Below, piece after piece: positions 1 to 62,968 of a stretch of DNA of 62,968 nucleotides. The translations under genes were made by a program, and so were the position numbers. The notes under the pieces were generated by a model. That model ran no database searches. It had not been told where the DNA came from and was given only the letters and a program-made list of their open reading frames with translations. Origin of the DNA: Mycobacteriales bacterium (GTDB lineage Bacteria > Actinomycetota > Actinomycetes > JADGOV01); the NCBI GenBank assembly GCA_038232055.1, contig JBBSIN010000005.1, positions 1 to 62,968 on the forward strand, in the 5' to 3' direction. How positions within the stretch are numbered: the first letter of the stretch is position 1; every line of letters starts with the position of its first letter.

Positions 1-206
1 ATCCCGGTGCCAGCCGACTTCAACGGTGACGGCAAGGCCGAACGCGCGGTCTTTCGGCCGTCGACCGGAACGTGGTGGGTGGCCGGAGCGGCGCCGGTGC
101 ACTGGGGCGCTCGTGGCGACATCCCGGTGCCAGCCGACTTCAACGGTGACGGCAAGGCCGATCGCGCGGTCTTCCGGCCGTCGACCGGAACATGGTGGGT
201 GGCCCG
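1..206 (+). repeat. 120-bp (40-codon) coding tandem repeat
   Basis: Positions 1 and 121 both start ATCCCGGTGCCAGCCGACTTCAACGGTGACGGCAAGGCCG. The second unit is cut short by the stop codon. Confidence 0.9.
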
Positions 207-210
207 CTAA
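1..210 (+). CDS. C-terminal part of FG-GAP/VCBS-like repeat (beta-propeller) extracellular protein, 5' end outside window
   Basis: Frame open from base 1: [40 protein letters not shown], then repeated. DFNGDG is a Ca-binding FG-GAP-like motif. Stop TAA at 208-210. Confidence 0.8.
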
Positions 211-319
211 CGGAGCAAGTCGTCCTCCTGGACGTGGCGAGTCAAGTCTGCGACGGCCGCTTCGGCTGGCTAAACGGAGCTGCTGACCCCCGATCCGGGT
301 GACCGCAGTCGACCTGAGC

Positions 320-399
320 GATCTCCTTCGCCCGGCGTGTGGTGGCTGGCGGGCGGCTTTGGAGATCGTCGGGCCACAACAGCGCGAGCGAAGGAGATC
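320..399 (-). repeat. 80-bp GATC-bounded palindromic element (MITE/REP-like), copy 1, inverted relative to copies 2-4
   Basis: GATCTCCTTCGC at 320-331 and GCGAAGGAGATC at 388-399. The internal GATCTCC falls at offset 33 on the minus strand. Confidence 0.9.
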
Positions 400-497
400 G
401 TTTCCGGCGCCGGAAGATCGTTGGGGGCGGCCCGGCCGGACCCGGCGCGAGCCGGCGCCGCCCGACCCGCGCCAGACGCGCCCGGCCCACTGACGCG

Positions 498-612
498 GTC
501 CGAGGATTGGTCCGAGGGATGATCATGCCAATGCGAGCGTATGCGCCAGCATGATCTCCTCGGACAAGTCCTCGGACGATCACTCCGACGATTTCTCAGA
601 CGATCTCGGACG
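498..612. repeat. Imperfect ~30-bp inverted repeat (GATCATGC...GCATGATC core) running into a degenerate ~12-bp tandem array
   Basis: 498-528 GTCCGAGGATTGGTCCGAGGGATGATCATGC pairs with 549-577 GCATGATCTCCTCGGACAAGTCCTCGGAC. CTCGGACGAT/CTCCGACGAT/CTCAGACGAT/CTCGGACGAT units follow. Confidence 0.65.
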
Positions 613-765
613 ATTCCGCCGCAGGCTGGGAGATCAGCGGCGCGGTCCTTGGTCAACCGGGTCGGTGGTCCACGATCGTCGTGGTCTGCGCGCCGATCGC
701 GGTGCGTCAGTACCAGCGCTCGATCCGCTCCTGACGCCGTGAACGTCGTGGCCGGCCGGTCTCGG

Positions 766-1374
766 TCAGCCGCGTCGACGGCGGGGGAGCATGGCGAGGA
801 GGGCACCGAGTACGACGCCGAAGAGGAGGTGCGCGACCAGGAAGACGACGCCGCCGATCTCCCGGACGCCCTCGAAGCTCGACACCCGACGCTGCAGGAG
901 CGGACCGGCCTCGTACCCGAGCAGGACGAATCCCAGGAGGAACAAGACGAGCAACCAGGCGACGCCCAGCGCCACCAGTGACGGCACGGTCAACCGGGCC
1001 GCCCGCTGGCGTCGCGTGGTGAGTGCGGCGAAGACCCCGCCGGCGGCCGCCGACAGGACGGCGAGCCAGGCGAGGGCCGCGACCAGCCCCATCGCGCCGA
1101 ACCGGTAGTGCAGTTGGGAGACCCCAGGCAGCACCCGGCTACCGACGAAGATCGCGTACACCGACTTCAGCCCGTAGAGCACGCCATGTCCCTGGGCGAG
1201 TGCCACGACGGTGATCAGGACGAGATAGACCACTCCGGCCAGGAGGCCGGAGACGATGCCGCGGAGGATCCACGGTCCCAGCGGGATGGCCGCCAGCGGT
1301 GTCGACGTACCGCTCCGGTCGGTTCGTCGCAAGGGGGCGATTCGGCCGCGCTGGGCGTCGTTACTGCGTTCCAT
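766..1374 (-). CDS. 4-TM hypothetical membrane protein, similar to 30715-31221
   Basis: ATG at 1374 with GAGGAG RBS. Hydrophobic helices, ILRGIVSGLLAGVV...VAHLLFGVVLG. Confidence 0.75.
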   Translation of the reverse strand: MERSNDAQRGRIAPLRRTDRSGTSTPLAAIPLGPWILRGIVSGLLAGVVYLVLITVVALAQGHGVLYGLKSVYAIFVGSRVLPGVSQLHYRFGAMGLVAALAWLAVLSAAAGGVFAALTTRRQRAARLTVPSLVALGVAWLLVLFLLGFVLLGYEAGPLLQRRVSSFEGVREIGGVVFLVAHLLFGVVLGALLAMLPRRRRG

Positions 1375-1527
1375 CGGCCTCTCCTCGTCGTTTCTGTGAG
1401 TCGCGTGCGCCGCGTCACCTGAGGCACTACCCGCCCGGTTCCTGCCGGCTGCGCCACGTCCCGTGTTGTCACGAGACAGCAAGGCGTCGTCGGGCAGGAT
1501 GGGTCTGACACGCCACGAGGAGGCTCG

Positions 1528-2967
1528 ATGAACCCGCGCGGTTCGGCGGCCGCCGGAGGTGGCGGATGGCGGAGCTTTCGCCCGCGCAGCCGGTTCCGTC
1601 TGCTCGGTCTGCGCGCCCGGGTGAGCCTCCTGTTCGCACTCGGCGCGCTGGGCCTGTCGATCCTGCTGGCCGTCGTCACCTACCTGACGGTCAGTCGCTA
1701 CCTGTTCCTCCAGCGGGAGCGCGCGACGTTGCGCCAGACGAGTGCCAATGCCCGCGTGGTGCAGGACGCGCTGGCGGCCAGTGGTCTGTCGCCGCAACAG
1801 GTGCTCGACGGTGTGCACCGAGCGGAGCGCGTCGACGGGCCGGATTCGCTCCTGTTATCCGCGGGGGACTGGGTTTCCGCGTCGGGGCGGATCGGCAGCG
1901 ACGACCTGCCGCCGCAGCTTCGCCGAGAGGTTCGAGAGGGACAGCGGACGCAGCAGCGGGTCTCCATCGACGGCCGGCCGCGGTTGGCCGTTGCGGTGCC
2001 GCTGGTCCCGGCCGGCTCGGCGTACGTCGAGGTGTTTCCGCTAGACGAGCTCACCGCCGCGCTCCACACGCTGGCCGTCGTGCTCACCGGTGCCGCGGCG
2101 CTCACCACGGCACTGGGCGCCGTCGTCGGCCAGTGGGCGAGCCGCCGAGCGCTTCGGCCGCTGTCCGCCGTGACAGCCGCCGCCTCCGCCATCGCCGAGG
2201 GCCACCTCGACACGAGGCTGGACGGCGGGCGCGACCGGCAGCTCGGGTCGCTCGCAGCTTCGTTCAACGAGACGGCCGACGCGTTGCAGCGCCGCGTGCA
2301 GAACGACGCGCGCTTCGCGGCCGACGTCAGTCACGAGCTCCGCTCGCCGCTGACCACCATGGTCAACGCCGTCGAGGTGCTGCAGACCCGCCGGCACGAG
2401 CTCTCCGCGTCGGCGGCGGACGTCCTACAGCTACTCGACGCCGACGTACGGCGGTTCGAGCGCATGGTCCGTGAGCTGCTGGAGATCTCCCGCAGCTACG
2501 ACGGCAACGCCGATCTCGTCCTCGAGGACGTGCGCATCGGCGAGCTGGTCCGGCACGCCGCCGACGCGACCGCCGGCCGACCCGTGACCGTCGTGGTTCC
2601 CACCGCCGAGGCGCTGGTGGTCAAGGCCGACCGGCGACGGCTCGAGCGGGTCTTCGTCAACCTCGTGGAGAACGCCGAGCGGCACGGGCGCGGCATCGAC
2701 CGGGTGGTCGTCGAGCCGTCGGCGGCCGGGGTCCGCTGCTGCGTGGACGACGAGGGTCCCGGCGTGCCCCAGCAGCATTCGGCGCGCATCTTCGAGCGGT
2801 TCGCCCGTGGCCCCGCTGCGGCTTCTGCCGACGGCGGCGCGTCGGGCACCGGGCTCGGCCTGGCACTGGTGGCCGAGCACGCCCGGCTGCACGGTGGGCG
2901 CGTCTGGGTGGAGAACCGGCCGGGCGCCGGCGCCCGCTTCGTGCTCGAGCTCCCGGTCGTCGGCTGA
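1528..2967 (+). CDS. HAMP-domain sensor histidine kinase (MtrB/CseC-like)
   Basis: Two TM helices, HAMP, H-box DVSHELRSPL, NLVENA N-box, DDEGPG and GTGLGL G-boxes; GAGGAGG RBS. Confidence 0.95.
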   Translation: MNPRGSAAAGGGGWRSFRPRSRFRLLGLRARVSLLFALGALGLSILLAVVTYLTVSRYLFLQRERATLRQTSANARVVQDALAASGLSPQQVLDGVHRAERVDGPDSLLLSAGDWVSASGRIGSDDLPPQLRREVREGQRTQQRVSIDGRPRLAVAVPLVPAGSAYVEVFPLDELTAALHTLAVVLTGAAALTTALGAVVGQWASRRALRPLSAVTAAASAIAEGHLDTRLDGGRDRQLGSLAASFNETADALQRRVQNDARFAADVSHELRSPLTTMVNAVEVLQTRRHELSASAADVLQLLDADVRRFERMVRELLEISRSYDGNADLVLEDVRIGELVRHAADATAGRPVTVVVPTAEALVVKADRRRLERVFVNLVENAERHGRGIDRVVVEPSAAGVRCCVDDEGPGVPQQHSARIFERFARGPAAASADGGASGTGLGLALVAEHARLHGGRVWVENRPGAGARFVLELPVVG

Positions 2968-2980
2968 GGCAGGCCGCCGC

Positions 2981-3706
2981 TCAAACCGCCACCCGGTAGC
3001 CCAGCCCGCGGACGGTCAGAACGAGCCGTGGGTCGGCCGGATCCGGTTCGATCTTCAGGCGCAGCCGTCGGATATGGACGTCGATCAGCCGGGTGTCGCC
3101 GAAGTACCCGTAGCCCCAGACGCGTTCGAGGAGCTGCTCCCGCGTCACGAGCCGACCCGGCTCAGCGGTGAGCTCGCAGAGCAGCCGGAACTCGGTCTTC
3201 GTCAGCGGAATCGGCGCCCCGGCTCGGCGTACCACTCCCTGCCGAGGCAGCACCTCCAGGTCGCCGACCCGAACCGCATCGTCGCCGCCGCTGCTCTGAC
3301 GTGCCCGCCGCAGCAGCGCCCGGATCCGGGCATCGAGCTCCTTCGCGACGAGCGGCTTGGTCATGTAGTCGTCGGCACCGGCCTCCAGGCCGGCGACGAC
3401 GTCGGCGCTGTCACCGCGGGCCGTCACGACGATGACGGGTAGGTCGCCGCGGCGTCGAATCTCCCGGCAGACCTCGAGGCCGTTGATCCCGGGAAGCATG
3501 AGGTCGAGCAGCACGACGTCGGGCGGCTGCGCCTCCAGGCGTTGCAACCCCTGCTCGCCGCTGTCGGCCACGGTCACCCGGTAGCCCTCGTCCGCCAGGG
3601 CGAGGCCGAGCACGTGCCGGATCCGCGCGTCGTCCTCCACGAGCATGACGTGGGCGCCGATCGTGGCCGTCAGGGTGTCACCTGCTCGGTTGCTGCCGCT
3701 CGACAC
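2981..3706 (-). CDS. OmpR/PhoB-family response regulator (true start between 3646 and 3706)
   Basis: LVEDD, LLDLMLPG phospho-Asp, GADDYMTKP, winged helix IDVHIRRLRLKIE...TVRGLGY. Confidence 0.95.
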   Translation of the reverse strand: MSSGSNRAGDTLTATIGAHVMLVEDDARIRHVLGLALADEGYRVTVADSGEQGLQRLEAQPPDVVLLDLMLPGINGLEVCREIRRRGDLPVIVVTARGDSADVVAGLEAGADDYMTKPLVAKELDARIRALLRRARQSSGGDDAVRVGDLEVLPRQGVVRRAGAPIPLTKTEFRLLCELTAEPGRLVTREQLLERVWGYGYFGDTRLIDVHIRRLRLKIEPDPADPRLVLTVRGLGYRVAV

Positions 3707-4113
3707 TGGTCCGCCTGCTTCCGAACCGCGGGCTGCAGCTGGTCGAGCCGGGTCAGGACGCGGCGTACGGCCGCCGCGTCGAGGTTGCGGATGGCCCGGA
3801 CCCCGTCGCTGACGACGCCCAGCGCCTGCTCGGCCCGGTCGGCCGCCGCCAGGCAGGAAGCCGGGACCGTGACCGTGCGGTCGGCACTGACGCCTGCCGA
3901 CGGCGAGGGAGACGGCGTTGTGCTGCTCGCGGCCGCCGGCCTCGCGTTCCCGGTGTCACCGGCTTTCGTGACCCCGATCACGACGGCGCCCAGCAGCACG
4001 CCCAGCAGGAACGCTACGGCCGGGATCAGCCAGAAGCGCGCGCCGCCGCTCCGCCGAGGTGTGGGCGCAGGATCCGACGAGGGGACGTCGGTACGCCGCG
4101 GTTGATCGGTCAT
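3670..4113 (-). CDS. Single-TM membrane-anchored hypothetical protein
   Basis: GAGGAG RBS, one TM helix, Ser/Pro linker, helical domain with two Cys. The stop lies at the response regulator 5' end. Confidence 0.7.
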   Translation of the reverse strand: MTDQPRRTDVPSSDPAPTPRRSGGARFWLIPAVAFLLGVLLGAVVIGVTKAGDTGNARPAAASSTTPSPSPSAGVSADRTVTVPASCLAAADRAEQALGVVSDGVRAIRNLDAAAVRRVLTRLDQLQPAVRKQADQCRAAATEQVTP

Positions 4114-4238
4114 TCCAGCTCCTCAGCTCCGGCATCTGCAAGATCGAGTACCCGTGCCGCGCGGCAGGATGCGGACGGCAACCTTGCGAATGTGCGTCAA
4201 ACGGGTGCGAGAACCCGGCCTCGGGTAGTGCCCCGATC

Positions 4239-4859
4239 ATGCGACGCAGCTTCGCGGGCGCCGACGAGCGCACCGTACGGACCCTCGACGGCGTTCTCGG
4301 CATCTGGGTGGCGCTCTGGCTGGTCATCGGCGCCTGGTCGGCGTACGAGATATGGCAGCTCTCGTCGCTGAGCCGCAGCACGATCGAGTCGGGGCACGCG
4401 TTGGACCGGGCGGGGAGCGCCTTCCAGAGCCTGGGCGGGTTGCCGATCGTCGGTGACGGGACTGCCCAGTTCGGCGGCCAGCTCCGCAGCACGGCCGCCG
4501 ACATCGTCGACAGTGCGCAGCAGGCCGGACGCAGCACTCGCCGTCTCAGCGTCCTGCTCGGCCTGTCCATCTTCCTCATCCCGGTCGCGCCGGTGGCCGG
4601 CGTATACCTGCCGCTCCGGATCTCCCGGCGGCGCGAAATCACCCAGCTCACCAGGGCAGTGCGGGCGGACCCGGACGACCGGGTGCTGGACGCCTACCTG
4701 GCCCGCCGCGCCGTGACGCACCTGCCGTACGCCGTGCTGCGCCAGGTCAGCGCCGATCCCGATCACGACCTCGACACCGGGCAACACCGCGCGCTCGCCG
4801 ACGCGGAGTTGCTGCGGCTTGGAGTCGGAGTCGGTGCCCGCCGCCATCGCGCCGGGTGA
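4239..4859 (+). CDS. Hypothetical membrane protein (2 TM), translationally coupled to MMPL
   Basis: ATG at 4239 in frame with the ORF. TM segments GVLGIWVALWLVIGAW and LSVLLGLSIFLIPV. Overlaps the GTG of the next gene. Confidence 0.7.
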   Translation: MRRSFAGADERTVRTLDGVLGIWVALWLVIGAWSAYEIWQLSSLSRSTIESGHALDRAGSAFQSLGGLPIVGDGTAQFGGQLRSTAADIVDSAQQAGRSTRRLSVLLGLSIFLIPVAPVAGVYLPLRISRRREITQLTRAVRADPDDRVLDAYLARRAVTHLPYAVLRQVSADPDHDLDTGQHRALADAELLRLGVGVGARRHRAG

Positions 4860-7144
4860 GCGCCGACCGGCGGCCTGCCGCGCTCGACCCGGCCCGACCG
4901 CGCGAGGGTCCGCTGTCCTCGGCGTACGCCGGCCTTGTCCTGCGGCTGCGGTGGATCATCGTGCTGGGCTGGCTGGGCATCGCGACGGCGGCCACCTTGG
5001 TCCTGCCCAGCATCGCCGACGAGGGTGGCGATGACCTGGGTGGGCTCATCCCACGGGACAACCCGGCGATCCGCACCGAGCTCCGGGCGCTCGACATGTT
5101 CGGCTTCCCGCTCACGGGCCGTACGATCGTCGTCCAGCACGACCCACAGGGGCTGACCCCGGTCGCTCAGGCGCGCAGCGTACTCGCCGCTGCCGCGGTC
5201 AACCAGCGGCAGCGCCGCGACGACGCCGTCGTCCTCGGCGCGCTGCCGGTGCCGAACACCCTCGGGCTTTTCCCGTCGGCCAGCGAACGCGGGACCACGG
5301 TCCTGACGTACCTGTTCATGTCGCCGCGGACCAGCTTCCTCGGCCAGCAACGGGCCGCGCAGCACTACGTCGACACCTACCTGTCGGGTAGGGACGACGC
5401 CGTCGTGGGGGTCACCGGATCGATCCCGGCCCGGGCCCAGCAGGGGCGTCTCGTGCAGGCCGCGTTGCCCACCATGGAGCTGCTGACCGTCCTCGCCGTC
5501 GTCGTGCTGGTCGGGGCCAACTTCCGCTCCCTCGTGGCGCCGCTGATCGCGGTCACCGCCGTCGCGATCTCCTTCGTGGTCACCCTGCGCATCGCTGGTC
5601 TGGTCGGCCACCTGCTGGGGGTGTCGGTCCCAGGGGAACTCGAGCCGCTGATCGTCGCGCTTCTTCTCGGCGTGGTCACGGACTACGCGATCTTCTTCCT
5701 GTCCGCCCTCCGGCGCTCGCTGGGCAACGGGGAGGAGCGGTTCGCCGCCGCACACCGGGCAACCGCGAGCTTCGCGCCGATCGTGCTCGCGGCCGGGCTG
5801 ACTGTCGCCGCCGGCACGGCCGCCCTGCTGGCCGCACAGTCCGGGTTCTTCCGCGCGTTCGGCCCCGGCATGGCGCTCGCCGTGCTGGCCGGTGTCATCG
5901 TCTCGGTGACCCTGGTGCCTGCACTGCTCGCCATCCTCGGCCGGCGCGCGCTCTGGCCCAGCTCGGCGCGGTTCTCCGCGCGGGACGAGATGCCCGGCCC
6001 GGCACCAACGTTGCTGTTCAGCCGGGTCTTCCGCGGCCGCACCATCACCCTGCTCACCAGACCGAGGCTGGCCGCGGCCGTCTTCGTTGTCTGCACGGCC
6101 GGTCTGGTGTTGGCGGGGCTGCCCCTGCGACACATCCAGCTCGGGCTGAGCTTCACGCCGTCGCTGCCGGCGTCGAACTCCGTCAGCCGGGCAGCGGTGG
6201 CCGCCGGCGCCGGGTTTGCGCCGGGCATCGTCTCACCGACCACCCTGCTGCTCGAAGGGAACGGCCTGGGCGCCCGACTCCCAGAGCTGCGACGCCTGCA
6301 GGGGCTGGTCCGTGACCAGCCCGGCGTGGCCGGCGTCTTCGGACCGGGCGAGAAGGTCACCCCGCTCGTCCTCGGCGTCGTGCTGGCCCGCAACGGTGAC
6401 GCGGCTCGAATGCTGATCGTGCTGCAGGACGAACCGCTCGGCGCCGCGGCCATCGACCGGTTCGCCGCCCTCCGAGCAGCCATGCCGTCGCTGCTCGCCC
6501 GCAGTGGCCTGCGCGGCGTGCGGGCCGACTTCGCCGGTGACACCGCTCTCGCTGCGGGCATTATCACCGAAACGCGCGCCGACCTCGGCCGCATCGCGCT
6601 CGCGGCGCTCGTGGTCAACCTCCTGCTGCTCGTGATCTTCCTGCGGGCCCTCGTCGCGCCCCTCTACCTGCTCGCTAGCAGCGTGCTCGCGCTGACCGGT
6701 GCCCTCGGCTTGACCACGTGGCTCTTCCAGGACGTCCTTGGGCACGACGGCCTGACGTTCTACGTGCCGTTCGCCGCCGCGGTCCTGCTCGTGGCGCTGG
6801 GCTCGGACTACAACATCTTCGGCGTGGGGCATGTGTGGGAGGAGGCACGCCACCGACCGATGCGAGAGGCGATCGCGGTCGCCGTCCCGGAGTCCACCCG
6901 AGCCATCACCGCCGCGGCCATCACGCTGGCGGTGAGCTTCGCGCTGCTCGCGGTCGTCCCGCTTCGACCATTCCGCGAACTCGCCTTCGCGATGGCTGCC
7001 GGAATCCTGCTCGACGCCATCGTCGTACGGTCGTTCCTCGTCCCTGCCATGCTGACCCTCGTCGGTCCGGCGAGTGGATGGCCCAGCCGGCGGCTCCACC
7101 TCAAGGCCGCGCAGGTAAGACATCCGTCATCCGCCGATGGCTAG
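4856..7144 (+). CDS. MMPL family (RND) transporter
   Basis: 762 aa with two repeats of TM + periplasmic domain + 5 TM. Conserved VTDYAIF and GSDYNIF motifs. Confidence 0.93.
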   Translation: MSADRRPAALDPARPREGPLSSAYAGLVLRLRWIIVLGWLGIATAATLVLPSIADEGGDDLGGLIPRDNPAIRTELRALDMFGFPLTGRTIVVQHDPQGLTPVAQARSVLAAAAVNQRQRRDDAVVLGALPVPNTLGLFPSASERGTTVLTYLFMSPRTSFLGQQRAAQHYVDTYLSGRDDAVVGVTGSIPARAQQGRLVQAALPTMELLTVLAVVVLVGANFRSLVAPLIAVTAVAISFVVTLRIAGLVGHLLGVSVPGELEPLIVALLLGVVTDYAIFFLSALRRSLGNGEERFAAAHRATASFAPIVLAAGLTVAAGTAALLAAQSGFFRAFGPGMALAVLAGVIVSVTLVPALLAILGRRALWPSSARFSARDEMPGPAPTLLFSRVFRGRTITLLTRPRLAAAVFVVCTAGLVLAGLPLRHIQLGLSFTPSLPASNSVSRAAVAAGAGFAPGIVSPTTLLLEGNGLGARLPELRRLQGLVRDQPGVAGVFGPGEKVTPLVLGVVLARNGDAARMLIVLQDEPLGAAAIDRFAALRAAMPSLLARSGLRGVRADFAGDTALAAGIITETRADLGRIALAALVVNLLLLVIFLRALVAPLYLLASSVLALTGALGLTTWLFQDVLGHDGLTFYVPFAAAVLLVALGSDYNIFGVGHVWEEARHRPMREAIAVAVPESTRAITAAAITLAVSFALLAVVPLRPFRELAFAMAAGILLDAIVVRSFLVPAMLTLVGPASGWPSRRLHLKAAQVRHPSSADG

Positions 7145-7261
7145 CCGTCTGGCTGCCCGCGGTGCAGGGTGCGAGTAGCAGCCGGGTTTAGCGTCGAGAC
7201 AACCGGTGTATCGCCATACGAGGTATCCCATCAGACACGGCTCGATCCTAGGGAGTGCGTT

Positions 7262-9052
7262 ATGTCCGACACGGTGGCCGACTTCCTGCTCGGGCGGCTC
7301 CGGGACTGGGGCGTCGAGAAGGTGTTCGCCTACCCCGGCGACGGCATCAACGGCATGCTCGCCGCCTGGGGCCGAGCCGGTAACGAGCCGAAGTTCGTCC
7401 AGGCCCGGCACGAGGAGATGGCCGCGTTCGAGGCGGTCGGCTACGCGAAGTTCACCGGACGGCTCGGCGTCTGTGCCGCGACCTCGGGGCCCGGTGCGAT
7501 CCACCTGCTCAACGGCCTCTACGACGCCAAGCTCGACCACGTGCCGGTCGTCGCGATCGTGGGCCAGACGGCGCGGAGCGGGCTCGGCGGCTCCTACCAG
7601 CAGGAGGTCGACCTGCAGACGCTGTTCAAGGATGTCGCGAGCGACTACGTGCAGACCGTGATGGTGCCGGAGCAGCTGCCCAACGTCATCGACAGGGCGA
7701 TTCGCATCGCGTACACACAGCGCAGCGTCACCTGCGTGATCATTCCGTCGGACGTGCAGGAGCTCGAGTACTCGGCACCGACACACGCCTTCAAGATGGT
7801 GCCGTCGAGCCTGGGGATGCCCAGAATCGAGGTGCACGCGCCCGAAGCGGACATCCGCCGGGCGGCCGACGTGCTCAACGCGGGCAGCAAAGTCGCCATG
7901 CTCATCGGGCACGGGGCCCGGCAGGCCCGCGAGGAGGTCATCCAGGTCGCCGAGGCACTCGGCGCCGGGGTGGCAAAGGCGTTGCTGGGTAAGGACGTCC
8001 TTCCGGACGACCTGCCCTACGTGACCGGGTCGATCGGGCTGCTCGGCACCCGCCCGTCGTACGAGATGATGATGGACTGCGACACGGTCCTGACGATCGG
8101 CTCGAGCTTCCCGTACACCCAGTTCATGCCGCCGTTCGACCAGGCCCGAGGCATCCAGATCGACATCGACCCGAAGATGATCGGGATTCGCTACCCCTAC
8201 GAGGTCAACCTCGTCGGCGACGCGCAGGCAACGCTCAAGGCGCTGATCCCCATGCTGCAGCGCAAGGACGACCGGTCGTGGCGCACCGACATCGAGTCGA
8301 AGGTGGCCCGCTGGTGGGAGGTCATGGAGCGACGGGCGCATACGAGCGCAGACCCGATCAACCCACAGCAGGTATTCGCGGAGTTGTCGCCGCAGTTGCC
8401 GGACAACGTGATGCTTACCAGTGACTCCGGCTCGGCCGCGAACTGGTACGCGCGGCACATCAAGATGCGGGGCGCCATGCGGAGTTCGCTCTCCGGAAAC
8501 CTCGCCACGATGGGACCGGGAGTGCCCTACGCGATCGGCGCGAAGTTCGGCCATCCGGACCGTCCGGCCGTGGCGCTGGTCGGCGACGGCGCGATGCAGA
8601 TGAACGGCATCAACGAGCTCATCACCATCAAGAAGTACTGGCAGGAGTGGAGCGACCCACGCCTCGTCGTCGGGGTCCTGCACAACGATGACCTCAACCA
8701 GGTGACGTGGGAGATGCGGGCCATGAGTGGCGCGCCGGAGTTCCTGCCGTCCCAGCACCTGCCGGACTTCCCGTACGCCGGCTACGCCGAGAGCCTCGGG
8801 CTGCTCGGCATCCGCGTCGATCGTCCGGAGCAGGTAGGCCCGGCATGGGAGCGGGCCCTTCGGGCCGACCGGCCGGCGGTCGTGGAGTTCATCACCGACG
8901 CCTCTGTGCCGCCAATTCCGCCACACGCCACCCTCGACCAGATCGAGAAGGCCACCGAAGCCGTGGTGCGCGGGGACGCGGACTCGTGGGACCTGATCAA
9001 GGAGGGCGTCAAGACGAAGGTGCAGGAGTTCCTTCCCGGGACGAAGGAGTGA
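7262..9052 (+). CDS. Thiamine pyrophosphate-requiring enzyme (pyruvate oxidase/dehydrogenase-like)
   Basis: YPGDGING, RHEEMAAF, TSGPGAIHLLNGLYDAK; TPP motif GDGAMQM...HNDDLN. Confidence 0.93.
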   Translation: MSDTVADFLLGRLRDWGVEKVFAYPGDGINGMLAAWGRAGNEPKFVQARHEEMAAFEAVGYAKFTGRLGVCAATSGPGAIHLLNGLYDAKLDHVPVVAIVGQTARSGLGGSYQQEVDLQTLFKDVASDYVQTVMVPEQLPNVIDRAIRIAYTQRSVTCVIIPSDVQELEYSAPTHAFKMVPSSLGMPRIEVHAPEADIRRAADVLNAGSKVAMLIGHGARQAREEVIQVAEALGAGVAKALLGKDVLPDDLPYVTGSIGLLGTRPSYEMMMDCDTVLTIGSSFPYTQFMPPFDQARGIQIDIDPKMIGIRYPYEVNLVGDAQATLKALIPMLQRKDDRSWRTDIESKVARWWEVMERRAHTSADPINPQQVFAELSPQLPDNVMLTSDSGSAANWYARHIKMRGAMRSSLSGNLATMGPGVPYAIGAKFGHPDRPAVALVGDGAMQMNGINELITIKKYWQEWSDPRLVVGVLHNDDLNQVTWEMRAMSGAPEFLPSQHLPDFPYAGYAESLGLLGIRVDRPEQVGPAWERALRADRPAVVEFITDASVPPIPPHATLDQIEKATEAVVRGDADSWDLIKEGVKTKVQEFLPGTKE

Positions 9053-9492
9053 GCGGCCCGCTCTACGGCATCGACTGGATGGTCCGCAACGTCGAGACCG
9101 GTCGCTTCGAGCGGTCGCTGTCGGTGCTCAGCGCGGTGGGCGCAGCGGTGACCGCGATGGAGATCTACCTCGAGCACGATCGGGCGAGCTTCGGCAACCG
9201 GATGATGTGGCTCCCGGTCGCGCTAGGCCCGGTCGGTTTCGCGACGGGGATCGCCGGCTTCTTCTCGCGGCGGGCAGCGAAGACGGCGCTGCCTTTGTCG
9301 TCGGCGCTCATCCTGGCCAATGGTGTGCAGGGCACCTACCTGCACGTCCGTGGGATCGGACAACGACCGGGCGGCTGGCGACTCGCGCGGTACAACCTCG
9401 AGATGGGTCCCCCGCTGTTCGCGCCGCTGCTGATGTCCGTGGTCGGTGGCATGGGGGTCCTCGCCGCCATCCTGCGGCGCGAGGGCGACTGA
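9049..9492 (+). CDS. 4-TM hypothetical membrane protein with two His in or near helices
   Basis: GTG overlaps the upstream TGA. LEHDRASF...GTYLHVRG...GPPLFAP. Confidence 0.75.
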   Translation: MSGPLYGIDWMVRNVETGRFERSLSVLSAVGAAVTAMEIYLEHDRASFGNRMMWLPVALGPVGFATGIAGFFSRRAAKTALPLSSALILANGVQGTYLHVRGIGQRPGGWRLARYNLEMGPPLFAPLLMSVVGGMGVLAAILRREGD

Positions 9493-9494
9493 CG

Positions 9495-10223
9495 GTGGTG
9501 TTCCACAAGCGCGGCCTCGAGAGCCAGGGCGACACGCCAGGGGGAAAGCAGGAGCGCTTCCCCGGGTACGACGTGCTGGGCGAGGTGAGGACGTGGGACG
9601 CGGTCACCGCGGGCGTCGTCCTGGGTCGCCTCGGCATGCCGGCAGCCCTGCGCTACTTCACGGTAGGCGAGCAGGCGGCCGGGACGGCGCTGTTCGACCA
9701 GCTGCTCGACCAGCGGGCGGCGCCGCGCGTACCCGTCCTCGAGCTCATCGACGCCCGGCTGGCCGAGGACCAGACCGACGGCTGGCGCTACCAGGACATG
9801 CCGCCGGACGGCGAGGGGTTCCGGCGCAGCTTCGCCGGCCTCGACGACGACGCGCGCGGCGCGTATGGCCGCCGCTTCAGCGAGCTGGAGTGGGACGCCC
9901 AGGCCGATGTCGTCCAGCGGGTCCACGACGTGGGGGCACGCGACTGGCACGGTATGAACGCGACGCACATCTGGTCGCTCTGGACGCGCTACGCCTGCTC
10001 GGCGTTCTACAGCCACCCCTGGGCGTGGAACGAGATCGGGTTCGGCGGGCCGGCGTATCCCCGCGGATACAAGAACCTCGGGCTGGACTCCCGCGAGCCG
10101 TACGAGGTGGCGGACCGGACGAACCGTAGCCCCACCGGATGGGGCGACCGGGTCGAGGCGGCGCGTCGCCAGCACGCCGGCGCGGCCCGCTCCGCCGCCG
10201 AGCGGAAAGAGCCCGGCGCGTGA
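9495..10223 (+). CDS. Gluconate 2-dehydrogenase subunit 3 family protein
   Basis: C-terminal FYSHPWAWNEIGFGGPAYPRGY signature. Precedes a GMC flavoprotein. Confidence 0.8.
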   Translation: MVFHKRGLESQGDTPGGKQERFPGYDVLGEVRTWDAVTAGVVLGRLGMPAALRYFTVGEQAAGTALFDQLLDQRAAPRVPVLELIDARLAEDQTDGWRYQDMPPDGEGFRRSFAGLDDDARGAYGRRFSELEWDAQADVVQRVHDVGARDWHGMNATHIWSLWTRYACSAFYSHPWAWNEIGFGGPAYPRGYKNLGLDSREPYEVADRTNRSPTGWGDRVEAARRQHAGAARSAAERKEPGA

Positions 10224-11905
10224 GGCTGCCCACGAGGAAGATGTTCGACGACGTACGGCAGCGCAACGAGTCGGCGTGGCTGCTGCCGAACGACGGCAGC
10301 CGAACCAACTACGAGCTGCGCCGCAACATGCAGCGCTTCGACGACAGCGACGAGGTGGACCTGGTCATCGTCGGCTGCGGTGCCGGCGGTGGCGTCCTGC
10401 TGCAACGGCTCGCCCGCGCCGGCTGGAAGGTCGTCGCCCTCGACGCCGGGCCGTTCTGGGACCCTGATACCGACTGGGTGAGCGACGAGTTGGGCTCGCA
10501 CCACCTCTACTGGACCGAGCCGCGCGTCATCTCCGGCAGCGATCCGGTCCCGCTCGGGTCGAACAACTCCGGCCGAGGCGTCGGTGGCTCGATGGTCCAC
10601 TACGCCGGTTACACCCCTCGTTTCCATCCGAGCGACTTCTCGATGCACAGCGACGACGGAGTGGGCGCCGACTGGCCGATCTCCTACCCGACCCTTCGGC
10701 CGTACTACGAGATGATCGAGTCGGAGCTACCGGTCGCCGGCGAGCACTGGCCCTGGGGCGACCCGCACGACTATCCGATGTCGCCGCATCCGATCGGCGG
10801 TGGCGGCATGGTGTTCCAGCGTGGCTGCGTCGCCGCCGGGATCGACGTCCGGGTCGGCCCGGTCGCGATCACGAACGGGCGCTTCGGTAACCGCCCACAC
10901 TGCATCTACCGAGGTTTCTGCGTCCAGGGCTGCAAGGTCAACGCCAAGGCGTCCCCGTTGATCACGCACGTCCCGGACGCCCTGGCGCACGGTGCCGAGG
11001 TGCGCGCGGACGCGATGGTGACGCGAGTGGTCGTCGACGACGACAGCGGCCTGGCGACCGGCGTCCGCTACCTGCGGGGCGGCGTCGAGCGGTTCCAGCG
11101 GGCGCGGATGGTCGCGGTGGCCGGCTACTCGATCGAGACCCCCCGGCTGCTGCTCAACTCGGCGACCAGGAGATGGCCGGACGGCCTCTGCAACGACGCC
11201 GATCTCGTCGGCAGGTACCTCATGGTGCAAGGCGCACCGCAGACGGCAGGCCGGTTCGCCGAGGAGGTCCGCGCGTACAAGGCGCCGCCCCCCGAGGTCT
11301 CCACCGAGGCGTTCTACGAGACCGATCCCGGCAAGCCGTACAAGCGCGGCTTCTCGATCCAATGCGTATCGCCGCTGCCGATCACCTACGCCGAGCACGT
11401 CACTGCCCAGGGGCACTGGGGACCGGTGCTGCGGGAGTACATGCGCGACTACGTGCACTGGGCGACGTTCGGCGCGCTGTGCGAGTTCCTGCCGCTGCCC
11501 GGCAACCGGGTGACCCTCGCCGACGAGACCGACCGATACGGGTTGCCGGTGGCGAACTTCTCCTACAGCCAGTGCGACAACGACCGGGCGCTCATGGCGG
11601 CGGCGCAGGCGGTGATGGAGCGCATTTTCGAGGCGGCCGGCGCGGAGGAAACCATCACGATCAAGAGGTTCGCGCACCTCGTCGGCGGCTGCCGCATGGG
11701 CACCGACGCCACCTCGGGCGTCGTGGACGAGTCGTTGCGGAGCTTCGCGATTCCCAACCTCAACATCACCGACGGGTCGGTCCTGCCGACGCAGGGCTCG
11801 GCCAATCCGGCGCTGACCATCATGTCGCTCGCGGCCCGGGCCGCTGACCTGCTGCGCGACGGCGCCCGCACCGGCTCGCCCGCCGCGACGGCCCGCAGCC
11901 GATGA
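10220..11905 (+). CDS. GMC family oxidoreductase (FAD)
   Basis: VIVGCGAGGG dinucleotide motif, GRGVGGS, CIYRGFCVQGC cysteine cluster, AHLVGGCRMG, ANPALTIM. Confidence 0.93.
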   Translation: MRLPTRKMFDDVRQRNESAWLLPNDGSRTNYELRRNMQRFDDSDEVDLVIVGCGAGGGVLLQRLARAGWKVVALDAGPFWDPDTDWVSDELGSHHLYWTEPRVISGSDPVPLGSNNSGRGVGGSMVHYAGYTPRFHPSDFSMHSDDGVGADWPISYPTLRPYYEMIESELPVAGEHWPWGDPHDYPMSPHPIGGGGMVFQRGCVAAGIDVRVGPVAITNGRFGNRPHCIYRGFCVQGCKVNAKASPLITHVPDALAHGAEVRADAMVTRVVVDDDSGLATGVRYLRGGVERFQRARMVAVAGYSIETPRLLLNSATRRWPDGLCNDADLVGRYLMVQGAPQTAGRFAEEVRAYKAPPPEVSTEAFYETDPGKPYKRGFSIQCVSPLPITYAEHVTAQGHWGPVLREYMRDYVHWATFGALCEFLPLPGNRVTLADETDRYGLPVANFSYSQCDNDRALMAAAQAVMERIFEAAGAEETITIKRFAHLVGGCRMGTDATSGVVDESLRSFAIPNLNITDGSVLPTQGSANPALTIMSLAARAADLLRDGARTGSPAATARSR

Positions 11906-13014
11906 CGACGGCAGCGGACGCCGCGATCGAGTCGCTCGACGTTTCGGCCTACACCGTGCCGACCGACGCGCCGGAAGCCGACGGTACGGCGACGTGGGAC
12001 TCGACCACGCTCGTCGTCGTCGAGCCGGTCGCGGCCGGGGTGCGGGGGCTCGGCTGGTCCTACACCGGCGCGGCAGCGGCGGACGTCGTCAGCGGCGCGC
12101 TCGCGCAGGAGGTGCTCGGGCGGCCAGCGCTCGACGTGCCTGGTGCCGCGATGGCGATGGCCAGGGCGGTGCGCAACCTCGGCCGGTCCGGTCTCGTCGC
12201 GACGGCGATCTCCGCGGTCGACATCGCGCTGTGGGACCTCAAGGCGAAGCTGCTCGAGCTGCCGCTGTGCCGGCTGCTCGGCCAGGCGCACGAGCAGGTC
12301 GCGGTCTACGGCAGTGGCGGCTTCACGACCTACGACGGGAAGCAGACCCGGGATCAGCTCTCGCACTGGGTGCACGAGCAGGGCATCCCGCGCGTCAAGA
12401 TCAAAATCGGCGAGGCGCGAGGGTCGGCCGAGTACCGCGACGTCTCGCGGATCGCCCTCGCCAGGGAGGTCATCGGCAGTGCCGCGGAGCTCTACGTCGA
12501 CGCGAACGGCGGCTACTCGCGCGGACAGGCAGTCCGGATGGCGAGCCGGTTCGCCCCGTACGACGTCAGCTGGTTCGAGGAGCCGGTGTCGAGCGACGAC
12601 CTGCGGGGCCTGGCGTCGATCCGCGGCGAGGTACTACCCGACGTAGCGGCGGGGGAGTACGGCTACGACCTCGGCTACTTCGAGCGGATGTGCGGTGCGC
12701 AGGCGGTCGACTGCCTGCAGGTCGACCTCACCCGCTGTGGCGGCGTGACCGAATGGCTGCGGGCGGCCGCGGTGGCCGCCGGTCACCACCTGCAGGTGTC
12801 AGCGCACTGTGCACCGAACCTGCACGCGCACGTCGCGGCGGCGGTGCCGAACATCCGGCACCTGGAGTGGTTCCACGACCACGTCCGGATCGAGTCGATG
12901 CTCTTCACCGGTGCGCTCGACCCGGCCGGTGGCACCGTCACGCCGAACCAGGGTCGGTCGGGCCTCGGGCTGGCGCTGCGCCCGGTGGCAGCCGAGCAGT
13001 ACCGGGTGACCTGA
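11902..13014 (+). CDS. Enolase superfamily, mandelate racemase/muconate lactonizing subgroup enzyme
   Basis: AVDIALWDLKAK, KIK motif, metal ligands in DAN, WFEEP and AGE. Confidence 0.92.
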   Translation: MTTAADAAIESLDVSAYTVPTDAPEADGTATWDSTTLVVVEPVAAGVRGLGWSYTGAAAADVVSGALAQEVLGRPALDVPGAAMAMARAVRNLGRSGLVATAISAVDIALWDLKAKLLELPLCRLLGQAHEQVAVYGSGGFTTYDGKQTRDQLSHWVHEQGIPRVKIKIGEARGSAEYRDVSRIALAREVIGSAAELYVDANGGYSRGQAVRMASRFAPYDVSWFEEPVSSDDLRGLASIRGEVLPDVAAGEYGYDLGYFERMCGAQAVDCLQVDLTRCGGVTEWLRAAAVAAGHHLQVSAHCAPNLHAHVAAAVPNIRHLEWFHDHVRIESMLFTGALDPAGGTVTPNQGRSGLGLALRPVAAEQYRVT

Positions 13015-13019
13015 GCGTC

Positions 13020-13042
13020 GCGGGGCCGGTCAGCGGCCCCGC
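13020..13042. terminator. GC-rich hairpin between convergent genes
   Basis: GCGGGGCCG-gtcag-CGGCCCCGC, overlapping the VKOR stop. No U-tract. Confidence 0.5.
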
Positions 13043-13608
13043 AGCGATCGCCAGGCGGCGCGCGCCTCGGGCAGCACCAACGGCACCGCCGCCACGTTGA
13101 GCAGCGCCGCCACGGTGCAATAGGAGCAGAACCTGCGGTGCTTGCTCGCCTGCTCGGCGAACAGGTACAGGCCGCCCACCGCGTCGGCGGCCACCTTTGC
13201 GGCGAACAGCAGCGGCAGCACCGGTCGGGTGCGCCAGCGCTCGCCGTCGCCCATCCCCGCCAACGCCAGTGTCGCGCCGGCGCTGAGAATGCCGATGGAG
13301 CTGTCCGGCGTACGCAGCAGCTCGTAGGCCTCACCGCTCGCGTCGACCACGTCCGCCCCTAGGAAAGACAGCGGCGGCTCCGGCAGGTGGCGTACGACGC
13401 CGAACTGGTAGAGCCCCACGGCGCCCAGCGCAGCGGCGGCGCCCGTGGTCAACCCGGCGATCCGCCGGCGGTTGTCGAGGAAGGTTCCGCTGCCGCGGCG
13501 CAACGCGTCACTGACCTGTTCGGCGGCGGGAGAGGACGGGCGGCCAACGCCGCGATGCGTCGGTCGCGCGGCCGCAGCGGGCGGCCCCGCCGGTCGTCGT
13601 CGAGTCAT
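13030..13608 (-). CDS. Vitamin K epoxide reductase (VKOR) family protein, CxxC only
   Basis: TM helices and C-terminal FCSYC. ADVVDAS sits where CxxVxxS is expected. Start uncertain. Confidence 0.8.
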   Translation of the reverse strand: MTRRRPAGPPAAAARPTHRGVGRPSSPAAEQVSDALRRGSGTFLDNRRRIAGLTTGAAAALGAVGLYQFGVVRHLPEPPLSFLGADVVDASGEAYELLRTPDSSIGILSAGATLALAGMGDGERWRTRPVLPLLFAAKVAADAVGGLYLFAEQASKHRRFCSYCTVAALLNVAAVPLVLPEARAAWRSLRGR

Positions 13609-13728
13609 CCGCTTCGCCCTTCCATGGACCGGGTCGGCTCGTGCCGACCTTCGGCGTACCCGCCCGACGACCGCGTCGTCGCCCTGACACACTCGCACCT
13701 GATCGGGTCGGGACGGAAGGATGCAGGC

Positions 13729-15012
13729 ATGGTGGACTACCAGCTCGAGTACCCGAATGGCACGCTGCCGCTGCCCGCGAGTACGGCGACGGAGGGCCCA
13801 TCGGGGCTCGACATCAAGCAGCTGCTGAGCGAAACCGGGTCCGTCACGCTCGACACCGGCTTCATGAACACCGCGTCGTGCACCTCTGCGATCACCTACA
13901 TCGACGGCGACGCCGGCATCCTGCGCTACCGCGGGTACCCGATCGACGACCTCGCCGAGCACTCCTCCTTCCTCGAGGTGTCCTACCTGCTGATCTACGG
14001 CGAGCTGCCGACGTCGAGCGAGTTGGAAAGTTTCACCGCCCATGTCAGCTCGCACACCATGCTGCACGAGGACCTCAAAGAGTTCTTCGCCGGCTTCCCC
14101 CGTGACGCGCACCCCATGGCAGTGCTCTCCTCCGCGGTTAGCGCCCTGTCGACCTTTTATCAGGACGGCCTGAACCCCTTCGACATGGAGCAGGTGGAGA
14201 CGTCCACGGCGCGGCTGCTGGCCAAGCTCCCGACGATCGCGGCGTACGCCTACAAGAAGTCGATCGGCCAGCCGTTCCTCTATCCCGACAACGCGCTGAA
14301 CTACGTCGAGAACTTCCTCCGCATGACGTTCGGAGTTCCGGCCCAGCCGTACGAGGTCGACCCGGTCGTTGCAGGAGTGCTCGACCTGCTCTTCATCCTG
14401 CATGCGGACCACGAGCAGAACTGCTCGACGTCGACTGTCCGCCTCGTCGGCTCGAGCCAGGCCAACCTCTTCGCCTCCGTCTCGGCCGGCGTCAACGCCC
14501 TGTTCGGCCCGCTGCACGGGGGTGCCAACCAGGCCGTGCTCGAGATGCTCGACCGCATCTCGGCCGACGGCGGCGACGTCGACGCGTTCGTTCGGCGGGT
14601 GAAGGACAAGGAGCCCGGCGTGAAGCTGATGGGCTTCGGCCACCGCGTCTACAAGAACTACGACCCGCGCGCGGCGATCGTGAAGAAGGCGACGCGCGAC
14701 GTACTCGATCGCCTCGGTAGGCCAGACCCGCTGCTCGACATCGCGGTCAAGCTCGAGGAGGTCGCCCTCGCCGACGATTACTTCGTCGAGCGCAAGCTCT
14801 ACCCCAACGTGGACTTCTACACCGGCGTGATCTACAAGGCCATGGGCTTCCCCACCAGGATGTTCACCGTGCTGTTTGCCCTCGGCCGGTTGCCCGGTTG
14901 GATCGCCCAGTGGCGCGAGATGATCGCCGATCCGGCCACCAAGATCGGCCGGCCGCGCCAGGTGTATGTCGGTGCGGGCGAGCGGCGCCACGTCCCTATC
15001 GAGAAGCGCTGA
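13729..15012 (+). CDS. gltA: Citrate synthase (type II)
   Basis: DGDAGILRYRGY, HADHEQNCST, GPLHGGAN, GFGHRVYKNYDPR, YPNVDFYTG. Confidence 0.97.
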   Translation: MVDYQLEYPNGTLPLPASTATEGPSGLDIKQLLSETGSVTLDTGFMNTASCTSAITYIDGDAGILRYRGYPIDDLAEHSSFLEVSYLLIYGELPTSSELESFTAHVSSHTMLHEDLKEFFAGFPRDAHPMAVLSSAVSALSTFYQDGLNPFDMEQVETSTARLLAKLPTIAAYAYKKSIGQPFLYPDNALNYVENFLRMTFGVPAQPYEVDPVVAGVLDLLFILHADHEQNCSTSTVRLVGSSQANLFASVSAGVNALFGPLHGGANQAVLEMLDRISADGGDVDAFVRRVKDKEPGVKLMGFGHRVYKNYDPRAAIVKKATRDVLDRLGRPDPLLDIAVKLEEVALADDYFVERKLYPNVDFYTGVIYKAMGFPTRMFTVLFALGRLPGWIAQWREMIADPATKIGRPRQVYVGAGERRHVPIEKR

Positions 15013-15098
15013 CCCGACGCTGGCGCGCCCGTACGCGGGCTTCGCTGCACGCCGCCTAGCATGGAAGGCCGGCGGGAGATGTCCAGGCGGGAGCGGTT

Positions 15099-16136
15099 GT
15101 GAGCGACAGCGCGGCAGTACCGACCAAGCAGCGCGATCCCTGGACGCGCCCCTTCACGGGCTTCTACCGCCCGACCGAAGGCGGGGTCTCGACCCTCGGC
15201 CCCGTCACCCGCTTTCTCTACGCCGCACGCAGCGTCATCCTGGTTATCTCGGCGCAGGCGGCAATCATCGCGGCGTTGCTCGCCATCACCGATCGTTCCT
15301 TCGACCCAGTGGCGTTCGTCCTGGTCTTTATCGGGCTCGTCGTCGCGCACGCGATCAGCAATCTCAGCAATGACTATTTCGGGCACCGGCGCGGCCACGA
15401 CACGGAAGACTCACCCCGGCTGCGCTACACCGTGCACCCCATCGCCAACGGTGGCCTCGACGCCCGGACCCTGCTCACCGGGCTCGGCATCCTGTGCGCG
15501 GTCGGTGTTGCGATCGCGGTCTACTTCGCCCTCACCGCCGGCCCATGGGCGCTGTTCTTCATCGGCGCGGGCGTCGTGCTGCTGTTCCTGTACGACGCCG
15601 CGCCCATCACGCTGAAGAGCATCGGTCTCGGTGAGATCGCGTCGTTCCTCGTCTGGGGCCCGCTCATGGTCGCCGGCGGCTACTACGTGATGAGCGACGA
15701 CCGGCTCTCCGGCTCAGTCTTTCTCGCGTCGGTGCCCTACGGGCTCGGCGTCATGTCCATCCTCGTCGGCAAACACATCGACCAGCGGGAGTTCGACTCG
15801 GCGCACGGCCAGCGGACGCTACCGGTTCTGCTCGGCGAGGCGACGGCCCGGCAGCTCGATCGCATCGCGGTCGTGGGCATGTACGTCGTCGTCGCCGTCG
15901 GGATCCTGCTCGGCTGGCTCACGCCGTTCGCGCTGCTGGTGCTGCTCGCCGCCCCGCGGGGGCTGCGCGCCGTTTCCGTGATGGCGCGGCCCAGTCCGGC
16001 CCAACCGCCGGCCGGCTACGTCGGCTGGCCGCTGTGGTACCACCGGGTCTGCCTGGTGCACAACCGGCTCTTCGGCTGGACCTACATCGGCGGGCTGGCA
16101 CTCGGTGCGATCTTCCCGGGCCTCCGCCTGCGGTAG
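15099..16136 (+). CDS. UbiA/MenA-family prenyltransferase
   Basis: Multi-TM. NLSNDYFGHRRGHD and KHIDQREFD...GQRTL align to the MenA acidic motifs, with substitutions. Confidence 0.8.
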   Translation: MSDSAAVPTKQRDPWTRPFTGFYRPTEGGVSTLGPVTRFLYAARSVILVISAQAAIIAALLAITDRSFDPVAFVLVFIGLVVAHAISNLSNDYFGHRRGHDTEDSPRLRYTVHPIANGGLDARTLLTGLGILCAVGVAIAVYFALTAGPWALFFIGAGVVLLFLYDAAPITLKSIGLGEIASFLVWGPLMVAGGYYVMSDDRLSGSVFLASVPYGLGVMSILVGKHIDQREFDSAHGQRTLPVLLGEATARQLDRIAVVGMYVVVAVGILLGWLTPFALLVLLAAPRGLRAVSVMARPSPAQPPAGYVGWPLWYHRVCLVHNRLFGWTYIGGLALGAIFPGLRLR

Positions 16137-16164
16137 GCCGGTCCTCCGCCTGCGGTCAGGGCGG

Positions 16165-16668
16165 TCAGCCGATGGACACCACGGTGACGTGCCGGCGCCC
16201 TCGGGGCGAGTCGTAGCTCACGCTGTCACCGCACTGCGCGCCGAGCAGCTGGCGGCCGAGCGGGCTGGTCGGGGTGACGACCGTCACGTCGTCCTCCTGC
16301 TCGTCCATGACGCCGACCCGGTAAGTCTCGGGAGCGACGTCGCCGTCGAAGCGCAACGCGACGGCGACGCCCATCTCCACCCGATCGCCGTCGATGCGAA
16401 CCGTCGGGATGTCCGCTGCCCGTAGGGTGTCCTCGAGCCGCTCGATGCGTACGTCGAGGTGGATCAGCTGGACGTCGCGCTCGGAGAACCAGGCCTGGTC
16501 GGCGGCGTCCCCTCGGGCGTCGGCGGACGCGCGGGCGAGCTCGCGGCGCTCGTGTTCGAGCATCTGCAGTTCCGTCTGCAGTCGGGTGATGGTCGCCGTG
16601 GAGAGCCGAAGCGGCTGTTCGGCACCACCTGTTGACGGTCGGACCGCGTACGCGCTGTCGATGGCCAT
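16165..16668 (-). CDS. GreA/GreB-family elongation factor-like protein
   Basis: N-terminal coiled coil; C-terminal VTPTSPLGRQLLGAQCGD. Tip reads GDAADQAWF. Confidence 0.8.
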   Translation of the reverse strand: MAIDSAYAVRPSTGGAEQPLRLSTATITRLQTELQMLEHERRELARASADARGDAADQAWFSERDVQLIHLDVRIERLEDTLRAADIPTVRIDGDRVEMGVAVALRFDGDVAPETYRVGVMDEQEDDVTVVTPTSPLGRQLLGAQCGDSVSYDSPRGRRHVTVVSIG

Positions 16669-16809
16669 GGCTCGTCCTCATTCGGTGTCCGGCTGTACCG
16701 GGCGTTGGAAGGATGAGCCTGCGCGCACTGTCTGAGACGGGACTGAGAGCCTGCTGTGCGGAGGCTAAGGCTTCCGGCGGTGACCCTCGCCTGGCTACGG
16801 CGACCCTTG

Positions 16810-17577
16810 TCAGGTGCCTATTCGCACGCCGGCCGACACGCCCCACCGCGCGGCCACGAGCCGCTTCACGCCGGTCGGAAAGTCGGCGCCCGCCGCACGA
16901 TGCCCTTCGTACAGTGCGCGTTGAGCGCCGGCATCGCCGTCGAACGCCGCGATGCATCGCTCGGGCTCGACGTTGGCGAGGGCGAGGATCGCACCGGCCG
17001 CGCCGAGTACGCCCGCCATCGTGACCAGCGCCGCCGACCCGACGTAGGTGTCTCCGTCGTACGACGTCAGGGCCCCGAGCAGCCGATCAGGATCGCCGGA
17101 GGAGTCCTTGACGCCGACGACCGGCAGGTCCGGCAGCGCCTCGACCGCGATGCCGGGGGGCGACACGGCAGGGTAGGAGTAGGCCAGGACGCCCAGCGGG
17201 CCGGCCGCCTTGGCCACCGCGTCGTAGTACGGGCGCGGATCGGCGACGCGGGCCGGCGCCAGCGCGAGGACCGCGTCGGCGCCGGCGTCGACCGCCGACG
17301 CGGTGCGGGCGGCGGCCAGGCGCCCGGTCGGTGCGCCGGTGCCGGCGATGACCGGCACGTCGTCGGGCACGGCGGCCCGCACGGCGCCGACGAGTTCGGC
17401 CCGCTCCGGTTCGGTGAGCGCGACCGCCTCGCCGGTCGTGCCGGCCACCACGACGGCGCGGACGCCCACCTCGACGAGGTGCGCGGCCAGCGCACCGGAG
17501 GCGGCGGCGTCGAGGTCGCCGTCGTCGGAGAAGACCGTGATGAGCGCGACGCCGACACCGGCAAAGAGCTGGGGCAT
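16810..17577 (-). CDS. Dihydrodipicolinate synthase (DapA/NanA) family aldolase
   Basis: AGTTGE, VIAGTG, YSYP, Schiff-base GVKDSSGD. Confidence 0.88.
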   Translation of the reverse strand: MPQLFAGVGVALITVFSDDGDLDAAASGALAAHLVEVGVRAVVVAGTTGEAVALTEPERAELVGAVRAAVPDDVPVIAGTGAPTGRLAAARTASAVDAGADAVLALAPARVADPRPYYDAVAKAAGPLGVLAYSYPAVSPPGIAVEALPDLPVVGVKDSSGDPDRLLGALTSYDGDTYVGSAALVTMAGVLGAAGAILALANVEPERCIAAFDGDAGAQRALYEGHRAAGADFPTGVKRLVAARWGVSAGVRIGT

Positions 17578-17652
17578 CCCGACGCCCTACCCCGATCCCG
17601 CCCCGCCTACTGATGCCGGCCACCGACCGCTGCCGGCCACCGACCGCTTAGT

Positions 17653-17732
17653 GATCTCCTTCGCGTGCCCCGTGGTGGCTTGTCGATCTTCGAATGGCAC
17701 TTTTCACCACAACGGCCCGAGCGAAGGAGATC
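17653..17732 (+). repeat. 80-bp GATC-bounded palindromic element, copy 2
   Basis: GATCTCCTTCGC 17653-17664; internal GATCTTC at offset 33; GCGAAGGAGATC 17721-17732. Confidence 0.9.
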
Positions 17733-17798
17733 GCAACCGGGCGCTATCCCCATCCGTTGGTGCTCGATTCCCATCCCTCGGCGCTTGGCCGGCGCAGA

Positions 17799-18212
17799 TC
17801 ACGCTCCGGTCGACCCAGCGCTCCAGCCGCTCCAGTGCTCGACCTCGACCACGACCACGGGGCCGGCCGGCGGCTCGTCGGCGTACTGCGGGTACCGCGC
17901 CTGCAGGAGGCGGACGGCCCGTTCATCGATGTCGCAGACGCTGGCGGTGCCGTCGGCGCGTGCCCACCACAGCTGTGACCAGTCCTCGCTCCACCCGTCG
18001 ACGAGCAGGCACGCCCGCGGCTCGTGGACGATGTTGTCCAGCCGTGCCAAGCGGCGAGTGCGCTTGGGTTTGGCGTCGATCGCGCTGACGATGCGGTCGC
18101 CGTCGAGCGCGAACGTCACCGGCACCAGGTGCGGCGCACCCGAGGAGCGCACGGTGGCGAGTCGAGCGACCCGCGCTGTCGCGAACCGTCGCCGCACCTC
18201 CGCCGGCGTCAC
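17799..18212 (-). CDS. PPOX-class F420-dependent oxidoreductase (TIGR03668-like)
   Basis: ARVARLAT...PHLVPVTFA...DAKPK...LWWARADG. GTG overlaps the LLM stop. Confidence 0.88.
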   Translation of the reverse strand: MTPAEVRRRFATARVARLATVRSSGAPHLVPVTFALDGDRIVSAIDAKPKRTRRLARLDNIVHEPRACLLVDGWSEDWSQLWWARADGTASVCDIDERAVRLLQARYPQYADEPPAGPVVVVEVEHWSGWSAGSTGA

Positions 18213-19051
18213 GGCGCGCCGGCGACCAGCTCGGCGTCGGTGTCGAGCTTTCGGAGTACGACGTCCCGGCCGGCGCTCGGCACGGTGAGCAGGCACCGGT
18301 CGATCCCGATCTCGGCGTACCGGTCGAGGTTCGCCCGATTTCTAGCCCCGCCAAAGAGTGTCACGGGGATCCGGCCGCGACCGGTCGCCGCCGCCCGGTC
18401 GCGGAGCTCGGCGATCCGCCGACCCACGGCGTCGAGGTCGTCGGCCTGGTTCGGCATCCATTCGTCGCCGAAGTCGAGCACCCGGTCGAGGACGGTGGGC
18501 CCGTTGCCGCCGACCAGCACCGGCGGGTGCGGCCGCTGCACCGGCTTCGGCCACGACCAGATGCGGTCGAAGTCGACGTACGTCCCATGGAACGATGCCT
18601 CGTCCTCGGTCCAGATCGCCCGCATCGCCTGCACCCGCTCCGCCATCAGGGCCATCCGCGTGGCGGGGTCCGTGCCGTGGTTGGCCATCTCCTCGCGGTT
18701 CCAGCCGGCCCCGACGCCGAAGAGCACCCGCCCGCTGGACACCAGGTCGAGGCTGGCCACCTCCTTCGCCGTGACGATCGGGTCGCGTTCGACGACCAGG
18801 CAGATTCCGGTGCCCAGCCGCAGATTCGAGGTCGCCGACGCGACCGCGCCGAGGGCCACGAAGGGGTCGAGTGTGTGCCAGTAGTACTCGGGCAGCTCTC
18901 CGCCGCCGGCGTACGGCGTACGCCGGCTCGCCGGGATGTGCGTGTGCTCGGGAAAGAACAGCGACTCGAACCCGCGCTGCTCGACCGCCTGCCCCAGCTC
19001 GACCACGCCGATGGCGGAGTCGGCCGGGAACATGATGACGCCGTACTCCAC
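18209..19051 (-). CDS. LLM-class F420-dependent oxidoreductase (TIGR03619-like)
   Basis: PEHTHIP, DPFVAL, RDPIVTAKEVASLD, GVGAGWNREE. Confidence 0.92.
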   Translation of the reverse strand: MEYGVIMFPADSAIGVVELGQAVEQRGFESLFFPEHTHIPASRRTPYAGGGELPEYYWHTLDPFVALGAVASATSNLRLGTGICLVVERDPIVTAKEVASLDLVSSGRVLFGVGAGWNREEMANHGTDPATRMALMAERVQAMRAIWTEDEASFHGTYVDFDRIWSWPKPVQRPHPPVLVGGNGPTVLDRVLDFGDEWMPNQADDLDAVGRRIAELRDRAAATGRGRIPVTLFGGARNRANLDRYAEIGIDRCLLTVPSAGRDVVLRKLDTDAELVAGAP

Positions 19052-19060
19052 GCTGCCTCC

Positions 19061-20470
19061 CTAGCTCGATGTGCTGGCTGACGCGGGCAGCGCCCGGAGC
19101 ACGTAGGCGTCGACGGCGGCGTCCTTACCCTTGACCCGCAGGCCGGACATGGCCTCCACCGCGACACCGTCCGGCAGCCGCCGGTAGGTCTCCGCGCCGA
19201 TCAGTACGGCGCCCACCGGAGCTTGCCCCTCGAGGCGGGAGCCGAGATTGACGGTGTCGCCGACTCCGGCGTAGGCCACGTAGCCCTGCCCGCCCATCTC
19301 GCGTACGACGGCCTCGCCGCTGTTGACGCCGACGCGAAGTCCTGGCCACCCGGGATGCCCGGCGGCCACTCGGGTCAGCTCTCGCTGCAGCGCCAGCGCG
19401 GCGCCGACAGCGCGCAGCGCATGGTCCGGCTGGTCACCGCGGCTGTTGAACGTCGCCATAATGCCGTCGCCCATGAACTTCTCCACCTCGCCGCCGAAGC
19501 GTCGGGAGATGAGCGGTGCTGCGACCTCGTAGTACTCGCTCAGCATGGCCGCGACGTCGCTCGGCCTCGAGCGCTCGGAGAACGTTGTAAACCCGGCGAG
19601 GTCGCTGAACAGGACGCTCACGTCCTGGCTCCGCTCGCGCGTCGTGGACAGGTAGAGATGGCGAAAGCGCTCGTCGCGCCACTCCCGGCGGGCCGCGAAC
19701 AAGACCACGAGGTATGCCGTGACGATGAGCCCGTGCCATTCCCACCAGCTCGCGTGCCAGCTGCGCTCGCCGGTCACCGCGACGCCGATCATCGCCTCGG
19801 CAAGGAGGACGAAACACGCGACGACGCTGGCCGGCAGCAGCCCCAGCCGTTCCCGGTACACGCCGAGGTAGCGAACTGCCGACATCGCGTAGACGACCGT
19901 ACCCAGCGCGGCCATGACGCCCAGCAGACTGCGGACGCTGCCTTCGCTGCTCGGCCGGTCGAGAGGCGGCAGCTGTGTCAGAGTCCACCCGGACCACACC
20001 GCTATGACGGCGAGCAGCGTCGCTCGCAGCAGCCGCCTGCGTCGCATGACGATCGGGGCGAACGCGGGCCGCAGGTCGACGAAAGCCGACGCCGCACCGA
20101 AGAGCGAGGCCACCAGGAGCCCCACCGGAATGGCGACCTTGAAACCCGACAGGTCGCTGGAGAGCAGGATGCCCGGCGTACCGATGGCGTGCAGCATCAG
20201 GAAGCCACCGGTGGCCAGGAACGCCAACGACAGCAGCAAGACCCGGGCGTCCCCGCGACGTTCGGCCGCCTCGCCCGCCGCGTAGGCGAGGACGGAAGCA
20301 GTGCCGCCGACGAGCAGGAAGAGCACGAAGTGCAGGCGGTGGTTGTCCCAATGCGGGTCCAGCTTGGCGCGCAGTAGCAGCGAGACGAGGCCCGCGAGTG
20401 GCAGCGCCGCAGCCAGTGCCCACCTCACGGCGACCGCGGCATCGCCGGCCCGACGCCCGGCAGATGGCAT
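19061..20470 (-). CDS. Membrane-bound class III adenylate/guanylate cyclase
   Basis: About 7-8 TM, then FSDLAGFT, EKFMGDGIM, GDTVNLGSRL. Start uncertain (20428-20470). Confidence 0.9.
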   Translation of the reverse strand: MPSAGRRAGDAAVAVRWALAAALPLAGLVSLLLRAKLDPHWDNHRLHFVLFLLVGGTASVLAYAAGEAAERRGDARVLLLSLAFLATGGFLMLHAIGTPGILLSSDLSGFKVAIPVGLLVASLFGAASAFVDLRPAFAPIVMRRRRLLRATLLAVIAVWSGWTLTQLPPLDRPSSEGSVRSLLGVMAALGTVVYAMSAVRYLGVYRERLGLLPASVVACFVLLAEAMIGVAVTGERSWHASWWEWHGLIVTAYLVVLFAARREWRDERFRHLYLSTTRERSQDVSVLFSDLAGFTTFSERSRPSDVAAMLSEYYEVAAPLISRRFGGEVEKFMGDGIMATFNSRGDQPDHALRAVGAALALQRELTRVAAGHPGWPGLRVGVNSGEAVVREMGGQGYVAYAGVGDTVNLGSRLEGQAPVGAVLIGAETYRRLPDGVAVEAMSGLRVKGKDAAVDAYVLRALPASASTSS

Positions 20471-20556
20471 GGCCACGGCGCATGTTATCGCGCACCAGCT
20501 GCCAAGGGACGGCGCAGCACCCGACCGGAAACAGGGGTACCCCGACGGACCAGCCG

Positions 20557-21621
20557 TCAGTGGACCCGGACGCCGCCGATCACGATGGCTGCCGGGCGGG
20601 CGAGCACCTCCGGGTCGGTCCGCGGGTCGGCGTCGTAGGTGACGACAGCGGATGGTGCATCGGCCGCGTCCGCGCCGAGAAAGTCCCGGGCGGTCGTCGT
20701 GGCCGCCCGCAGCGCGATGACCGGCTCGACACCGCATTCGACGAGGAGCGCGACCTCGCGCGGTACGGAGCCGACGACGTCGCTGCCGGTGAGGATCGGC
20801 ACGCCGTGCCGCACGGCGTCCGGCAGCAGCTCCGCAAAGAGCTGACGGCGCTCGGCCACCCGCCGCCGTCGCTCCTCCGGGGCATCGGGCGCGCAGGCGA
20901 GTACGGCGCACAACGTCGGTGTCCAGGCGATTCCGCGCCGCCCCATCTCGGCCACCGTCCCCGCATCGAGCGCCGTGCCGTGCTCGATCGAGTCGACGCC
21001 GAGCGTCACGAGGTCGGCGGCCAGCGGGAGGGTGACGTGGGCCGCGACGCGGGCACCCGCAGCGTGGGTGGCGCTGACGAGCCGGCGTACGACGTCGAGT
21101 CCGTAGGTCTGCTCCGGTGACGGCAACGGCGCGGACCCGCGCGCCCGGGCGGGGACGAAGTCGGCGACGAGCTTCACCCAACGAGCCCCTTGCTCCACCT
21201 CTGCCACGGCGATGTCGACGACATCCGCGGGTTCCGCCGGCAGGTGCACCGCATCGAAGTACATGCCCCGTGGCGCCAGGTGCCGGCCGGCGGGCACGAC
21301 GAAGGGACGGCCGGCGATGCGCAAAAGGTTCAATACGACACTCGGCGTGCCGCCCGCGTCCCGTACGAGCGCCACACCGTTCCGGGCGTACCGCTCCCGA
21401 TTCCGCTCCGCGCCGGCAGCGTCGAGCGGCACCGGCCCGTCGGTGCCCGCACCAAAGCTTAGGTGGCTGTGCGCATCGACAAGACCGGGCAGTGCGAACC
21501 GGCCGGGCAGCCGCTCCGCCTCCGGAATGGGATCGTCGCGCCAGCCGTCTGGCGTGAGCCAGCGATCCTGCTCACTCGTGCCGTCCGGAAGGTGGGTCGA
21601 GCGCATGTACCAAGCGGGCAC
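20557..21621 (-). CDS. Amidohydrolase family protein
   Basis: LPGLVDAHSH, AAH, SIEHGT, GSD metal-binding pattern. Confidence 0.85.
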   Translation of the reverse strand: MPAWYMRSTHLPDGTSEQDRWLTPDGWRDDPIPEAERLPGRFALPGLVDAHSHLSFGAGTDGPVPLDAAGAERNRERYARNGVALVRDAGGTPSVVLNLLRIAGRPFVVPAGRHLAPRGMYFDAVHLPAEPADVVDIAVAEVEQGARWVKLVADFVPARARGSAPLPSPEQTYGLDVVRRLVSATHAAGARVAAHVTLPLAADLVTLGVDSIEHGTALDAGTVAEMGRRGIAWTPTLCAVLACAPDAPEERRRRVAERRQLFAELLPDAVRHGVPILTGSDVVGSVPREVALLVECGVEPVIALRAATTTARDFLGADAADAPSAVVTYDADPRTDPEVLARPAAIVIGGVRVH

Positions 21622-21737
21622 GCGTTCACCCTTTCACTCGCGGTCGGGGAGGTGGGCCTGGGCTGGGAGTCCCTAGCGCGCGGCGGCGGATCTCAAGGCG
21701 TACTTTCGGGGGCAATAGGCCAACCGCGGAGGCAGCA

Positions 21738-22052
21738 GTGACAACGCCCGAACCCACGCCATCCGATGAACCCCTGCGGCGGGATCGACGGGAGCACGGT
21801 GGCGCGCCGGCACATCCCGACGACGACGCCCTCGCAGAACGCACGGAGGCCGAACGGGTCGACGCGGGGCTCGAGGACTACGACCCCGACCAGGTACCGG
21901 CGGCTACGGACAGCCCCACGGAGCTGGACATCACCGACACGCCTGAGTATCAGGACGAAGCGGCGGAGGTAAACCAGCAGCTCGCGGCCGGCGAGCTTCG
22001 GACGGAAGGCGACGATCGACCGTTCCCGCCCAGCGGCTACGACCGATCCTGA
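21738..22052 (+). CDS. Small acidic hypothetical protein
   Basis: GGAGG RBS plus GTG; Asp/Glu/Pro-rich 104 aa; fills the gap between features. Confidence 0.7.
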   Translation: MTTPEPTPSDEPLRRDRREHGGAPAHPDDDALAERTEAERVDAGLEDYDPDQVPAATDSPTELDITDTPEYQDEAAEVNQQLAAGELRTEGDDRPFPPSGYDRS

Positions 22053-22094
22053 ACGACACCGCGGTTGGGCGTGTACACGTCGCCAACCGTTGTC

Positions 22095-22174
22095 GATCTC
22101 CTTCGCTCGGCCCGTGGTGGCGTGTTGATCTCCAAACGGCCCTGTTCACAACAACAGGCAGGGCGAAGGAGATC
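22095..22174 (+). repeat. 80-bp GATC-bounded palindromic element, copy 3
   Basis: GATCTCCTTCGC 22095-22106; internal GATCTCC at offset 33; GCGAAGGAGATC 22163-22174. Confidence 0.9.
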
Positions 22175-22216
22175 GCAGGCGGGCGCCGGACCGCAGCTGT
22201 GTACGTCGGACGTCGC

Positions 22217-22660
22217 CTAGGTCGCGTCGAGTCCGGTGATGCGTTGCAGGAGCTGGTCGTCAGGCAGCGCCGCCGGAACCTCGACGTCGGCGGCCGGAGC
22301 GAGCGCGGCGACGGCGGCGATTCCCGCGCCGACGACGGCTGCCGCCGTTGCGATTCCGAGAAGGACCGTGGGAAGCGCTCCCGCGAAGACAGCGGCCGCG
22401 ACAAGTCCCACGGCGGCACCGAATCCCGACCCGATCAGGCCCATGCCAATGCCCTCCAGGGTGACGAGACGGGACAGCGGCCCCTCGCGCCAGCCGATGG
22501 CGCGCAGGGTGGCGAACTCCGCGGAGCGCTCGCGGATGTTGAGGTAGAGCACGTCGGCCACCGCGACCGCGCCGAGCAGCACGGTCACGGCTGCGGCGAG
22601 GTAGTCCACACCGCGGATCTGCACGGAGATCGCATCACCGAGGAGGGAGCCGACGATCCG
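22217..22660 (-). pseudogene. Orphan C-terminal fragment of FtsX-like ABC permease
   Basis: GSLLGDAISVQIRGVDY...NIRERSAEFATLRAIGW...LEG is a permease C-terminus. No N-terminal part, no ATPase partner, non-homologous tail. Confidence 0.75.
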
Positions 22661-22721
22661 CCGCCCGGCGCCCCGACCGCCGAAGCGGTCGGCCGCTCGT
22701 TAGACGCGAGTCGTCGGGGAC

Positions 22722-22763
22722 TGTGGAGTCCCGTGAGTGCCCCAACACTGACGGGACTCCACA
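22722..22763. repeat. 42-bp element with perfect 13-bp terminal inverted repeats (TGT...ACA); possible IS481-type end remnant or terminator
   Basis: TGTGGAGTCCCGT (22722-22734) and ACGGGACTCCACA (22751-22763). Confidence 0.6.
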
Positions 22764-22816
22764 CCGCTGGCTGTCGCCTCGGGGACGAGCGGAGTTTGGT
22801 GTCCCTGAGCCGACGC

Positions 22817-23710
22817 TCACGGCGCCAGGTCCATCGCCGCGCTCTCCAGGTGTGGCTGGTCGACGGACTCCTGCACGCACCGGGCGAAGAGCCACCAACG
22901 CAGCCGTTCGGCGTCGAGGTCGAGAAGGTCGGCCATGCGCTGCGCGAAGCCCGCAGGATCTGCGAGGAGGCGGTCCGGGAAGTTGAGCATGTGCTGCAGC
23001 GGGTCGTACGTCGGGTCGCCGACGTACGGCTTCGGGTCGATGACCAGCCATGGCTCTCGCTGCGCGGCCAGCACGTTCTCGGGATGCAGGTCCGTGCACA
23101 GCAGCACGCAACGCTCGGCCGTGCCCGGCAAGCCGCGGAACAGCTCAATGCCAACCCGCGCGAGACCGGGATCCAGCCGAAGCCTTTGGTCGGCAGCGGC
23201 GTACCGCTCCTCGAACTCGTCGGCCCACCGATGGCACATGCTCTGCAGGGTGCGGAACGGGGAGCCGGTCGGCGGCTCGATCCAGAGCCGGCGCAACAGG
23301 CCGGCGACGACAGTGTCCTGCTCCGGTGGCGGCACACCCTGCGACAGGGCGGTGCCCGGCTCGCAGGCCTCGAGCAGCAGCGCGCTGGTCTCGCCTACGA
23401 CCAGCGCATCGAGGAGTCGAACCGCGCCGTCGCCGTCCCATGCTCGCAGGCCCTCAACCTCATGCAGCGCCTCGTCGTGACGCCAGCCGACCTTCAGCAC
23501 GAGGTGCCGCCCGGCCGGATTCCGCGCCGGAGCCACCCAGGAGGCGACCCCACCCGGTTGGCAGGGCCGGCCCAATTCGAGCGACCAACGCCGCGCCAGG
23601 TCGTGTACGACGAGCGGCAGTGCGGCCATCCAAGTTCGCCGCGACGAGTCGGCGTCGTCGGCTTCCTCCACCGCCTGCACCAGATTCCTCGGCAGCTCGA
23701 ACCCGAACAC
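22817..23710 (-). CDS. APH(6)/hydroxyurea-type aminoglycoside phosphotransferase family kinase
   Basis: GAGGAGG RBS plus GTG at 23710. VLKVG, EVEGLRAWDGDGAVRLL, LCTDLHPENVL, WLVIDPKP. Confidence 0.88.
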   Translation of the reverse strand: MFGFELPRNLVQAVEEADDADSSRRTWMAALPLVVHDLARRWSLELGRPCQPGGVASWVAPARNPAGRHLVLKVGWRHDEALHEVEGLRAWDGDGAVRLLDALVVGETSALLLEACEPGTALSQGVPPPEQDTVVAGLLRRLWIEPPTGSPFRTLQSMCHRWADEFEERYAAADQRLRLDPGLARVGIELFRGLPGTAERCVLLCTDLHPENVLAAQREPWLVIDPKPYVGDPTYDPLQHMLNFPDRLLADPAGFAQRMADLLDLDAERLRWWLFARCVQESVDQPHLESAAMDLAP

Positions 23711-23769
23711 GCCGCCATCCTCCTCGGACTTGACGACCGGTGAGGTACGGCCCGGCAGCCATCCGGCGG

Positions 23770-24520
23770 CTACCCCGCACGTAGCGCTTTGCGCCGGACC
23801 CGCGAGTACTGGGTGATGCGCATGGTCGTGCATGCGGGCGTAGCCGCGCAGGACGGTCTCTGCCAGGGACAACAGATCCTGAGCCGCCGCTGGGATCGGG
23901 CCGCGCGCAGGAAGTGTCGGCGCCAGGTCGGCGATGGCGTCGCGAACCGCGAGGACTCGGTCGTCGCTGCCGGCTCGGGCTCGAGTTGCCCGCCCTGGGC
24001 GGGAAGTGGGTGCCGTGCCGTTTCCTCGAGCAGCCGCCGCAGAGCGTTCTCGAGGGCGGTTCCCCAGCGGTTCGCGTACGGCAGCTGACGATGATCGACG
24101 CCCCATTGTAACGCAACGCATACTCCTGTGGCACCGCGAAGCAGGGCCATCGAAGACTCGGCGGCGGGGTGAGTGGAAGGAGGTCAGGACCGGGAAGCGC
24201 AGCAGCTGTTGCTGCGCCGAGATTAGTCGCGACGCAGCCCATCGATCGTGCTCAGCCCGTCGTTCACGACCACGTCGGTAGCTCGCGTCGGCTCGTCGGC
24301 GCAGATGTCATTGACGAACAGCGCGGCGGTTCGCCGGTCACCCGTCATGATGCAAATGACGGGCAGGTAGCCGAGTGCCGCGGTGGCGAGCGCTAGCCCG
24401 CTGACGGCCTCCATGATCGTCACCAGCCGCAGCGGATCGGTCTGGGCGACCACGTCGCCGAAGCCGACTGTGGTGACCGCCACGCCGCTTAGGTAAAGAG
24501 CGTCGAAAGAGTTGGTCGAA
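23770..24520 (-). pseudogene. Potassium channel family protein (Ion_trans_2), 5'-truncated and multiply frameshifted
   Basis: Pore ALYLSGVAVTTVGFGD at about 24450-24510. Plausible C-terminal blocks (ISAQQQLLRFPVLTSFHSP; MALLRGATGVCVALQWG; DDRVLAVRDAIADL) alternate between two frames. Confidence 0.65.
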
Positions 24521-24653
24521 GACGAGATCTGGGTGATGAACGCCGACGGCACCCAACAAGCATCCGGTCACCAGCAGCGTCACGCTCGGTGGCTGCCCCG
24601 ACGACCACGTCGACAACTGCGTAGGACCAGTCGACTGGGGCCGCAAGTCCTGA
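24512..24653 (+). pseudogene. C-terminal fragment of TolB/PD40-like beta-propeller protein
   Basis: DEIWVMNADGT, then after a 1-nt shift NKHPVTSS...GPVDWGRKS*. Confidence 0.55.
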
Positions 24654-24707
24654 TCGAGCCGGCTCGACCGCTAGAGCACGTCCCGCTTGCTGAGGAAGGA
24701 GACGCAG

Positions 24708-24908
24708 ATGCGCACAACGACAGCACTACGGAGCCGGCTGCTGAGCGTGTCGGTGATGACTGTGGCGTCGCTTCTGATGACGCCGACGGCGATGGCAACG
24801 ACCCCCGGCGACAACGGCCGGATCGTCTACTCCGCGCACCATGGTCAGGTGTCGAGTCCCGATCTCGCGCGGGTCCTGTCACCGCAATCAAAGCCGACGC
24901 GCGTGTGA
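24708..24908 (+). pseudogene. N-terminal fragment of secreted TolB-like protein
   Basis: AAGGAG RBS, signal peptide, ATTPGDNGRIVYS typical of PD40 protein N-termini. Ends after about 66 codons. Confidence 0.55.
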
Positions 24909-25190
24909 CGAGCCGTGTGAGGGCCGAAGGGCACAGATCAGGGCGGTTCAGGGAGCCGTGAGCCCCTCCGTGCAGCGGTCTCTGGGGCATGCGGGCCAAG
25001 CAGTAAAACCTGACAGGTCATGTGTCTCCAACAGGTCCCGCCACTGCGGATCGTCTACCCGCGACGGCAGGCACACCCGTCGAGTCGACGAGGTCAGTGA
25101 ACGCAGGGTTGGCGAGTACGCGCACACTCCGAACTGGATGCCGTGCTTGCCTCGGGATTTCCCGAGTAGGAGAGCTCAGGTACCGACCCC

Positions 25191-25862
25191 TCACCCGGCC
25201 CTGAGCCGTTCACTGCGCGACGGAAGGAGCGACTGTTGCATGGCGCGCGCCAGCCACGCTTGGTAGCGCTCGGCCGACCAGCCCCGGTCAGTCACTAGCG
25301 CGGTCCACAGGGCGGGGTCCTTCAGTACCCACAGGACGTCGGTTGCCGCGTCGACGTCGAGGTCCTCGCGAAGCGGGCCGAGCGCGGCCAGGGCCTCAAC
25401 CGTGATGCGTGCGCCGGTCAGCCGCTGTTGTTTGAGCGTGGTGTAGAGCTCGGCGATGTCGCCATCCGTGGCCGACGCGTTCCGCAGCGCCTCGAACAAG
25501 GGCGCCACCCGCTGGTTGATCATGCGGTCGTTGCGGGCTTGGAGCTCGAGCATCATGCGCCGGTCACGCTGATGGAGAACCTCCTGGACCCAGGGCCGCT
25601 CCCTGACCGGGTCGGGTGCCTCATCGCCGGCGAGCCGCAGGTCCACGGCCGCCTTGAGCAAGGCCGGCTTGCCGGTGAAGGCCGTGTACACCGTGGGCCG
25701 TGCCACGCCGGCGCGCGCCGCGATCTGCTCGATCGAGGTCTGCATGTACCCCTGGGTCGCGAACAGCTCGGCGGCTGACCGCACGATGCGCGTCCGCGTC
25801 GCCAGAGCCTGCTCGGAGCGGAGGGGCGACTCGTAACGGCGAGGCTTGACTTCCTTGGTCAA
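25191..25862 (-). CDS. TetR/AcrR family transcriptional regulator
   Basis: RRYESPLRSEQA, HTH IEQIAARAGVARPTVYTAFTGK. Confidence 0.93.
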   Translation of the reverse strand: MTKEVKPRRYESPLRSEQALATRTRIVRSAAELFATQGYMQTSIEQIAARAGVARPTVYTAFTGKPALLKAAVDLRLAGDEAPDPVRERPWVQEVLHQRDRRMMLELQARNDRMINQRVAPLFEALRNASATDGDIAELYTTLKQQRLTGARITVEALAALGPLREDLDVDAATDVLWVLKDPALWTALVTDRGWSAERYQAWLARAMQQSLLPSRSERLRAG

Positions 25863-25921
25863 TCCAATATACTCCCTGCCTATCTGATGGTGGTCAAGTA
25901 TAACCAGTGGGGAGGGGTGTG

Positions 25922-26416
25922 ATGCGCACCGAGCCCAGCCGCCCCTACGCGCTCGACGCGGGGGAGGGCCAGGCCCATTGGTTCTTCGACAGCCTGGTCA
26001 CCGTCAAGGCGGCCGGCGAGCAGACCGATGGGGCCTTCGCCCTGACCGAGTTCGTCAACCCCCCGGCGTTCGCTAGCCCGCTGCACGTCCACCACGACGA
26101 GCACGAGGCCTTCTACATCCTTGAGGGCAGCGCCGAGATCCACTGCGGGGACGAGTCGTTCAACGTCGGACCCGGCAGCTTCGTGATGCTGCCTAAGGGC
26201 ATCCCTCACTGGCATCAGGTGGGCGTCGAGACGCCGTTGCACAGCCTGGTCCTGACGACCGGACAGTTCGAGCGCTACGTCTCCGCCTGCGCAGAGCCGG
26301 CCCAGACGCGTGAGTTGCCCCCGCCGGGTTCCCCTGACACGGACCGGGCCGCAGCGGCTGGTGAACGTTTCCGGATCGAGGTCCTCGGGCCGCCTCCCGC
26401 GCCCCCGTCGTCGTAG
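25922..26416 (+). CDS. Cupin-domain protein (quercetin 2,3-dioxygenase-like)
   Basis: PLHVHHDEHEAFYILEG and PKGIPH cupin motifs. Divergent from TetR. Confidence 0.88.
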   Translation: MRTEPSRPYALDAGEGQAHWFFDSLVTVKAAGEQTDGAFALTEFVNPPAFASPLHVHHDEHEAFYILEGSAEIHCGDESFNVGPGSFVMLPKGIPHWHQVGVETPLHSLVLTTGQFERYVSACAEPAQTRELPPPGSPDTDRAAAAGERFRIEVLGPPPAPPSS

Positions 26417-26466
26417 CGACCGGCTCAGGCCCGGCAGATAGCGCCGCGGAACGGGCTTGTTACCGG

Positions 26467-26620
26467 TTACCCGCACGTGGCTTCGCACAATGGGACCAGG
26501 GCCCGCACGAGGTCGGGACATCGCTGCAGGAGGTCCACGGCGATCTCGCCGCCGCAGTTGCGGCCGATGACGACGGCGGGGGTCTCGTTCAGCGCCTCGA
26601 GCAGCGCGGCCCGCCCGTAC
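26467..26620 (-). pseudogene. Alpha/beta-hydrolase internal fragment
   Basis: AALLEALNETPAVVIGRNCGGEIAVDLLQRCPDLVRALV matches the nucleophile-elbow region, with Ser replaced. Confidence 0.6.
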
Positions 26621-26646
26621 CCATCCTCGGCACCTGCCGGCGGGCG

Positions 26647-26805
26647 ATGCCGGCGAGCGCGCGGTTGCTCATCTTCGAGCTGGTCCTGCCCGACGACACC
26701 CACCCGTCACTCGCCAAACTCCTCGATCTCGAGATGCTGTCCGTGACCCCGAGTGGCCGGCAGCGGACAGCGAGCGAGTACGTCGCGCTGCTGCACACAG
26801 CGGCG
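26647..26805 (+). pseudogene. O-methyltransferase (family 2) C-terminal fragment
   Basis: MPASARLLIFELVLP...KLLDLEML...GRQRTASEYVALL. Confidence 0.7.
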
Positions 26806-26908
26806 ACGTCGTCACCCTCGCCCTCACCGCCGTCGAAGCCGAACGCCGTAGCCGGTGGGGCCAGCCGCGACGACGACGGCGGGGCTAGCCAACTGGACTA
26901 CATTCACG

Positions 26909-27029
26909 CTCGGGCGCGCCTCGATAGCGATCACGCTGACGTCTACTCGCACGTCTCGGCCGGCGATGCAGGACCGACGTCGCCGACCGCCTCGCGGCCC
27001 TCTTTGGCGAGATCGACGAGTTTCTGTGA
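26909..27029 (+). mobile_element. Decayed tyrosine recombinase (phage integrase) C-terminus
   Basis: Joining three frames gives LGRASIAITL-DVYSHVS-PAMQ-DVADRLAALFGEIDEFL*. This is the LGH(A/S)...Y(S/T)H catalytic tail with His changed to Arg. Confidence 0.75.
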
Positions 27030-27044
27030 CCACGCTGTGACCAC
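27024..27044 (+). repeat. 10-bp direct repeat, candidate integrase arm-type binding sites
   Basis: CTGTGACCAC at 27024-27033 and 27035-27044 (11-bp period), between the integrase stop and the tRNA 3' end. Confidence 0.55.
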
Positions 27045-27110
27045 TGGGGCCATTTTCGCCCTAAGACGAGCACCAGCAGGGCTTGACCTGTAGAAACGCT
27101 TCGCGGGGGG

Positions 27111-27195
27111 TGTCGGAGGGGGGACTTGAACCCCCATGCCCTTGTGGGGCACTAGGCCCTCAACCTAGCGCGTCTGCCTATTCCGCCACTCCGAC
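27111..27195 (-). tRNA. tRNA-Leu(GAG), CCA not encoded
   Basis: Acceptor GTCGGAG/CTCCGAC, D arm TGGCGGAATAGGCAGACGC, anticodon arm CTAGG-TTGAGGG-CCTAG, long variable arm, GGTTCAAGTCC T arm. Confidence 0.97.
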
Positions 27196-27279
27196 GTGCG
27201 CACGGCGAGATCGCCGCAGCGCCGCGCCAGCCTATACGACCTGATGCCCGACGAGCCCGAGACGGTTACGGTGCGGGGC

Positions 27280-28038
27280 GTGACGACGACAGGCTTCGGG
27301 ATCGACATCGGCGGCAGTGGGATCAAGGCGGCACCGGTCGACCTCGAGCGGGGACAGTTCACCGCAGAGCGGGTGCGGATACCCACGCCGCACCCGGCTA
27401 CGCCGGACGCGGTTGCGAAGGTGGTCGCCGAGGTGGCCGCCCATTTCGGTCCGCCGGAGGGCATCGGCGCGACGTTCCCCGGTGTCGTCAGGGCCGGTCG
27501 GGTCTGCACCGCAGCGAACGTCGACCCCACCTGGCTCGACACCGATGCGGCCGCCACCTTCGGCGCAGCCGTCGGGTCGCCGGTCTTCGTGCTCAACGAC
27601 GCCGACGCGGCGGGGCTGGCGGAGGCCCGGTACGGCGCCGCGAGCGGCGAGCGCGGAGTCGTCGTCCTGGTCACCTTCGGCACCGGCATCGGCAGCGCGG
27701 TTCTCCTCGACGGGCGGCTCGTCCCGAATACCGAGCTCGGCCATCTCGAGGTCGACGGCCACGATGCGGAGACGCGGGCCTCCGACGCCGCCAGGGAGCG
27801 CGACGATCTCGACTGGGAGCAGTGGGCGAAGCGGGTGGCGAAGTACCTGCGCCGGCTCGAGGCGCTGCTCTGGCCGGACCTCATCATCTGCGGTGGCGGC
27901 GTGAGCAAGAAGGCGGAGAAGTGGCTGCCACATCTGTCCCGGGTGCGGTCGCGCGTCGTACCGGCTGCCCTGCACAACGACGCCGGAATCGTGGGCGCTG
28001 CACTCTGGGCCCGCGAGCAAGGCCCCGGCGTACGGTGA
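27280..28038 (+). CDS. ppgK: Polyphosphate glucokinase (ROK family)
   Basis: [58 protein letters not shown] lies 7 nt before the GTG. Confidence 0.9.
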
Positions 28039-28042
28039 CCCG

Positions 28043-29338
28043 ATGAGCGCGAAGGACGCCCTGGACGAGGTCGTCGACCTCTGCCGCGACCTCATCCGCA
28101 TCGACACCACCAACCCGACCAGCGACGAGCGAAAGGCCGCGGAGTACGTCGCCGAGAAGCGTGCCGAGGTGGGACTCGAACCCCAGTTCCTCGAGTCGGC
28201 ACCAGGACGGGCCAACGTCGTCGCCCGGGTCGAGGGCGACGACCCCAGCCGCGGCCCCCTGCTGATCCACGGCCACCTCGACGTCGTGCCCGCGGACGCC
28301 GCCGACTGGCAGGTCGACCCGTTCTCCGGCGAGGTCCGTGACGGCTGCCTCTGGGGCCGGGGCGCGGTCGACATGAAAGACATGGACGCGATGACGCTCG
28401 CCGTCGTCCGTCAACGGATGCGCGAGGGCCGCAAGCCACCCCGCGACGTCGTACTCGCCTTTCTGGCCGACGAAGAGGCCGGCGGCAAGTACGGCGCCGG
28501 CTGGCTGGTGCAGAACCACCCGGATCTCTTCTCGGATTGCACCGAGGCGATCAGCGAGGTCGGCGGTTTCAGCTACACCGTCAACGACGACCTCCGGCTG
28601 TACCTCGTCGAGACCGCCCAGAAGGGCATGGCGTGGATGCGGCTCACGGCCCGGGGCCGGGCCGGGCACGGCAGCATGGTCAACGACGACAACGCGGTGA
28701 CCGCGCTCTGCGAGGCAGTAGCCCGGGTCGGGCGGCACACGTTCCCGGTCCAGCTCACCAGGACGGTTCGTGCCTTTCTGGAGGAGATCAGCGAGGCCCT
28801 CGGCATCGACCTCGACCCCGACGATCCTGAGGCGGCGGTGCAGCGGCTCGGACCCATCGCCCGCATGGTGGGGGCGACACTGCGCCACACAGCCAACCCG
28901 ACCCAGCTCGACGCCGGCTACAAGGTGAACGTCATCCCCGGGGCGGCGACGGCGTACGTCGACGGGCGCTTTCTGCCCGGGCACGAAGCGGACTTCGAGG
29001 CGGCGCTGGACGACATCCTCGGCCCGGACATCGTCCGGGAGTACGTCAACTACGACATCGCGCTCGAGACCGACTTCGACGGAGCGTTGGTGGATGCGAT
29101 GGCTGCTGCGCTGAAGGCCGAGGACGAGGGTGCCCGGACGATCCCGTACATGCTCTCCGGCGGCACCGACGCGAAGTCCTTCTCAACGCTCGGCATCCGC
29201 TGCTTCGGCTTCTCCCCGCTGCGGCTGCCGGGCGACCTCGACTTCACCGCGATGTTCCACGGCGTCGATGAGCGGGTGCCGCTCAACTCGCTCCGGTTCG
29301 GCGTCCGGGTATTGGACCGTTTTCTCGACGGGTGCTGA
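28043..29338 (+). CDS. M20/M25/M40 family metallopeptidase
   Basis: [37 protein letters not shown]. Confidence 0.93.
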
Positions 29339-29358
29339 CCCGGCGCCGCTAGGCTAGT

Positions 29359-29414
29359 AGCCCACAGCCCACAGCCCACAGCCCACAGCCCACAGCCCAC
29401 AGCCCACAGCGCAC
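29359..29414. repeat. Heptanucleotide tandem repeat (AGCCCAC)x7 plus 1 imperfect unit
   Basis: Perfect units 29359-29407, then AGCGCAC. The minus strand reads (GTGGGCT)n. Confidence 0.95.
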
Positions 29415-29504
29415 CGGACAACGGCGAACTCGGCCAGGCCGGCAAGGACCGACGTATCCGCAGGCGAATGCGACGGTAGGCGAGCGTCTATGAAGAACGA
29501 CGCG

Positions 29505-30215
29505 TCAGAGGACGCCCAGCGCATCGCCGGCGGCCCGAACCAGCTCAGCGTCCTCGCTGAGCACGAGCAGCGCATGCGGCTGCCGAGCGCACAGCACGGT
29601 TACCCCATCGCTGTGGAGAAGCCAGGGCCCGTCCCGGCCGGCGAGCAGGCGTGCTCCCCGTGCGGTGGGGAACGGCTCCGCGCTGCGGTAGACGACGAGT
29701 CGTAAACCGGCGGGGTCACGGTAGACGTAAGCACTGACCGCCATGCGCTCGAGTTCGCCGGCCCCCGCCGCGACCAGCGACAGGTGCAGCGCGGACAGGT
29801 CGGGGAGGGTGTTCGCCGGTACGCCGCTGCCGGGCAGCCGGTGCTGCTGGTAACCCGCGACTGCGGCGACGATCGCTGGAGGTTGCGCGGCCGGCCGTCG
29901 GATGACCGCCACCACGGCGACCGCGGCTAGCACCACCACAGCCAGCCCGAGCGCGCCGGTGGCGAGCAGCGACGGCCAGCGTCGACGCAGCTCGGGCTGC
30001 TCGGCGGTGAGCGCTGACCGGACCCGGTCACGCAACGCGGGTGTGGCCAGCTCGCGGCCACGCTCGGCGACCGCCCGCCCGGCCCGACCGGCCTGCACCT
30101 CGCGCCAGCACGAGTCGCAGGCGAGCAGGTGCGCCTCGAACGACTGCCGAGGACGGGGCCGCAGCGTGCCGGCGAGAAAGGCCGCCGCCATCCGCTCAGG
30201 GTCGAGTTTCGCCAT
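29505..30215 (-). CDS. Zinc-binding (zf-HC2/ZAS) membrane anti-sigma factor
   Basis: FEAHLLACDSCW (HxxxCxxC), TM helix, extracytoplasmic domain. Overlaps the sigma stop. Confidence 0.88.
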   Translation of the reverse strand: MAKLDPERMAAAFLAGTLRPRPRQSFEAHLLACDSCWREVQAGRAGRAVAERGRELATPALRDRVRSALTAEQPELRRRWPSLLATGALGLAVVVLAAVAVVAVIRRPAAQPPAIVAAVAGYQQHRLPGSGVPANTLPDLSALHLSLVAAGAGELERMAVSAYVYRDPAGLRLVVYRSAEPFPTARGARLLAGRDGPWLLHSDGVTVLCARQPHALLVLSEDAELVRAAGDALGVL

Positions 30216-30675
30216 CCCCCACCCTCTGTCCGATCAACCCGGCCAGCGCCTTGCGCCCACGGTGCACCCGGGCGAGCACGGTGCCGCGGGGGACCCTGGT
30301 GATGCCGGCCACCTCGGAGGCGGTGAACCCGCAGAGGTCCATCAGGGTGACGGCTTCCCGCTGGGGTACCGGCAGCCGCCACAGCGCGTCGTGCACGAGA
30401 CCGGCGTCCACCCGGGCGAGCGCCTCGTCCGCGGTGTCTGCCGCGGCCATCACCCGGGCGACCTGTCCCTCGTCGGGCATCTCCACTGGGCGGGTCGAGC
30501 GGCGCCGATGCTCTGAGCGCCAGGCGTTCAGACATATGGTCGCCAACCAGGCAGCGGTCCGCTCCGGCGTCCGCCGCCGCCAGCCCTGCAGAGCGCGGAG
30601 ATAGGTGTCCTGGATCAGGTCCTCGGCCGCCTCGGGCGACGGGGCAAGCCTGGACGAAGTCCTCGTCGGGCACAA
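30196..30675 (-). CDS. ECF sigma-70 factor, N-terminus apparently truncated or frameshifted
   Basis: AEDLIQDTYLRA, AWLATICLNAW (region 2); LPVPQREAVTL...EVA...GTVLARVHRGR (region 4). No recognisable first helix of region 2. Confidence 0.8.
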   Translation of the reverse strand: MCPTRTSSRLAPSPEAAEDLIQDTYLRALQGWRRRTPERTAAWLATICLNAWRSEHRRRSTRPVEMPDEGQVARVMAAADTADEALARVDAGLVHDALWRLPVPQREAVTLMDLCGFTASEVAGITRVPRGTVLARVHRGRKALAGLIGQRVGDGETRP

Positions 30676-30714
30676 TCCCAGCCTCCGCGGTCGACAGCCG
30701 ATCCGGCCCAGCCG

Positions 30715-31221
30715 CTAGCCCTCCTTGATCGCCAACACCGGCTCCCGACCGCGGATGCCGCTGCTGAAGAAGGCGACCGACAGCAGGAGGCCGAAGGCTA
30801 GGTGCACGAGCAGCTCGAACGGCCGATTCGCCATCTTGAACTGGGTGAGCACCAGCGGCGTCACGACCAGGAAGTTCACAACGTACAGGACAAGCCCGTA
30901 CGCCGTCCCCGCCAACGCAACCGTCCCGTTGGTCCGAAACGCCGGCGCTACCAGCCCGAAGATGGCGCCGTAGATCGCCGAAAGCAGAAGGTGAACGACC
31001 ATCCCGAGAGCCGGGCTGGCCGAGCCGTCGGCGAGGGCACCCTTGCCGAGCGCGATCGACGAGATCAGCTTGAGCGGGGCGTTCGCCGGGTTGCCCAGCG
31101 ACGTGACGAACCACATGGTGACCGCGATGAAGAACACACCCGCGACGACGCCACCGATCACCCCTCTGATCAGCCGTGAGGCCAGTGTGTCAGAACCGCC
31201 GTGGCTGACCGCGGAATCCAT
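30715..31221 (-). CDS. 4-TM hypothetical membrane protein upstream of ECF sigma
   Basis: ATG at 31221 with GAAGGGG RBS. LIRGVIGGVVAGV...VVHLLLSAIYG...LVHLAFG. Confidence 0.8.
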   Translation of the reverse strand: MDSAVSHGGSDTLASRLIRGVIGGVVAGVFFIAVTMWFVTSLGNPANAPLKLISSIALGKGALADGSASPALGMVVHLLLSAIYGAIFGLVAPAFRTNGTVALAGTAYGLVLYVVNFLVVTPLVLTQFKMANRPFELLVHLAFGLLLSVAFFSSGIRGREPVLAIKEG

Positions 31222-31436
31222 CGGCAGACCCCTTCGTCTTCCGGGACGGGGTCCGGACACCCGATCCCACTGACATCTAGGACGCGCACACCGGACCGTT
31301 GATTGCGCCGGCCCCCGACCGCCGGGTCGTTGCGGTCCACGTTCTCGTCCCGCCCGCGGCGTGCGGAACCGTCGCCGCGGGACTAAACCTGAGCCCACGG
31401 AGTCGGGCCTTGCGCGAGTGCTAGACCTGTCTAATG

Positions 31437-31652
31437 CTAGGCGGAGTGCCCCGCCCCGACCGGCTCCGGCCGCCACCGCACGATCTTGCGCCGCAGCAGC
31501 GCGCGTCGGCTTCCGTCGGGGAGGAGCCGCAGCCGGTCGAGCTCCCAGTGCCCGTACTCGGCGGAGTCGGTCAGCACCCGTAGCGCGGCGTTGCGCGACG
31601 TACCGCGCGGCAGGAAGAGCCGCCGGTACTCGTACTCGGTCGTCCCCGTCAT
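31437..31652 (-). CDS. DUF5703 family small actinobacterial protein
   Basis: EYEYRRLFLPRGTSR...LTDSAEYGHWELDRLRL. Confidence 0.85.
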   Translation of the reverse strand: MTGTTEYEYRRLFLPRGTSRNAALRVLTDSAEYGHWELDRLRLLPDGSRRALLRRKIVRWRPEPVGAGHSA

Positions 31653-31671
31653 GTCGCCCTTCATTGTGCGG

Positions 31672-33534
31672 CTATTCGGGCGCTCCCGACAGCAGGCGGC
31701 GCAACCGCGTGCGCCGGGGCCGGGCGCCGACCTCGCGGACGGCGCGGGGAAGGGCAGCACCCGCGGCGGGTACGACGGAGAGGTGCCGCTGCGCTCGGGT
31801 CAGCGCGGTATAGATGAGCGGGCGGCTGAGCAGGCCGCCGCCCTCGGGCGGGAAGACCGCCACGACGGCGGGCCACTCCGACCCCTGCGCCCGGTGCACC
31901 GTGATCGCCCAGCCATGTCGGAGGTCGCGCGCGTAGCGGACCGGCACGGTCGCCGGACCCGCGGCGAACTGGACGACGAGCCCCTTGTCGCCGATCTCCG
32001 TGACGACCCCCACCTCGCCGTTGGCGAAGCCGTCGTCGAGATGGTTGGCGGTAGCGACGACCCGGTCGCCGACGTCGAAGCCGCCAACCACGCCGGCACC
32101 GGGGTTGAGCGTGGCCTTCAGCGCGGCGTTGAGCGCGAGCGTGCCGGCCGGTCCCCGGTGCACCGGCGTCACGACCTGGACGTCGTCGGGAGCGATACCC
32201 AGCGCGCGCGGGATCGAGTCGGTGACCAGCTGGACCGTACGGCGGGCCGCGGTCGCCGAGTCGGCCGCCGGTACGACGACGACCTCGCGATCGGGGGACT
32301 CGACGGAGGGCAGCTCGCCGCCGCGGACGGCGATGGCCAGCCGGGCGATCGCCCCGCCCTCGGCCTGCCGGTGCAGCGTCGTCAGCTCCACGGTGGGCAG
32401 TGCACCCGAGTCGAGGATGTCGCCGAGCACCCGACCGGCACCGATCGACGGCAACTGAGCCGGGTCGCCGACCAACAGGAGATGGGTCCCGTCGTCGCAC
32501 GCCTCCACGAGGGCTGCCGCCAGCTCCACGTCGAGCATCGACGCCTCGTCGACGACCACGACGTCGGCGTCGAGGGGCCAGGACTCCCCGCGGGCGAACT
32601 CGCCGGTGGTGCCCTGCGCGCCGAGGAGGCGGTGCAGCGTGACCGCCGGGAACTCGGTGAGCTCCTCGAGCCGCTTCGCCGCCCGCCCGGTCGGGGCCGC
32701 GAGTGCCACTCGCCGGCCATGCGCCTCGGCCAGCGCTACGACCGCTGCCACCGTCCGGCTCTTGCCAGTGCCCGGGCCGCCGGTGAGAACGCTCACGCCG
32801 TGGGCGGCCACGTTGCGCACTGCCGCCGCCTGCGCGTCGTCCAGCCCGCCGCTTCCCCCACCCACGTCGTCCGGCTGGCACAGCGGCTCGGCCACGCCCA
32901 GCAGCCGGGTGAGGCCCTCGGCCAGCGCGTCCTCCGCCATCGCGTAGCGGGCGAGGGCCACCAGCCCGTCGTCGTCGAAGCGCAGCAGCCGGCCCTCGGG
33001 CAGGGCCGCCTCGATCGCCGCGCCGGGGTCGGGTACGAACAAACCAGCCAGCACCGAGTGCAGGCTGCTTTCCGGCAGCGCGGTGTGCCCGTCGCGCGCG
33101 GCCCGGGCCAGTGCGTACTCGGCGAGGGCCGCGCCACGGCGAGGGTCGTCCCTGGTGGGGCGCTCGAGCAGGGTCGCGGCCAGGGCGTCGCCCTGCTCCG
33201 GGCGGGCCTCGGACACCTCCAAGAGCCGCCAGGGATCGAGCCGTAGTCGCCGGGCGGCCCCGTCACCCAGCGCGGCGACCGCTGCGCCGGCCAGCCGCAC
33301 GGGGATGCCGGCGCCGACGAGAACCTCCGCGACGTCGTACGCCGGAAGCGCGTCGGCGAAGGCCTTGACCAGCCGTTCCGACCGCTTCGGGCCGACGTCG
33401 GGCAACGCCGCGAGCCGCTCGGCGGTGACGTCGTCCGGCCCGGAGATACCCGCGGCCGCCAACGCGGCGGCGAGCGTGCTACCGACACCGGGCCACAACC
33501 CCGCGGCGCAGAACGCGGGAAAGACCTCCGACAC
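31672..33534 (-). CDS. RecD/RecD2-like SF1B helicase with N-terminal HhH
   Basis: GGPGTGKS, APTGRAAKRL, VDEASM, GDPAQLPS, WAITVHRAQGSE. TACGCT lies 7 nt before the GTG. Confidence 0.9.
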   Translation of the reverse strand: MSEVFPAFCAAGLWPGVGSTLAAALAAAGISGPDDVTAERLAALPDVGPKRSERLVKAFADALPAYDVAEVLVGAGIPVRLAGAAVAALGDGAARRLRLDPWRLLEVSEARPEQGDALAATLLERPTRDDPRRGAALAEYALARAARDGHTALPESSLHSVLAGLFVPDPGAAIEAALPEGRLLRFDDDGLVALARYAMAEDALAEGLTRLLGVAEPLCQPDDVGGGSGGLDDAQAAAVRNVAAHGVSVLTGGPGTGKSRTVAAVVALAEAHGRRVALAAPTGRAAKRLEELTEFPAVTLHRLLGAQGTTGEFARGESWPLDADVVVVDEASMLDVELAAALVEACDDGTHLLLVGDPAQLPSIGAGRVLGDILDSGALPTVELTTLHRQAEGGAIARLAIAVRGGELPSVESPDREVVVVPAADSATAARRTVQLVTDSIPRALGIAPDDVQVVTPVHRGPAGTLALNAALKATLNPGAGVVGGFDVGDRVVATANHLDDGFANGEVGVVTEIGDKGLVVQFAAGPATVPVRYARDLRHGWAITVHRAQGSEWPAVVAVFPPEGGGLLSRPLIYTALTRAQRHLSVVPAAGAALPRAVREVGARPRRTRLRRLLSGAPE

Positions 33535-33594
33535 CCCGGCGAGCGTAGGGGACCGGGCCGTTGAGCGGCGCTCGGCGTCCACAGCCGGCCGACC

Positions 33595-34587
33595 TCAGCG
33601 GCGGGCCCAGGGCATCCGCTCGGGGTAGCCCATCTCCGGCGCGGAGACGTCGTCGAGGGCGGCGGTGATCTCTGCCGGCAGCGTGACCTTCTCGGTCTCG
33701 AGCGAGCCGCGCAGTTGCGCCGACGTACGGGCGCCGACGACGGGCGCGACGACGCCGGGCCGGTCCCGAACCCACGCCAGCGCCACCGCCAGCGGCGACA
33801 CGCCGAGCCCCTCGGCGGCGGTGCACACCGCGTCGACGATCCGGGCCGACCGCTCGTCGAGGTAGGGCTCGACGAAGCCCTTGTACGACGACGAGGCGGC
33901 CCGCGAGTCCGACGGCGGCAGCTTGCGGTACTTGCCGGTCAGCACGCCACGTCCGAGTGGTGACCACGGCAGGATGCCAACGCCGGCGTCGAGTGCCGCC
34001 GGCACGACCTCCCGCTCCACGCCGCGGGCGAGCAGGGAGTACTCGACCTGCGTCGAGACGATTCGGGCGCGGCCCGGCCACGCGGCCTGCCACGTCGCCG
34101 CCTTGGCCGTCTGCCATCCCGAAAAGTTCGACACGCCGACGTAGCGCACCCGGCCGGACGCGACGGCGGTGTCGAACGCGGCGAGCGTCTCCTCCAGCGG
34201 CGTCGCGTCGTCCCATGTGTGCAGCTGCCACAGGTCGACGTACGACGTCCCGAGCCGCTCGAGTGAGGCATCGAGCGCGGCGAGCAGGTGCGCGCGCGAG
34301 CCGCCGCGGTCGAGTGGACCGGGGCCGGTAGGAGACCCGGCCTTCGTCGCCAGGACGAGCGCACTACGCGGTACGACGCCCCGAGGTGCAACCAGGCGCC
34401 CGATGACGCGCTCGCTCTCGCCGTCGGCGTAGCGGTTGGCCGTGTCGAGGATGTTGCCGCCGGCGTCCACGAAGGCCTTGAGCTGCCGACCGGCATCCTC
34501 CGGGTCGGTGTCCCGTCCCCAGGTCATGGTGCCCAGCGCGATCCGCGAGACGACGAGGCCGCTGCGGCCGAGGTGGCGCTGTTCCAT
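33595..34587 (-). CDS. Aldo/keto reductase
   Basis: MEQRHLGRSGL, LDTANRY, SLERLGTSYVDLWQLH, YVGVSN, QVEYSLL, PWSPLGRG. Confidence 0.93.
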   Translation of the reverse strand: MEQRHLGRSGLVVSRIALGTMTWGRDTDPEDAGRQLKAFVDAGGNILDTANRYADGESERVIGRLVAPRGVVPRSALVLATKAGSPTGPGPLDRGGSRAHLLAALDASLERLGTSYVDLWQLHTWDDATPLEETLAAFDTAVASGRVRYVGVSNFSGWQTAKAATWQAAWPGRARIVSTQVEYSLLARGVEREVVPAALDAGVGILPWSPLGRGVLTGKYRKLPPSDSRAASSSYKGFVEPYLDERSARIVDAVCTAAEGLGVSPLAVALAWVRDRPGVVAPVVGARTSAQLRGSLETEKVTLPAEITAALDDVSAPEMGYPERMPWARR

Positions 34588-34649
34588 TGACGGAAGGCTA
34601 ACGCGCGCGCCGCTACGCTCGCGGGAATCCGGCCCGGGAAAGGACGCAG

Positions 34650-35699
34650 ATGCGGCTTGGAGTGAATCTCGGCTATCGGGGTGCGGGAACCGACTCGGAC
34701 CCGCTCGTCGTTGCCCGGGAGGCCGACCGGCTCGGCTTCTCGGTCGTGTGGGCGGCGGAGGCGTACGGCGTCGACGCCGCGACCGTGCTCGCCTGGGTGG
34801 CCGCCCGTACCGAGCGCATCGACGTCGGGTCGGCGGTGTTCCAGATTCCCGCCCGGTCGCCCGCGATGACCGCGATGACCGCGGCCACCCTCGACGCGCT
34901 CTCCGGCGGCCGTTTCCGGTTGGGCCTCGGCGTCTCCGGCCCGCAGGTCTCGGAGGGGTGGCACGGCGTGCGCTTCGCGGAGCCGCTCCGCCGGACCAGG
35001 GAGTACGTCGGAATCGTCCGGCGCGCACTGGACCGCCAGCGGGTGGAGTACGCCGGCCGGCACTACACGCTGCCGCTGCCCGACGGGCCGGGCAAGGCCC
35101 TGCGGCTGACCGTGCCTCCCGTGCGCGACCGGATCCCGCTCTATCTCGCGGCGGTCGGCCCACGCAGCCTCGAACTGGCCGGCGAGATCGCCGACGGCTG
35201 GCTAGCGATCTTCTTCGCGCCCAACTTCTCGGCTGAGCAGCTGGCGTCGGTCGGCACCGGTCGCGACCGGGCGGGAAAGGGTATGGCCGACTTCGACGTC
35301 GTCGCCAGTGTGCAGCTCAGCGTTGGGGACGACGTCGCGGCCTGCGCCGACCGGCTGCGTGGCCATGTCGCGCTCTACGTCGGCGGCATGGGCAGCCGCG
35401 AGCAGAACTTCTACAACGGGCTGGCCAGGCGGATGGGCTACGACGCCGCCGCCCGGGAGGTGCAGGACCGCTACCTCGCCCGCGACCACAGCGGCGCGAT
35501 GGCCGCCGTACCGCACGAGTTCATCGACCGGACGTCGCTTCTCGGCCCGAAGGAGCGCATCGCCGAACGGATGCGCGAGTTCGCCAAGGCGGGCGTGACG
35601 ACGCTGTCGGTATCGGTCGCCGGAAAGTCCGCCGACGAGAAGGTCGCGGCGATCCGGACGGCCGCGGAGGCGCTCGACCTGGCCGGGGGCGGCGCGTGA
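34650..35699 (+). CDS. LLM-class F420-dependent oxidoreductase (TIGR03559-like)
   Basis: WAAEAYGVD, QIPARSPAMTAMTAATLD, LGLGVSGPQVSEGWHG. Confidence 0.92.
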   Translation: MRLGVNLGYRGAGTDSDPLVVAREADRLGFSVVWAAEAYGVDAATVLAWVAARTERIDVGSAVFQIPARSPAMTAMTAATLDALSGGRFRLGLGVSGPQVSEGWHGVRFAEPLRRTREYVGIVRRALDRQRVEYAGRHYTLPLPDGPGKALRLTVPPVRDRIPLYLAAVGPRSLELAGEIADGWLAIFFAPNFSAEQLASVGTGRDRAGKGMADFDVVASVQLSVGDDVAACADRLRGHVALYVGGMGSREQNFYNGLARRMGYDAAAREVQDRYLARDHSGAMAAVPHEFIDRTSLLGPKERIAERMREFAKAGVTTLSVSVAGKSADEKVAAIRTAAEALDLAGGGA

Positions 35700-36526
35700 A
35701 CGTCCTGCAGGCCGCCGTGCTCGGCGTCGTCGAGGGGCTCACCGAGTTCGTCCCGGTCTCCAGCACCGGCCATCTCACGGTCGTCGAGAAGCTTCTCGGG
35801 CTGAAGGTCGACGACACCAGCATCACCGGCTTCACCGCGGTCATCCAGATCGGCGCCATCGCGGCTGTCCTGCTCTACTTCCGGATGGAGCTGACCCGGC
35901 TCGTCGTCGCCGGGCTGCGCGGCCTGAGGTCGGCCGACGTGCGCCGGGACGACCCGGACTTCCGCCTCGCCTGGTACGTCGTCGCGGGCTCGATCCCGAT
36001 CGGAATCGTCGGGTTCCTCGGGAAGGGGGTCATCGAGGGGCCGCTGCGCAACCTCTGGGTGGTCGCGGCGGCTCTGATCGTCTGGAGCGCGGCCATGGTG
36101 TACGCCGAGCGGGTCGCCTCGCAGCGCCGCCACGAGAGCGACCTGCGGCTGCGCGACGTCGTCGGGATCGGGCTGTGGCAGTGCCTGGCTCTGGTGCCCG
36201 GGGTGTCGCGCTCGGGCGCAACGATCAGCGCGGGCCTCATCCGCGGCATCGACCGGGTGACCGCGACGCGGCTCTCGTTCTTCCTCGGCATCCCGGCGCT
36301 CGTCGCCGCCGGCCTGTTCACCCTCAAGGACGCGCTCGCCGGCAGTGTCGGCGCGGTGCCCACCCTCGTGGGCATCGTGGTGTCGTTCGTCGTGGCGTAC
36401 GCGTCGATCGCGTGGCTGCTGCGCTTCGTCGCCCACCATCCGATCACCCTCTTCGTCTACTACCGGGTCCTCGCCGGGATCGTGGTCATCGGATTGCTGA
36501 TCTTCGGCGTTGTCGCGGCGACGTGA
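35696..36526 (+). CDS. uppP: Undecaprenyl-diphosphate phosphatase
   Basis: VEGLTEFVPVSSTGH, IQIGAI, PGVSRSGATI. Confidence 0.95.
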   Translation: MNVLQAAVLGVVEGLTEFVPVSSTGHLTVVEKLLGLKVDDTSITGFTAVIQIGAIAAVLLYFRMELTRLVVAGLRGLRSADVRRDDPDFRLAWYVVAGSIPIGIVGFLGKGVIEGPLRNLWVVAAALIVWSAAMVYAERVASQRRHESDLRLRDVVGIGLWQCLALVPGVSRSGATISAGLIRGIDRVTATRLSFFLGIPALVAAGLFTLKDALAGSVGAVPTLVGIVVSFVVAYASIAWLLRFVAHHPITLFVYYRVLAGIVVIGLLIFGVVAAT

Positions 36527-37239
36527 GCACGGTCCTGTTCGTCCGGCACGGTCTCACCACGATGACCGGGCCCGTTCTCGCCGGCTGGACACCGGAGGTG
36601 CATCTCGACGAGCGGGGGCGCGAGCAAGCCCGCACTCTCGGGGAGCGGCTGGCGCCGGTGCCGCTCGCCGCCGTCGTTGCCAGCCCGCTCGAGCGCTGTC
36701 AGGAGACCGCGACCGCGCTGGTGGCCGGTCGCGACGGACCCGCCGTCGAGACGGATGACCGGGTCGGTGAGTGCCGCTACGGCGACTGGACCGGCCAGGA
36801 GCTGAAGAAGCTGGCCAAGGACCCGCTTTGGCAGGTCGTGCAGGCGCATCCCAGCGCCGCGTCGTTTCCCGGCGGCGAGGCGCTGCGCGACATCCAGGTC
36901 CGCGCCGTCGATGCCGTCCGCGACTGGAACGAGCGTCTCGGGCCCGAGTCGACGTACGCCGTCGTCAGCCACGGCGACGTCATCAAGGCGGTGCTTGCCG
37001 ACGCGCTCGGGCTACACCTCGATCTCTTCCAGCGCATCGTCGTCGACCCCTGCTCGGTCAGCGTGGTGCGCTACACCTCGCTGCGTCCCTTCGTCGTCCG
37101 GATGAACGACACTGGCGGGACGGTCGCCGACCTGCTGCCGCCGAAACGGAAGGGCCGGCGACGCCGTGGTGCCGGATCGGGCGCCGGGGGCGCCCGGGGC
37201 GCCGACTCCGACGCCCCGGTCGGCGGGGGAGCCGGCTAA
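36523..37239 (+). CDS. Histidine phosphatase (MSMEG_4193-like putative phosphomutase)
   Basis: FVRHG, SPLERCQET, ECRYGDWTG, VSHGDVIK. Confidence 0.9.
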   Translation: MSTVLFVRHGLTTMTGPVLAGWTPEVHLDERGREQARTLGERLAPVPLAAVVASPLERCQETATALVAGRDGPAVETDDRVGECRYGDWTGQELKKLAKDPLWQVVQAHPSAASFPGGEALRDIQVRAVDAVRDWNERLGPESTYAVVSHGDVIKAVLADALGLHLDLFQRIVVDPCSVSVVRYTSLRPFVVRMNDTGGTVADLLPPKRKGRRRRGAGSGAGGARGADSDAPVGGGAG

Positions 37240-37240
37240 C

Positions 37241-37320
37241 GATCTCCTTCGCTCGGCCCGTGGCGGTTAGTTGATCTCCACGTGGCGCTGCCGGCAACAA
37301 CAGCCAGGGCGAAGGAGATC
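37241..37320 (+). repeat. 80-bp GATC-bounded palindromic element, copy 4
   Basis: GATCTCCTTCGC 37241-37252 (1 nt after the stop); internal GATCTCC at offset 33; GCGAAGGAGATC 37309-37320. Confidence 0.9.
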
Positions 37321-37546
37321 GCTACCCCCTCGATTTGCCGCCAAAGCCGCGACAGAAGCAGTAGGCAGATCAGGGACGCTTCGTGGCATACAACTGCAGC
37401 CGTGAAAAGTCCGCCGAGGTCGCGTCCAGTCCGCTGATGCCTTGCCGGAGATCGCCGCCAGGGAGCGCGACCGGACGGGGACGACCGTGCTGGTGACGAG
37501 GGGCAGCCTGCCGACTGGCCGCCGGCGACCCGAATAGGGTTGTTCT

Positions 37547-38110
37547 ATGCCTCGACAGGTCCACGAGTTCGACCCGCCCGACCGGTTCATCGCGGGCACC
37601 GTCGGGCAGCCCGGCGACCGTACGTTCTTCCTGCAGGCCACGGGTGGCGGTCGCGTCGTCAGCGTTGCCTTGGAAAAGGTGCAGGTCGCGGTTCTCGCGG
37701 AGCGTCTCGACCAGATGCTCGACGAGGTCCGCCGTCAGCTCGGGGCGCGCAGCGGCGTACCGGAGGCCGCCCCCCTCGAGCTCGAGGATGTAGCGCCCCT
37801 GGAGGTGCCGGTCGAGGAGGAGTTTCGGGTCGGCACGATGGCACTCGCCTGGGACGGCGAGACCGCGAGGATCGTCGTCGAGGCGCAGGCAGCGGTCTCC
37901 GATGGAGCGGAGGCGGCCGAGCCACTCGCCGACGAGAGCGCCGATGGGCCCGACGTGCTCAGGGTGCGGATGCCGCCGGTCGCCGCGCGGGCGTTTGTCT
38001 CCAGGGCGCAGCGGGTCGTGGCAGCGGGCCGGCCGCCCTGTCCGCTGTGCGGGTTGCCGCTCGACCCGGAAGGCCACATCTGCCCCCGGCAGAACGGCCA
38101 CCACCACTAG
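37547..38110 (+). CDS. DUF3090 family protein
   Basis: FDPPDRFIAGTVGQPGDRTFFLQA...GRPPCPLCGLPLDPEGHICPRQNGH. Confidence 0.9.
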   Translation: MPRQVHEFDPPDRFIAGTVGQPGDRTFFLQATGGGRVVSVALEKVQVAVLAERLDQMLDEVRRQLGARSGVPEAAPLELEDVAPLEVPVEEEFRVGTMALAWDGETARIVVEAQAAVSDGAEAAEPLADESADGPDVLRVRMPPVAARAFVSRAQRVVAAGRPPCPLCGLPLDPEGHICPRQNGHHH

Positions 38111-38132
38111 CCCGTCAGCCACACTGGATCCC

Positions 38133-38873
38133 GTGAGCGTGCCGGAGCCCGAAGCCAGCGCCCTCGACCTCGAGGCCGTGCTGCGGCTGCTGTGCGACGG
38201 CACGGTCTCCGTCGAGGGACGCCTTCTCGACGCCTCCAACGCCACCCTCTACTGCGTGGTCGAGCTGGACGGCGTCGCCGTCAACGCCGTGTACAAGCCG
38301 GTGGCCGGTGAACGACCGCTGTGGGACTTCCCCGACGGCACGCTGGCCGGTCGTGAGGTGGGGGCGTACGCCGTCAGCGCCGCCACCGGTTGGCAGATCG
38401 TCCCGCCGACCGTGATGCGCGAGGGACCCTTCGGCCCTGGGATGTGCCAACTCTGGATCGACACGGACGACACCGTCGACCTCGCGATGCTGGCGCGCTC
38501 CGACTCCGCCCAGCTGCGCCGGATGGCTGTCTTCGACGCGGTGGTCAACAACGCGGACCGCAAGGGCGGGCACCTGCTGCCCACGCCCCAGGGCCACGTC
38601 TACGGCGTCGACCACGGGGTCTGCTTCTCGGTCGAGGACAAGCTGCGCACGCTGTTATGGCGCTGGCGCGGCCGCCCGCTGACCGACGAGGCGCTCGACG
38701 TTCTGCGTGCCTTGCGCTCCGACCTCGACGGTTCGCTCGGCGCATCCCTCGCCACGCTGGTCTCCCGGGCCGAGGTGCGGGCCACCCGCCGCCGCGTTGA
38801 CCGGCTGCTTGCCAGCTGCCGGCACCCGCAGCCGAGCGAGGACTGGCCGGCCATCCCGTGGCCACCCTTCTGA
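38133..38873 (+). CDS. SCO1664 family PI3/4-kinase-like protein
   Basis: ASNATL, YKPVAGERPLWDFPDGTLAGREV, NNADRKGGH, DHG. Confidence 0.9.
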   Translation: MSVPEPEASALDLEAVLRLLCDGTVSVEGRLLDASNATLYCVVELDGVAVNAVYKPVAGERPLWDFPDGTLAGREVGAYAVSAATGWQIVPPTVMREGPFGPGMCQLWIDTDDTVDLAMLARSDSAQLRRMAVFDAVVNNADRKGGHLLPTPQGHVYGVDHGVCFSVEDKLRTLLWRWRGRPLTDEALDVLRALRSDLDGSLGASLATLVSRAEVRATRRRVDRLLASCRHPQPSEDWPAIPWPPF

Positions 38874-38921
38874 GCGCGCGCGCCGTTCTGGCAGCTAGGG
38901 CTCCGACTAGGCTCCGACCTC

Positions 38922-40172
38922 ATGCAGTCCTGGCCGGCGCCCGACGTCCCGCGCCTGCCGGGGCCCGGCGGGTCACTGCGGATCCTCGACACGGCGTCCG
39001 GCCAGCACCACACGCTCGGGCCGGGCGGCCGCGTGGCGATGTACGTCTGCGGCATCACGCCGTACGACGCGACGCATCTCGGCCACGCCGCGACCTACCT
39101 CGCCTTCGACCTCATGTATCGGGTACTCCGCGACAGCGGTGTCGAGGTCGACTACTGCCAGAACGTCACCGACGTCGACGACCCCTTACTCGAGCGGGCG
39201 GCCCGCAGCGGCGAAGACTGGGCAGCCCTCGCGGAGCGGCAGACGGCGCTCTTTCGCGATGACATGGCGGCGCTGCGGATCCTGCCGCCGCGCTGGTACG
39301 TCGGCGCGGTGGAAGCGATTCCGGAGATCGTCGAGCTGATCTGCGACCTCCGCGAGAAGGGCGCCGCGTACGACGTCGACGACGACGTCTACTTCTCGGC
39401 GGCGGCCGCACCGCAGTTCGGCTCGGTGGCACACCTCAACGTCGAGTCGATGTTGAGGCTCTATGCAGAGCGGGGCGGCGACCCCCAACGGCCCGGCAAA
39501 AAGGATCAGCTCGACTGCCTCCTGTGGCAGGCGGCCCGGCCGGGGGAACCGGCGTGGGACTCACCCTTCGGTCCAGGTCGACCGGGGTGGCACGTCGAGT
39601 GCGCGGCAATCGCGCTGCGCCGGTTCGGGCCGACGATCGACGTCCAGGGCGGCGGCAGCGACCTCGCATTCCCGCACCACGAGCTGGGCGCGGCGGAGGC
39701 CTCCGCCGCCACCGGCCGGTGGCCGTTCGCCCGCACCTTCGTGCACACCGGCATGGTGGGCTACCGGGGCGAGAAGATGTCCAAGTCGCGGGGCAACCTG
39801 GTCTTCGTCTCCCGCCTTCTGACAGCCGGGGTCGACCCGGCCGCCATCCGGCTCGCACTGTTGGCACACCGCTACCGCGACGACTGGGAGTGGACCGACG
39901 CGGAGCTGAGCGCCGGGCAGGAGCGGCTGGTCCGCTGGCGGGCCGCCGTACGCCGCCCGGTCGGGCCGTCGGCGGAGGCGACGCTCGACGGCGTACGCCG
40001 CCGGCTCGCCGACGACCTCGACGCACCCGGCGCCCTGGCGGCGGTCGACGCGTGGGTCGAGGAGGCGGCGGCGCCTCCCGGCGCCGATTCAGGCACCGGG
40101 CTAGAGCCCGGCACGGCGGGACCGTGCCTGGTGCGCACGGTCGCCGACGCGCTGCTCGGCGTGGCCCTCTAG
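38922..40172 (+). CDS. mshC: L-cysteine:1D-myo-inosityl 2-amino-2-deoxy-alpha-D-glucopyranoside ligase (mycothiol)
   Basis: [55 protein letters not shown]; conserved neighbourhood. Confidence 0.95.
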
Positions 40173-40353
40173 ATCGGCAGCCGAGGGCCCGCGTCCCTGT
40201 TGGCTGCCCGGCGCAGGCTTCACAGCACGGGTCATCGACCGTCGAGTGGGCGAGGAGAGACTCGTCATCGCCGTCGAGCGGGCGAGTAACGCCAGTCGCC
40301 ACGCCAGCCGGACAAAGGGTGTTTCGGCGGCGCGTTAGCCCGACGGCGACGAG

Positions 40354-41211
40354 TCAGCCGTCGCGGTCCTCGCGGCCGCGGCGGCGCAGGTAGCGCTCGA
40401 ACTCGCGAGCGATCGCATCGCCGCTCGCCTCGGGCAGATCCGTCTCGTCGGCTCGTGACTCCAGGGCGCGCACGTACTCCGCGACGTCGGAGTCCTCGCG
40501 GGACATCTCCTCGACGCCTCGCTCCCAGGCGCGGGCCTGCTCGGGCATGTCGCCGAGGGGTACGGCGACGTCGAGAAGGTCCTCGACCCGGCGCAGGAGG
40601 GCGATCGTCGCCTTGGGGCAGGGCGGCTGTGCGACGTAGTGCGGGACCGCCGCCCAGAACGTCACCGCCGGCATCCCGGCCAGCCGGCAGGCGTCCTGGA
40701 AGACTCCGACGATGCCGGTAGGGCCCTCGTATCGGGAGTGCTCCAGCGCCAATCGCTGGGCGGTGGGCTCGTCGTAGGCCGTGCCGGTCACCGGCACCGG
40801 CCGGGTGTGCGGCGTGTCGGCCAGCAGAGCACCGAGGGTGACCGTCATCTCCACGCCGAGCTCGGAGGCGATGTCGATGAGCTCGGAGCAGAAGCCGCGC
40901 CAACGCATGTTCGGTTCGAGTCCGCGCAGGAGGACGATGTCGCGCGGCGCGTTCGGCGGCCTGGCGACCGAGAGCCTCGTCGTGGGCCACGCGATGCGGC
41001 GGGACTGGCCGTCGACCATGGACACCGTCGGGCGGTTGACCTGGAAGTCGTAGTAGTCGTCGGGGTCGATAGCGGCGAGCGGCGTCGCGGCCCAGACCGT
41101 CTCGAGGTGCTCGACGACGGCGGTGGCGGCGTCGGCAGCGTCGTTCCATCCCTCGAACGCGGCGACGAGTACCGGGTCACGCAGCTCGGGCACACCGTCG
41201 AGCTCGACCAC
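40354..41211 (-). CDS. PAC2 family proteasome assembly chaperone-like protein
   Basis: AAFEGWNDAA, DYYDFQVNRP, EPNMRWRGF, LLADTPHTRP, WAAVPHY. Confidence 0.92.
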   Translation of the reverse strand: MVELDGVPELRDPVLVAAFEGWNDAADAATAVVEHLETVWAATPLAAIDPDDYYDFQVNRPTVSMVDGQSRRIAWPTTRLSVARPPNAPRDIVLLRGLEPNMRWRGFCSELIDIASELGVEMTVTLGALLADTPHTRPVPVTGTAYDEPTAQRLALEHSRYEGPTGIVGVFQDACRLAGMPAVTFWAAVPHYVAQPPCPKATIALLRRVEDLLDVAVPLGDMPEQARAWERGVEEMSREDSDVAEYVRALESRADETDLPEASGDAIAREFERYLRRRGREDRDG

Positions 41212-41381
41212 GCACGTCTCCCTCCGCCGGCCGGAGCGTCGGCCGCTGGCCCAGCCTACGACGGACCGCTTCCGGCCGGCGGTATCCGCCGTCCGCGGAC
41301 CGGCGGCCAGGCCGACCGCATCGTCCGGCGCCCCGAGTGTCCGCCGGGAAAGAGCCGGCATCGCGACTACGATGACCCGGC

Positions 41382-44878
<3,497 letters not shown>

Positions 44879-44882
<4 letters not shown>

Positions 44883-45580
44883 CCCCGGCAATCGGCGCGG
44901 TGCTCTTCGACATGGACGGCCTGCTCGTCGATTCCGAGCCGGTCTGGTACGCCGTCGAGGTGGAAGTCATGGCCCGACTCGGCGGTGGGTGGTCGCACGA
45001 ACAGCAGGCGGCCTGCGTCGGCGGGCCGCTCGGGCACACGGCCGAGCACATGGCCGCCCTGGTGGGCAGCGACGTCGACCCGCGACTGGTCGAGGGCTGG
45101 CTGGTCGAGGGGATGGCCGAGCGGCTCGCCGCCGGTGTCACGCTCCTGCCGGGAGCCCCCGAGCTGCTCGACGCGCTGGCGACGGCCGCAGTCCCGTGCG
45201 GGCTGGTGTCCTCGTCGTACCGGCGGCTCGTCGATCTCGTGCTCGACGCGGTGGACCGCACCGGTCCGGCCGCTGGCCGCTCCCCGGCTTCCGCCGCCTT
45301 TGCGGTGTCCGTCGCGGGTGACGAGGTCAGCCATGGCAAGCCGCATCCCGAGCCCTACCTGGTCGCCGCCGCGCGGCTCGGGGTCGACCCGGCGAGCTGT
45401 GTCGTGCTCGAAGACTCCCTGACCGGGGTGGCCTCGGCCGAGGCGGCGGGGTGTGTCTGCGTCGCCGTACCCGATCTGGTGCCCATTCCGGCGACGGCGA
45501 CCCGTCCGGTGCTCGCCTCCCTGGCCGGGGTGGACGTTGCCTGGCTGGCAAGTCTCCCGGGCCGGCTCGCCGCCGGCTGA
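44879..45580 (+). CDS. HAD family phosphatase
   Basis: FDMDGLLVDSE, KPHPEPY, EDSLTG. Confidence 0.92.
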
Positions 45581-45674
45581 GTATCACCCGCTTGGTGGAT
45601 TGCCGTGGTCGCTGCCGAGGGTTTCGATAGGTGCACGCAGCGTCGCCGCGGCCGAGGACACCGGTGACGACGCC

Positions 45675-45716
45675 GCAAGAGGCGGTCGGGCGCCCCCGCT
45701 CCCGACCGCCCCTTGC
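45675..45716. terminator. Hairpin between HAD and cysQ
   Basis: GGCGGTCGGG (45681-45690) / CCCGACCGCC (45701-45710), extended by GCAAG/CTTGC. Confidence 0.5.
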
Positions 45717-45738
45717 TGTCTGCGGATAGGCTTCCGCC

Positions 45739-46479
45739 ATGATCGAGGACTCCGCACTCGCGGCCGCGCTCGCCACCGACGCCGGCCAGCTGTTGCTGAA
45801 GGTGCGAGAGGAGTACGCCGACGCCGACCAGCCCACGCGCAAGGCGGCCGGCGACCGGAGGTCGCACGAGTTCCTGATGGCCGCCCTGGCCCAGGCCCGC
45901 CCGACCGACGCCGTGCTCTCGGAGGAGGGCAAGGACGACCCCGTGCGGCTGGAGTCCGAACGGGTGTGGATCGTCGATCCCCTGGACGGGACGCGGGAGT
46001 ACTCCGAGTTCCGTGCCGACTGGGCGGTGCACGTCGCCCTCTGGCAGGCCGGTGAGCTCGTCGCCGGGGCGGTCGCCCTGCCGGGAAGCGACGTCACTTT
46101 CGCCACGCCCACGGTTCCGCTCGCTCCGGCGTACGGCGGTGCGCCTCGCCTGGTGGTCAGCCGCAGCCGGCCCCCTGCGTGGATTCCATCGGTGCAGGAG
46201 GCGCTCGACGCCGAGCTGGTGCCGATGGGGTCGGCCGGCGCCAAGGTGATGGCCATCGTTCAGGGCCTCGCCGATGTCTACGTGCACGCCGGCGGGCAGT
46301 ACGAGTGGGACTCTGCGGCGCCGGTGGTCGTCGCCAGGGCGGCCGGCTTGCACACCTCGCGGGTCGACGGCTCACCCCTGCGCTACAACTCGCGGGACCC
46401 GCTGCTGCCGGACCTGGTCGTCTGCCGTCCGGAGCTGGCTGGCGACGTGATGGCGGCAGTGACGTCGATCGCGAGCTGA
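45739..46479 (+). CDS. cysQ: 3'(2'),5'-bisphosphate nucleotidase (PAP phosphatase)
   Basis: LSEEG, WIVDPLDGTREYSE, GSAGAK, YEWDSAAP. Confidence 0.92.
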   Translation: MIEDSALAAALATDAGQLLLKVREEYADADQPTRKAAGDRRSHEFLMAALAQARPTDAVLSEEGKDDPVRLESERVWIVDPLDGTREYSEFRADWAVHVALWQAGELVAGAVALPGSDVTFATPTVPLAPAYGGAPRLVVSRSRPPAWIPSVQEALDAELVPMGSAGAKVMAIVQGLADVYVHAGGQYEWDSAAPVVVARAAGLHTSRVDGSPLRYNSRDPLLPDLVVCRPELAGDVMAAVTSIAS

Positions 46480-46491
46480 GCTCCGGCCCGG

Positions 46492-48282
46492 TCAGTGCAG
46501 GGGGAAGAAGACCGGGATGGTCGCCAGGGCGATGGCCACCGTCGAGCCCACGAGCACGATGCCGAGCCGGCCGAAGTCCCAGAAGCGGTACCCGCCCATG
46601 CCGTAGACGATCATGTTGGTCTGGTAGCCGATCGGCGTGAGGAACGACGACGACGCCCCTACCGCCACGGCGATCGCGAAGGGCCGTGGGTCGGCCGAGA
46701 TCTGCGCTGCGGTCGCGAGCGCGATGGGAAACATGACGATCGCGGTGGCGTTGTTCGTCACCAGCTGGGTGATGAGCACCGTGGCGACGAGCACCGCACC
46801 GAGCACCCCCACGTCGCCCCAGCCGCCGAAGACGCGGATGAGCAGGTGCGCGATGTCGGTCGCGAGACCGCTCGACGCCATCGCGGCGCCGAGCCCGAAC
46901 GACGCGGCGAGCACGACGATCACGTTGAGGTCGATCGCCGCCCGCGCCTCCTGCGGGCTCAGGACGCGAAACCCGACGAGGAGCAGCGCCGCGATGAGCG
47001 AGGCGTGCAGGACGGGCAGCAGGCCGGAGGCGGCGGCGGCGAGGAACCCGACGACGACGAGGCCCACCACCCAGGCCTTGTCGCGGCGTACCGGGCCACC
47101 GCCTCCCATCGGCGCGGTGAGCGCGAACTCCGGTGCCCCCCGCCACCGCCGGCGCAGATCGCCCGGTCCGAGGACCACGAGCACGTCGCCGGGATGCAGG
47201 GCGATGGACCCCAGCTTGCCGGCCACGGGCTCGCCCTCGCGGTGGATGGCGACCACCGCGGCGCCGTACCGGTTGCGGAAGTCGACGTCCTTGAGGGTCG
47301 ACCCGCCGAGCGGTGACCCGGGAGCGACGACCGCCTCGTAGAAGCGGCGGCCTGGGCCGCCGGCCACGGAGAAGTGGTGCTCGTCGGCCGACTGCAGCCC
47401 ACGCACCCGCTGCAGGTCGACGACGTGGTTCACGTTGCCGGCGAAGACGAGCCGGTCACCCTGGGCGAGCCGCTCGGTGGGGGCCACCGGGGCGATGGCA
47501 GTACCGTCGCGCTCGATCTCGACCAGGTACACGCCTTCGAGGTTGCGCAGGCCGGCCTCGGCCACGGTCCGTCCGACCAGGCCGTCCCGCGCGACCTTCA
47601 TCTCGAACGTGAAGTGTCGGGGGTCGTCACCGACGTCCTCGCTCGGCGCCTGCCGGCGGGGGACGAGCCGGGGTGCCAGCAGCACGGTGAGCGCGATGCC
47701 GACGACCGCGATCGGCAGCCCGACCGGCGTGATCTCGAAGAGCGACAGCCCGTCCTGGTGGGCGCCTCTCAGCAGACCGGTGACCACGACGTTCGTGGTC
47801 GTTCCGATGGACGTGACGAGGCCACCGAGCAGCACCGCCGCGTTGAGCGCCATCAGGTACCACGACGGCGAGCGCCGGCTCCGCCGGGCCCAGGCGGAGA
47901 CCTGGGGTGCCAGCATGCCGGTCGTCGGGGTGTTGTAGACGACCGAGGACAGCAGTGCGGTCGGCATGAGCACTCGCGCGAGCTCGCGCCTCGTCGCCCG
48001 GTCCTGACGCTTCCCTCTCGGCCGGCGCCCGAGTGCGGTGGCGGTGATCCGGTCCAGGGCTCCGGTCACCTCGGCCGCGCCGGCCATCACGTACAGCGCC
48101 GCCACGGTCACCGGAGCCTCGCTGGAGAAGCCGGAGAAGGCCGCCTCCGCGTCGATGACGCGGGTGACCAGGAGCACCGTGACCGCCGCCAGGATGACGT
48201 ACGGCGCCGAGAACCGTTCGGTGGCGAGGCAGGCCACCGCCACCACGATCACCGCAAGGGTGAACCACGCCTCGATGCTCAT
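46492..48282 (-). CDS. SLC13 (DASS) family permease with TrkA-C domains, sulfate/dicarboxylate type
   Basis: YNTPTT, SIGTTTNVVV, two cytoplasmic RCK-C repeats, TNNATA, FLTPIGYQTNMIVYGMGGYRF. Confidence 0.9.
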   Translation of the reverse strand: MSIEAWFTLAVIVVAVACLATERFSAPYVILAAVTVLLVTRVIDAEAAFSGFSSEAPVTVAALYVMAGAAEVTGALDRITATALGRRPRGKRQDRATRRELARVLMPTALLSSVVYNTPTTGMLAPQVSAWARRSRRSPSWYLMALNAAVLLGGLVTSIGTTTNVVVTGLLRGAHQDGLSLFEITPVGLPIAVVGIALTVLLAPRLVPRRQAPSEDVGDDPRHFTFEMKVARDGLVGRTVAEAGLRNLEGVYLVEIERDGTAIAPVAPTERLAQGDRLVFAGNVNHVVDLQRVRGLQSADEHHFSVAGGPGRRFYEAVVAPGSPLGGSTLKDVDFRNRYGAAVVAIHREGEPVAGKLGSIALHPGDVLVVLGPGDLRRRWRGAPEFALTAPMGGGGPVRRDKAWVVGLVVVGFLAAAASGLLPVLHASLIAALLLVGFRVLSPQEARAAIDLNVIVVLAASFGLGAAMASSGLATDIAHLLIRVFGGWGDVGVLGAVLVATVLITQLVTNNATAIVMFPIALATAAQISADPRPFAIAVAVGASSSFLTPIGYQTNMIVYGMGGYRFWDFGRLGIVLVGSTVAIALATIPVFFPLH

Positions 48283-49811
48283 GCCTGCACAGTCGGCGCC
48301 GGAGCTGTCGGGCGCAGGAGCTCTCGCAGGATGACGCGGTCCTCGGCCGCGAAACCGAGCGCGACCAACACGCCAACGTAGACGAACACTGCTGTCGCGA
48401 TGCCAAGAATCGAGTCGAACGGGGACGGCAGGACGTCGCGGACGACGATGCAGGCCACAAGACTGGCCGCGCCCGCCAGCAGGCCCTTGGCGACGCTCAG
48501 GTTGACCGGCAGCATCCGCAGCAGGACCCACACCTCGAGGATCCGCACGGCATTGAGAGCGATCAGTGAGACCTGCCACGCGACGGCGGCTCCCAGGATG
48601 CCGTGGTCCGGAATCAGCCACACGTTGAGCGCAATGTTCAGGGCGAGCGCGCCGATGTTGTCGATCATCGAGAGCACCGACCGTCCCGACTGGTTCAGCA
48701 CGACGCCGCACGGGCCGGCAGCCGAGTCGAGAAACTTGCCGATCACCAGAACCGCCGCGACCTGCGCGCCGACCCGGTACGCCGGCCCGAACAGGCCGAG
48801 GAGCGGGGAGCTGAACACGATCAGGACGATGCTCGCCGGCAGCAGGAGTCGGACGATCCAGCTGGTCGCGGCGGTGTAAGCCCGGGACAGGCTGACCATC
48901 GCGCGACGGGTGTAGAGCAGCGCGATGCGCGGAGCCAACGACGCGCCGATGGGCGTCGCCACGAACGTCGCGAGGGTCACGAGTCGGGTGGCGACGCTGT
49001 AGACGCCGACCTCCGCGCTGGTGCGGTAGACGCCGAGCAGGATGGTATCGGCCCACACCAGGCCCGAGGAGGCCAGCGACGTGAACCAGCTGACCGAGGA
49101 GAAGCCGAGGAGCTCGCGCACCTGGTAGCGGTAGTAGTCCGGCCGCGGCCCCAGCAACCGGCGCAGCGCCAGGAACGCCAGCGCCGCGGCCACGTAGTTG
49201 CTGACGACGAGAGCCGCCATGGCGCCACGCAGCCCGAGGCCGGCCGCGAGAAGCACGCAGGTCAGCGTGAACCGGGTGAGCGGCTCGAACACCATGCCGA
49301 CCAGCGCGTACGGCCGCGTCGTCCGGAAGCCCTGCGTCGCCGACAGCGCGGCGTCCGTGAACGTGGCGGCCGGTAGCGCCACGCCGACGAAGCGCAGCGG
49401 CGTGATCAGGCCGTCGTCGGAGAAGGCGGCATGGACGATGGCCGGCGCCAGGAGCACCAGAGCGACGCCGAGTACCAGCGCCCCACCGGTGCTGATGGCT
49501 ACGCCAAGCCGGCTCGTGCCGTGCACGGCCGCCTCGTCTTGGTCGGCGAGGTGCACGGCGACGAACCGGATGAGACCCGCCCGAAGACCTGACAGGGATA
49601 GCAGCCCGAGCAGGACGAGGAACGCGAACGCCTGAGCGTAGAGACCGACCTCACGTCGGCCGAGCAGGCGCACCATGACGATCGTGATGCCGAGCAGCGC
49701 AGCCTGGCTGATCACTGCGGAGACGAGGTTGAGCCCACCGCCGCGCGCGAAGCCGACAAGATCGCGGCCGGCCGCCGCAGGAGGCCCGCTCGCCGAGCGT
49801 GACGTCACCAT
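48279..49811 (-). CDS. Wzx-like oligosaccharide flippase (MOP superfamily)
   Basis: 12-14 TM; LGRREVGLY, DTILLG...EVGVYSVA, GILGAAVA. Confidence 0.9.
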   Translation of the reverse strand: MVTSRSASGPPAAAGRDLVGFARGGGLNLVSAVISQAALLGITIVMVRLLGRREVGLYAQAFAFLVLLGLLSLSGLRAGLIRFVAVHLADQDEAAVHGTSRLGVAISTGGALVLGVALVLLAPAIVHAAFSDDGLITPLRFVGVALPAATFTDAALSATQGFRTTRPYALVGMVFEPLTRFTLTCVLLAAGLGLRGAMAALVVSNYVAAALAFLALRRLLGPRPDYYRYQVRELLGFSSVSWFTSLASSGLVWADTILLGVYRTSAEVGVYSVATRLVTLATFVATPIGASLAPRIALLYTRRAMVSLSRAYTAATSWIVRLLLPASIVLIVFSSPLLGLFGPAYRVGAQVAAVLVIGKFLDSAAGPCGVVLNQSGRSVLSMIDNIGALALNIALNVWLIPDHGILGAAVAWQVSLIALNAVRILEVWVLLRMLPVNLSVAKGLLAGAASLVACIVVRDVLPSPFDSILGIATAVFVYVGVLVALGFAAEDRVILRELLRPTAPAPTVQA

Positions 49812-49915
49812 GCCGAGCCATCCTTATTGTGTGCCGGGCGGCTCGGTGATCTTCGCGCTGTCAGTGCCTGCCCCGCGGAACGTTCCACGTCAGTACGACG
49901 GTAGCTCGCCCTACG

Positions 49916-51472
49916 TCAGTAGGCGCCGCTACCACGCAGGACGGCGAAGACCGTCTTCCAGAGGATCATAAAGTCGAGCGCGAGCGACCAGTTCTCCACG
50001 TACTCGAGGTCGAGGCGCACGGACTCGTCCCAGCTGAGGTCGGAGCGGCCGCTGACCTGCCACAGGCCGGTGAGTCCCGGCTTGACGAGCAGGCGCCGGC
50101 GTACGTCGCTCTCGTACAACTCCACCTCGCTCGGCAGCGGCGGCCGCGGCCCGACGAGCGACATGTCACCCTTGAGGACGTTAAGCAGCTGGGGAAGCTC
50201 GTCGAGGGAGTACCGGCGGAGCCAGCGACCCACCCAGGTGACCCGAGGGTCCAGGCGAATCTTGAAGAGCAAACCGTCAGACCGGTCGTTCTCGTCGAGC
50301 AGCGTCTCGAGCTGCGCCTCCGCGTCGACATGCATCGAGCGGTACTTGTAGATGGTGAAGGGACGCCCGCCCTTGCCGCAGCGAATCTGACGGAACAGCA
50401 CCGGTCCAGCCGTCGTGAGCCACACGGCCAGCCCGAGCGTCACGAGCATCGGCAGCAGCAGCACGATCGCGCTCAGGGCGATAGTCCGGTCGGAGAACGC
50501 CTTGAGCAGGCGACGCCCGCCGGAGAGCTCCGGCTCGTCGACGTGCAGCAGCGGCAGTCCGGCCACTGGCCGGATGTGAATGCGTGGCCCGGCGATGTCG
50601 GTGAGGGCCGGCGCGACGAGGATGTCGACACCGCTGCCCTCGAGGTCCCAGGACAACCGGCGCAGCGCCGCGCCGGAGACCTCGCCGCAGGATGTCACGG
50701 CCACCGAGGAGGCTCGGGCGCCGCGGACTGCCGCCCCGATCATCGAGAGGTCACCGAGCACCGGGATGCCCTCGACTCCCGAGATCCGGCTTGAGCTGCG
50801 CTGCTCGATGCAGCAGCCGACGACGGCCATCCCGGCGTACGGCGCGCGGCGGGTCGTACGGATCAGGTCCGCGACGCTCTGCTCGCTGCCGGCCACGATG
50901 ACCCGGTGGGCGCAGCGGCCCTTGCGGCGGAGCTGGATCAAGACCTTGCGGACGCCGTAGCGGCCCAGCAGGTCGAGCGCTGTCGCCAACGGCAACGCGA
51001 TGACCACGAAGCGCCGCCCGATGTGCGAGTCGGTGGCGTAGGACACCGTGGCAATGGCGGCGATGAGCCGCAGTGCGGCATTGCAGGTGCGCTTGAACTC
51101 CTCCGAGCCCAGGGCGAGGAACCGCGCCTCGTACGCGCGGCTCAGCCACATCGACACGACCCAGGCGGCGGCAAGAGCGATCGTCAGGACTGCGTAGCGC
51201 TGGCCGGGGAGCGTGCCCTCGTTGCGGAACCGGACGAAGAGAGCGACGAAGGAGGAGAGCAGGATGGCCGCAATGTCGACGGTGACCACGACCGCGACGA
51301 GTCGGCTCTCCCAGCGCTTCGACGCCCGGTACTCCTGCGGAGCGGTGTCAGCTGCGGGCAGCAACCGGATGTGGGCTGCCGGCTCCGTAAGGTCGATCAC
51401 CCGATCGGTCGCGGCGGATGCGCCGCTGACGCGACCGTCGGAGGGTGGACCGTCAAGTCGGTTGGTGCGCAT
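49916..51472 (-). CDS. Priming polyprenyl glycosylphosphotransferase (WcaJ/CpsE-like sugar transferase); start uncertain (51472-51598)
   Basis: Four TM plus Rossmann-like domain, IYKYRSM, DPRVT, RYSLDELPQL, GDMSLVGPRP, KPGLTGLWQVSGRS. Confidence 0.93.
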   Translation of the reverse strand: MRTNRLDGPPSDGRVSGASAATDRVIDLTEPAAHIRLLPAADTAPQEYRASKRWESRLVAVVVTVDIAAILLSSFVALFVRFRNEGTLPGQRYAVLTIALAAAWVVSMWLSRAYEARFLALGSEEFKRTCNAALRLIAAIATVSYATDSHIGRRFVVIALPLATALDLLGRYGVRKVLIQLRRKGRCAHRVIVAGSEQSVADLIRTTRRAPYAGMAVVGCCIEQRSSSRISGVEGIPVLGDLSMIGAAVRGARASSVAVTSCGEVSGAALRRLSWDLEGSGVDILVAPALTDIAGPRIHIRPVAGLPLLHVDEPELSGGRRLLKAFSDRTIALSAIVLLLPMLVTLGLAVWLTTAGPVLFRQIRCGKGGRPFTIYKYRSMHVDAEAQLETLLDENDRSDGLLFKIRLDPRVTWVGRWLRRYSLDELPQLLNVLKGDMSLVGPRPPLPSEVELYESDVRRRLLVKPGLTGLWQVSGRSDLSWDESVRLDLEYVENWSLALDFMILWKTVFAVLRGSGAY

Positions 51473-52037
51473 CGCGTTCCCCGACCCGGGGACCCCTGGC
51501 GCGGCTGTCCGGGACGCGGCGCCGGAGAGCAGGCGCGTCCGCGGTTCGCCGGTCGCCGATGCCGCGCGTTCCCGCGTACGCAGCACAGCCCTTATCACCG
51601 TCGGTCACCTCAAAATCAGTCGAGCGCATCAGTATTACCGAAAGAATTTCCCGGATGAGCAGGCATTCGATGCCGACCGCTCTTCCGGATGCCCGCGAAC
51701 CACAGCCACTGGCTCGTCACCGGCCGTAGCCACACATCCTGCCATCAAAGCCGCTGTTCGGACCGTTGGCGATCCGCCGAACGGCTGACCAGGGTCCACC
51801 GTTTCGATATCTCGTAGTTGCGCGGCTACCCTGAGTGAGAGACAGTGGAACCGGCCGACCGGGTCGCACCCGCCGGTTCGGCCCGCGCCGGACCTGGGAA
51901 GCCGGTACGATAGGCCCCTCAGGGCGAAATAGTTCAGCACCCGCCGTCGGCCGAGGGCCGTGGCTGGGACGCTCTTTCACGTGGGCGAGATGTCGCGCCC
52001 GTGCCCGTCCCTTTCCTTGGAGGAGGAGTCCGAACCG

Positions 52038-53768
52038 GTGGTCGACCATCTCATCGAGCCGCATGGCGGCGTGCTCGTCAACCTGCTCGCCGACGACGAG
52101 CGCTCGGCGGAGCTCGTCAAGCAGTCCCGCGACTGGCCGTCGTGGGATCTCACGCCGCGCCAGCTCTGCGACGTCGAGCTGCTTGTCTCGGGCGGCTTCT
52201 CTCCGCTGACCGGCTTCCTCGGGTCGGCCGACTATCAGTCGGTCTGCGAGCAGATGCGCTTGGCGGACGGCACGCTGTGGCCGATACCGGTCACGCTCGA
52301 CGTGCCGGAGGAGTTCGCGGCTGGGCTGGAGCCCGGCGCGAGCATCGCGCTGCGCGACGCCGAAGGGGTCATGCTGGCCGCTCTGCACATCCAGGACCTT
52401 TACCGGCCGGACCTCGCGGCGGAGGCCCAGCAGGTCTTCGGGACGACCGATGTCAAGCACCCGGGGGTCGCTCACCTGCTGCAGCGAGCCAACCCCGTCT
52501 ACCTCGGCGGACGGGTCGAGGGTTTGCAGCTGCCGCTGCACTACGACTACCGCGAGCTGCGGCAGACGCCGGCTGAGCTGCGCGCCGTTTTCGCCGAGAA
52601 GGGCTGGCGCAAGGTCGTCGCCTTCCAGACCCGCAACCCGCTGCACCGGGCGCACCAGGAGCTGACGCTGCGGGCGGCCAAGGAGGTCGGCGCCAACCTG
52701 CTCATCCACCCGGTCGTCGGCATGACCAAGCCGGGTGACGTGGACCACTACACCCGCGTTCGCTGCTACTCGGCGATCATGCCGTCGTATCCGCACGGTA
52801 CGGCGATGCTCTCGCTGCTGCCGCTCGCGATGCGCATGGGTGGTCCGCGCGAGGCGGTTTGGCACGCGATCATCCGAAAGAACCACGGCGTTACGCACTT
52901 CATCGTCGGCAGGGACCACGCGGGTCCCGGCGACGACTCGAACGGCAAGCCGTTCTACGGTCCCTACGACGCCCAGGACCTGCTCCGCCAGCACCAGGAG
53001 GAGCTCGGCGTGGTGATGGTGCCGTTCCAGATGATGGTCTACGTCGAGGACCGCGACGAGTACATGCCGGTCGACGAGGTCCCGGAGGGCGCTCGCACGC
53101 TCTCGATCTCCGGCACTGAGCAGCGCCGCCGGCTCTCGTTGGGTCTCGACCTGCCGACATGGTTCACCCCGCCGGCGGTTGCCGAAGAGCTGCGCCGGTC
53201 CTACCGGCCGCGGTCGAAGCAGGGTTTCACGGTGTTCTTCACCGGTCTGTCCGGTTCCGGCAAGTCGACGATCGCGAACGTGCTGCTGGTCAAGTTGCTC
53301 GAGATGGGTGGCCGCCCGGTCACCATGCTCGACGGTGACCTCGTCCGCAAGCACCTGTCCAGCGAGCTCGGCTTCTCCAAGGAGCACCGCGACATCAACA
53401 TCCGCCGCATCGGGTGGGTGGCGTCGGAGATCACCAAGAACGGCGGCATCGCCGTTTGCGCGCCGATCGCGCCGTACGAGGTGACGCGCTGGGACGTGCG
53501 TTCGATGGTCGAGCCCAACGGTGGTTTCGTCCTCGTCCACATCGCGACGTCGGTCGACGTGTGCGAGGAGCGCGACCGCAAGGGTCTCTACGCCAAGGCC
53601 CGGGCCGGGGTGCTCAAGGAGTTCACCGGCATCAGCGACCCGTACGAGGAGCCCACCGACGCCGAGGTGCGCGTGGACACCGCCGAACTCACCGCCGAGG
53701 AGGCGGCCCAGGAGATCGTGCTGTACCTGGAGCGGGAGGGCTACATCGGCGCGGCCGAAGCGGTCTGA
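52038..53768 (+). CDS. Bifunctional ATP sulfurylase (Sat-type) / adenylylsulfate kinase
   Basis: FQTRNPLHRAH, HFIVGRDHAG; kinase FTGLSGSGKST, LDGD, DRKGLYAKAR, FTGISDPYEEP. GGAGGAGG RBS. Confidence 0.95.
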   Translation: MVDHLIEPHGGVLVNLLADDERSAELVKQSRDWPSWDLTPRQLCDVELLVSGGFSPLTGFLGSADYQSVCEQMRLADGTLWPIPVTLDVPEEFAAGLEPGASIALRDAEGVMLAALHIQDLYRPDLAAEAQQVFGTTDVKHPGVAHLLQRANPVYLGGRVEGLQLPLHYDYRELRQTPAELRAVFAEKGWRKVVAFQTRNPLHRAHQELTLRAAKEVGANLLIHPVVGMTKPGDVDHYTRVRCYSAIMPSYPHGTAMLSLLPLAMRMGGPREAVWHAIIRKNHGVTHFIVGRDHAGPGDDSNGKPFYGPYDAQDLLRQHQEELGVVMVPFQMMVYVEDRDEYMPVDEVPEGARTLSISGTEQRRRLSLGLDLPTWFTPPAVAEELRRSYRPRSKQGFTVFFTGLSGSGKSTIANVLLVKLLEMGGRPVTMLDGDLVRKHLSSELGFSKEHRDINIRRIGWVASEITKNGGIAVCAPIAPYEVTRWDVRSMVEPNGGFVLVHIATSVDVCEERDRKGLYAKARAGVLKEFTGISDPYEEPTDAEVRVDTAELTAEEAAQEIVLYLEREGYIGAAEAV

Positions 53769-53784
53769 CCAGTCGTACGTCAGG

Positions 53785-53820
53785 AGGGGCGCCCCCGTTG
53801 CGGGGCGCCCCTTCTTGCTT
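53785..53820 (+). terminator. Intrinsic terminator (likely bidirectional)
   Basis: AGGGGCGCCCC / GGGGCGCCCCT stem, then TCTTGCTT, between convergent genes. Confidence 0.75.
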
Positions 53821-53849
53821 GCCGGCCGCTCAATGCCTCGCGGTCCCGG

Positions 53850-56387
53850 TCACGTCGTCGCGATGGCCCGCAGCACGTCGAGGCGGGCCGCCCGGCGCGC
53901 CGGCAGCAGCGCCGCCAGCACGCCGATGATGCCGGCCAGCACGAGGTAACCGACGAGGGAGCCGGTCGGGATGACCAGCGTCCGAATGCCCTGGTCGTGC
54001 AGTGCCGTGACCAGCGCCCAGCCGAAGCCCAGCCCTACCGCGACGCCGAGCAGAGCGCCGAACACAGAGATGATCACAGACTCCAGCCGTACCATCCGGC
54101 GCAGCTGGCGGCGGCTCATGCCGACGGCGCGCAGCAGCCCGATCTCGCGGGTTCGCTCGAAAACGCTGAGAGCGAGCGTGTTGATGATGCCGAGCACGGC
54201 GATGAAAATCGCCAGAGCAAGCAGGACCAGGATGAAGCTGAGGACCTGGTTGATCTGCTTGCGCTGCTCCGCCTTGAACTCGGCCTGGTCGCGGACGTCG
54301 ATGTTGGGCGAGAGGGCTGCGGCCGCCTCCACGGTCCTTCGGACCTGTGCAATCGGGACGTCCGGGGCGGACGTGACGGCGACGATCGAGTCCAGGGAGT
54401 TCGTGTAGTTGCGCTCGAAGGTCGCTGTCGAGATCAGGTAGCTCCCGAGCAACTGGTTCTCCCGGTAGATCCCCCCGACGCGCAGGGAGGTGAGACCGGT
54501 CCGGGTGAAGACCACTGGGACCTGCTGACCCACCGCCCACTTCTTGGTGGTCGCCGTCTTCTCGTCGATGAGCAGCCCTCCGGCCGCGAGCGCGTCCTTC
54601 GAGCCCTTGAGCATGTCGAGGGTGACCGTGTGGTCGACCGTGTCGGGCTGGGTGCCCTGGATGCCGACGGAGCTGCCGCCTACCTTCGCCTCGCCCAGCC
54701 GGAAGGATGAGACCGCCGCCACACCGGGAGCGCTGCGGAGCCGCTCGGCGACAGCGTTGGTGAACGGGGTGAACGTCTTCGTCGTCAGGAGGAAGTCGGC
54801 CCCCAGGCTGCGGTCGATCACCTCGCCGGCGCTCGCCTTGACCGAGGACGACATGACGGTCATCGCGCTGACCAGCGCCATGCCGACCATCAGTGCCGAG
54901 GCGGTGGCCGCGGTGCGTCGCGGGTTGCGCAGTGCGTTCTCGCGGGCCAACCGGCCGGCGACTCCGCTGGTCCGTTGCAGCGGCGCACCGAGCAGCCGCA
55001 CGACCGGTCGGCTGATGAAAGGGGACAGCGCGCGTACTCCCCAGAAAACGGCCGCGGCGCCGAAGCCGACCAGTGCGGCCGGCTGGCTGCTCGCACCGGC
55101 GAGGCCGACGCCCATCAGAACCGCGCCGCCGGCAGTCAGTACGCAGCCGACGATCGCTCGGCGCCGAAGCGAGGCCATCGGCAGCGCCACGTCGTCGCGC
55201 ATCGCGGCGACCGGCGGGATCTTCGCCGCCCGCCGTGCCGGACCGTACGCCGCGGCCATCGTGACCCCGATGCCGACCGCGAACGCCCAGCTCGGCGTGT
55301 GCGCCAGCAGGACGAGCCCGGTCGCGGGGATGTCAGCACCGAACGCCTTGAGCAGCAGCTTCAGCAGCTTCGCCACCCCCAGGCCCACCCCGAGGCCGAG
55401 CGCCGAGGCGACGACGCCGACCACCAGCGACTCGCCGAGCACGGAGCGGGTCACCTGGCGTCGGCTCGCCCCCAGCGCCCGCAGCAGCGCCATCTCCCGC
55501 GAGCGCTGAGCCACGAGCATCGTGAACGTGTTGAAGATGATGAACGACCCGACGAAGAGCGAGATCCCGGCGAAGACGAGCAGGAAGACGTTGAGGAACT
55601 TCAGCTGTGATTGCACGGAGTTGGAGTTCTCGGCGGCCGCCTGCTTCCCGGTGATCGCCTCGTAGCCCTTCGGCAACACCCGCTGCACGCGGCCGCGCAG
55701 CTCGACCTGCGAGACGCCGGCCGTCGCCGCGAGCTTGATCGTGGAGTAGCTGCCCGGTGAGCCGAGCACCCGCTGGGCCGTGACTGTGTCGAACGTCGTC
55801 AGCGTCGCGCCGGCCAGGTCACCGGTGGAGCCGAAGGAGAAGATGCCGACCACTTGCTCCTGCCGCGGCCCCCCGGCCAGCAAAACCATGACGGTGTCGC
55901 CGACGGCGATCCGGTGCTTCTCGGCCGTACGGGAGTCGATCGCGATCTCGGTTGCGGCGCTGGGCCCGCGACCGGACGTAAGCCGCAGGGGCGAGAGCGT
56001 CGTCCCCGTCCACGCCCGGCCGAGCCCGGGCGCCCCGCCGTTCTCGACCACCTTCTTCGTGTGCGGGTCGACCAGCTGCGCGTAACCCTCGACCGTGCCC
56101 ACCGCTTCCTTGACACCGGGCACGGCCCGCACCTGTCCGAGCAGGCTGCTCGGCACCGGCGCTCGCTGCTCGGCGCCGCCCGCGGTTGTGGTGAAGTCGG
56201 CCCGCGCGCGGACCGACACGCTGGTGTTGCGTTCGGCGTCGCCGAACAGGCGATCGAATGTGGCGTTGATCGTGTCGGTCAGCACGAGCGTGCCGACGAT
56301 GAACGAGACGCCCAGCACGACGGACACCGTGGTGAGAGCCAGCCGGAGCTTGTGGCCGAGGAGGTTCTTCAGCGTCGTACGGAGCAC
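53850..56387 (-). CDS. FtsX-like (type VII) ABC transporter permease, double-length
   Basis: FNTFTMLVAQRSREMALLRALGA and NTLALSVFERTREIGLLRAVGM. Confidence 0.93.
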   Translation of the reverse strand: MLRTTLKNLLGHKLRLALTTVSVVLGVSFIVGTLVLTDTINATFDRLFGDAERNTSVSVRARADFTTTAGGAEQRAPVPSSLLGQVRAVPGVKEAVGTVEGYAQLVDPHTKKVVENGGAPGLGRAWTGTTLSPLRLTSGRGPSAATEIAIDSRTAEKHRIAVGDTVMVLLAGGPRQEQVVGIFSFGSTGDLAGATLTTFDTVTAQRVLGSPGSYSTIKLAATAGVSQVELRGRVQRVLPKGYEAITGKQAAAENSNSVQSQLKFLNVFLLVFAGISLFVGSFIIFNTFTMLVAQRSREMALLRALGASRRQVTRSVLGESLVVGVVASALGLGVGLGVAKLLKLLLKAFGADIPATGLVLLAHTPSWAFAVGIGVTMAAAYGPARRAAKIPPVAAMRDDVALPMASLRRRAIVGCVLTAGGAVLMGVGLAGASSQPAALVGFGAAAVFWGVRALSPFISRPVVRLLGAPLQRTSGVAGRLARENALRNPRRTAATASALMVGMALVSAMTVMSSSVKASAGEVIDRSLGADFLLTTKTFTPFTNAVAERLRSAPGVAAVSSFRLGEAKVGGSSVGIQGTQPDTVDHTVTLDMLKGSKDALAAGGLLIDEKTATTKKWAVGQQVPVVFTRTGLTSLRVGGIYRENQLLGSYLISTATFERNYTNSLDSIVAVTSAPDVPIAQVRRTVEAAAALSPNIDVRDQAEFKAEQRKQINQVLSFILVLLALAIFIAVLGIINTLALSVFERTREIGLLRAVGMSRRQLRRMVRLESVIISVFGALLGVAVGLGFGWALVTALHDQGIRTLVIPTGSLVGYLVLAGIIGVLAALLPARRAARLDVLRAIATT

Positions 56388-56388
56388 C

Positions 56389-57186
56389 TCAGCCCTCCTT
56401 GCGCGGCCCGGACAGCTCGAACCGCTTGAGCCGGTCGAGGACCCGCTCGGCCGTCGGGTCGCTCATGTCGTCGACGATGCGGCCGTCGGCCAGGAACAGG
56501 GCGTGGTCGGCGTACGACGCGGAAACCGGGTCGTGGGTCACCATGATGACCGTCTGGCCCATGTCGCGGACCGAGCGGCGAAGGAAGCCCAACACCTCAC
56601 CGCTCGACCGGGAGTCCAGGTTGCCGGTCGGCTCGTCGGCGAAGACCACCTCGGGCCGGCTGGCGAGGGCCCGTGCACAGGCGACGCGCTGCTGCTGGCC
56701 ACCGGAGAGTTCACTCGGCCGGTGATGCAGCCGGTCTCCCAGGCCGACGACGTCGACCACCGTGTCGAGCCAAGCCTTGTCGGGCTTGCGGCCCGCCAGG
56801 TCCAGTGGCAGCCGGATGTTCTCCAGCGCGTTGAGGGTCGGAACCAGGTTGAAGGCCTGGAAGACGAAACCTACCCGGTCGCGGCGAAGGGTGGTCAGGT
56901 GCTTGTCGTCCAGCGTGGTGATGTTGGTGTCGCCGATGTAGACGGCGCCGCTGGTGACGGTGTCGAGCCCCGCCAGGCAATGCAGCAGTGTCGACTTGCC
57001 CGAGCCCGACGGGCCCATGATCGCCGTGAAGCGGCCGCGGCCGAGCGCCACGGTCACCTCGGCGAGCGCCGTGACGGCGGTCTCGCCCCTGCCGTAGACC
57101 TTTGACACGCGCTCGGCGCGAGCGGCGGCGGGAGCCCCGGCGCTGGTCTGCGCCGAACTGGATCCCGCCGTTGACGTCGTGGACAC
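56389..57186 (-). CDS. ABC transporter ATP-binding protein (LolD/MacB-like)
   Basis: GPSGSGKST, FVFQAFNL, LSGGQQQR, FADEPTGNLD, VTHD. Confidence 0.95.
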   Translation of the reverse strand: MSTTSTAGSSSAQTSAGAPAAARAERVSKVYGRGETAVTALAEVTVALGRGRFTAIMGPSGSGKSTLLHCLAGLDTVTSGAVYIGDTNITTLDDKHLTTLRRDRVGFVFQAFNLVPTLNALENIRLPLDLAGRKPDKAWLDTVVDVVGLGDRLHHRPSELSGGQQQRVACARALASRPEVVFADEPTGNLDSRSSGEVLGFLRRSVRDMGQTVIMVTHDPVSASYADHALFLADGRIVDDMSDPTAERVLDRLKRFELSGPRKEG

Positions 57187-57199
57187 GATGCCCCTTTCT

Positions 57200-57235
57200 G
57201 TCCCGACTCTTCTGTGCGTCCCGACTCTTCTGTGC
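57200..57235. repeat. Perfect 18-bp tandem duplication in the ABC operon leader
   Basis: GTCCCGACTCTTCTGTGC at 57200-57217 and 57218-57235. Confidence 0.9.
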
Positions 57236-57311
57236 CTCTAGCCGTACACGCTAGAGTTCCGGAGCGCTCCGTTGGATGACGGATGTCCGACATCTCGGCG
57301 TCGGTTTCACG

Positions 57312-61385
<4,074 letters not shown>

Positions 61386-61568
61386 CCCGGCGCAAAAACA
61401 ATCGGCCCGTTCGGGTTACACCCGGCGGCCGTGGCGACGATAACAAGGCTGATCGACCGCCTCCGGCGCCCTCGCCGAGCGAACCGCCGAGGCCGTACGT
61501 ACGAACGAACAGGTAGGACGGAAGGTAGGCTGCGAAACGCCGCAACCTGCCGGAGGAGGTGCAGGCCC

Positions 61569-62968
61569 GTGCCCAGTCGCGACGACGCCGAAGCGCGCGC
61601 TGCCCGCTTCGAGAAGGACGCTTCCGAGCTCCAGACGCAGGTCTCCTTTCTTCAGGAGGAGATTGCAATGCTGCGGCGCCGGCTCACCGACGCACCGCGG
61701 CAGGTGCGGGTTCTCGAGGAGCGGCTCGCCGACGCGCAGGCCAACCTCGCGGGCGTGGTCTCGTCCAACGACCGGCTGGTTGGCACGCTCAAGGAGGCTC
61801 GCGACCAGATCCTGGCGCTCAAGGAGGAGGTCGACCGGCTGGCGCAGCCGCCGTCGGGATACGGGGTCTTCCTCGCCAGGCACGACGACGCGACCGTCGA
61901 CGTTTTCACCGGCGGCCGCAAGCTCCGGGTGAGCGTGAGTCCCGCTGTCGAGGCGGACTCGCTCCGCAAGGGCCAAGAGGTGCTGCTCAATGAGGCGCTG
62001 AATGTCATTGATGCCCTGGAGTTCGAGCGCCTGGGCGACGTCGTGATGCTCAAGGAGATTCTCGAGGGTGGCGACCGGGCGCTGGTCATCGGCCACACCG
62101 ACGAGGAGCGCGTGGTCATGCTCGCCGACTCACTACTGGACGCGCCGCTGCGGGCCGGCGACTCGCTCCTGCTCGAGACCCGTTCCGGATACGTCTACGA
62201 GCGCATTCCCAAGGCCGAGGTCGAGGAGCTGGTGCTGGAAGAGGTGCCGGACATTGACTACGCCGCGATCGGCGGTCTGGCCAACCAGATCGAGCAGATC
62301 CGCGACGCCGTCGAGCTGCCGTACCTGCACGGCGACCTGTTCAAGGAGCACCAGCTCAAGCCCCCGAAGGGCGTCCTGCTCTACGGTCCCCCCGGCTGCG
62401 GCAAGACCTTGATCGCCAAGGCGGTGGCCAACTCGCTGGCCAAGAAGGTCGCCGAGGTGACCGGGCGGCCAGAGGGGAAGTCGTTCTTCCTCAACATCAA
62501 GGGCCCGGAGTTGCTGAACAAGTACGTGGGGGAGACCGAGCGGCACATCCGACTGGTGTTCCAGCGAGCCCGGGAAAAGGCCTCCGAAGGCACGCCGGTC
62601 ATTGTCTTCTTCGACGAGATGGACTCGATCTTCCGCACCAGGGGGAGCGGTGTCTCCAGCGACGTGGAGAACACAATCGTCCCGCAGCTGCTCTCGGAGA
62701 TCGACGGGGTCGAGGGGCTGGAGAACGTCATCGTGATCGGCGCCTCCAACCGCGAGGACATGATCGACCCCGCGATCCTGCGTCCGGGCCGCCTGGACGT
62801 CAAGATCAAGATCGAGCGTCCGGACGCGGAGTCGGCGCGAGACATCTTCTCCAAGTACCTCACCTCGACCTTGCCGTTGCACAGCGATGACCTCGTCGAG
62901 TTCGGGAACAACCGCCAGGAATGCGTGGCCGGCATGATCCAGCGCGCGGTCGAGCGGATGTACACCGA
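61569..62968 (+). CDS. arc: Proteasome ATPase ARC/Mpa, 3' end outside window
   Basis: GGAGGAGG RBS, N-terminal coiled coil, [39 protein letters not shown]. Frame open to the window end. Confidence 0.96.

Follow-up and report, generated by a model that had tools for sequence, protein, structure and literature searches.

An 80-bp palindromic element occurs four times in the window

The window is a 62,968-nt stretch of DNA from G000, a 2.2-Mb MAG (86% complete, 92 contigs) of a high-GC actinobacterium. A pattern search with GATCTCCTTCGC-N56-GCGAAGGAGATC located an element at positions 320-399, 17653-17732, 22095-22174, and 37241-37320, and dinucleotide shuffles gave no match to this pattern. All four copies are exactly 80 bp and have perfect 12-bp inverted ends, as described in an earlier note on this DNA. 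That note also stated that the copies share their right end and carry GATCT(C/T)C a third time, at offset 33, that copy 1 is inverted with respect to the other three, and that all are intergenic and close to stop codons. These descriptions are accurate. The right end reads GAAGGAGATCGC and the third motif is present in every window copy, the off-centre GATCTC sets the orientation of copy 1, and the four copies are intergenic with the nearest stop codon 109, 66, 42, and 1 bp away.

Copy 1 (320-399, minus strand) belongs to sub-family B, has its off-centre GATCTCC on the minus strand, and lies 109 bp past the stop codon of the upstream repeat-protein gene. Positions 490-615 are occupied by a different dispersed repeat with no strand assigned, in which GTCCGAG/CTCGGAC words recur at 12-bp intervals in opposed arrays; this family brackets a DUF559-type gene on contig C53 of G000. 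Copy 2 (17653-17732, plus strand) has minus-strand genes on both sides, with the stop codon of a PNPOx-like gene (17799-18296) on one side and the start codon of a DHDPS-like gene (16810-17577) on the other. Copy 3 (22095-22174, plus strand) is related to sub-family A and is 42 bp from the stop codons on either side. It is followed by a right-hand extension (22175-22277, plus strand) that is common to other sub-family A copies and overlaps the final codons of a minus-strand FtsX-like gene fragment (135 aa). Copy 4 (37241-37320, plus strand), a sub-family A member, begins 1 nt past the stop codon of a histidine-phosphatase gene (36175-37239) and shares 97.6% identity with the C41:15236 copy. 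A displaced piece of the sub-family A extension lies at 37391-37486 (plus strand), separated from copy 4 by approximately 70 bp of unrelated sequence. The outward AAGGAG at the element ends is not followed by start codons, and the right flanks begin with GCAACC or GCC.

The family is dispersed and its ends are constrained

Genome-wide pattern searching, proposed in the earlier note together with the expectation of a high copy number, identified 25 copies in G000 with both ends perfect and 31 full copies with at most two mismatches per end. About five further copies are degenerate or partial, giving a total of 31 to 36 in what is roughly a 36-copy family. The element is thus multi-copy as anticipated, and on these counts its abundance is moderate rather than very high. 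All G000 copies are intergenic according to the home-made codon-usage gene caller on which the intergenic and stop-distance results rest. The copies are enriched at gene 3′ ends and avoid promoters: 10 of 29 lie in convergent gaps (16% expected, p = 0.01), 3 of 29 lie in divergent gaps (28% expected, p = 0.04), and five begin 1 to 11 bp past a stop codon.

The length is 80 bp in 27 of the full copies and 79 bp in the other four. Each arm consists of a 12-13-bp invariant end, (C)GATCTCCTTCGC, followed by seven free bases and then GTKGYKG, and the two arms face each other across a span of 79-80 bp. Identity between copies is 98% in the ends and 60% in the interior. Only seven terminal substitutions occur in 744 nt compared with at least 73 expected from the interior drift, which bears out the proposal that the ends and length are under constraint and not in passive decay. 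There is no reading frame conserved across the copies, and the element has no coding capacity. Sub-family A sequence is conserved beyond the 80 bp for about 22 bp on the left and for 60 to 190 bp on the right, and the copy at C3:17878 has an internal deletion, after which its right flank directly follows core nucleotide 26. Hence the repeated unit can extend past the palindrome. The 80-bp family is a non-coding, dispersed, REP/MITE-like repeat of moderate copy number.

A sister family is present in one related genome

The comparison sample consisted of 401 genomes of the class. The family was detected in just one of these besides G000, namely G002, which belongs to the same taxonomic family and another genus; it is absent from G001, G003, and 397 other genomes. 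The G002 sister family has approximately 24 copies of 79-80 bp that occur in clusters, in tandem, and as half-elements. Its ends are GATCTCCTTGGC/GCCAAGGAGATC, a symmetric change of CTTCGC to CTTGGC. The N7-GTGGY layout is kept, the interior is only 43% identical, and the central GATC is missing. Same-genus relatives do not have the element at orthologous gaps. Intergenic DNA could not be aligned between relatives, and for this reason no pair of empty and filled sites could be resolved. The distribution of the family is lineage-restricted and patchy.

Recognition is probably at the DNA level

The earlier note left the choice between a protein-binding geometry with three GATC sites and a structured RNA. 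Folding of the complete element is favourable (z = −4 to −5.7), a score driven by the terminal stem. RNAalifold analysis of the family alignment retained only this stem, covariation was not found in the element, and the interior folds no better than shuffled sequence (mean z = −0.4), which speaks against the structured RNA. Pairing is poor beyond the 13-bp stem, where the K/M positions of GTKGYKG/CMACMAC are mostly G·A and are uncorrelated for pairing. A terminator scan of positions 17000-23000, which include two copies, detected no terminator-like site, and the element has no U-tract. At gathering scores the single Rfam match in the window was a tRNA, and eight loci holding copies gave no match at E ≤ 1, in line with the earlier note, which could not assign the element to a named family.

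Recognition by a protein fits these data better than an RNA structure. The three-site version of that idea is not supported. The third GATC site is not a feature of the family because the sister family lacks the central GATCTC, and GATC is neither avoided nor enriched genome-wide (observed/expected = 0.97). Recognition of the element is probably at the DNA level and not through a structured RNA or hairpin.

No transposase or RAYT gene was found with the element

The 80-bp element is non-coding with perfect 12-13-bp TIRs, traits of a MITE. It is also extragenic and multi-copy like REPs and REPINs, with 31-36 intergenic copies in G000 and clusters, tandems, and half-elements in G002. The earlier note suggested a search for a transposase or RAYT gene flanked by the same ends, and no such gene was found in G000. 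The RAYT model PF01797 had no match in G000 and none above cut-off in four genomes of the taxonomic family, and control genomes scored. G000 has no distant end pairs or solo ends beside transposase-like ORFs, and the assembly (86% complete) contains no multi-copy IS-like DNA. The element ends carry neither a GTAG nor a CGTC tag, and the arms (~27 bp) are not self-palindromic. The terminal GATC is palindromic and can be read as part of a TIR or as a target-site duplication. Consistent direct repeats are absent outside the ends, the flanks co-vary with the sub-family, and no target-site duplication is evident.

The sister family brackets an AbiEi-DUF559 nuclease gene

On contig C72 of G002, a gene for a 341-aa protein is bracketed by the sister family, with two copies upstream and one starting 2 nt past the stop codon. 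The gene has no orthologue in G001 or G003, where the best identity is 30-38%. The protein matches AbiEi_4 and DUF559/MTES_1575 as well as PADLOC AbiEi models. In its structure model (pLDDT 95), the N-terminal half resembles AbiEi (6y8q) and Rv2827c (1zel), and the C-terminal domain resembles the homing endonuclease I-Bth0305I (3r3p), DUF559 (3hrl), and Vsr (1vsr) with TM values of 0.64-0.76 on target. The E..D..ExDG residues are invariant in the C-terminal domain. The earlier note had listed a nuclease among the proteins that might bind the element; the gene bracketed in the relative does encode a nuclease, of an AbiEi-DUF559 class that the note had not precisely named. There is no ORF beside the gene between the bracketing repeats at locus L120, and thus no AbiEii partner is evident from the ORF content there alone.

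This layout is general. Eighteen of the 24 genes of the AbiEi-DUF559 type that were examined have their own palindrome on both sides (G000, 4 of 5; G002, 3 of 5; G003, 3 of 4; metagenomic homologues, 8 of 10), and those bracketing palindromes of G000 that were checked are themselves dispersed to 6 to 23 places. None of the five AbiEi-DUF559 genes of G000 is flanked by the 80-bp element, four being bracketed by other palindromes, and the family HMM detected no gene fragment within 600 bp of any 80-bp copy. For G000, the partner is thus extrapolated from a single locus of a different genus. The assembly (86% complete) lacks a cognate gene of the 80-bp family, and we therefore infer the partnership in this genome. 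A literature search returned no description of biochemical activity of the AbiEi-DUF559 class on palindromes or of its association with dispersed palindromes, and we know of no such activity.

Discussion

The bracketing of a nuclease gene by the sister family suggests a selfish repeat system like REP/RAYT with a different kind of enzyme. The reading we consider somewhat probable is that the 80-bp element is a dispersed palindromic repeat acting at the DNA level, with arms recognised by a trans-acting AbiEi-DUF559-type nuclease whose gene is bracketed by the palindrome and with solo copies that are non-autonomous. This reading starts from the observed repeat family, its constraint pattern, its patchy range, the sister-family bracketing in G002, and the generality of that layout. 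The arms would be recognition sites for a protein in which an AbiEi-type winged-helix module is fused to a DUF559/Vsr-like PD-(D/E)XK nuclease. The nuclease gene would sit in a small cassette with palindrome copies on either side, as REPs bracket RAYT genes, and the solo palindromes would be non-autonomous copies of the cassette palindrome. The nuclease would bind, cut, and spread the palindromes, and a cognate gene presumably exists, or recently existed, in G000. Effects on transcripts, such as 3′-end hairpins and ribosome stalling beside stop codons, would be by-products. Bracketing is a correlation, and instead of being products of the gene, the palindromes could serve as its operators or as sites where it prefers to land.

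The perfect 12-13-bp TIRs, small size, intergenic location, near-identical sub-family members (97.6%), and patchy range also fit a classical MITE, that is, an internally deleted IS derivative with 12-13-bp TIRs that is moved in trans by a DDE-type transposase missing from the fragmented assembly. IS copies are often dropped by assemblies, and G000 is in 92 contigs. The parent IS would carry GATCTCCTT(C/G)GC ends; however, neither a longer element with such ends nor a solo end beside a transposase-like ORF was found, no consistent target-site duplication is evident, and the family was found to bracket only one gene, which encodes a nuclease from a different class. Sub-family-specific flanks reach past the TIRs and the deletion copy keeps its flank, and the copied unit is therefore not bounded by the TIRs. 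We regard this origin as unlikely, although a MITE-like logic in which the ends are kept and the interior is free may still apply with the AbiEi-DUF559 nuclease as the enzyme. Placement raises the prospect of an element that serves the host in transcripts, in which the 13-bp GC-rich stem forms in RNA from either strand as a bidirectional terminator or 3′-end stabiliser and is host-selected at each locus. Enrichment in convergent gaps, depletion from divergent gaps, the five copies 1-11 bp past a stop codon, and whole-element folding from the terminal stem favour this proposal, and high-GC actinobacteria often lack U-tract terminators. We find it quite unlikely given the absent U-tract, the blank terminator scan across two copies, the lack of covariation or of an Rfam match even at E = 1, and the orthologous gaps of same-genus relatives that have no element. 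A stem-loop also leaves the constant 79-80-bp length, the unpaired GTKGYKG, and the central GATCTC unexplained.

Fixed, immobile binding sites of a host protein, whether nucleoid-organising, regulatory, or an AbiEi-type autoregulator with a regulon, would account for two-fold symmetric conserved blocks at fixed spacing with no pairing requirement and for ends conserved in situ. Inverted repeats in the promoters of their own genes are known binding sites of AbiEi proteins (PMC7319586). The 80-bp copies are placed at gene 3′ ends and not at promoters, the family is absent from two same-genus relatives, and the near-identical copies within sub-families extend to non-functional flanks and are accompanied by tandem duplications, half-elements, and deletion derivatives. 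These features point to copying and not to the independent evolution of sites, making immobile host sites improbable. The stable predicted hairpin and the conserved sequence blocks could alternatively reflect a family of small structured non-coding RNA genes. This is extremely improbable for an element that has no covariation, an unstructured interior, equivalent strands, no Rfam match, no promoter-like sites, and a sister-family interior close to random.

A nuclease-dependent repeat would have its closest parallel in the REP/REPIN-RAYT systems of Proteobacteria. Both comprise short extragenic palindromes in tens to hundreds of copies that occur as singlets, inverted doublets, and clusters, with a single-copy gene bracketed by the same repeats, a lineage-specific patchy range, and a preference for gene 3′ ends. 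REPINs were reportedly described by Bertels and Rainey. REPs are imperfect palindromes of 20-40 bp, one end of which bears a conserved tetranucleotide, GTAG or CGTC (PMC3733652). The system described here differs in having no Y1/HUH RAYT gene and no GTAG/CGTC tag; its candidate enzyme is a wHTH plus PD-(D/E)XK (DUF559/Vsr-like) protein, the 80-bp element is a poor hairpin beyond the 13-bp stem, and what is conserved is sequence blocks at fixed spacing. The Correia (Neisseria) and ERIC/IRU (Enterobacteria) MITEs likewise have TIRs, are 80-170 bp and non-coding, are intergenic or co-transcribed, and form sub-families (PMC10969869, PMC3184786). Unlike these, the 80-bp family showed no target duplication, TA or otherwise, in our analysis, no parent IS was found for it, and its length is unusually rigid (79-80 bp) despite 40-57% interior divergence. 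The bracketed protein shares the AbiEi fold and Pfam/PADLOC signatures in its N-terminal half with the antitoxins of type IV AbiE toxin-antitoxin systems (PMC3985639, PMC7319586; PDB 6y8q, 1zel). In contrast to those antitoxins, its C-terminal half is a nuclease domain, and its gene has the inverted repeats on either side, with further copies dispersed in the genome. The fold of that domain and the invariant acidic residues of its predicted catalytic motif are shared with I-Bth0305I and the Vsr/DUF559 nucleases (3r3p, 1vsr, 3hrl), whereas the bracketed gene is free-standing, outside an intron or intein, and has no visible link to a methyltransferase.

More broadly, and with somewhat less than even confidence, we propose that Actinomycetota harbour a widespread and so far undescribed type of selfish element, analogous to REP-RAYT but relying on another enzyme. 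Each system would consist of a free-standing gene for an AbiEi-type plus Vsr/homing-endonuclease-like PD-(D/E)XK protein, bracketed by a 60-90-bp palindrome with ends that the protein recognises in duplex form at fixed spacing, and would seed dozens of solo copies across the genome. There would be one palindrome per gene lineage and several systems per genome, with the 80-bp GATCTCCTTCGC family as the largest population in this organism. Viewed by itself, the 80-bp family is simply another intergenic repeat restricted to one lineage, though of unusual anatomy, with perfect ends, a near-random interior, and a rigid length of 79-80 bp. The combination of AbiEi-like and DUF559 domains is a very common uncharacterised actinobacterial protein type that is usually annotated as an antitoxin or hypothetical protein. 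If the nuclease truly spreads or maintains the palindromes, it would represent a second, mechanistically different route to the REP/RAYT lifestyle and would provide a function for many DUF559 genes. It would also account for the abundance of unrelated palindrome families in high-GC actinobacterial intergenic regions and be a source of sequence-specific DNA-binding/nuclease pairs whose cognate sites are known. Annotation pipelines should mask these elements as repeats instead of treating them as RNA genes or ORF ends.

An 80-bp intergenic repeat with near-invariant ends

A pattern search for GATCTCCTTCGC-N56-GCGAAGGAGATC returned four matches in the window, at 320–399, 17653–17732, 22095–22174, and 37241–37320, where none is expected in the shuffled window sequence. 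All four are exactly 80 bp long, and alignment places a third GATCT(C/T)C at offset 33 and the common right end GAAGGAGATCGC in every one, which establishes that the pattern described in the earlier note is real. Copy 1 (320–399) is oriented opposite to the others, and the distances from a stop codon are 109, 66, 42, and 1 bp in coordinate order. The window is contig C5 of G000, a fragmented MAG of 2.22 Mb in 92 contigs with 71% G+C and 86% completeness. Across this assembly, 25 copies have two perfect ends and 31 have no more than two mismatches at each end (27 are 80 bp long and four 79 bp), with about five degenerate or partial copies beyond these. The 31 copies are all intergenic according to a home-made codon-usage gene caller, which is the source of our gene calls around the element.

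The 31 copies align nearly gap-free once they are oriented on the off-centre GATCTC. The conserved blocks run (C)GATCTCCTTCGC, 7 free bases, GTKGYNGYT, 4 semi-free bases, GATCTCY, about 13 free bases, RGCMACMAC, 6–7 free bases, and GCGAAGGAGATC(G). The GTKGYNGYT and RGCMACMAC blocks mirror each other, as do the two ends, leaving the central GATCTC as the only asymmetric feature. Identity between copies is 98% at the ends and 60% in the interior. The ends carry 7 substitutions in 744 nt compared with at least 73 expected under interior-like drift on terminal branches. Ascertainment may inflate this difference, as copies were recruited via their ends; however, a covariance model plus BLAST added only about five decayed ones.

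The unit that is repeated may be longer than 80 bp, as members of a sub-family have flanking sequence in common. In sub-family A, this covers about 22 bp to the left (gccggaacccttNgtc) and 60–190 bp to the right. An internal-deletion derivative of this sub-family at C3:17878–17940 consists of the left flank and the first 26 core nucleotides joined to gcgcccgaccgccatctgca of the right flank. Because the deletion joins core nucleotide 26 directly to flanking sequence, flank and core move together. In copy 3, the right flank contributes the last codons and the stop of an FtsX-like gene fragment. The possibility that the sub-family A right flank is a 3' end shared by FtsX paralogues was rejected; only a single FtsX fragment exists, and the flank similarity is therefore at the nucleotide level and part of the repeat.

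The conserved features are duplex sequence blocks

The earlier note offered a structured RNA as an alternative to a protein-binding geometry, and a small RNA is a rival explanation for the family. The terminal inverted repeats do pair, and RNAalifold retains just this 13-bp terminal stem. Compensatory changes are essentially missing from the pair counts, no covariation was found, and a symmetric hairpin model pairs well at invariant positions only. At the K/M positions, the most frequent combination is G·A (16 of 31), without enrichment of pairing types. On neither strand does the 56-nt interior fold better than its dinucleotide shuffles (mean z about −0.4), and the element has no Rfam match at gathering scores or at E ≤ 1. 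The structured-RNA alternative was discarded on these grounds. A small cysteine-rich peptide read from the reverse strand (...CDLLRPGCCCRQRHVEIN*) was also rejected; its frames and upstream sequence vary between copies, and no reading frame is conserved across them. With only the terminal stem pairing, no covariation, no interior folding, no Rfam match, and no conserved frame, the conserved features are blocks of sequence in duplex DNA, set at a fixed spacing, and are neither RNA nor a long hairpin. This arrangement favors the protein-binding geometry. Fixed protein-binding sites are a rival reading. A host terminator or stabiliser is another, and gene orientation bears on it. When only confident genes are counted, convergent gaps hold 10 of 29 copies against 16% of the available intergenic length (p = 0.01) and divergent gaps 3 of 29 against 28% (p = 0.04). 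Within same-direction gaps, copies split 9:5 in their orientation to transcription, which shows no clear bias, and a terminator scan over a region with two copies found no terminator.

Three further functional readings were set aside. The outward AAGGAG at each end has no start codon after it, which removes an SD/anti-SD riboregulator. A GATC geometry for methylation or restriction was rejected: GATC occurs in G000 about as often as expected (O/E 0.97), and a sister family in a second genome lacks the central GATC. The AAC/GTT-rich arms suggested an integron attC site; the copies are dispersed and do not lie in cassette arrays. Among the other 4-bp palindromes of G000, CTAG stands out as strongly depleted (O/E 0.42); the rest are near expectation.

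The family was found in two genomes of the class

Exact-end scans of 40 relatives and of 401 genomes from 174 genera of the class detected the family in G000 and in G002, a fragmented MAG from another genus of the same family, and nowhere else. A relaxed end pattern gave 41 single matches in 185,579 species genomes, and a metagenome scan gave one match; all are unrelated. BLAST of plasmid and phage collections returned no match, and the 12-mer ends occur in papers as primers only. Covariance model R1 recovers about 24 copies from G002 but detects no copy in G001 or G003, two relatives in G002's genus. The G002 sister copies are mostly 79 bp (16, with six of 80 bp), and their ends, GATCTCCTTGGC/GCCAAGGAGATC, differ from those of G000 by a symmetric C:G to G:C substitution. 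The N7-GTGGY block is retained in these copies, but the central GATCTC is missing. Interior identity is only 43%, compared with 96% at the ends, and copies are often clustered, in tandem with 3-bp spacers, or present as half-elements. At two G002 loci, the orthologous G003 gaps lack the element and are shorter by about 170 and 96 bp; the intergenic DNA is not alignable, and these gaps yielded no precise empty site. For the G000 loci, all relatives are too diverged at the DNA level for an empty-site comparison.

A nuclease gene is bracketed by the sister family

The earlier note looked to a transposase or RAYT gene flanked by the same ends, and none was found in the G000 assembly. RAYT (PF01797) is absent from G000 and has no match above cut-off in four genomes of the family. 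Searches of the G000 assembly found no longer element with the same ends, no solo end adjoining a transposase-like ORF, and no multi-copy IS-like DNA. A DDE-type MITE, which could carry such inverted ends, is a rival that these searches do not favor.

PF04480 genes are present in G000, G002, and G003, and one of them is bracketed by the sister family. The gene on G002 contig C72 (positions 742–1767 of locus L120; 341 aa) has sister copies upstream at 470–554 and 614–698 and downstream at 1766–1850, 2 nt after the stop. The chance of copies on both sides of the gene is about 1 in 10,000, a rough estimate based on roughly 25–30 copies and about 2,700 gaps in G002. An orthologue is absent from G001 and G003 (best identity 30–38%), matching the absence of the repeat from both. 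Pfam assigns the protein an N-terminal AbiEi_4 domain and a C-terminal DUF559/MTES_1575 domain, PADLOC AbiEi models cover residues 4–151, and the family profile matches the DUF559 structure 3hrl. In the AlphaFold model (pLDDT 95, pTM 0.90), the N-terminal half resembles AbiEi (6y8q) and Rv2827c (1zel), and the C-terminal domain resembles the PD-(D/E)XK homing endonuclease I-Bth0305I (3r3p), DUF559 (3hrl), and Vsr (1vsr). An E, a D, an ExDG motif, an R, and a W are invariant across the homologues. AbiEi proteins bind inverted repeats (PMC7319586).

Most AbiEi-DUF559 genes examined carry their own palindromes

Overall, 18 of the 24 AbiEi-DUF559-type genes examined are bracketed on both sides by palindromes. 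Tblastn and HMM searches identify five such genes in G000. Four are flanked on both sides by their own palindrome: C25:12332–13216 (minus strand; DUF559/MTES_1575), with palindromes at 12176–12250 and 13348–13409; C80:3811–4704, with CGGGGCCGATTGACCACAT..ATGTGGTCAATCGGCCCCG; C46:16552–17439, with TTTGGCAGAAGAACCCGTC..GACGACTTCTTCTGCCAAA; and C53:9035–9988, with a heptamer-lattice repeat. The fifth, C40:11671–12438, has hairpins on its upstream side alone, two of the type GGTTGTGTGTCG..CGACACACAACC. These palindromes are themselves dispersed in G000. The C25 type, GATCATGGGGTTTG...CAAACCCCATGATC, which like the 80-bp element starts and ends in GATC, occurs at about 12 places, the C80 type at about 9, the C53 type at about 23, the C40 type at about 6, and the C46 type at a few. 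In G002, the C72, C94, and C44 genes are bracketed and those on C218 and C235 are not; in G003, three of four are. Eight of ten distinct metagenomic homologues of the C72 protein (40–47% identity) are likewise bracketed by their own palindromes. One of these cassettes, at 1686–3038 of L123 (JGI metagenome contig Ga0556608_0000096), has CTTCGCAGCTCTG/CAGAGCTGCGAAG palindromes on both sides and lies between ruvC and yebC, next to pdxS, pdxT, ruvA, and ruvB, an arrangement suggestive of insertion among housekeeping genes. Of the papers searched, none connects dispersed palindromes with genes of the DUF559 or AbiEi-nuclease type.

The 80-bp family is an orphan in the G000 assembly

Tblastn and HMM searches placed no 80-bp copy beside any of the five G000 genes, and HMM searches found no AbiEi-DUF559 gene fragment within 600 bp of any copy. 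The GATCTCCTT ends do not occur among twelve metagenomic homologues, whose palindromes differ or are absent. The largest palindrome family of G000 is therefore an orphan as far as this assembly goes. The near-perfection of its ends hints at a partner gene that either lies in the 14% missing from the assembly or disappeared very recently.

These results support the earlier note's interpretation in part. We conclude that the 80-bp element is a new lineage-restricted dispersed palindrome, best read, with moderate confidence, as a satellite of an AbiEi-DUF559 nuclease cassette on a REP/RAYT-like theme. The wHTH module would recognize each arm, comprising the 12-mer, N7, and GTKGYKG, and two protomers would bridge both arms, which would explain the rigid 79–80-bp span and the free interior. 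The nuclease domain would nick or cut at or near the ends, and the element would then be copied via repair or replication. Selection would act on the element itself, as a copy would need to retain its ends and span intact to continue spreading; this would account for perfect ends on deeply diverged interiors, and fast loss of dead copies would account for the scarcity of decayed ones. Any effects of the hairpin on transcripts are likely side effects.

Other features of the window and its genome

A heptamer-lattice copy of the family found at C53 occupies window 490–615, about 100 bp from copy 1, and is built of opposed arrays about a fixed centre, in which GGTCCGAG and CTCGGAC words recur every 12 bp. 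GC-rich short tandem repeats with 12–21-bp units directly adjoin many 80-bp copies, as at C1:33375+, C23:6617+, C57, C58, C37, and window 400–490. The intergenic gaps of G000 look like mosaics of several repeat families. Window 1–204 holds two 84-bp stretches, 96% identical and 120 bp apart, inside the coding region of a gene ending at about 210, whose product (...TWWVA) looks by eye like an FG-GAP/VCBS repeat protein; C15, C43, C41, and C6 carry similar 120-bp repeats. The DHDPS-family ORF at 16810–17577 (minus strand) spans only positions 2–214 of the 289-position Pfam model and may be truncated or frameshifted.

What the first reader, a model, noticed from the sequence alone, without database searches (positions are those of the whole stretch)
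7262..13014. Translationally coupled 5-gene operon that may encode an uncharacterised cytoplasmic-facing sugar/sugar-acid oxidation pathway
Seen: the TPP enzyme, 4-TM di-His protein, gluconate-2-DH subunit-3-like protein, GMC flavoprotein and MR-subgroup enolase are joined by GTGA/ATGA overlaps or a 2-bp gap. The GMC has C-x5-C-x3-C, and neither dehydrogenase subunit shows a twin-arginine signal. Established: FAD sugar dehydrogenases (gluconate 2-DH, Burkholderia FAD-GDH) use flavoprotein + small subunit + multiheme cytochrome c, with a Cys-ligated 3Fe-4S relay. MR-subgroup enzymes are often acid-sugar dehydratases. Inference: no cytochrome c is present, so the 147-aa 4-TM protein may be a novel heme-b/quinone anchor. 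The proposed route is oxidation, then dehydration, then TPP-dependent decarboxylation.
Basis: partly seen in the sequence, partly recalled or inferred. Interest (0 to 1): 0.65.

Follow-up and report, generated by a model that had tools for sequence, protein, structure and literature searches.

The report
Membrane-anchored cytoplasmic sugar-type dehydrogenase operon
Five tightly coupled genes form a module conserved in soil Actinomycetota and Acidobacteriota, in which an unannotated 4-helix membrane protein replaces the usual cytochrome c partner of an FAD/iron-sulfur dehydrogenase; it is probably a new way of feeding electrons to the respiratory quinone pool.

Summary
Five + strand genes (7262-13014) are joined by GTGA, a 2-bp gap, GTGA (or a 17-bp gap) and ATGA. 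They encode a PoxB-like TPP enzyme, a 147-aa 4-TM protein, a Gluconate_2-dh3 small subunit, a GMC flavoprotein and an MR-subgroup enolase.

The GMC protein aligns with Burkholderia FAD-glucose dehydrogenase alpha. It keeps the three 3Fe-4S cysteines (C228/C234/C238). Neither dehydrogenase subunit has a Tat signal, and no CxxCH motif occurs within 22 kb.

- The order 4TM-sub3-GMC is kept in 76 of 77 named genome loci.
- It is also kept in distant relatives where the 4TM protein is only 31-36% identical.
- Acidobacteriota carry the same five-gene set with a tandem 8-TM version.

The 4-TM family has thousands of members, all "hypothetical". It has no Pfam or NCBIfam model and no structural relative. 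Its conserved residues are suggestive of haem b but unproven.

One correction: the TPP enzyme is a pyruvate-oxidase/PoxB-type oxidative decarboxylase, not a plain decarboxylase. Substrate and step order remain open.

A SigB/SigF-type promoter motif and stress-linked neighbours (GH15 trehalase-like gene, SigB/F sigma factor) suggest stress or starvation expression.

Verdict: new variant of a known kind.

The parts
7186..7211 (+). SigB/SigF-type promoter-like motif, GTTT-N16-GTGTAT (GGTTTAGCG...GGTGTAT), 51 bp upstream of the TPP start
   Evidence: This is the only match to GTTT-N15-18-G[GT]GTA[TC] on either strand of the 63-kb window. In orthologous loci, G(G/A)TT(T/A)-N15-18-GGGTA with at most 1 mismatch lies upstream of the first cluster gene in 33 of 67 loci. 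The reverse-complement control gives 4 of 67. No sigma-70-type promoter or intrinsic terminator was found in 6900-13500. Function is inferred, not shown.
7262..9052 (+). PoxB/pyruvate-oxidase-like TPP enzyme, probably a flavoenzyme (596 aa)
   Evidence: Pfam TPP_enzyme_N/M/C. NCBIfam PRK08273 equivalog at 1025 bits against a cut-off of 724. The best solved structure is E. coli PoxB 3EY9, E 5.5e-90 over residues 1-563. It has RHEE at residue 49 and GDG...NDD at 441-479.
9049..9492 (+). 4-TM membrane protein of an unannotated family (147 aa); proposed membrane anchor and electron acceptor of the dehydrogenase
   Evidence: No Pfam or NCBIfam hit. At least 3843 homologue clusters, all 'hypothetical'. 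The AF2 model is a 4-helix bundle with mean pLDDT 80.5. No PDB fold match reaches E < 0.1. Conserved residues: E38, H43, P56, G95, H99, R101, G102, P107-G109, N116, G120-P122. It is adjacent to sub3 + GMC in 76 of 77 loci.
9495..10223 (+). Gluconate_2-dh3-like small subunit without a Tat signal (242 aa)
   Evidence: PF13618 at 63.5 bits against a cut-off of 23.4. No RR motif or hydrophobic N-terminal region. It carries the conserved C-terminal motif HPWAWNEIGFGGPAYPRGY. No PDB relative was found, either with the single sequence or with a profile.
10220..11905 (+). GMC flavoprotein catalytic subunit with a 3Fe-4S cysteine triad (561 aa from GTG 10220; alternative start ATG 10241)
   Evidence: GMC_oxred_N/C. 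The best PDB match is 6A2U_B, B. cepacia FAD-GDH alpha, E 3.7e-51, followed by the fructose dehydrogenase large subunit 7W2J. C228/C234/C238 align with Cys212/218/222. H127 aligns with the covalent-FAD His105. H486 and N529 align with the catalytic His476/Asn519.
11902..13014 (+). Enolase-superfamily enzyme of the mandelate racemase subgroup (370 aa)
   Evidence: MR_MLE_N/C. The best PDB match is 3CYJ (Rubrobacter xylanophilus, function unknown), E 1.1e-98. Next is L-talarate/galactarate dehydratase 2PP0, E 4.9e-41. Motifs: K166-x-K168, D200, E226, E252, D275, H302. The NCBIfam TalGalacDh model scores 194 bits, below its cut-off of 500.

Best explanation
The region is one operon that encodes a conserved five-gene module.

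Core complex (inferred): three proteins form a cytoplasm-facing, membrane-anchored dehydrogenase.
- The GMC flavoprotein carries FAD and a 3Fe-4S cluster and oxidises a hydroxyl group of the substrate.
- The Gluconate_2-dh3-like small subunit has lost its Tat export signal and serves as a structural partner.
- The 4-TM protein takes the place of the tri-haem cytochrome c of the classical periplasmic enzymes. It probably acts as a dimer, because a tandem 8-TM fusion exists in Acidobacteriota.

Electron path (inferred): FAD, then 3Fe-4S, then the membrane subunit, then menaquinone. The membrane subunit may hold one haem b between H43 and H99, or only a quinone site.

The other two genes: the PoxB-like TPP enzyme is probably a second, peripheral quinone-reducing enzyme that oxidatively decarboxylates the 2-oxo acid made in the pathway. 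The MR-subgroup enolase supplies or converts the acid intermediate as a dehydratase or an epimerase.

Overall function (inferred): a short oxidation route, independent of NAD(P), for a carbohydrate-derived hydroxy or keto acid. It is probably expressed from a SigB/SigF-type stress promoter.

Shown here:
- gene structure;
- family memberships;
- the Cys triad and catalytic residues;
- absence of Tat signals and of CxxCH;
- tight co-occurrence across two phyla.

Inferred only:
- physical complex formation;
- haem or quinone binding;
- the direction of electron flow;
- the substrate.
For: - Junctions and families.
- The GMC protein is homologous to FAD-GDH alpha, with the 3Fe-4S cysteines and the catalytic His/Asn aligned.
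- No Tat motif and no CxxCH.
- Co-occurrence in named genomes: 4TM-sub3-GMC in that order in 76 of 77 loci. A PoxB-like TPP gene lies in the same locus in 68, an enolase in 49, and both in 47, although gene order is shuffled.
- All 11 clear 4TM hits in a 301-genome sample of the phylum, the window's own genome included, lie in genomes with a PF13618 gene. In every one of these loci with enough flanking DNA to judge, sub3 lies next to the 4TM gene.
- The trio is kept where the 4TM protein is only 31-36% identical.
- Acidobacteriota (Occallatibacter riparius, Acidipila rosea) have MR_MLE, an 8-TM tandem 4TM, sub3 and GMC in one row, preceded by a TPP gene in Acidipila rosea. Again there is no Tat signal, and the PHCIYRGFCxQGCK motif is the same.
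- Residue pattern in the 4TM protein:
  - H43 and H99 lie at the same end of TM1 and TM3.
  - Each His is followed by x-R-(G/A).
  - Gly sits at His-4 and His-7 on TM3 (G95 98%, G92 86%).
  - Gly sits at His-7 on TM1 (73% in the family; Ala in the window).
  This is the kind of face against which a flat cofactor packs.
- The TPP enzyme is closest to the quinone-reducing PoxB.
- The promoter motif is enriched upstream of the cluster: 33 of 67 loci against 4 of 67 in the control.
- Stress- and glucan-linked neighbours elsewhere: a SigB/F/G sigma factor, a GH15 trehalase-like gene and an SDR.
Against: - Nothing shows a physical complex, a haem or quinone reduction.
- The 4-TM protein has no detectable relative among known haem-b or quinone anchors.
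- Its topology is unresolved. K+R counts are 8.2 on the N-terminus/loop 2/C-terminus side and 5.7 on the His/loop 3 side. That leans towards the conserved His residues lying outside the cell, which would be awkward for electron transfer from a cytoplasmic 3Fe-4S cluster. Only the short-N-terminus subfamily (L018) fits 'His side in'.
- Coordinates of the models were not available, so the His-His geometry could not be measured.
- Cytoplasmic sub3-GMC pairs without any 4TM protein also exist, so the dehydrogenase does not strictly need this subunit.
- The window has no sugar transporter or sugar regulator.
- The enolase is missing from about a third of the loci.
Confidence: 0.55

Rival explanations
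1. Same complex, different chemistry: a mandelate-pathway-like route. The MR-subgroup enolase racemises or epimerises a 2-hydroxy acid. The GMC complex oxidises the C2 hydroxyl to a 2-oxo acid, as gluconate 2-dehydrogenase does. The PoxB-like enzyme then oxidatively decarboxylates that 2-oxo acid. This replaces the reader's order of aldose oxidation, then dehydration, then decarboxylation.
For: - The three enzyme classes match the Pseudomonas putida mandelate pathway: MR racemase, a membrane flavin dehydrogenase and a TPP enzyme (established knowledge).
- The family that names PF13618 oxidises a 2-hydroxy acid to a 2-oxo acid.
- The PoxB-like enzyme needs a 2-oxo acid.
- The closest characterised enolase relative, TalrD/GalrD, also epimerises (established knowledge).
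Against: - The closest solved GMC relatives act on C1 of glucose or C5 of fructose.
- Most characterised MR-subgroup members are acid-sugar dehydratases.
- The neighbours are glycoside hydrolases rather than aromatic or hydroxy-acid genes.
- Nothing computed here separates the two orders.
Confidence: 0.3
2. The 4-TM protein is a small secondary transporter that imports the pathway substrate. It is co-operonic with the dehydrogenase but is not a redox subunit.
For: - It has a membrane-embedded, 95% conserved Glu (E38) plus conserved His, Asn and Arg, as in small proton-coupled carriers.
- The window operon has no other transporter.
- The dimer / tandem-fusion architecture is also typical of small transporters.
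Against: - Its position directly upstream of sub3, in fixed order and often with start/stop overlap, holds over large distances while the TPP and enolase genes move about. That fits a stoichiometric subunit better.
- MFS transporters occur next to the module in some loci.
- The most conserved part is a surface loop and helix ends, not a central pore.
- No fold match to any transporter family reaches E < 0.1.
Confidence: 0.12
3. The 4-TM protein is only a passive membrane tether or scaffold without a cofactor. It holds GMC-sub3, and perhaps the PoxB-like enzyme, at the membrane, where the 3Fe-4S cluster reduces menaquinone directly.
For: - Co-occurrence is as strong for this reading as for the main one.
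- No haem-binding family signature or fold relative was found.
- Cofactor-less quinone-interacting anchors are known, for example NrfD-like subunits (PMC8076601, listed).
Against: Near-invariant His, Glu, Arg and Gly at helix ends are more than a tether needs. This reading differs from the main one only in the cofactor question.
Confidence: 0.2

Closest known systems
Membrane-bound FAD-dependent dehydrogenase complexes of Proteobacteria (Burkholderia cepacia FAD-glucose dehydrogenase, 6A2U/8HDD; Gluconobacter fructose dehydrogenase, 7W2J; gluconate 2-dehydrogenase)
   Same: - GMC catalytic subunit with the 3Fe-4S Cys triad, the covalent-FAD His and the catalytic His/Asn.
- A PF13618 small subunit encoded directly upstream of the catalytic subunit.
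- A third, membrane-associated subunit in the same operon.
   Different: - No Tat signal on the small subunit, so the enzyme faces the cytoplasm rather than the periplasm.
- No tri-haem cytochrome c. An unrelated 4-TM (or tandem 8-TM) integral membrane protein stands in its place.
- The small subunit is too diverged for sequence or profile searches to reach any solved structure.
- The complex is linked to a PoxB-like enzyme and an enolase-superfamily enzyme.
E. coli PoxB / Corynebacterium Pqo (pyruvate:quinone oxidoreductase) and Lactobacillus pyruvate oxidase
   Same: The window's TPP enzyme aligns end to end with PoxB (E 5.5e-90). It has all three TPP-enzyme domains.
   Different: It belongs to a separate NCBIfam equivalog, PRK08273, of untested function. 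Its substrate is unknown. It has a 33-residue C-terminal tail beyond the region aligned with PoxB, and the role of that tail in membrane binding was not tested.
Mandelate pathway of Pseudomonas putida (MdlA racemase, MdlB membrane flavin dehydrogenase, MdlC TPP decarboxylase)
   Same: The same three enzyme classes in one operon: an MR-subgroup enolase, a membrane-bound flavin dehydrogenase, and a TPP enzyme acting on a 2-oxo acid.
   Different: - The dehydrogenase here is a GMC/3Fe-4S multi-subunit enzyme, not an FMN enzyme.
- The TPP enzyme is PoxB-like (oxidative), not a benzoylformate-decarboxylase type.
- There is no homology-based link to mandelate. This is an analogy, recalled from established knowledge.
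Succinate:quinone oxidoreductase and other cytoplasm-facing dehydrogenases with small haem-b membrane anchors (SdhCD)
   Same: The proposed logic is the same: a cytoplasmic flavoprotein, an Fe-S relay ending in a 3Fe-4S cluster, and a small helical membrane anchor with His ligands that reduces quinone.
   Different: No sequence or fold similarity between the 4-TM protein and SdhC/SdhD or any other solved anchor. Neither haem nor a quinone site is demonstrated.

Membership tests
FAD-dependent dehydrogenase complex (FADGDH / fructose DH / gluconate 2-DH type) | GMC-family catalytic subunit homologous to the alpha subunit | tested here: met
   6A2U_B at E 3.7e-51 over residues 42-546; 7W2J_A at E 8.2e-42. 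GMC_oxred_N/C.
FAD-dependent dehydrogenase complex (FADGDH / fructose DH / gluconate 2-DH type) | Cys triad that ligates a 3Fe-4S cluster (Cys212/218/222 in BcGDH) | tested here: met
   C228/C234/C238 align column for column. The ligand identities come from PMC6719666. The cluster itself is not demonstrated.
FAD-dependent dehydrogenase complex (FADGDH / fructose DH / gluconate 2-DH type) | Small subunit of family PF13618 encoded next to the catalytic subunit | tested here: met
   63.5 bits against a cut-off of 23.4; the gene ends 4 bp into the GMC gene.
FAD-dependent dehydrogenase complex (FADGDH / fructose DH / gluconate 2-DH type) | Twin-arginine signal on the small subunit (hitch-hiker export to the periplasm) | tested here: not met
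   No RR motif or hydrophobic region in the window's sub3 or in the Acidipila orthologue. Other Actinomycetota sub3 proteins do carry SRRSFL signals.
FAD-dependent dehydrogenase complex (FADGDH / fructose DH / gluconate 2-DH type) | Multi-haem cytochrome c electron-transfer subunit | tested here: not met
   No CxxCH in any of six frames in window positions 1-22000. No gene with a cytochrome c Pfam domain was called in the three gene-annotated related loci examined.
PoxB / pyruvate oxidase clade of TPP enzymes | Three TPP-enzyme domains and a score above a curated family cut-off | tested here: met
   PRK08273 at 1025 bits against a cut-off of 724. The next families are pyruvate oxidase (470 bits) and PoxB (385 bits), both below their cut-offs. 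PoxB 3EY9 is the best PDB hit.
PoxB / pyruvate oxidase clade of TPP enzymes | FAD binding, quinone reduction and a lipid-activated C-terminal helix | not testable with these tools
   The middle domain aligns with PoxB, and a 33-residue C-terminal tail exists. Neither cofactor nor membrane binding can be shown by sequence alone.
Enolase superfamily, mandelate racemase subgroup | KxK at strand 2, three carboxylate metal ligands, and an Asp-His dyad at strands 6 and 7 | tested here: met
   K166/K168, D200, E226, E252, D275 and H302 were located by motif and by alignment to 3CYJ.
L-talarate/galactarate dehydratase (NCBIfam NF047820) | Score above the equivalog cut-off | tested here: not met
   194 bits against a cut-off of 500. 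The closest structure, 3CYJ, has no assigned function.
Known haem-b / quinone membrane anchors (SdhCD, NarI, FdnI, cytochrome b561, DsbB and others) | Sequence-family or fold similarity | tested here: not met
   No Pfam or NCBIfam hit for the window protein or for 16 diverse members. The best Foldseek E-values against the PDB are 0.17 (4-TM) and 0.20 (8-TM), and the matches are generic helical bundles.

The most novel reading that the evidence does not exclude
The 4-TM / tandem 8-TM family is a new class of respiratory membrane subunit. It would bind haem b and/or menaquinone and dock cytoplasm-facing FAD/3Fe-4S GMC dehydrogenases. Together with a PoxB-like enzyme it would form an NAD-independent oxidation route wired directly to quinone. 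The route would act on glucose or trehalose-derived carbon. Soil Actinomycetota and Acidobacteriota would switch it on under general stress or starvation through a SigB/SigF-type promoter.
Probability: 0.3. Interest if true: 0.8.

Novelty: new variant of a known kind. Interest (0 to 1): 0.6.

Why it matters
FAD/3Fe-4S GMC dehydrogenase complexes are known only as periplasmic, cytochrome-c-linked enzymes of Proteobacteria. They are also the workhorses of direct-electron-transfer biosensors.

A cytoplasm-facing version with an unrelated integral membrane partner would add a new primary dehydrogenase to the respiratory chains of two dominant soil phyla:
- It is present in about 4% of sampled Actinomycetota species and in a subset of Acidobacteriaceae.
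- Metagenomes hold thousands of sequence clusters.

It would also give a function to a large "hypothetical protein" family that has no Pfam model.

The apparent stress-sigma control and the trehalase-like neighbours make it a candidate for energy conservation during persistence. This can be tested in culturable hosts: Nocardia kruczakiae NBRC 101016, Rugosimonospora acidiphila JCM 18304, Acidipila rosea and Occallatibacter riparius.

Tried and rejected
- **Natural 4TM-sub3 fusions, to fix the topology.** Several long metagenome proteins looked fused. Their sequences show Arg/Pro-rich wrong-frame stretches, so they are frameshift or gene-calling artefacts.
- **Internal 2+2 TM duplication in the 4-TM protein.** hhalign of the two halves gave only 22 columns, probability 3%, E 0.015. 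The duplication is not supported, although both halves share an H-x-R-G motif.
- **Fold search of both AF2 models against the PDB.** No match reached E < 0.1. Model coordinates are not exposed, so the His-His distance could not be measured.
- **Positive-inside analysis.** Ambiguous: 8.2 against 5.7 K+R, with near-equal net charge on the two sides.
- **Profile search of the small subunit against the PDB.** Nothing was found.
- **The search for related loci with the diverse alignment A1.** It failed because no stretch was conserved enough. The single protein was used instead.
- **Literature.** Six full-text searches found no description of this variant or of the 4-TM family. The Berney and Cook M. 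smegmatis paper did not mention the locus.
- **A clean 'Tat signal versus 4TM' dichotomy.** Rejected, because several Actinomycetota sub3-GMC pairs have neither a Tat signal nor a 4TM protein.
- **Chance adjacency of the five genes.** Rejected by conservation across two phyla despite shuffled gene order.

Full report
**1. Observation**

The window has about 70% G+C. ORFs with coding-type GC3 and the junction sequences give five co-directional genes:

| Gene | Coordinates | Junction with the previous gene |
|---|---|---|
| TPP enzyme | 7262-9052 | ATG start, AGGGAG 6 nt upstream |
| 4-TM protein (147 aa) | 9049-9492 | GTGA overlap with the TPP stop |
| Small subunit (sub3) | 9495-10223 | 2-bp gap |
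| GMC flavoprotein | 10220-11905 | GTGA overlap; ATG 10241 is a possible alternative start |
| Enolase | 11902-13014 | ATGA overlap |

The exception is the 4-TM protein, which matches nothing.

No sigma-70-type promoter or intrinsic terminator lies inside the block.

**2. The dehydrogenase**

- The closest solved relatives of the GMC protein are the Burkholderia cepacia FAD-glucose dehydrogenase alpha subunit (6A2U_B, E 3.7e-51) and the Gluconobacter fructose dehydrogenase large subunit.
- In that alignment C228, C234 and C238 fall on Cys212, Cys218 and Cys222. The crystal-structure paper identifies these as the 3Fe-4S ligands (PMC6719666).
- H127 falls on the covalent-FAD His105. H486 and N529 fall on the catalytic His476/Asn519.
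- The small subunit is a clear PF13618 member (63.5 bits). It is very diverged: neither the sequence nor a profile finds any solved structure.
- Neither subunit has a twin-arginine motif or an N-terminal hydrophobic segment. No CxxCH occurs in any frame of the first 22 kb.
- Other Actinomycetota PF13618 proteins do carry classical SRRSFL Tat signals, some with a lipobox. The absence here is therefore a real feature of this subfamily.
- The enzyme must face the cytoplasm and has no cytochrome c partner.

**3.

The family is large. It has at least 3843 clusters at 90% identity, all named "hypothetical", and 698 representatives at 50% identity.

Genomic context:
- In a 301-genome sample of the phylum, 11 genomes have a clear homologue. 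All 11 also carry a PF13618 gene, and wherever the contig leaves enough flank to judge, sub3 lies next to the 4TM gene.
- In 80 named genome loci the order 4TM-sub3-GMC holds in 76 of the 77 loci with enough flanking DNA. These loci come from:
  - Mycobacteriales;
  - Streptosporangiaceae;
  - Pseudonocardiaceae;
  - Nocardia kruczakiae;
  - Rugosimonospora acidiphila;
  - Actinoplanes;
  - Nocardioidaceae;
  - Acidimicrobiia.
- A PoxB-like TPP gene is present in 68 of those loci, an enolase in 49, and both in 47. Their positions are shuffled: TPP before the trio, after it, or divergent with the enolase.
- The trio persists in a distant lineage where the 4TM protein is only 31-36% identical and the TPP and enolase genes are absent. 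That subfamily includes Candidatus Aquicultor.
- In Acidobacteriota a tandem-duplicated 8-TM version has at least 4011 clusters. It sits in the same module, MR_MLE - 8TM - sub3 - GMC, preceded by a TPP gene in Acidipila rosea, and occurs in Occallatibacter riparius and Acidipila rosea. There too the small subunit lacks a Tat signal, and the GMC Cys motif is unchanged.
- Identity between the two phyla is GMC 57-58%, enolase 50%, TPP 42%, sub3 37% and 4TM 39-46%.

The five genes are therefore a functional unit, and the 4-TM protein is a dedicated partner of the GMC-sub3 pair. The tandem fusion suggests that the single-unit form works as a parallel dimer.

**4. What the 4-TM protein may do**

- AF2 models are helical bundles of moderate confidence: pLDDT 80.5 for the 147-aa protein and 76.7 for the 8-TM form.
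- Foldseek finds no PDB relative below E 0.1. Pfam finds nothing, even for 16 diverse members at E < 5.
- Conserved positions are E38, H43, P56, G95, H99, R101, G102, P107-G108-G109, N116, G120-P121-P122, A125-P126 and G136.

Pattern around the two His residues:
- They sit at the same end of TM1 and TM3, which are diagonal helices of a four-helix bundle.
- Each is followed by x-Arg-(Gly/Ala).
- TM3 has Gly at His-4 and His-7, on the same helical face.
- TM1 has Gly at His-7 in 73% of the family (Ala in the window).

This is what one expects for a bis-His haem b with its propionates pointing to the surface. It is inference, not evidence. A quinone site or a metal site would fit as well.

Topology is unresolved. 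K+R counts lean towards the N-terminus, loop 2 and C-terminus being inside. Net charge is balanced, and the short-N-terminus subfamily leans the other way. If the His side is outside, a single-haem relay from a cytoplasmic 3Fe-4S cluster is hard to picture.

Apparent 4TM-sub3 fusions that could have settled this are frameshift artefacts.

**5. The accessory enzymes**

*TPP enzyme.* It is not a plain decarboxylase.
- It passes the PRK08273 equivalog cut-off (1025 bits).
- Its next relatives are pyruvate oxidase and PoxB.
- It aligns end to end with E. coli PoxB (3EY9, E 5.5e-90).
- Acidobacterial loci and some actinobacterial loci carry a second type that scores between PRK08273 and pyruvate oxidase.
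- The conserved link is therefore to the PoxB/pyruvate-oxidase clade, that is, to flavin-dependent oxidative decarboxylation of a 2-oxo acid, probably also coupled to quinone.

*Enolase.* It is a bona fide MR-subgroup member.
- It has KxK, three metal ligands and the Asp-His dyad.
- Its closest structure, 3CYJ from Rubrobacter xylanophilus, has no known function.
- The L-talarate/galactarate dehydratase model scores well below its cut-off.

*Pathway order.* Two orders fit the same enzymes:
- A mandelate-pathway-like order: racemase or epimerase, then 2-hydroxy-acid dehydrogenase, then 2-oxo-acid enzyme.

Nothing computed here separates them.

**6. Context and regulation**

The window itself gives no substrate hint. 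Its neighbours are:
- a two-component system;
- an unknown 266-aa protein plus an MMPL protein;
- citrate synthase;
- a MenA-like prenyltransferase;
- GreA;
- a DHDPS-family gene.

Recurrent neighbours in other genomes:
- a PRK07109-type SDR with a C-terminal TM helix (26 loci, often the first gene of the operon);
- a GH15 trehalase-like enzyme (21 loci);
- an fdhA-like Zn alcohol dehydrogenase (16 loci);
- a SigB/SigF/SigG-family sigma factor (16 loci);
- a transketolase;
- a Gfo/Idh/MocA oxidoreductase;
- an MFS transporter;
- in one close relative, a glycogen-debranching-like enzyme.

Acidipila rosea has GH2 and alpha-amylase genes nearby. This gives moderate, indirect support for a carbohydrate substrate, possibly derived from trehalose or glucan.

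Upstream of the first cluster gene, a motif G(G/A)TT(T/A)-N15-18-GGGTA with at most one mismatch occurs in 33 of 67 loci. The reverse-complement control gives 4 of 67. The hexamers are conserved while the spacers vary. The window has GGTTTAGCG-N-GGTGTAT at 7184-7211, the only such match in 63 kb. This resembles the actinobacterial SigB/SigF-type consensus (my own knowledge) and suggests stress or stationary-phase expression. It remains an inference.

**7. Comparison with the known and novelty**

- The module works like the FAD-dependent dehydrogenase complexes but fails two of their defining features: Tat export and a multi-haem cytochrome c.
- Its third subunit belongs to no described family.
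- Six literature searches found no description.
- Earlier first-stage notes of this scan saw the same gene set in at least eight other genomes. One follow-up agent reached a similar reading. These are leads, not independent evidence.
- I rate it a new variant of a known kind.

**8. Limits**

- No multimer prediction was possible.
- Many of the 80 loci are phylogenetically close, so the counts overstate independence. The independent evidence is the cross-phylum and distant-lineage conservation.

Noticed in passing
window 7184-7211: A SigB/SigF-type promoter-like motif (GGTTTAGCG...GGTGTAT) lies 51 bp upstream of the operon. A related motif occurs upstream of the cluster in 33 of 67 orthologous loci, against 4 of 67 on the reverse-complement control.
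   Followed up: partly
L104:9001-9969 (Acidipila rosea, WP_243647981.1); L103:9001-9960 (Occallatibacter riparius, WP_260796168.1): Acidobacteriota carry a tandem-duplicated 8-TM form of the membrane protein inside the same module, with all four His residues kept. It gave strong hits in 3 of 201 sampled Acidobacteriota genomes.
   Followed up: yes
L136:3916-4230 (genome G065): One lineage has an orthologous sub3-GMC pair (42% identity) with no 4-TM gene. A 104-aa Cys-rich protein (CLCPSCP...CVCPSCP) lies about 100 bp upstream of sub3, where the 4-TM gene lies in other lineages. It may be an alternative third component.
   Followed up: no
L087:7858-8892; L099:3735-5546; L036:12712-13857 and 14620-15447; L138:14140-16432: Recurrent neighbours of the module in other Actinomycetota are a PRK07109-type SDR with a C-terminal TM helix (26 loci), a GH15 trehalase-like enzyme (21), an fdhA-like Zn alcohol dehydrogenase (16) and a SigB/F/G-family sigma factor (16). 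Together they look like a stress or storage-carbohydrate island.
   Followed up: partly
L108, L111, L112, L132, L135: Other Actinomycetota PF13618 small subunits have clear Tat signals (SRRSFLAVTG...), three of them with a lipobox Cys. Others have neither a Tat signal nor a 4TM partner and lie in open frames of 644-872 aa, possibly as sub3-GMC fusions.
   Followed up: partly
window 4059-4859 and 4856-7144: A 266-aa protein with no Pfam or NCBIfam family is start/stop-coupled to an MMPL-family transporter directly upstream of the operon. A divergent two-component system lies before them, at 1528-3706.
   Followed up: no
window 13387-15012: The citrate synthase ORF is 541 aa, but the Pfam domain begins at residue 158. 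Either the start is called too far upstream or there is an unusual N-terminal extension.
   Followed up: no
P0170, P0217, P0233, P0239 (metagenome proteins): Apparent 4TM-sub3 and 4TM-GMC fusion proteins in the public protein collection are wrong-frame read-throughs typical of high-GC contigs. They are not real fusions.
   Followed up: yes
L072 (Streptomyces sp. PH10-H1): This is the only locus with room for a GMC gene in which none was detected after 4TM and sub3. The cause could be gene loss or an assembly problem.
   Followed up: no

What the first reader, a model, noticed from the sequence alone, without database searches (positions are those of the whole stretch)
45739..53820. Compact sulfation + glycan-export module: candidate sulfated exopolysaccharide/glycolipid system
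Seen: an inner operon (priming glycosyltransferase, Wzx flippase, SLC13 permease; the last two overlap by ATGA) is bracketed by sat-cysC (divergent) and cysQ (convergent), and closed by a strong terminator. It interrupts the metH-HAD...RecB-trmI-arc backbone. There is no cysH/sulfite reductase, so this is not cysteine biosynthesis. Established: ATP sulfurylase + APS kinase make PAPS, and CysQ removes the PAP produced by sulfotransferases. Inference: sulfate uptake, PAPS supply and PAP recycling are dedicated to a Wzx/Wzy-type glycan, a rarely described product in Actinobacteria. Caveat: no sulfotransferase, elongating glycosyltransferases or Wzy are in the window.
Basis: partly seen in the sequence, partly recalled or inferred. 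Interest (0 to 1): 0.68.

Follow-up and report, generated by a model that had tools for sequence, protein, structure and literature searches.

The report
Sulfate supply module for sulfated exopolysaccharide
An uncultured soil-type actinomycete keeps the genes for importing sulfate, making the sulfate donor PAPS and clearing its by-product next to the genes that start and flip a surface sugar polymer. A matching cluster with five sulfate-adding enzymes sits elsewhere in the genome, so the organism probably makes a sulfated slime polymer, a design already known from other bacteria.

Summary
Window 45739-53820 encodes a CysQ-type PAP phosphatase, an SLC13/DASS permease with two TrkA-C domains, a Wzx-like flippase (ATGA overlap with the permease), a polyprenyl-phosphate glycosylphosphotransferase (PGT) and, divergently, a Sat-CysC fusion with intact catalytic motifs. 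A GC-rich hairpin closes the region.

- The genome has seven Sulfotransfer_3 genes. Five sit on contig C27 in a Wzx/Wzy cluster with glycosyltransferases and a Wzy but no PGT.
- In relatives G003, G002 and G044, the homologous sulfotransferase island lies next to the orthologous PGT and sat-cysC. In G003 it fills the slot cysQ-[island]-PGT-sat-cysC within the same metH...trmI-arc backbone.

"Dedicated" is too strong. Relatives carry an APS-reductase-type CysH, so Sat probably also feeds assimilation there. In this 86%-complete MAG I found no CysH/CysD, sulfite reductase, SulP or Sbp, but that absence is inconclusive.

The design is already known. PAPS supply inside a sulfated-polysaccharide cluster is described in Cobetia and Vibrio. 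The Actinoplanes wps-1 cluster with adjacent sat/APS-kinase is the actinomycete precedent. This is a new member of a known kind, and no chemistry has been done.

The parts
45675..45716 (.). Hairpin (19-nt arms, 89% complementary) between the metH-HAD unit and cysQ. It probably terminates the upstream unit and marks the left edge of the module.
45739..46479 (+). CysQ-type 3'-phosphoadenosine-5'-phosphate (PAP) phosphatase, 246 aa
   Evidence: Pfam Inositol_P at 4.6e-32. The best NCBIfam hit is TIGR01331 CysQ, at 112.6 bits and below its cut-off of 228.8. The best solved structure is M. tuberculosis CysQ 5DJF, E 6.5e-70 over residues 3-242. Orthologues are adjacent to HAD in G003 (77%) and G201 (72%).
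46492..48282 (-). SLC13/DASS-superfamily anion permease, 596 aa, with two cytoplasmic TrkA-C domains. Candidate sulfate importer.
   Evidence: CitMHS 5.1e-59, TrkA_C x2 and Na_sulph_symp. About 10 hydrophobic segments and the motif ASSSFLTPIGYQTNMIV at residue 543. Homologues abut sat-cysC or cysC in four other genomes from other lineages. No SulP or Sbp was found in the own genome.
48279..49811 (-). Wzx-like flippase (MOP superfamily), up to 510 aa. Its stop overlaps the permease start (ATGA).
   Evidence: Polysacc_synt 2e-20, Polysacc_synt_3 and MatE. Overlap shown. A 59%-identical orthologue sits at the same position in G201.
49916..51598 (-). Priming polyprenyl-phosphate hexose-1-phosphate transferase (large WbaP/WcaJ-type PGT). 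The start codon is uncertain (51400-51598).
   Evidence: Bac_transf 2.2e-66 and CoA_binding_3. TIGR03025 at 415.4 bits, above its cut-off of 295.55; WcaJ and WbaP are below their cut-offs. Orthologues (68-72%) lie next to sat-cysC and the sulfotransferase islands in G001, G002, G003 and G044.
51599..51959 (.). Divergent intergenic region between PGT and sat-cysC. It contains a partly conserved palindrome (window about 51753-51785; GGCCATCCTCCGAATGGCC in relatives).
   Evidence: No Rfam family was found.
51960..53768 (+). Bifunctional ATP sulfurylase / APS kinase (Sat-CysC fusion, PAPS synthase), about 595-602 aa
   Evidence: PUA_2, ATP-sulfurylase and APS_kinase domains. PRK05537 at 923.4 bits, above its cut-off of 669. 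Motifs QTRNPLHRAH, GRDHAG, P-loop GLSGSGKST and LDGD are all present.
53782..53815 (.). GC-rich hairpin (GGGGCGCCCC stem, 6-nt loop) between the convergent sat-cysC and the FtsX-type permease. Probable bidirectional terminator and right edge of the module.
   Evidence: Not called by the T-tail scanner.

Best explanation
The locus is the supply and initiation half of a two-locus system for a sulfated Wzx/Wzy-type extracellular or cell-surface heteropolysaccharide. The steps below are inferred from family membership unless marked otherwise.

(1) The SLC13/TrkA-C permease brings in sulfate.
(2) The Sat domain makes APS, and the APS-kinase domain makes PAPS.
(3) The PGT puts the first sugar-1-phosphate on undecaprenyl phosphate.
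(4) Glycosyltransferases on contig C27 (Alg13/14-like pair, three GT2s) build the repeat unit.
(5) Soluble, signal-less Sulfotransfer_3 enzymes (five on C27, plus two elsewhere) sulfate the lipid-linked unit on the cytoplasmic face using PAPS.
(6) CysQ hydrolyses the inhibitory product PAP.
(7) A Wzx flips the unit. One Wzx is encoded here and a second on C27.
(8) The C27 Wzy polymerises it.

What is shown here is gene content, intact motifs and conserved linkage of PGT/sat-cysC with sulfotransferase islands in relatives. The product, the order of steps, the transported ion and the pairing of this PGT with the C27 cluster are all inferred.
For: - Gene identities and motifs.
- Seven PF13469 sulfotransferases. 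Six show a 5'-PSB-type loop (GRSGTT, PRSGTT and similar); ST6's called start is truncated, so its loop was not seen. None has a hydrophobic segment.
- The C27 cluster has glycosyltransferases, Wzy and Wzx but no PGT. The genome's only other PGT (on C2) is an orphan among unrelated genes.
- In G003 the order is mshC-PAC2-metH-HAD-cysQ-[sulfotransferases, Alg13/14, GT2, Wzy, Wzx, GH26-like, propellers, Wzz-like]-PGT-sat-cysC-FtsX-ABC-...-trmI-arc. G002 and G044 are equivalent.
- G201 shows the same split layout: a compact HAD-cysQ-Wzx-PGT-satC module, plus a separate cluster holding about four sulfotransferase genes, Wzy and Wzx.
- Relatives' CysH carries CCxxRKxxPL and SxGCxxCT, the APS-reductase type. 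Their assimilation therefore needs neither the kinase domain nor CysQ, which leaves sulfation as the role of PAPS (the meaning of the motifs is recalled knowledge).
- C27 has the same composition as the rest of the bin.
- Precedents: deleting the adjacent sat/APS-kinase gene AMIS_7390 gives a severe sporangium defect in Actinoplanes, whose wps-1 cluster encodes two sulfotransferases (PMC13390465). The Cobetia sulfated capsule cluster carries cysNC, cysD, cysQ and a sulfate permease (PMC11766843).
Against: - There is no chemical or expression evidence. The genome is an 86%-complete MAG, so C5 and C27 are linked only by binning.
- In this genome the sulfotransferases are not adjacent to the module.
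- Two flippases and two PGTs leave the pairing ambiguous.
- No Wzz/PCP homologue was found in the own genome.
- sat-cysC with cysQ is a widespread, highly conserved pair: cysQ lies within 10 kb in 42 of 80 loci across about five phyla, mostly without recognisable EPS genes. The pair is therefore not specific to glycan sulfation.
- Sat probably also serves assimilation in relatives.
- SLC13 homologues are absent from the nearest relatives, and some sit in unrelated contexts.
Confidence: 0.7

Rival explanations
1. This is housekeeping sulfate activation that merely neighbours a glycan hot-spot. On this reading sat-cysC is the organism's general ATP sulfurylase and feeds APS to CysH/SirA for cysteine. 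CysQ is the general PAP phosphatase. The PGT-Wzx pair belongs to an unrelated, unsulfated glycan pathway that lies in a variable slot beside the proteasome locus.
For: Relatives have exactly one PAPS_reduct-family hit, a CysH next to a SirA-like gene, and no CysD. Sat must therefore serve assimilation there. The sat-cysC/cysQ pair is conserved at 70-82% identity across phyla, mostly without EPS genes within 10 kb. The absence of cysH in the own MAG is inconclusive, because the syntenic region on C19 lies near a contig end.
Against: An APS-reductase route needs neither the intact APS-kinase domain nor CysQ. No CysH, CysD, SiR, SulP or Sbp was detected in the own genome. The PGT/sat-cysC divergent pair stays joined to sulfotransferase islands in four relatives from two families. 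This rival overlaps with the best explanation as a shared-use model rather than excluding it.
Confidence: 0.15
2. PAPS from this module mainly serves non-polysaccharide acceptors, such as sulfolipids, sulfated menaquinone-like lipids or small metabolites (as in mycobacterial Stf enzymes). The EPS linkage would be secondary.
For: Two sulfotransferases lie outside any glycan cluster: C12 28107-28955, which overlaps ppa by 4 bp, and C36 1557-2501, next to purK/purE. CysQ is closest to M. tuberculosis CysQ. That enzyme is known to support sulfolipid synthesis (recalled knowledge).
Against: Five of the seven sulfotransferases are interleaved with glycosyltransferases, Wzy and Wzx. In relatives the islands next to sat-cysC are glycan clusters. 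No Stf0-type family search was made.
Confidence: 0.08
3. Sub-claim rival: the SLC13/TrkA-C permease does not import sulfate. It would carry di- or tricarboxylates or another anion and would be a chance passenger in the operon.
For: The strongest Pfam hit is CitMHS. TIGR00785 (DASS) scores 122 bits, below its cut-off of 198.6. Homologues in G096 and G180 sit among unrelated genes, and G092's two neighbours have no Pfam hit. The gene is absent from G001-G003 and from the otherwise identical G201 module.
Against: Its start overlaps the Wzx stop by ATGA. Homologues of 46-59% identity directly abut sat-cysC or cysC in G106, L061, L108 and L113, which come from different phyla or orders. Distribution against SulP is complementary: the own genome has SLC13 and no SulP, while G001-G003 have SulP and no SLC13. 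Bacterial DASS sulfate importers have been characterised (PerO; PMC5840216), and algal SAC1/SLT share the TrkA-C architecture (PMC8780407).
Confidence: 0.3

Closest known systems
Actinoplanes missouriensis wps-1 cluster plus adjacent AMIS_7390 (PMC13390465, 2026)
   Same: Both are from actinomycetes and use a Wzx/Wzy-dependent cluster. Both have several sulfotransferases, a GH26-type protein, GT2, Wzx and Wzy. A Wzz is present in relatives G044 and G003. A sat/APS-kinase gene sits at the cluster edge, and its deletion gives a severe phenotype. In both cases the sulfated product is predicted, not chemically shown.
   Different: Here the supply genes also include cysQ and an SLC13 permease, and the PGT is divergent from sat-cysC. 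The sulfotransferase/glycosyltransferase/Wzy genes are on another contig in this genome. There are five to seven sulfotransferases rather than two. No GT26, methyltransferase or DUF4262 was seen. I could not compare sequences directly, so homology to Wps proteins is untested. That paper's discussion treats AMIS_7390 as an amino-acid-biosynthesis enzyme and does not present it as the PAPS source.
Cobetia marina KMM 1449 and Vibrio sp. KMM 8419 sulfated capsule gene clusters (PMC11766843, PMC11641403)
   Same: The logic is the same: PAPS synthesis genes, cysQ and a sulfate permease (Cobetia region 2) sit inside or beside a polysaccharide cluster with sulfotransferases. The authors call PAPS genes plus sulfotransferase genes the hallmark of sulfated polysaccharide synthesis. 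Those products were structurally proven to be sulfated.
   Different: Those are Gammaproteobacteria that use ABC-transporter (Kps) export and CysDN/CysC rather than a Sat-CysC fusion. The permease family is not stated there. This system is Wzx/Wzy-dependent and split over two loci.
Synechan (xss) cluster of Synechocystis PCC 6803 (PMC8205485)
   Same: It is a Wzx/Wzy-type sulfated exopolysaccharide cluster with sulfotransferases, and its function has been demonstrated genetically and chemically.
   Different: It is cyanobacterial and plasmid-borne. I did not check its PAPS-supply gene content, and no sequence comparison was made.
Mycobacterium tuberculosis CysQ (PDB 5DJF)
   Same: It is the best structural-database match of the window's cysQ-like protein (E 6.5e-70, nearly full length), and it is a PAP phosphatase.
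   Different: In M. tuberculosis PAPS comes from CysDNC, and the sulfated products are lipids (recalled knowledge). Here CysQ flanks a glycan module.
Bacterial DASS sulfate importers (Rhodobacter capsulatus PerO and relatives; reviewed in PMC5840216) and algal SAC1/SLT (PMC8780407)
   Same: They belong to the same superfamily. [quoted passage not shown] DASS genes lie next to sat in some sulfate reducers.
   Different: No direct sequence comparison with PerO or SAC1 was possible here. The substrate of the window protein is untested, and its DASS NCBIfam score is below the cut-off.

Membership tests
Wzx/Wzy-dependent polysaccharide pathway | Initiating polyprenyl-phosphate glycosylphosphotransferase | tested here: met
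   Bac_transf at 223 bits. TIGR03025 at 415.4 bits, above its cut-off of 295.55.
Wzx/Wzy-dependent polysaccharide pathway | Wzx (MOP-family) flippase | tested here: met
   Polysacc_synt at 73.8 bits against a cut-off of 28.2, with about 9 or more hydrophobic segments. A second Wzx lies on C27.
Wzx/Wzy-dependent polysaccharide pathway | Wzy polymerase | tested here: met
   There is none in the window. C27 18701-20038 matches Wzy_C at 32.3 bits, just above the cut-off of 31.7. Orthologues of 35-45% identity occur in the G003, G002, G044 and G201 islands.
Wzx/Wzy-dependent polysaccharide pathway | Chain-length regulator (Wzz/PCP) | tested here: not met
   tblastn with the G044 Wzz and the G003 553-aa Wzz-like protein found nothing in the own genome at E<1e-4. 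The C27 cluster is cut by the contig end and the MAG is 86% complete, so the gene may simply be unassembled.
Bifunctional Sat/APS kinase (NCBIfam NF004040, PRK05537) | Full-length match above the curated cut-off | tested here: met
   923.4 bits against a cut-off of 669.
Bifunctional Sat/APS kinase (NCBIfam NF004040, PRK05537) | Catalytically competent APS-kinase domain (P-loop and DGD), as opposed to the regulatory kinase-like domain of fungal ATP sulfurylase | tested here: met
   GLSGSGKST and LDGD are present. The best PDB hit, P. chrysogenum 1I2D, has GYMNSGKD and LLGD at those positions. Enzyme activity itself was not tested.
CysQ 3'(2'),5'-bisphosphate nucleotidase | Equivalog-level match (TIGR01331) | tested here: not met
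   112.6 bits against a cut-off of 228.8. It is the best of the IMPase-family models but falls below the threshold.
CysQ 3'(2'),5'-bisphosphate nucleotidase | Close similarity to an experimentally characterised PAP phosphatase | tested here: met
   M. tuberculosis CysQ 5DJF, E 6.5e-70, residues 3-242 of 246.
PAPS-dependent sulfotransferases (Pfam PF13469 Sulfotransfer_3) | Domain match above the gathering score and a 5'-phosphosulfate-binding loop | tested here: met
   Seven genes in the own genome score 46.7-154.7 bits, against a cut-off of 27. Loops such as GRSGTT, PRSGTT and QRGGTT lie near the N-terminus of six; ST6's called start is truncated, so its loop was not seen. None is in the window.
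DASS/SLC13 sulfate symporters | Family-level match (TIGR00785 dass; Pfam Na_sulph_symp) | tested here: inconclusive
   Na_sulph_symp at 44.8 bits, above its cut-off of 27. TIGR00785 at 122 bits, below its cut-off of 198.6. CitMHS is the strongest hit at 200.5 bits.
DASS/SLC13 sulfate symporters | Sodium:sulfate symporter signature (PROSITE PS01271; pattern recalled from memory) | tested here: met
   ASSSFLTPIGYQTNMIV at residue 543 fits the recalled pattern. The pattern was not checked against PROSITE.
DASS/SLC13 sulfate symporters | Sulfate transport | not testable with these tools
   Only context is available: adjacency to sat-cysC or cysC in five genomes, and complementary distribution with SulP.
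Sulfated-polysaccharide gene cluster (hallmark per PMC11641403: PAPS genes plus sulfotransferases in one polysaccharide cluster) | PAPS-synthesis and sulfotransferase genes in the same polysaccharide locus | tested here: not met
   In this genome they lie on different contigs, C5 and C27. The criterion is met in relatives G003, G002 and G044.
Sulfated-polysaccharide gene cluster (hallmark per PMC11641403: PAPS genes plus sulfotransferases in one polysaccharide cluster) | Sulfate ester demonstrated in the polymer | not testable with these tools
   Requires chemistry.

The most novel reading that the evidence does not exclude
In this small-genome actinomycete, assimilatory sulfate reduction has been lost: no CysH/CysD, sulfite reductase, SulP or Sbp was found. 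Sulfate uptake through an acquired SAC1/PerO-like SLC13 permease and activation by Sat-CysC would then exist solely to decorate a heavily sulfated Wzx/Wzy polysaccharide made with five to seven sulfotransferases. The variable biosynthetic island would be framed by cysQ and PGT/sat-cysC in a conserved slot beside the proteasome locus, across an uncultured actinomycete family. Sulfate would be a structural nutrient only, and the lineage would be a source of highly sulfated bacterial polymers.
Probability: 0.25. Interest if true: 0.55.

Novelty: new member of a known kind. Interest (0 to 1): 0.4.

Why it matters
Sulfated polysaccharides are industrially and medically valuable. In bacteria they have been proven chemically only in cyanobacteria and a few marine Gammaproteobacteria. 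For actinomycetes the case is so far genetic only (Actinoplanes wps-1).

This locus and its relatives show that an uncultured actinomycete family carries sulfotransferase-rich Wzx/Wzy islands framed by PAPS-supply and PAP-recycling genes. That offers a direct explanation for the unexplained AMIS_7390 phenotype in Actinoplanes: the gene would supply PAPS for wps-1. It also gives a simple genomic marker for finding such producers, namely a PGT divergent from sat-cysC with cysQ at the other edge.

The locus is also a caution for metabolic annotation. In such genomes, sat/cysC/cysQ should not automatically be scored as 'assimilatory sulfate reduction'.

Tried and rejected
- Rfam scan of 44-58 kb at E<=0.1 found nothing, so no riboswitch or leader lies in the divergent region.
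- The consensus promoter/terminator scan found no sites. The hairpins were found only as inverted repeats.
- I tested whether C27's right end joins C36's left end. Both carry DUF5122 propeller genes, and C36 then has a sulfotransferase. There is no sequence overlap, so the join is unproven.
- I tested whether cysH/sirA are truly deleted. Flank genes of the G003 sirA-cysH locus map to own C19 at 31.5-33.9 kb. Synteny differs there and the contig ends at 36.5 kb, so the result is inconclusive.
- A class-wide SLC13 search with n=400 failed. I repeated it with n=200.
- The second PGT (C2) was examined as an alternative primer for the C27 glycan. It is an orphan among FAA hydrolase, pseudouridine-metabolism and sigma-factor genes, so it is neither supported nor excluded.
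- A Wzz search in the own genome was negative.
- I rejected mis-binning of C27 as an explanation. Its tetranucleotide correlation is 0.996 and its GC is 0.712 against a bin mean of 0.711.
- I rejected the idea that the kinase domain is a dead regulatory domain as in fungal ATP sulfurylase, because the P-loop and DGD motif are intact.


Full report
**What is in the window.** The region is about 70% GC and full of spurious ORFs. I chose real genes by third-position GC of 0.89-0.93. The genes in order are:
- HAD phosphatase, 44879-45580 (+).
- A 19-nt-arm hairpin, 45675-45716.
- cysQ-like, 45739-46479 (+).
- SLC13/DASS permease with two TrkA-C domains, 46492-48282 (-).
- Wzx-like flippase, 48279-49811 (-).
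- A large polyprenyl-phosphate glycosylphosphotransferase (PGT), 49916-51598 (-).
- A divergent intergenic region of about 360 bp.
- sat-cysC fusion, 51960-53768 (+).
- A GC-rich hairpin, 53782-53815.

The Wzx stop and the permease start overlap as ATGA. cysQ and the permease converge with a 12-bp gap.

The backbone to the left is uppP, mshC, PAC2 and metH-HAD. To the right lie a FtsX/MacB-type ABC permease and its ATPase, a PD-(D/E)XK nuclease, an esterase, an M50 peptidase, trmI and arc.

**Are the enzymes competent?**
- The Sat-CysC protein scores 923 bits on NCBIfam PRK05537, against a cut-off of 669.
- Its best solved relative is the Penicillium ATP sulfurylase, whose C-terminal kinase-like domain is regulatory. 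The window protein, however, keeps the APS-kinase P-loop GLSGSGKST and LDGD where the fungal protein has GYMNSGKD and LLGD. It also keeps the sulfurylase motifs QTRNPLHRAH and GRDHAG. I therefore read it as a true PAPS synthase.
- The cysQ-like protein is below the TIGR01331 cut-off. It nonetheless matches M. tuberculosis CysQ (5DJF) at E 6.5e-70 over almost its whole length.
- The PGT passes TIGR03025 but not the WcaJ or WbaP equivalogs, so the first sugar is unknown.

A whole-genome search with PF13469 found seven sulfotransferase genes. Five lie on contig C27 between 11.3 and 26.5 kb. They are interleaved with:
- an Alg14/Alg13-like glycosyltransferase pair and three GT2s;
- a Wzy_C protein and a second Wzx;
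- GH26-like/FN3 secreted proteins;
- a CDP-alcohol phosphatidyltransferase;
- a DUF5122 propeller that is cut by the contig end.

Six of the seven carry an N-terminal 5'-PSB-type loop (GRSGTT, PRSGTT and similar). ST6's called start is truncated, so its loop was not seen. None has a hydrophobic segment, so all should act in the cytoplasm.

The C27 cluster has no PGT. The genome has only two PGTs. One is in the window. The other is an orphan on C2, among unrelated genes. C27 is compositionally typical of the bin.

**The second refutation test: is the linkage conserved?** Full-length sat-cysC orthologues among 60 relatives occur only in G001-G003 (same family, 85-86%), G044 (82%) and G016 (75%), with weaker matches in G050 and G009. 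In G001, G002 and G003 the orthologous PGT (69-72%) is divergent from sat-cysC exactly as here, and the right flank is syntenic.

In G003 the complete order is mshC-PAC2-metH-HAD-cysQ-[about 37-kb island]-PGT-sat-cysC-FtsX-ABC-esterase-M50-trmI-arc. The island holds:
- homologues of the C27 sulfotransferases;
- Alg13/14, GT2a, Wzy and Wzx2;
- the GH26-like/FN3 paralogues and DUF5122 propellers;
- a Wzz-like protein.

G002 and G044 show the same kind of island joined to PGT and sat-cysC. G044 adds a Wzz and a probable glycerol-phosphate decoration set. G050 and G016 keep cysQ next to sat-cysC.

So cysQ on one side and PGT/sat-cysC on the other frame a variable sulfotransferase-rich glycan island in a fixed chromosomal slot. 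In the present genome that slot holds only Wzx and the permease, and the island is elsewhere. The same split layout is found in G201, a MAG labelled Mycobacteriales. It has HAD-cysQ-Wzx-PGT-satC without the permease, plus a separate cluster of Alg14/13, about four sulfotransferase genes, Wzy and Wzx.

**How dedicated is the supply?** In the own genome I found no PAPS_reduct family member (CysH or CysD), no NIR_SIR sulfite reductase, no SulP and no sulfate-binding protein.

Relatives each have one CysH, next to a SirA-like gene. It carries CCxxRKxxPL and SxGCxxCT, which I recall as the signature of APS reductases. In those genomes Sat must therefore also feed assimilation. The kinase domain and CysQ, however, are not needed for that route. 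This supports sulfation as the purpose of PAPS, and it also shows that 'dedicated' is too strong for Sat.

Whether this MAG has truly lost assimilation is unresolved. The syntenic region on C19 lies near a contig end.

A survey of 80 sat-cysC loci (70-82% identity, from Actinomycetota, Acidobacteriota, Verrucomicrobiota, Planctomycetota, Gemmatimonadota and others) found cysQ within 10 kb in 42. tblastn-detectable sulfotransferases appeared in only about seven, and a PGT in two. The sat-cysC/cysQ pair is thus a common unit and not by itself diagnostic of a glycan.

**The permease.** It is sporadic: only 9 of 201 class genomes have a homologue at E<1e-40, and none of the same-family relatives does.
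- *Contexts linked to sulfate activation.* Homologues directly abut sat-cysC in three loci from Acidobacteriota, Gemmatimonadota and Acidimicrobiia. One overlaps an APS-kinase gene by 4 bp in G106, with cysQ 3 kb away.
- *Unlinked contexts.* Homologues in G096 and G180 are in unrelated contexts, and G092's two neighbours have no Pfam hit.
- *Distribution against SulP.* The own genome has SLC13 and no SulP. G001-G003 have SulP and no SLC13.
- *Signature and precedents.* The protein carries a sequence that fits the sodium:sulfate symporter signature as I recall it. Bacterial DASS sulfate importers have been characterised (PerO and relatives; PMC5840216), and algal SAC1/SLT share the TrkA-C architecture (PMC8780407).

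I rate sulfate import at roughly 0.6-0.7.

**Comparison with the literature.**
- *PAPS supply inside a cluster.* This arrangement is described for chemically proven sulfated capsules. Cobetia marina KMM 1449 has cysN/C, cysD, cysQ and a sulfate permease (PMC11766843). Vibrio sp. KMM 8419 has cysNDC plus sulfotransferases (PMC11641403).
- *Wzx/Wzy sulfated EPS.* Synechan is the characterised example (PMC8205485).
- *Actinomycetes.* The closest case is Actinoplanes missouriensis wps-1. It has GT2, two sulfotransferases, GH26, Wzx, Wzy and Wzz, and an adjacent sat/APS-kinase gene, AMIS_7390. Deleting that gene gave a severe sporangium defect that was not ascribed to PAPS supply. Sulfation of the product was not verified (PMC13390465).
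- *Earlier notes of this scan.* They report many similar PAPS-plus-SLC13 modules in other phyla. I used them only as leads to the Cobetia and PerO literature, which I then read.

**Verdict.** The most likely mechanism runs as follows: sulfate import, PAPS synthesis, cytoplasmic sulfation of an undecaprenyl-diphosphate-linked repeat unit primed by the window's PGT, PAP removal by CysQ, then flipping and Wzy polymerisation.

This is a new member of a known kind. Its local points of interest are:
- the cysQ...PGT/sat-cysC frame around a variable island;
- the two-locus split shared with G201;
- the high sulfotransferase count for a genome of about 2.5 Mb;
- the possible loss of assimilatory sulfate reduction.

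Everything rests on sequence and a binned MAG. No chemistry or expression data exist.

Noticed in passing
own genome contig C12 27562-28955 (locus L012 7562-8955): An inorganic pyrophosphatase gene (ppa) overlaps a Sulfotransfer_3 gene by 4 bp. Pyrophosphate removal pulls the ATP sulfurylase reaction forward, so this coupling may be functional.
   Followed up: no
own genome contig C36 141-2501 (locus L011): A secreted DUF5122 beta-propeller gene and a sixth sulfotransferase sit just before purK/purE. C27 ends inside a paralogous propeller gene, and G003 has two adjacent propellers in its island, so C36 may continue C27. No sequence overlap was found.
   Followed up: partly
window 51753-51785, and the aligned intergenic regions of L045, L047, L048, L054: A partly conserved palindrome (GGCCATCCTCCGAATGGCC in G003; CCGAACGGC arm in the window) lies in the divergent PGT/sat-cysC intergenic region of five genomes. 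It is a candidate operator for co-regulating priming and sulfate activation.
   Followed up: partly
L049 (G044:C147) 3535-6442; own C27 27908-28747; own C36 20001-20975: The G044 island carries a CDP-alcohol phosphatidyltransferase, an Fe-ADH_2 (glycerol-1-phosphate-dehydrogenase-like) gene and a cytidylyltransferase. This suggests a glycerol-phosphate decoration in addition to sulfate. The own genome has the transferase on C27 and an Fe-ADH homologue (39%) on C36.
   Followed up: no
L054-L133 (80 loci from genome contigs): The Sat-CysC fusion is 70-82% identical at the protein level across Actinomycetota, Acidobacteriota, Verrucomicrobiota, Planctomycetota, Gemmatimonadota and a Burkholderiales MAG. 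That is unusually high for such distances and suggests lateral spread or very strong constraint.
   Followed up: no
own C27 9447-11342, 17512-18324, 24380-25249, and several copies in L134/L045/L047/L049: A family of paralogous proteins, weakly GH26-like and sometimes extended by FN3 repeats, recurs in two to six copies in every sulfotransferase island examined. A GH26 gene (wpsE) is also part of Actinoplanes wps-1 (PMC13390465).
   Followed up: partly
window 57312-58190: The PD-(D/E)XK nuclease gene between the ABC ATPase and the esterase has no counterpart at the syntenic position in G003.
   Followed up: no
L146 (G106:C55) 7889-10932: A 417-aa protein with a C-terminal APS-kinase domain and an N-terminal extension of about 230 aa with no Pfam match overlaps an SLC13 permease gene by 4 bp.
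   Followed up: no
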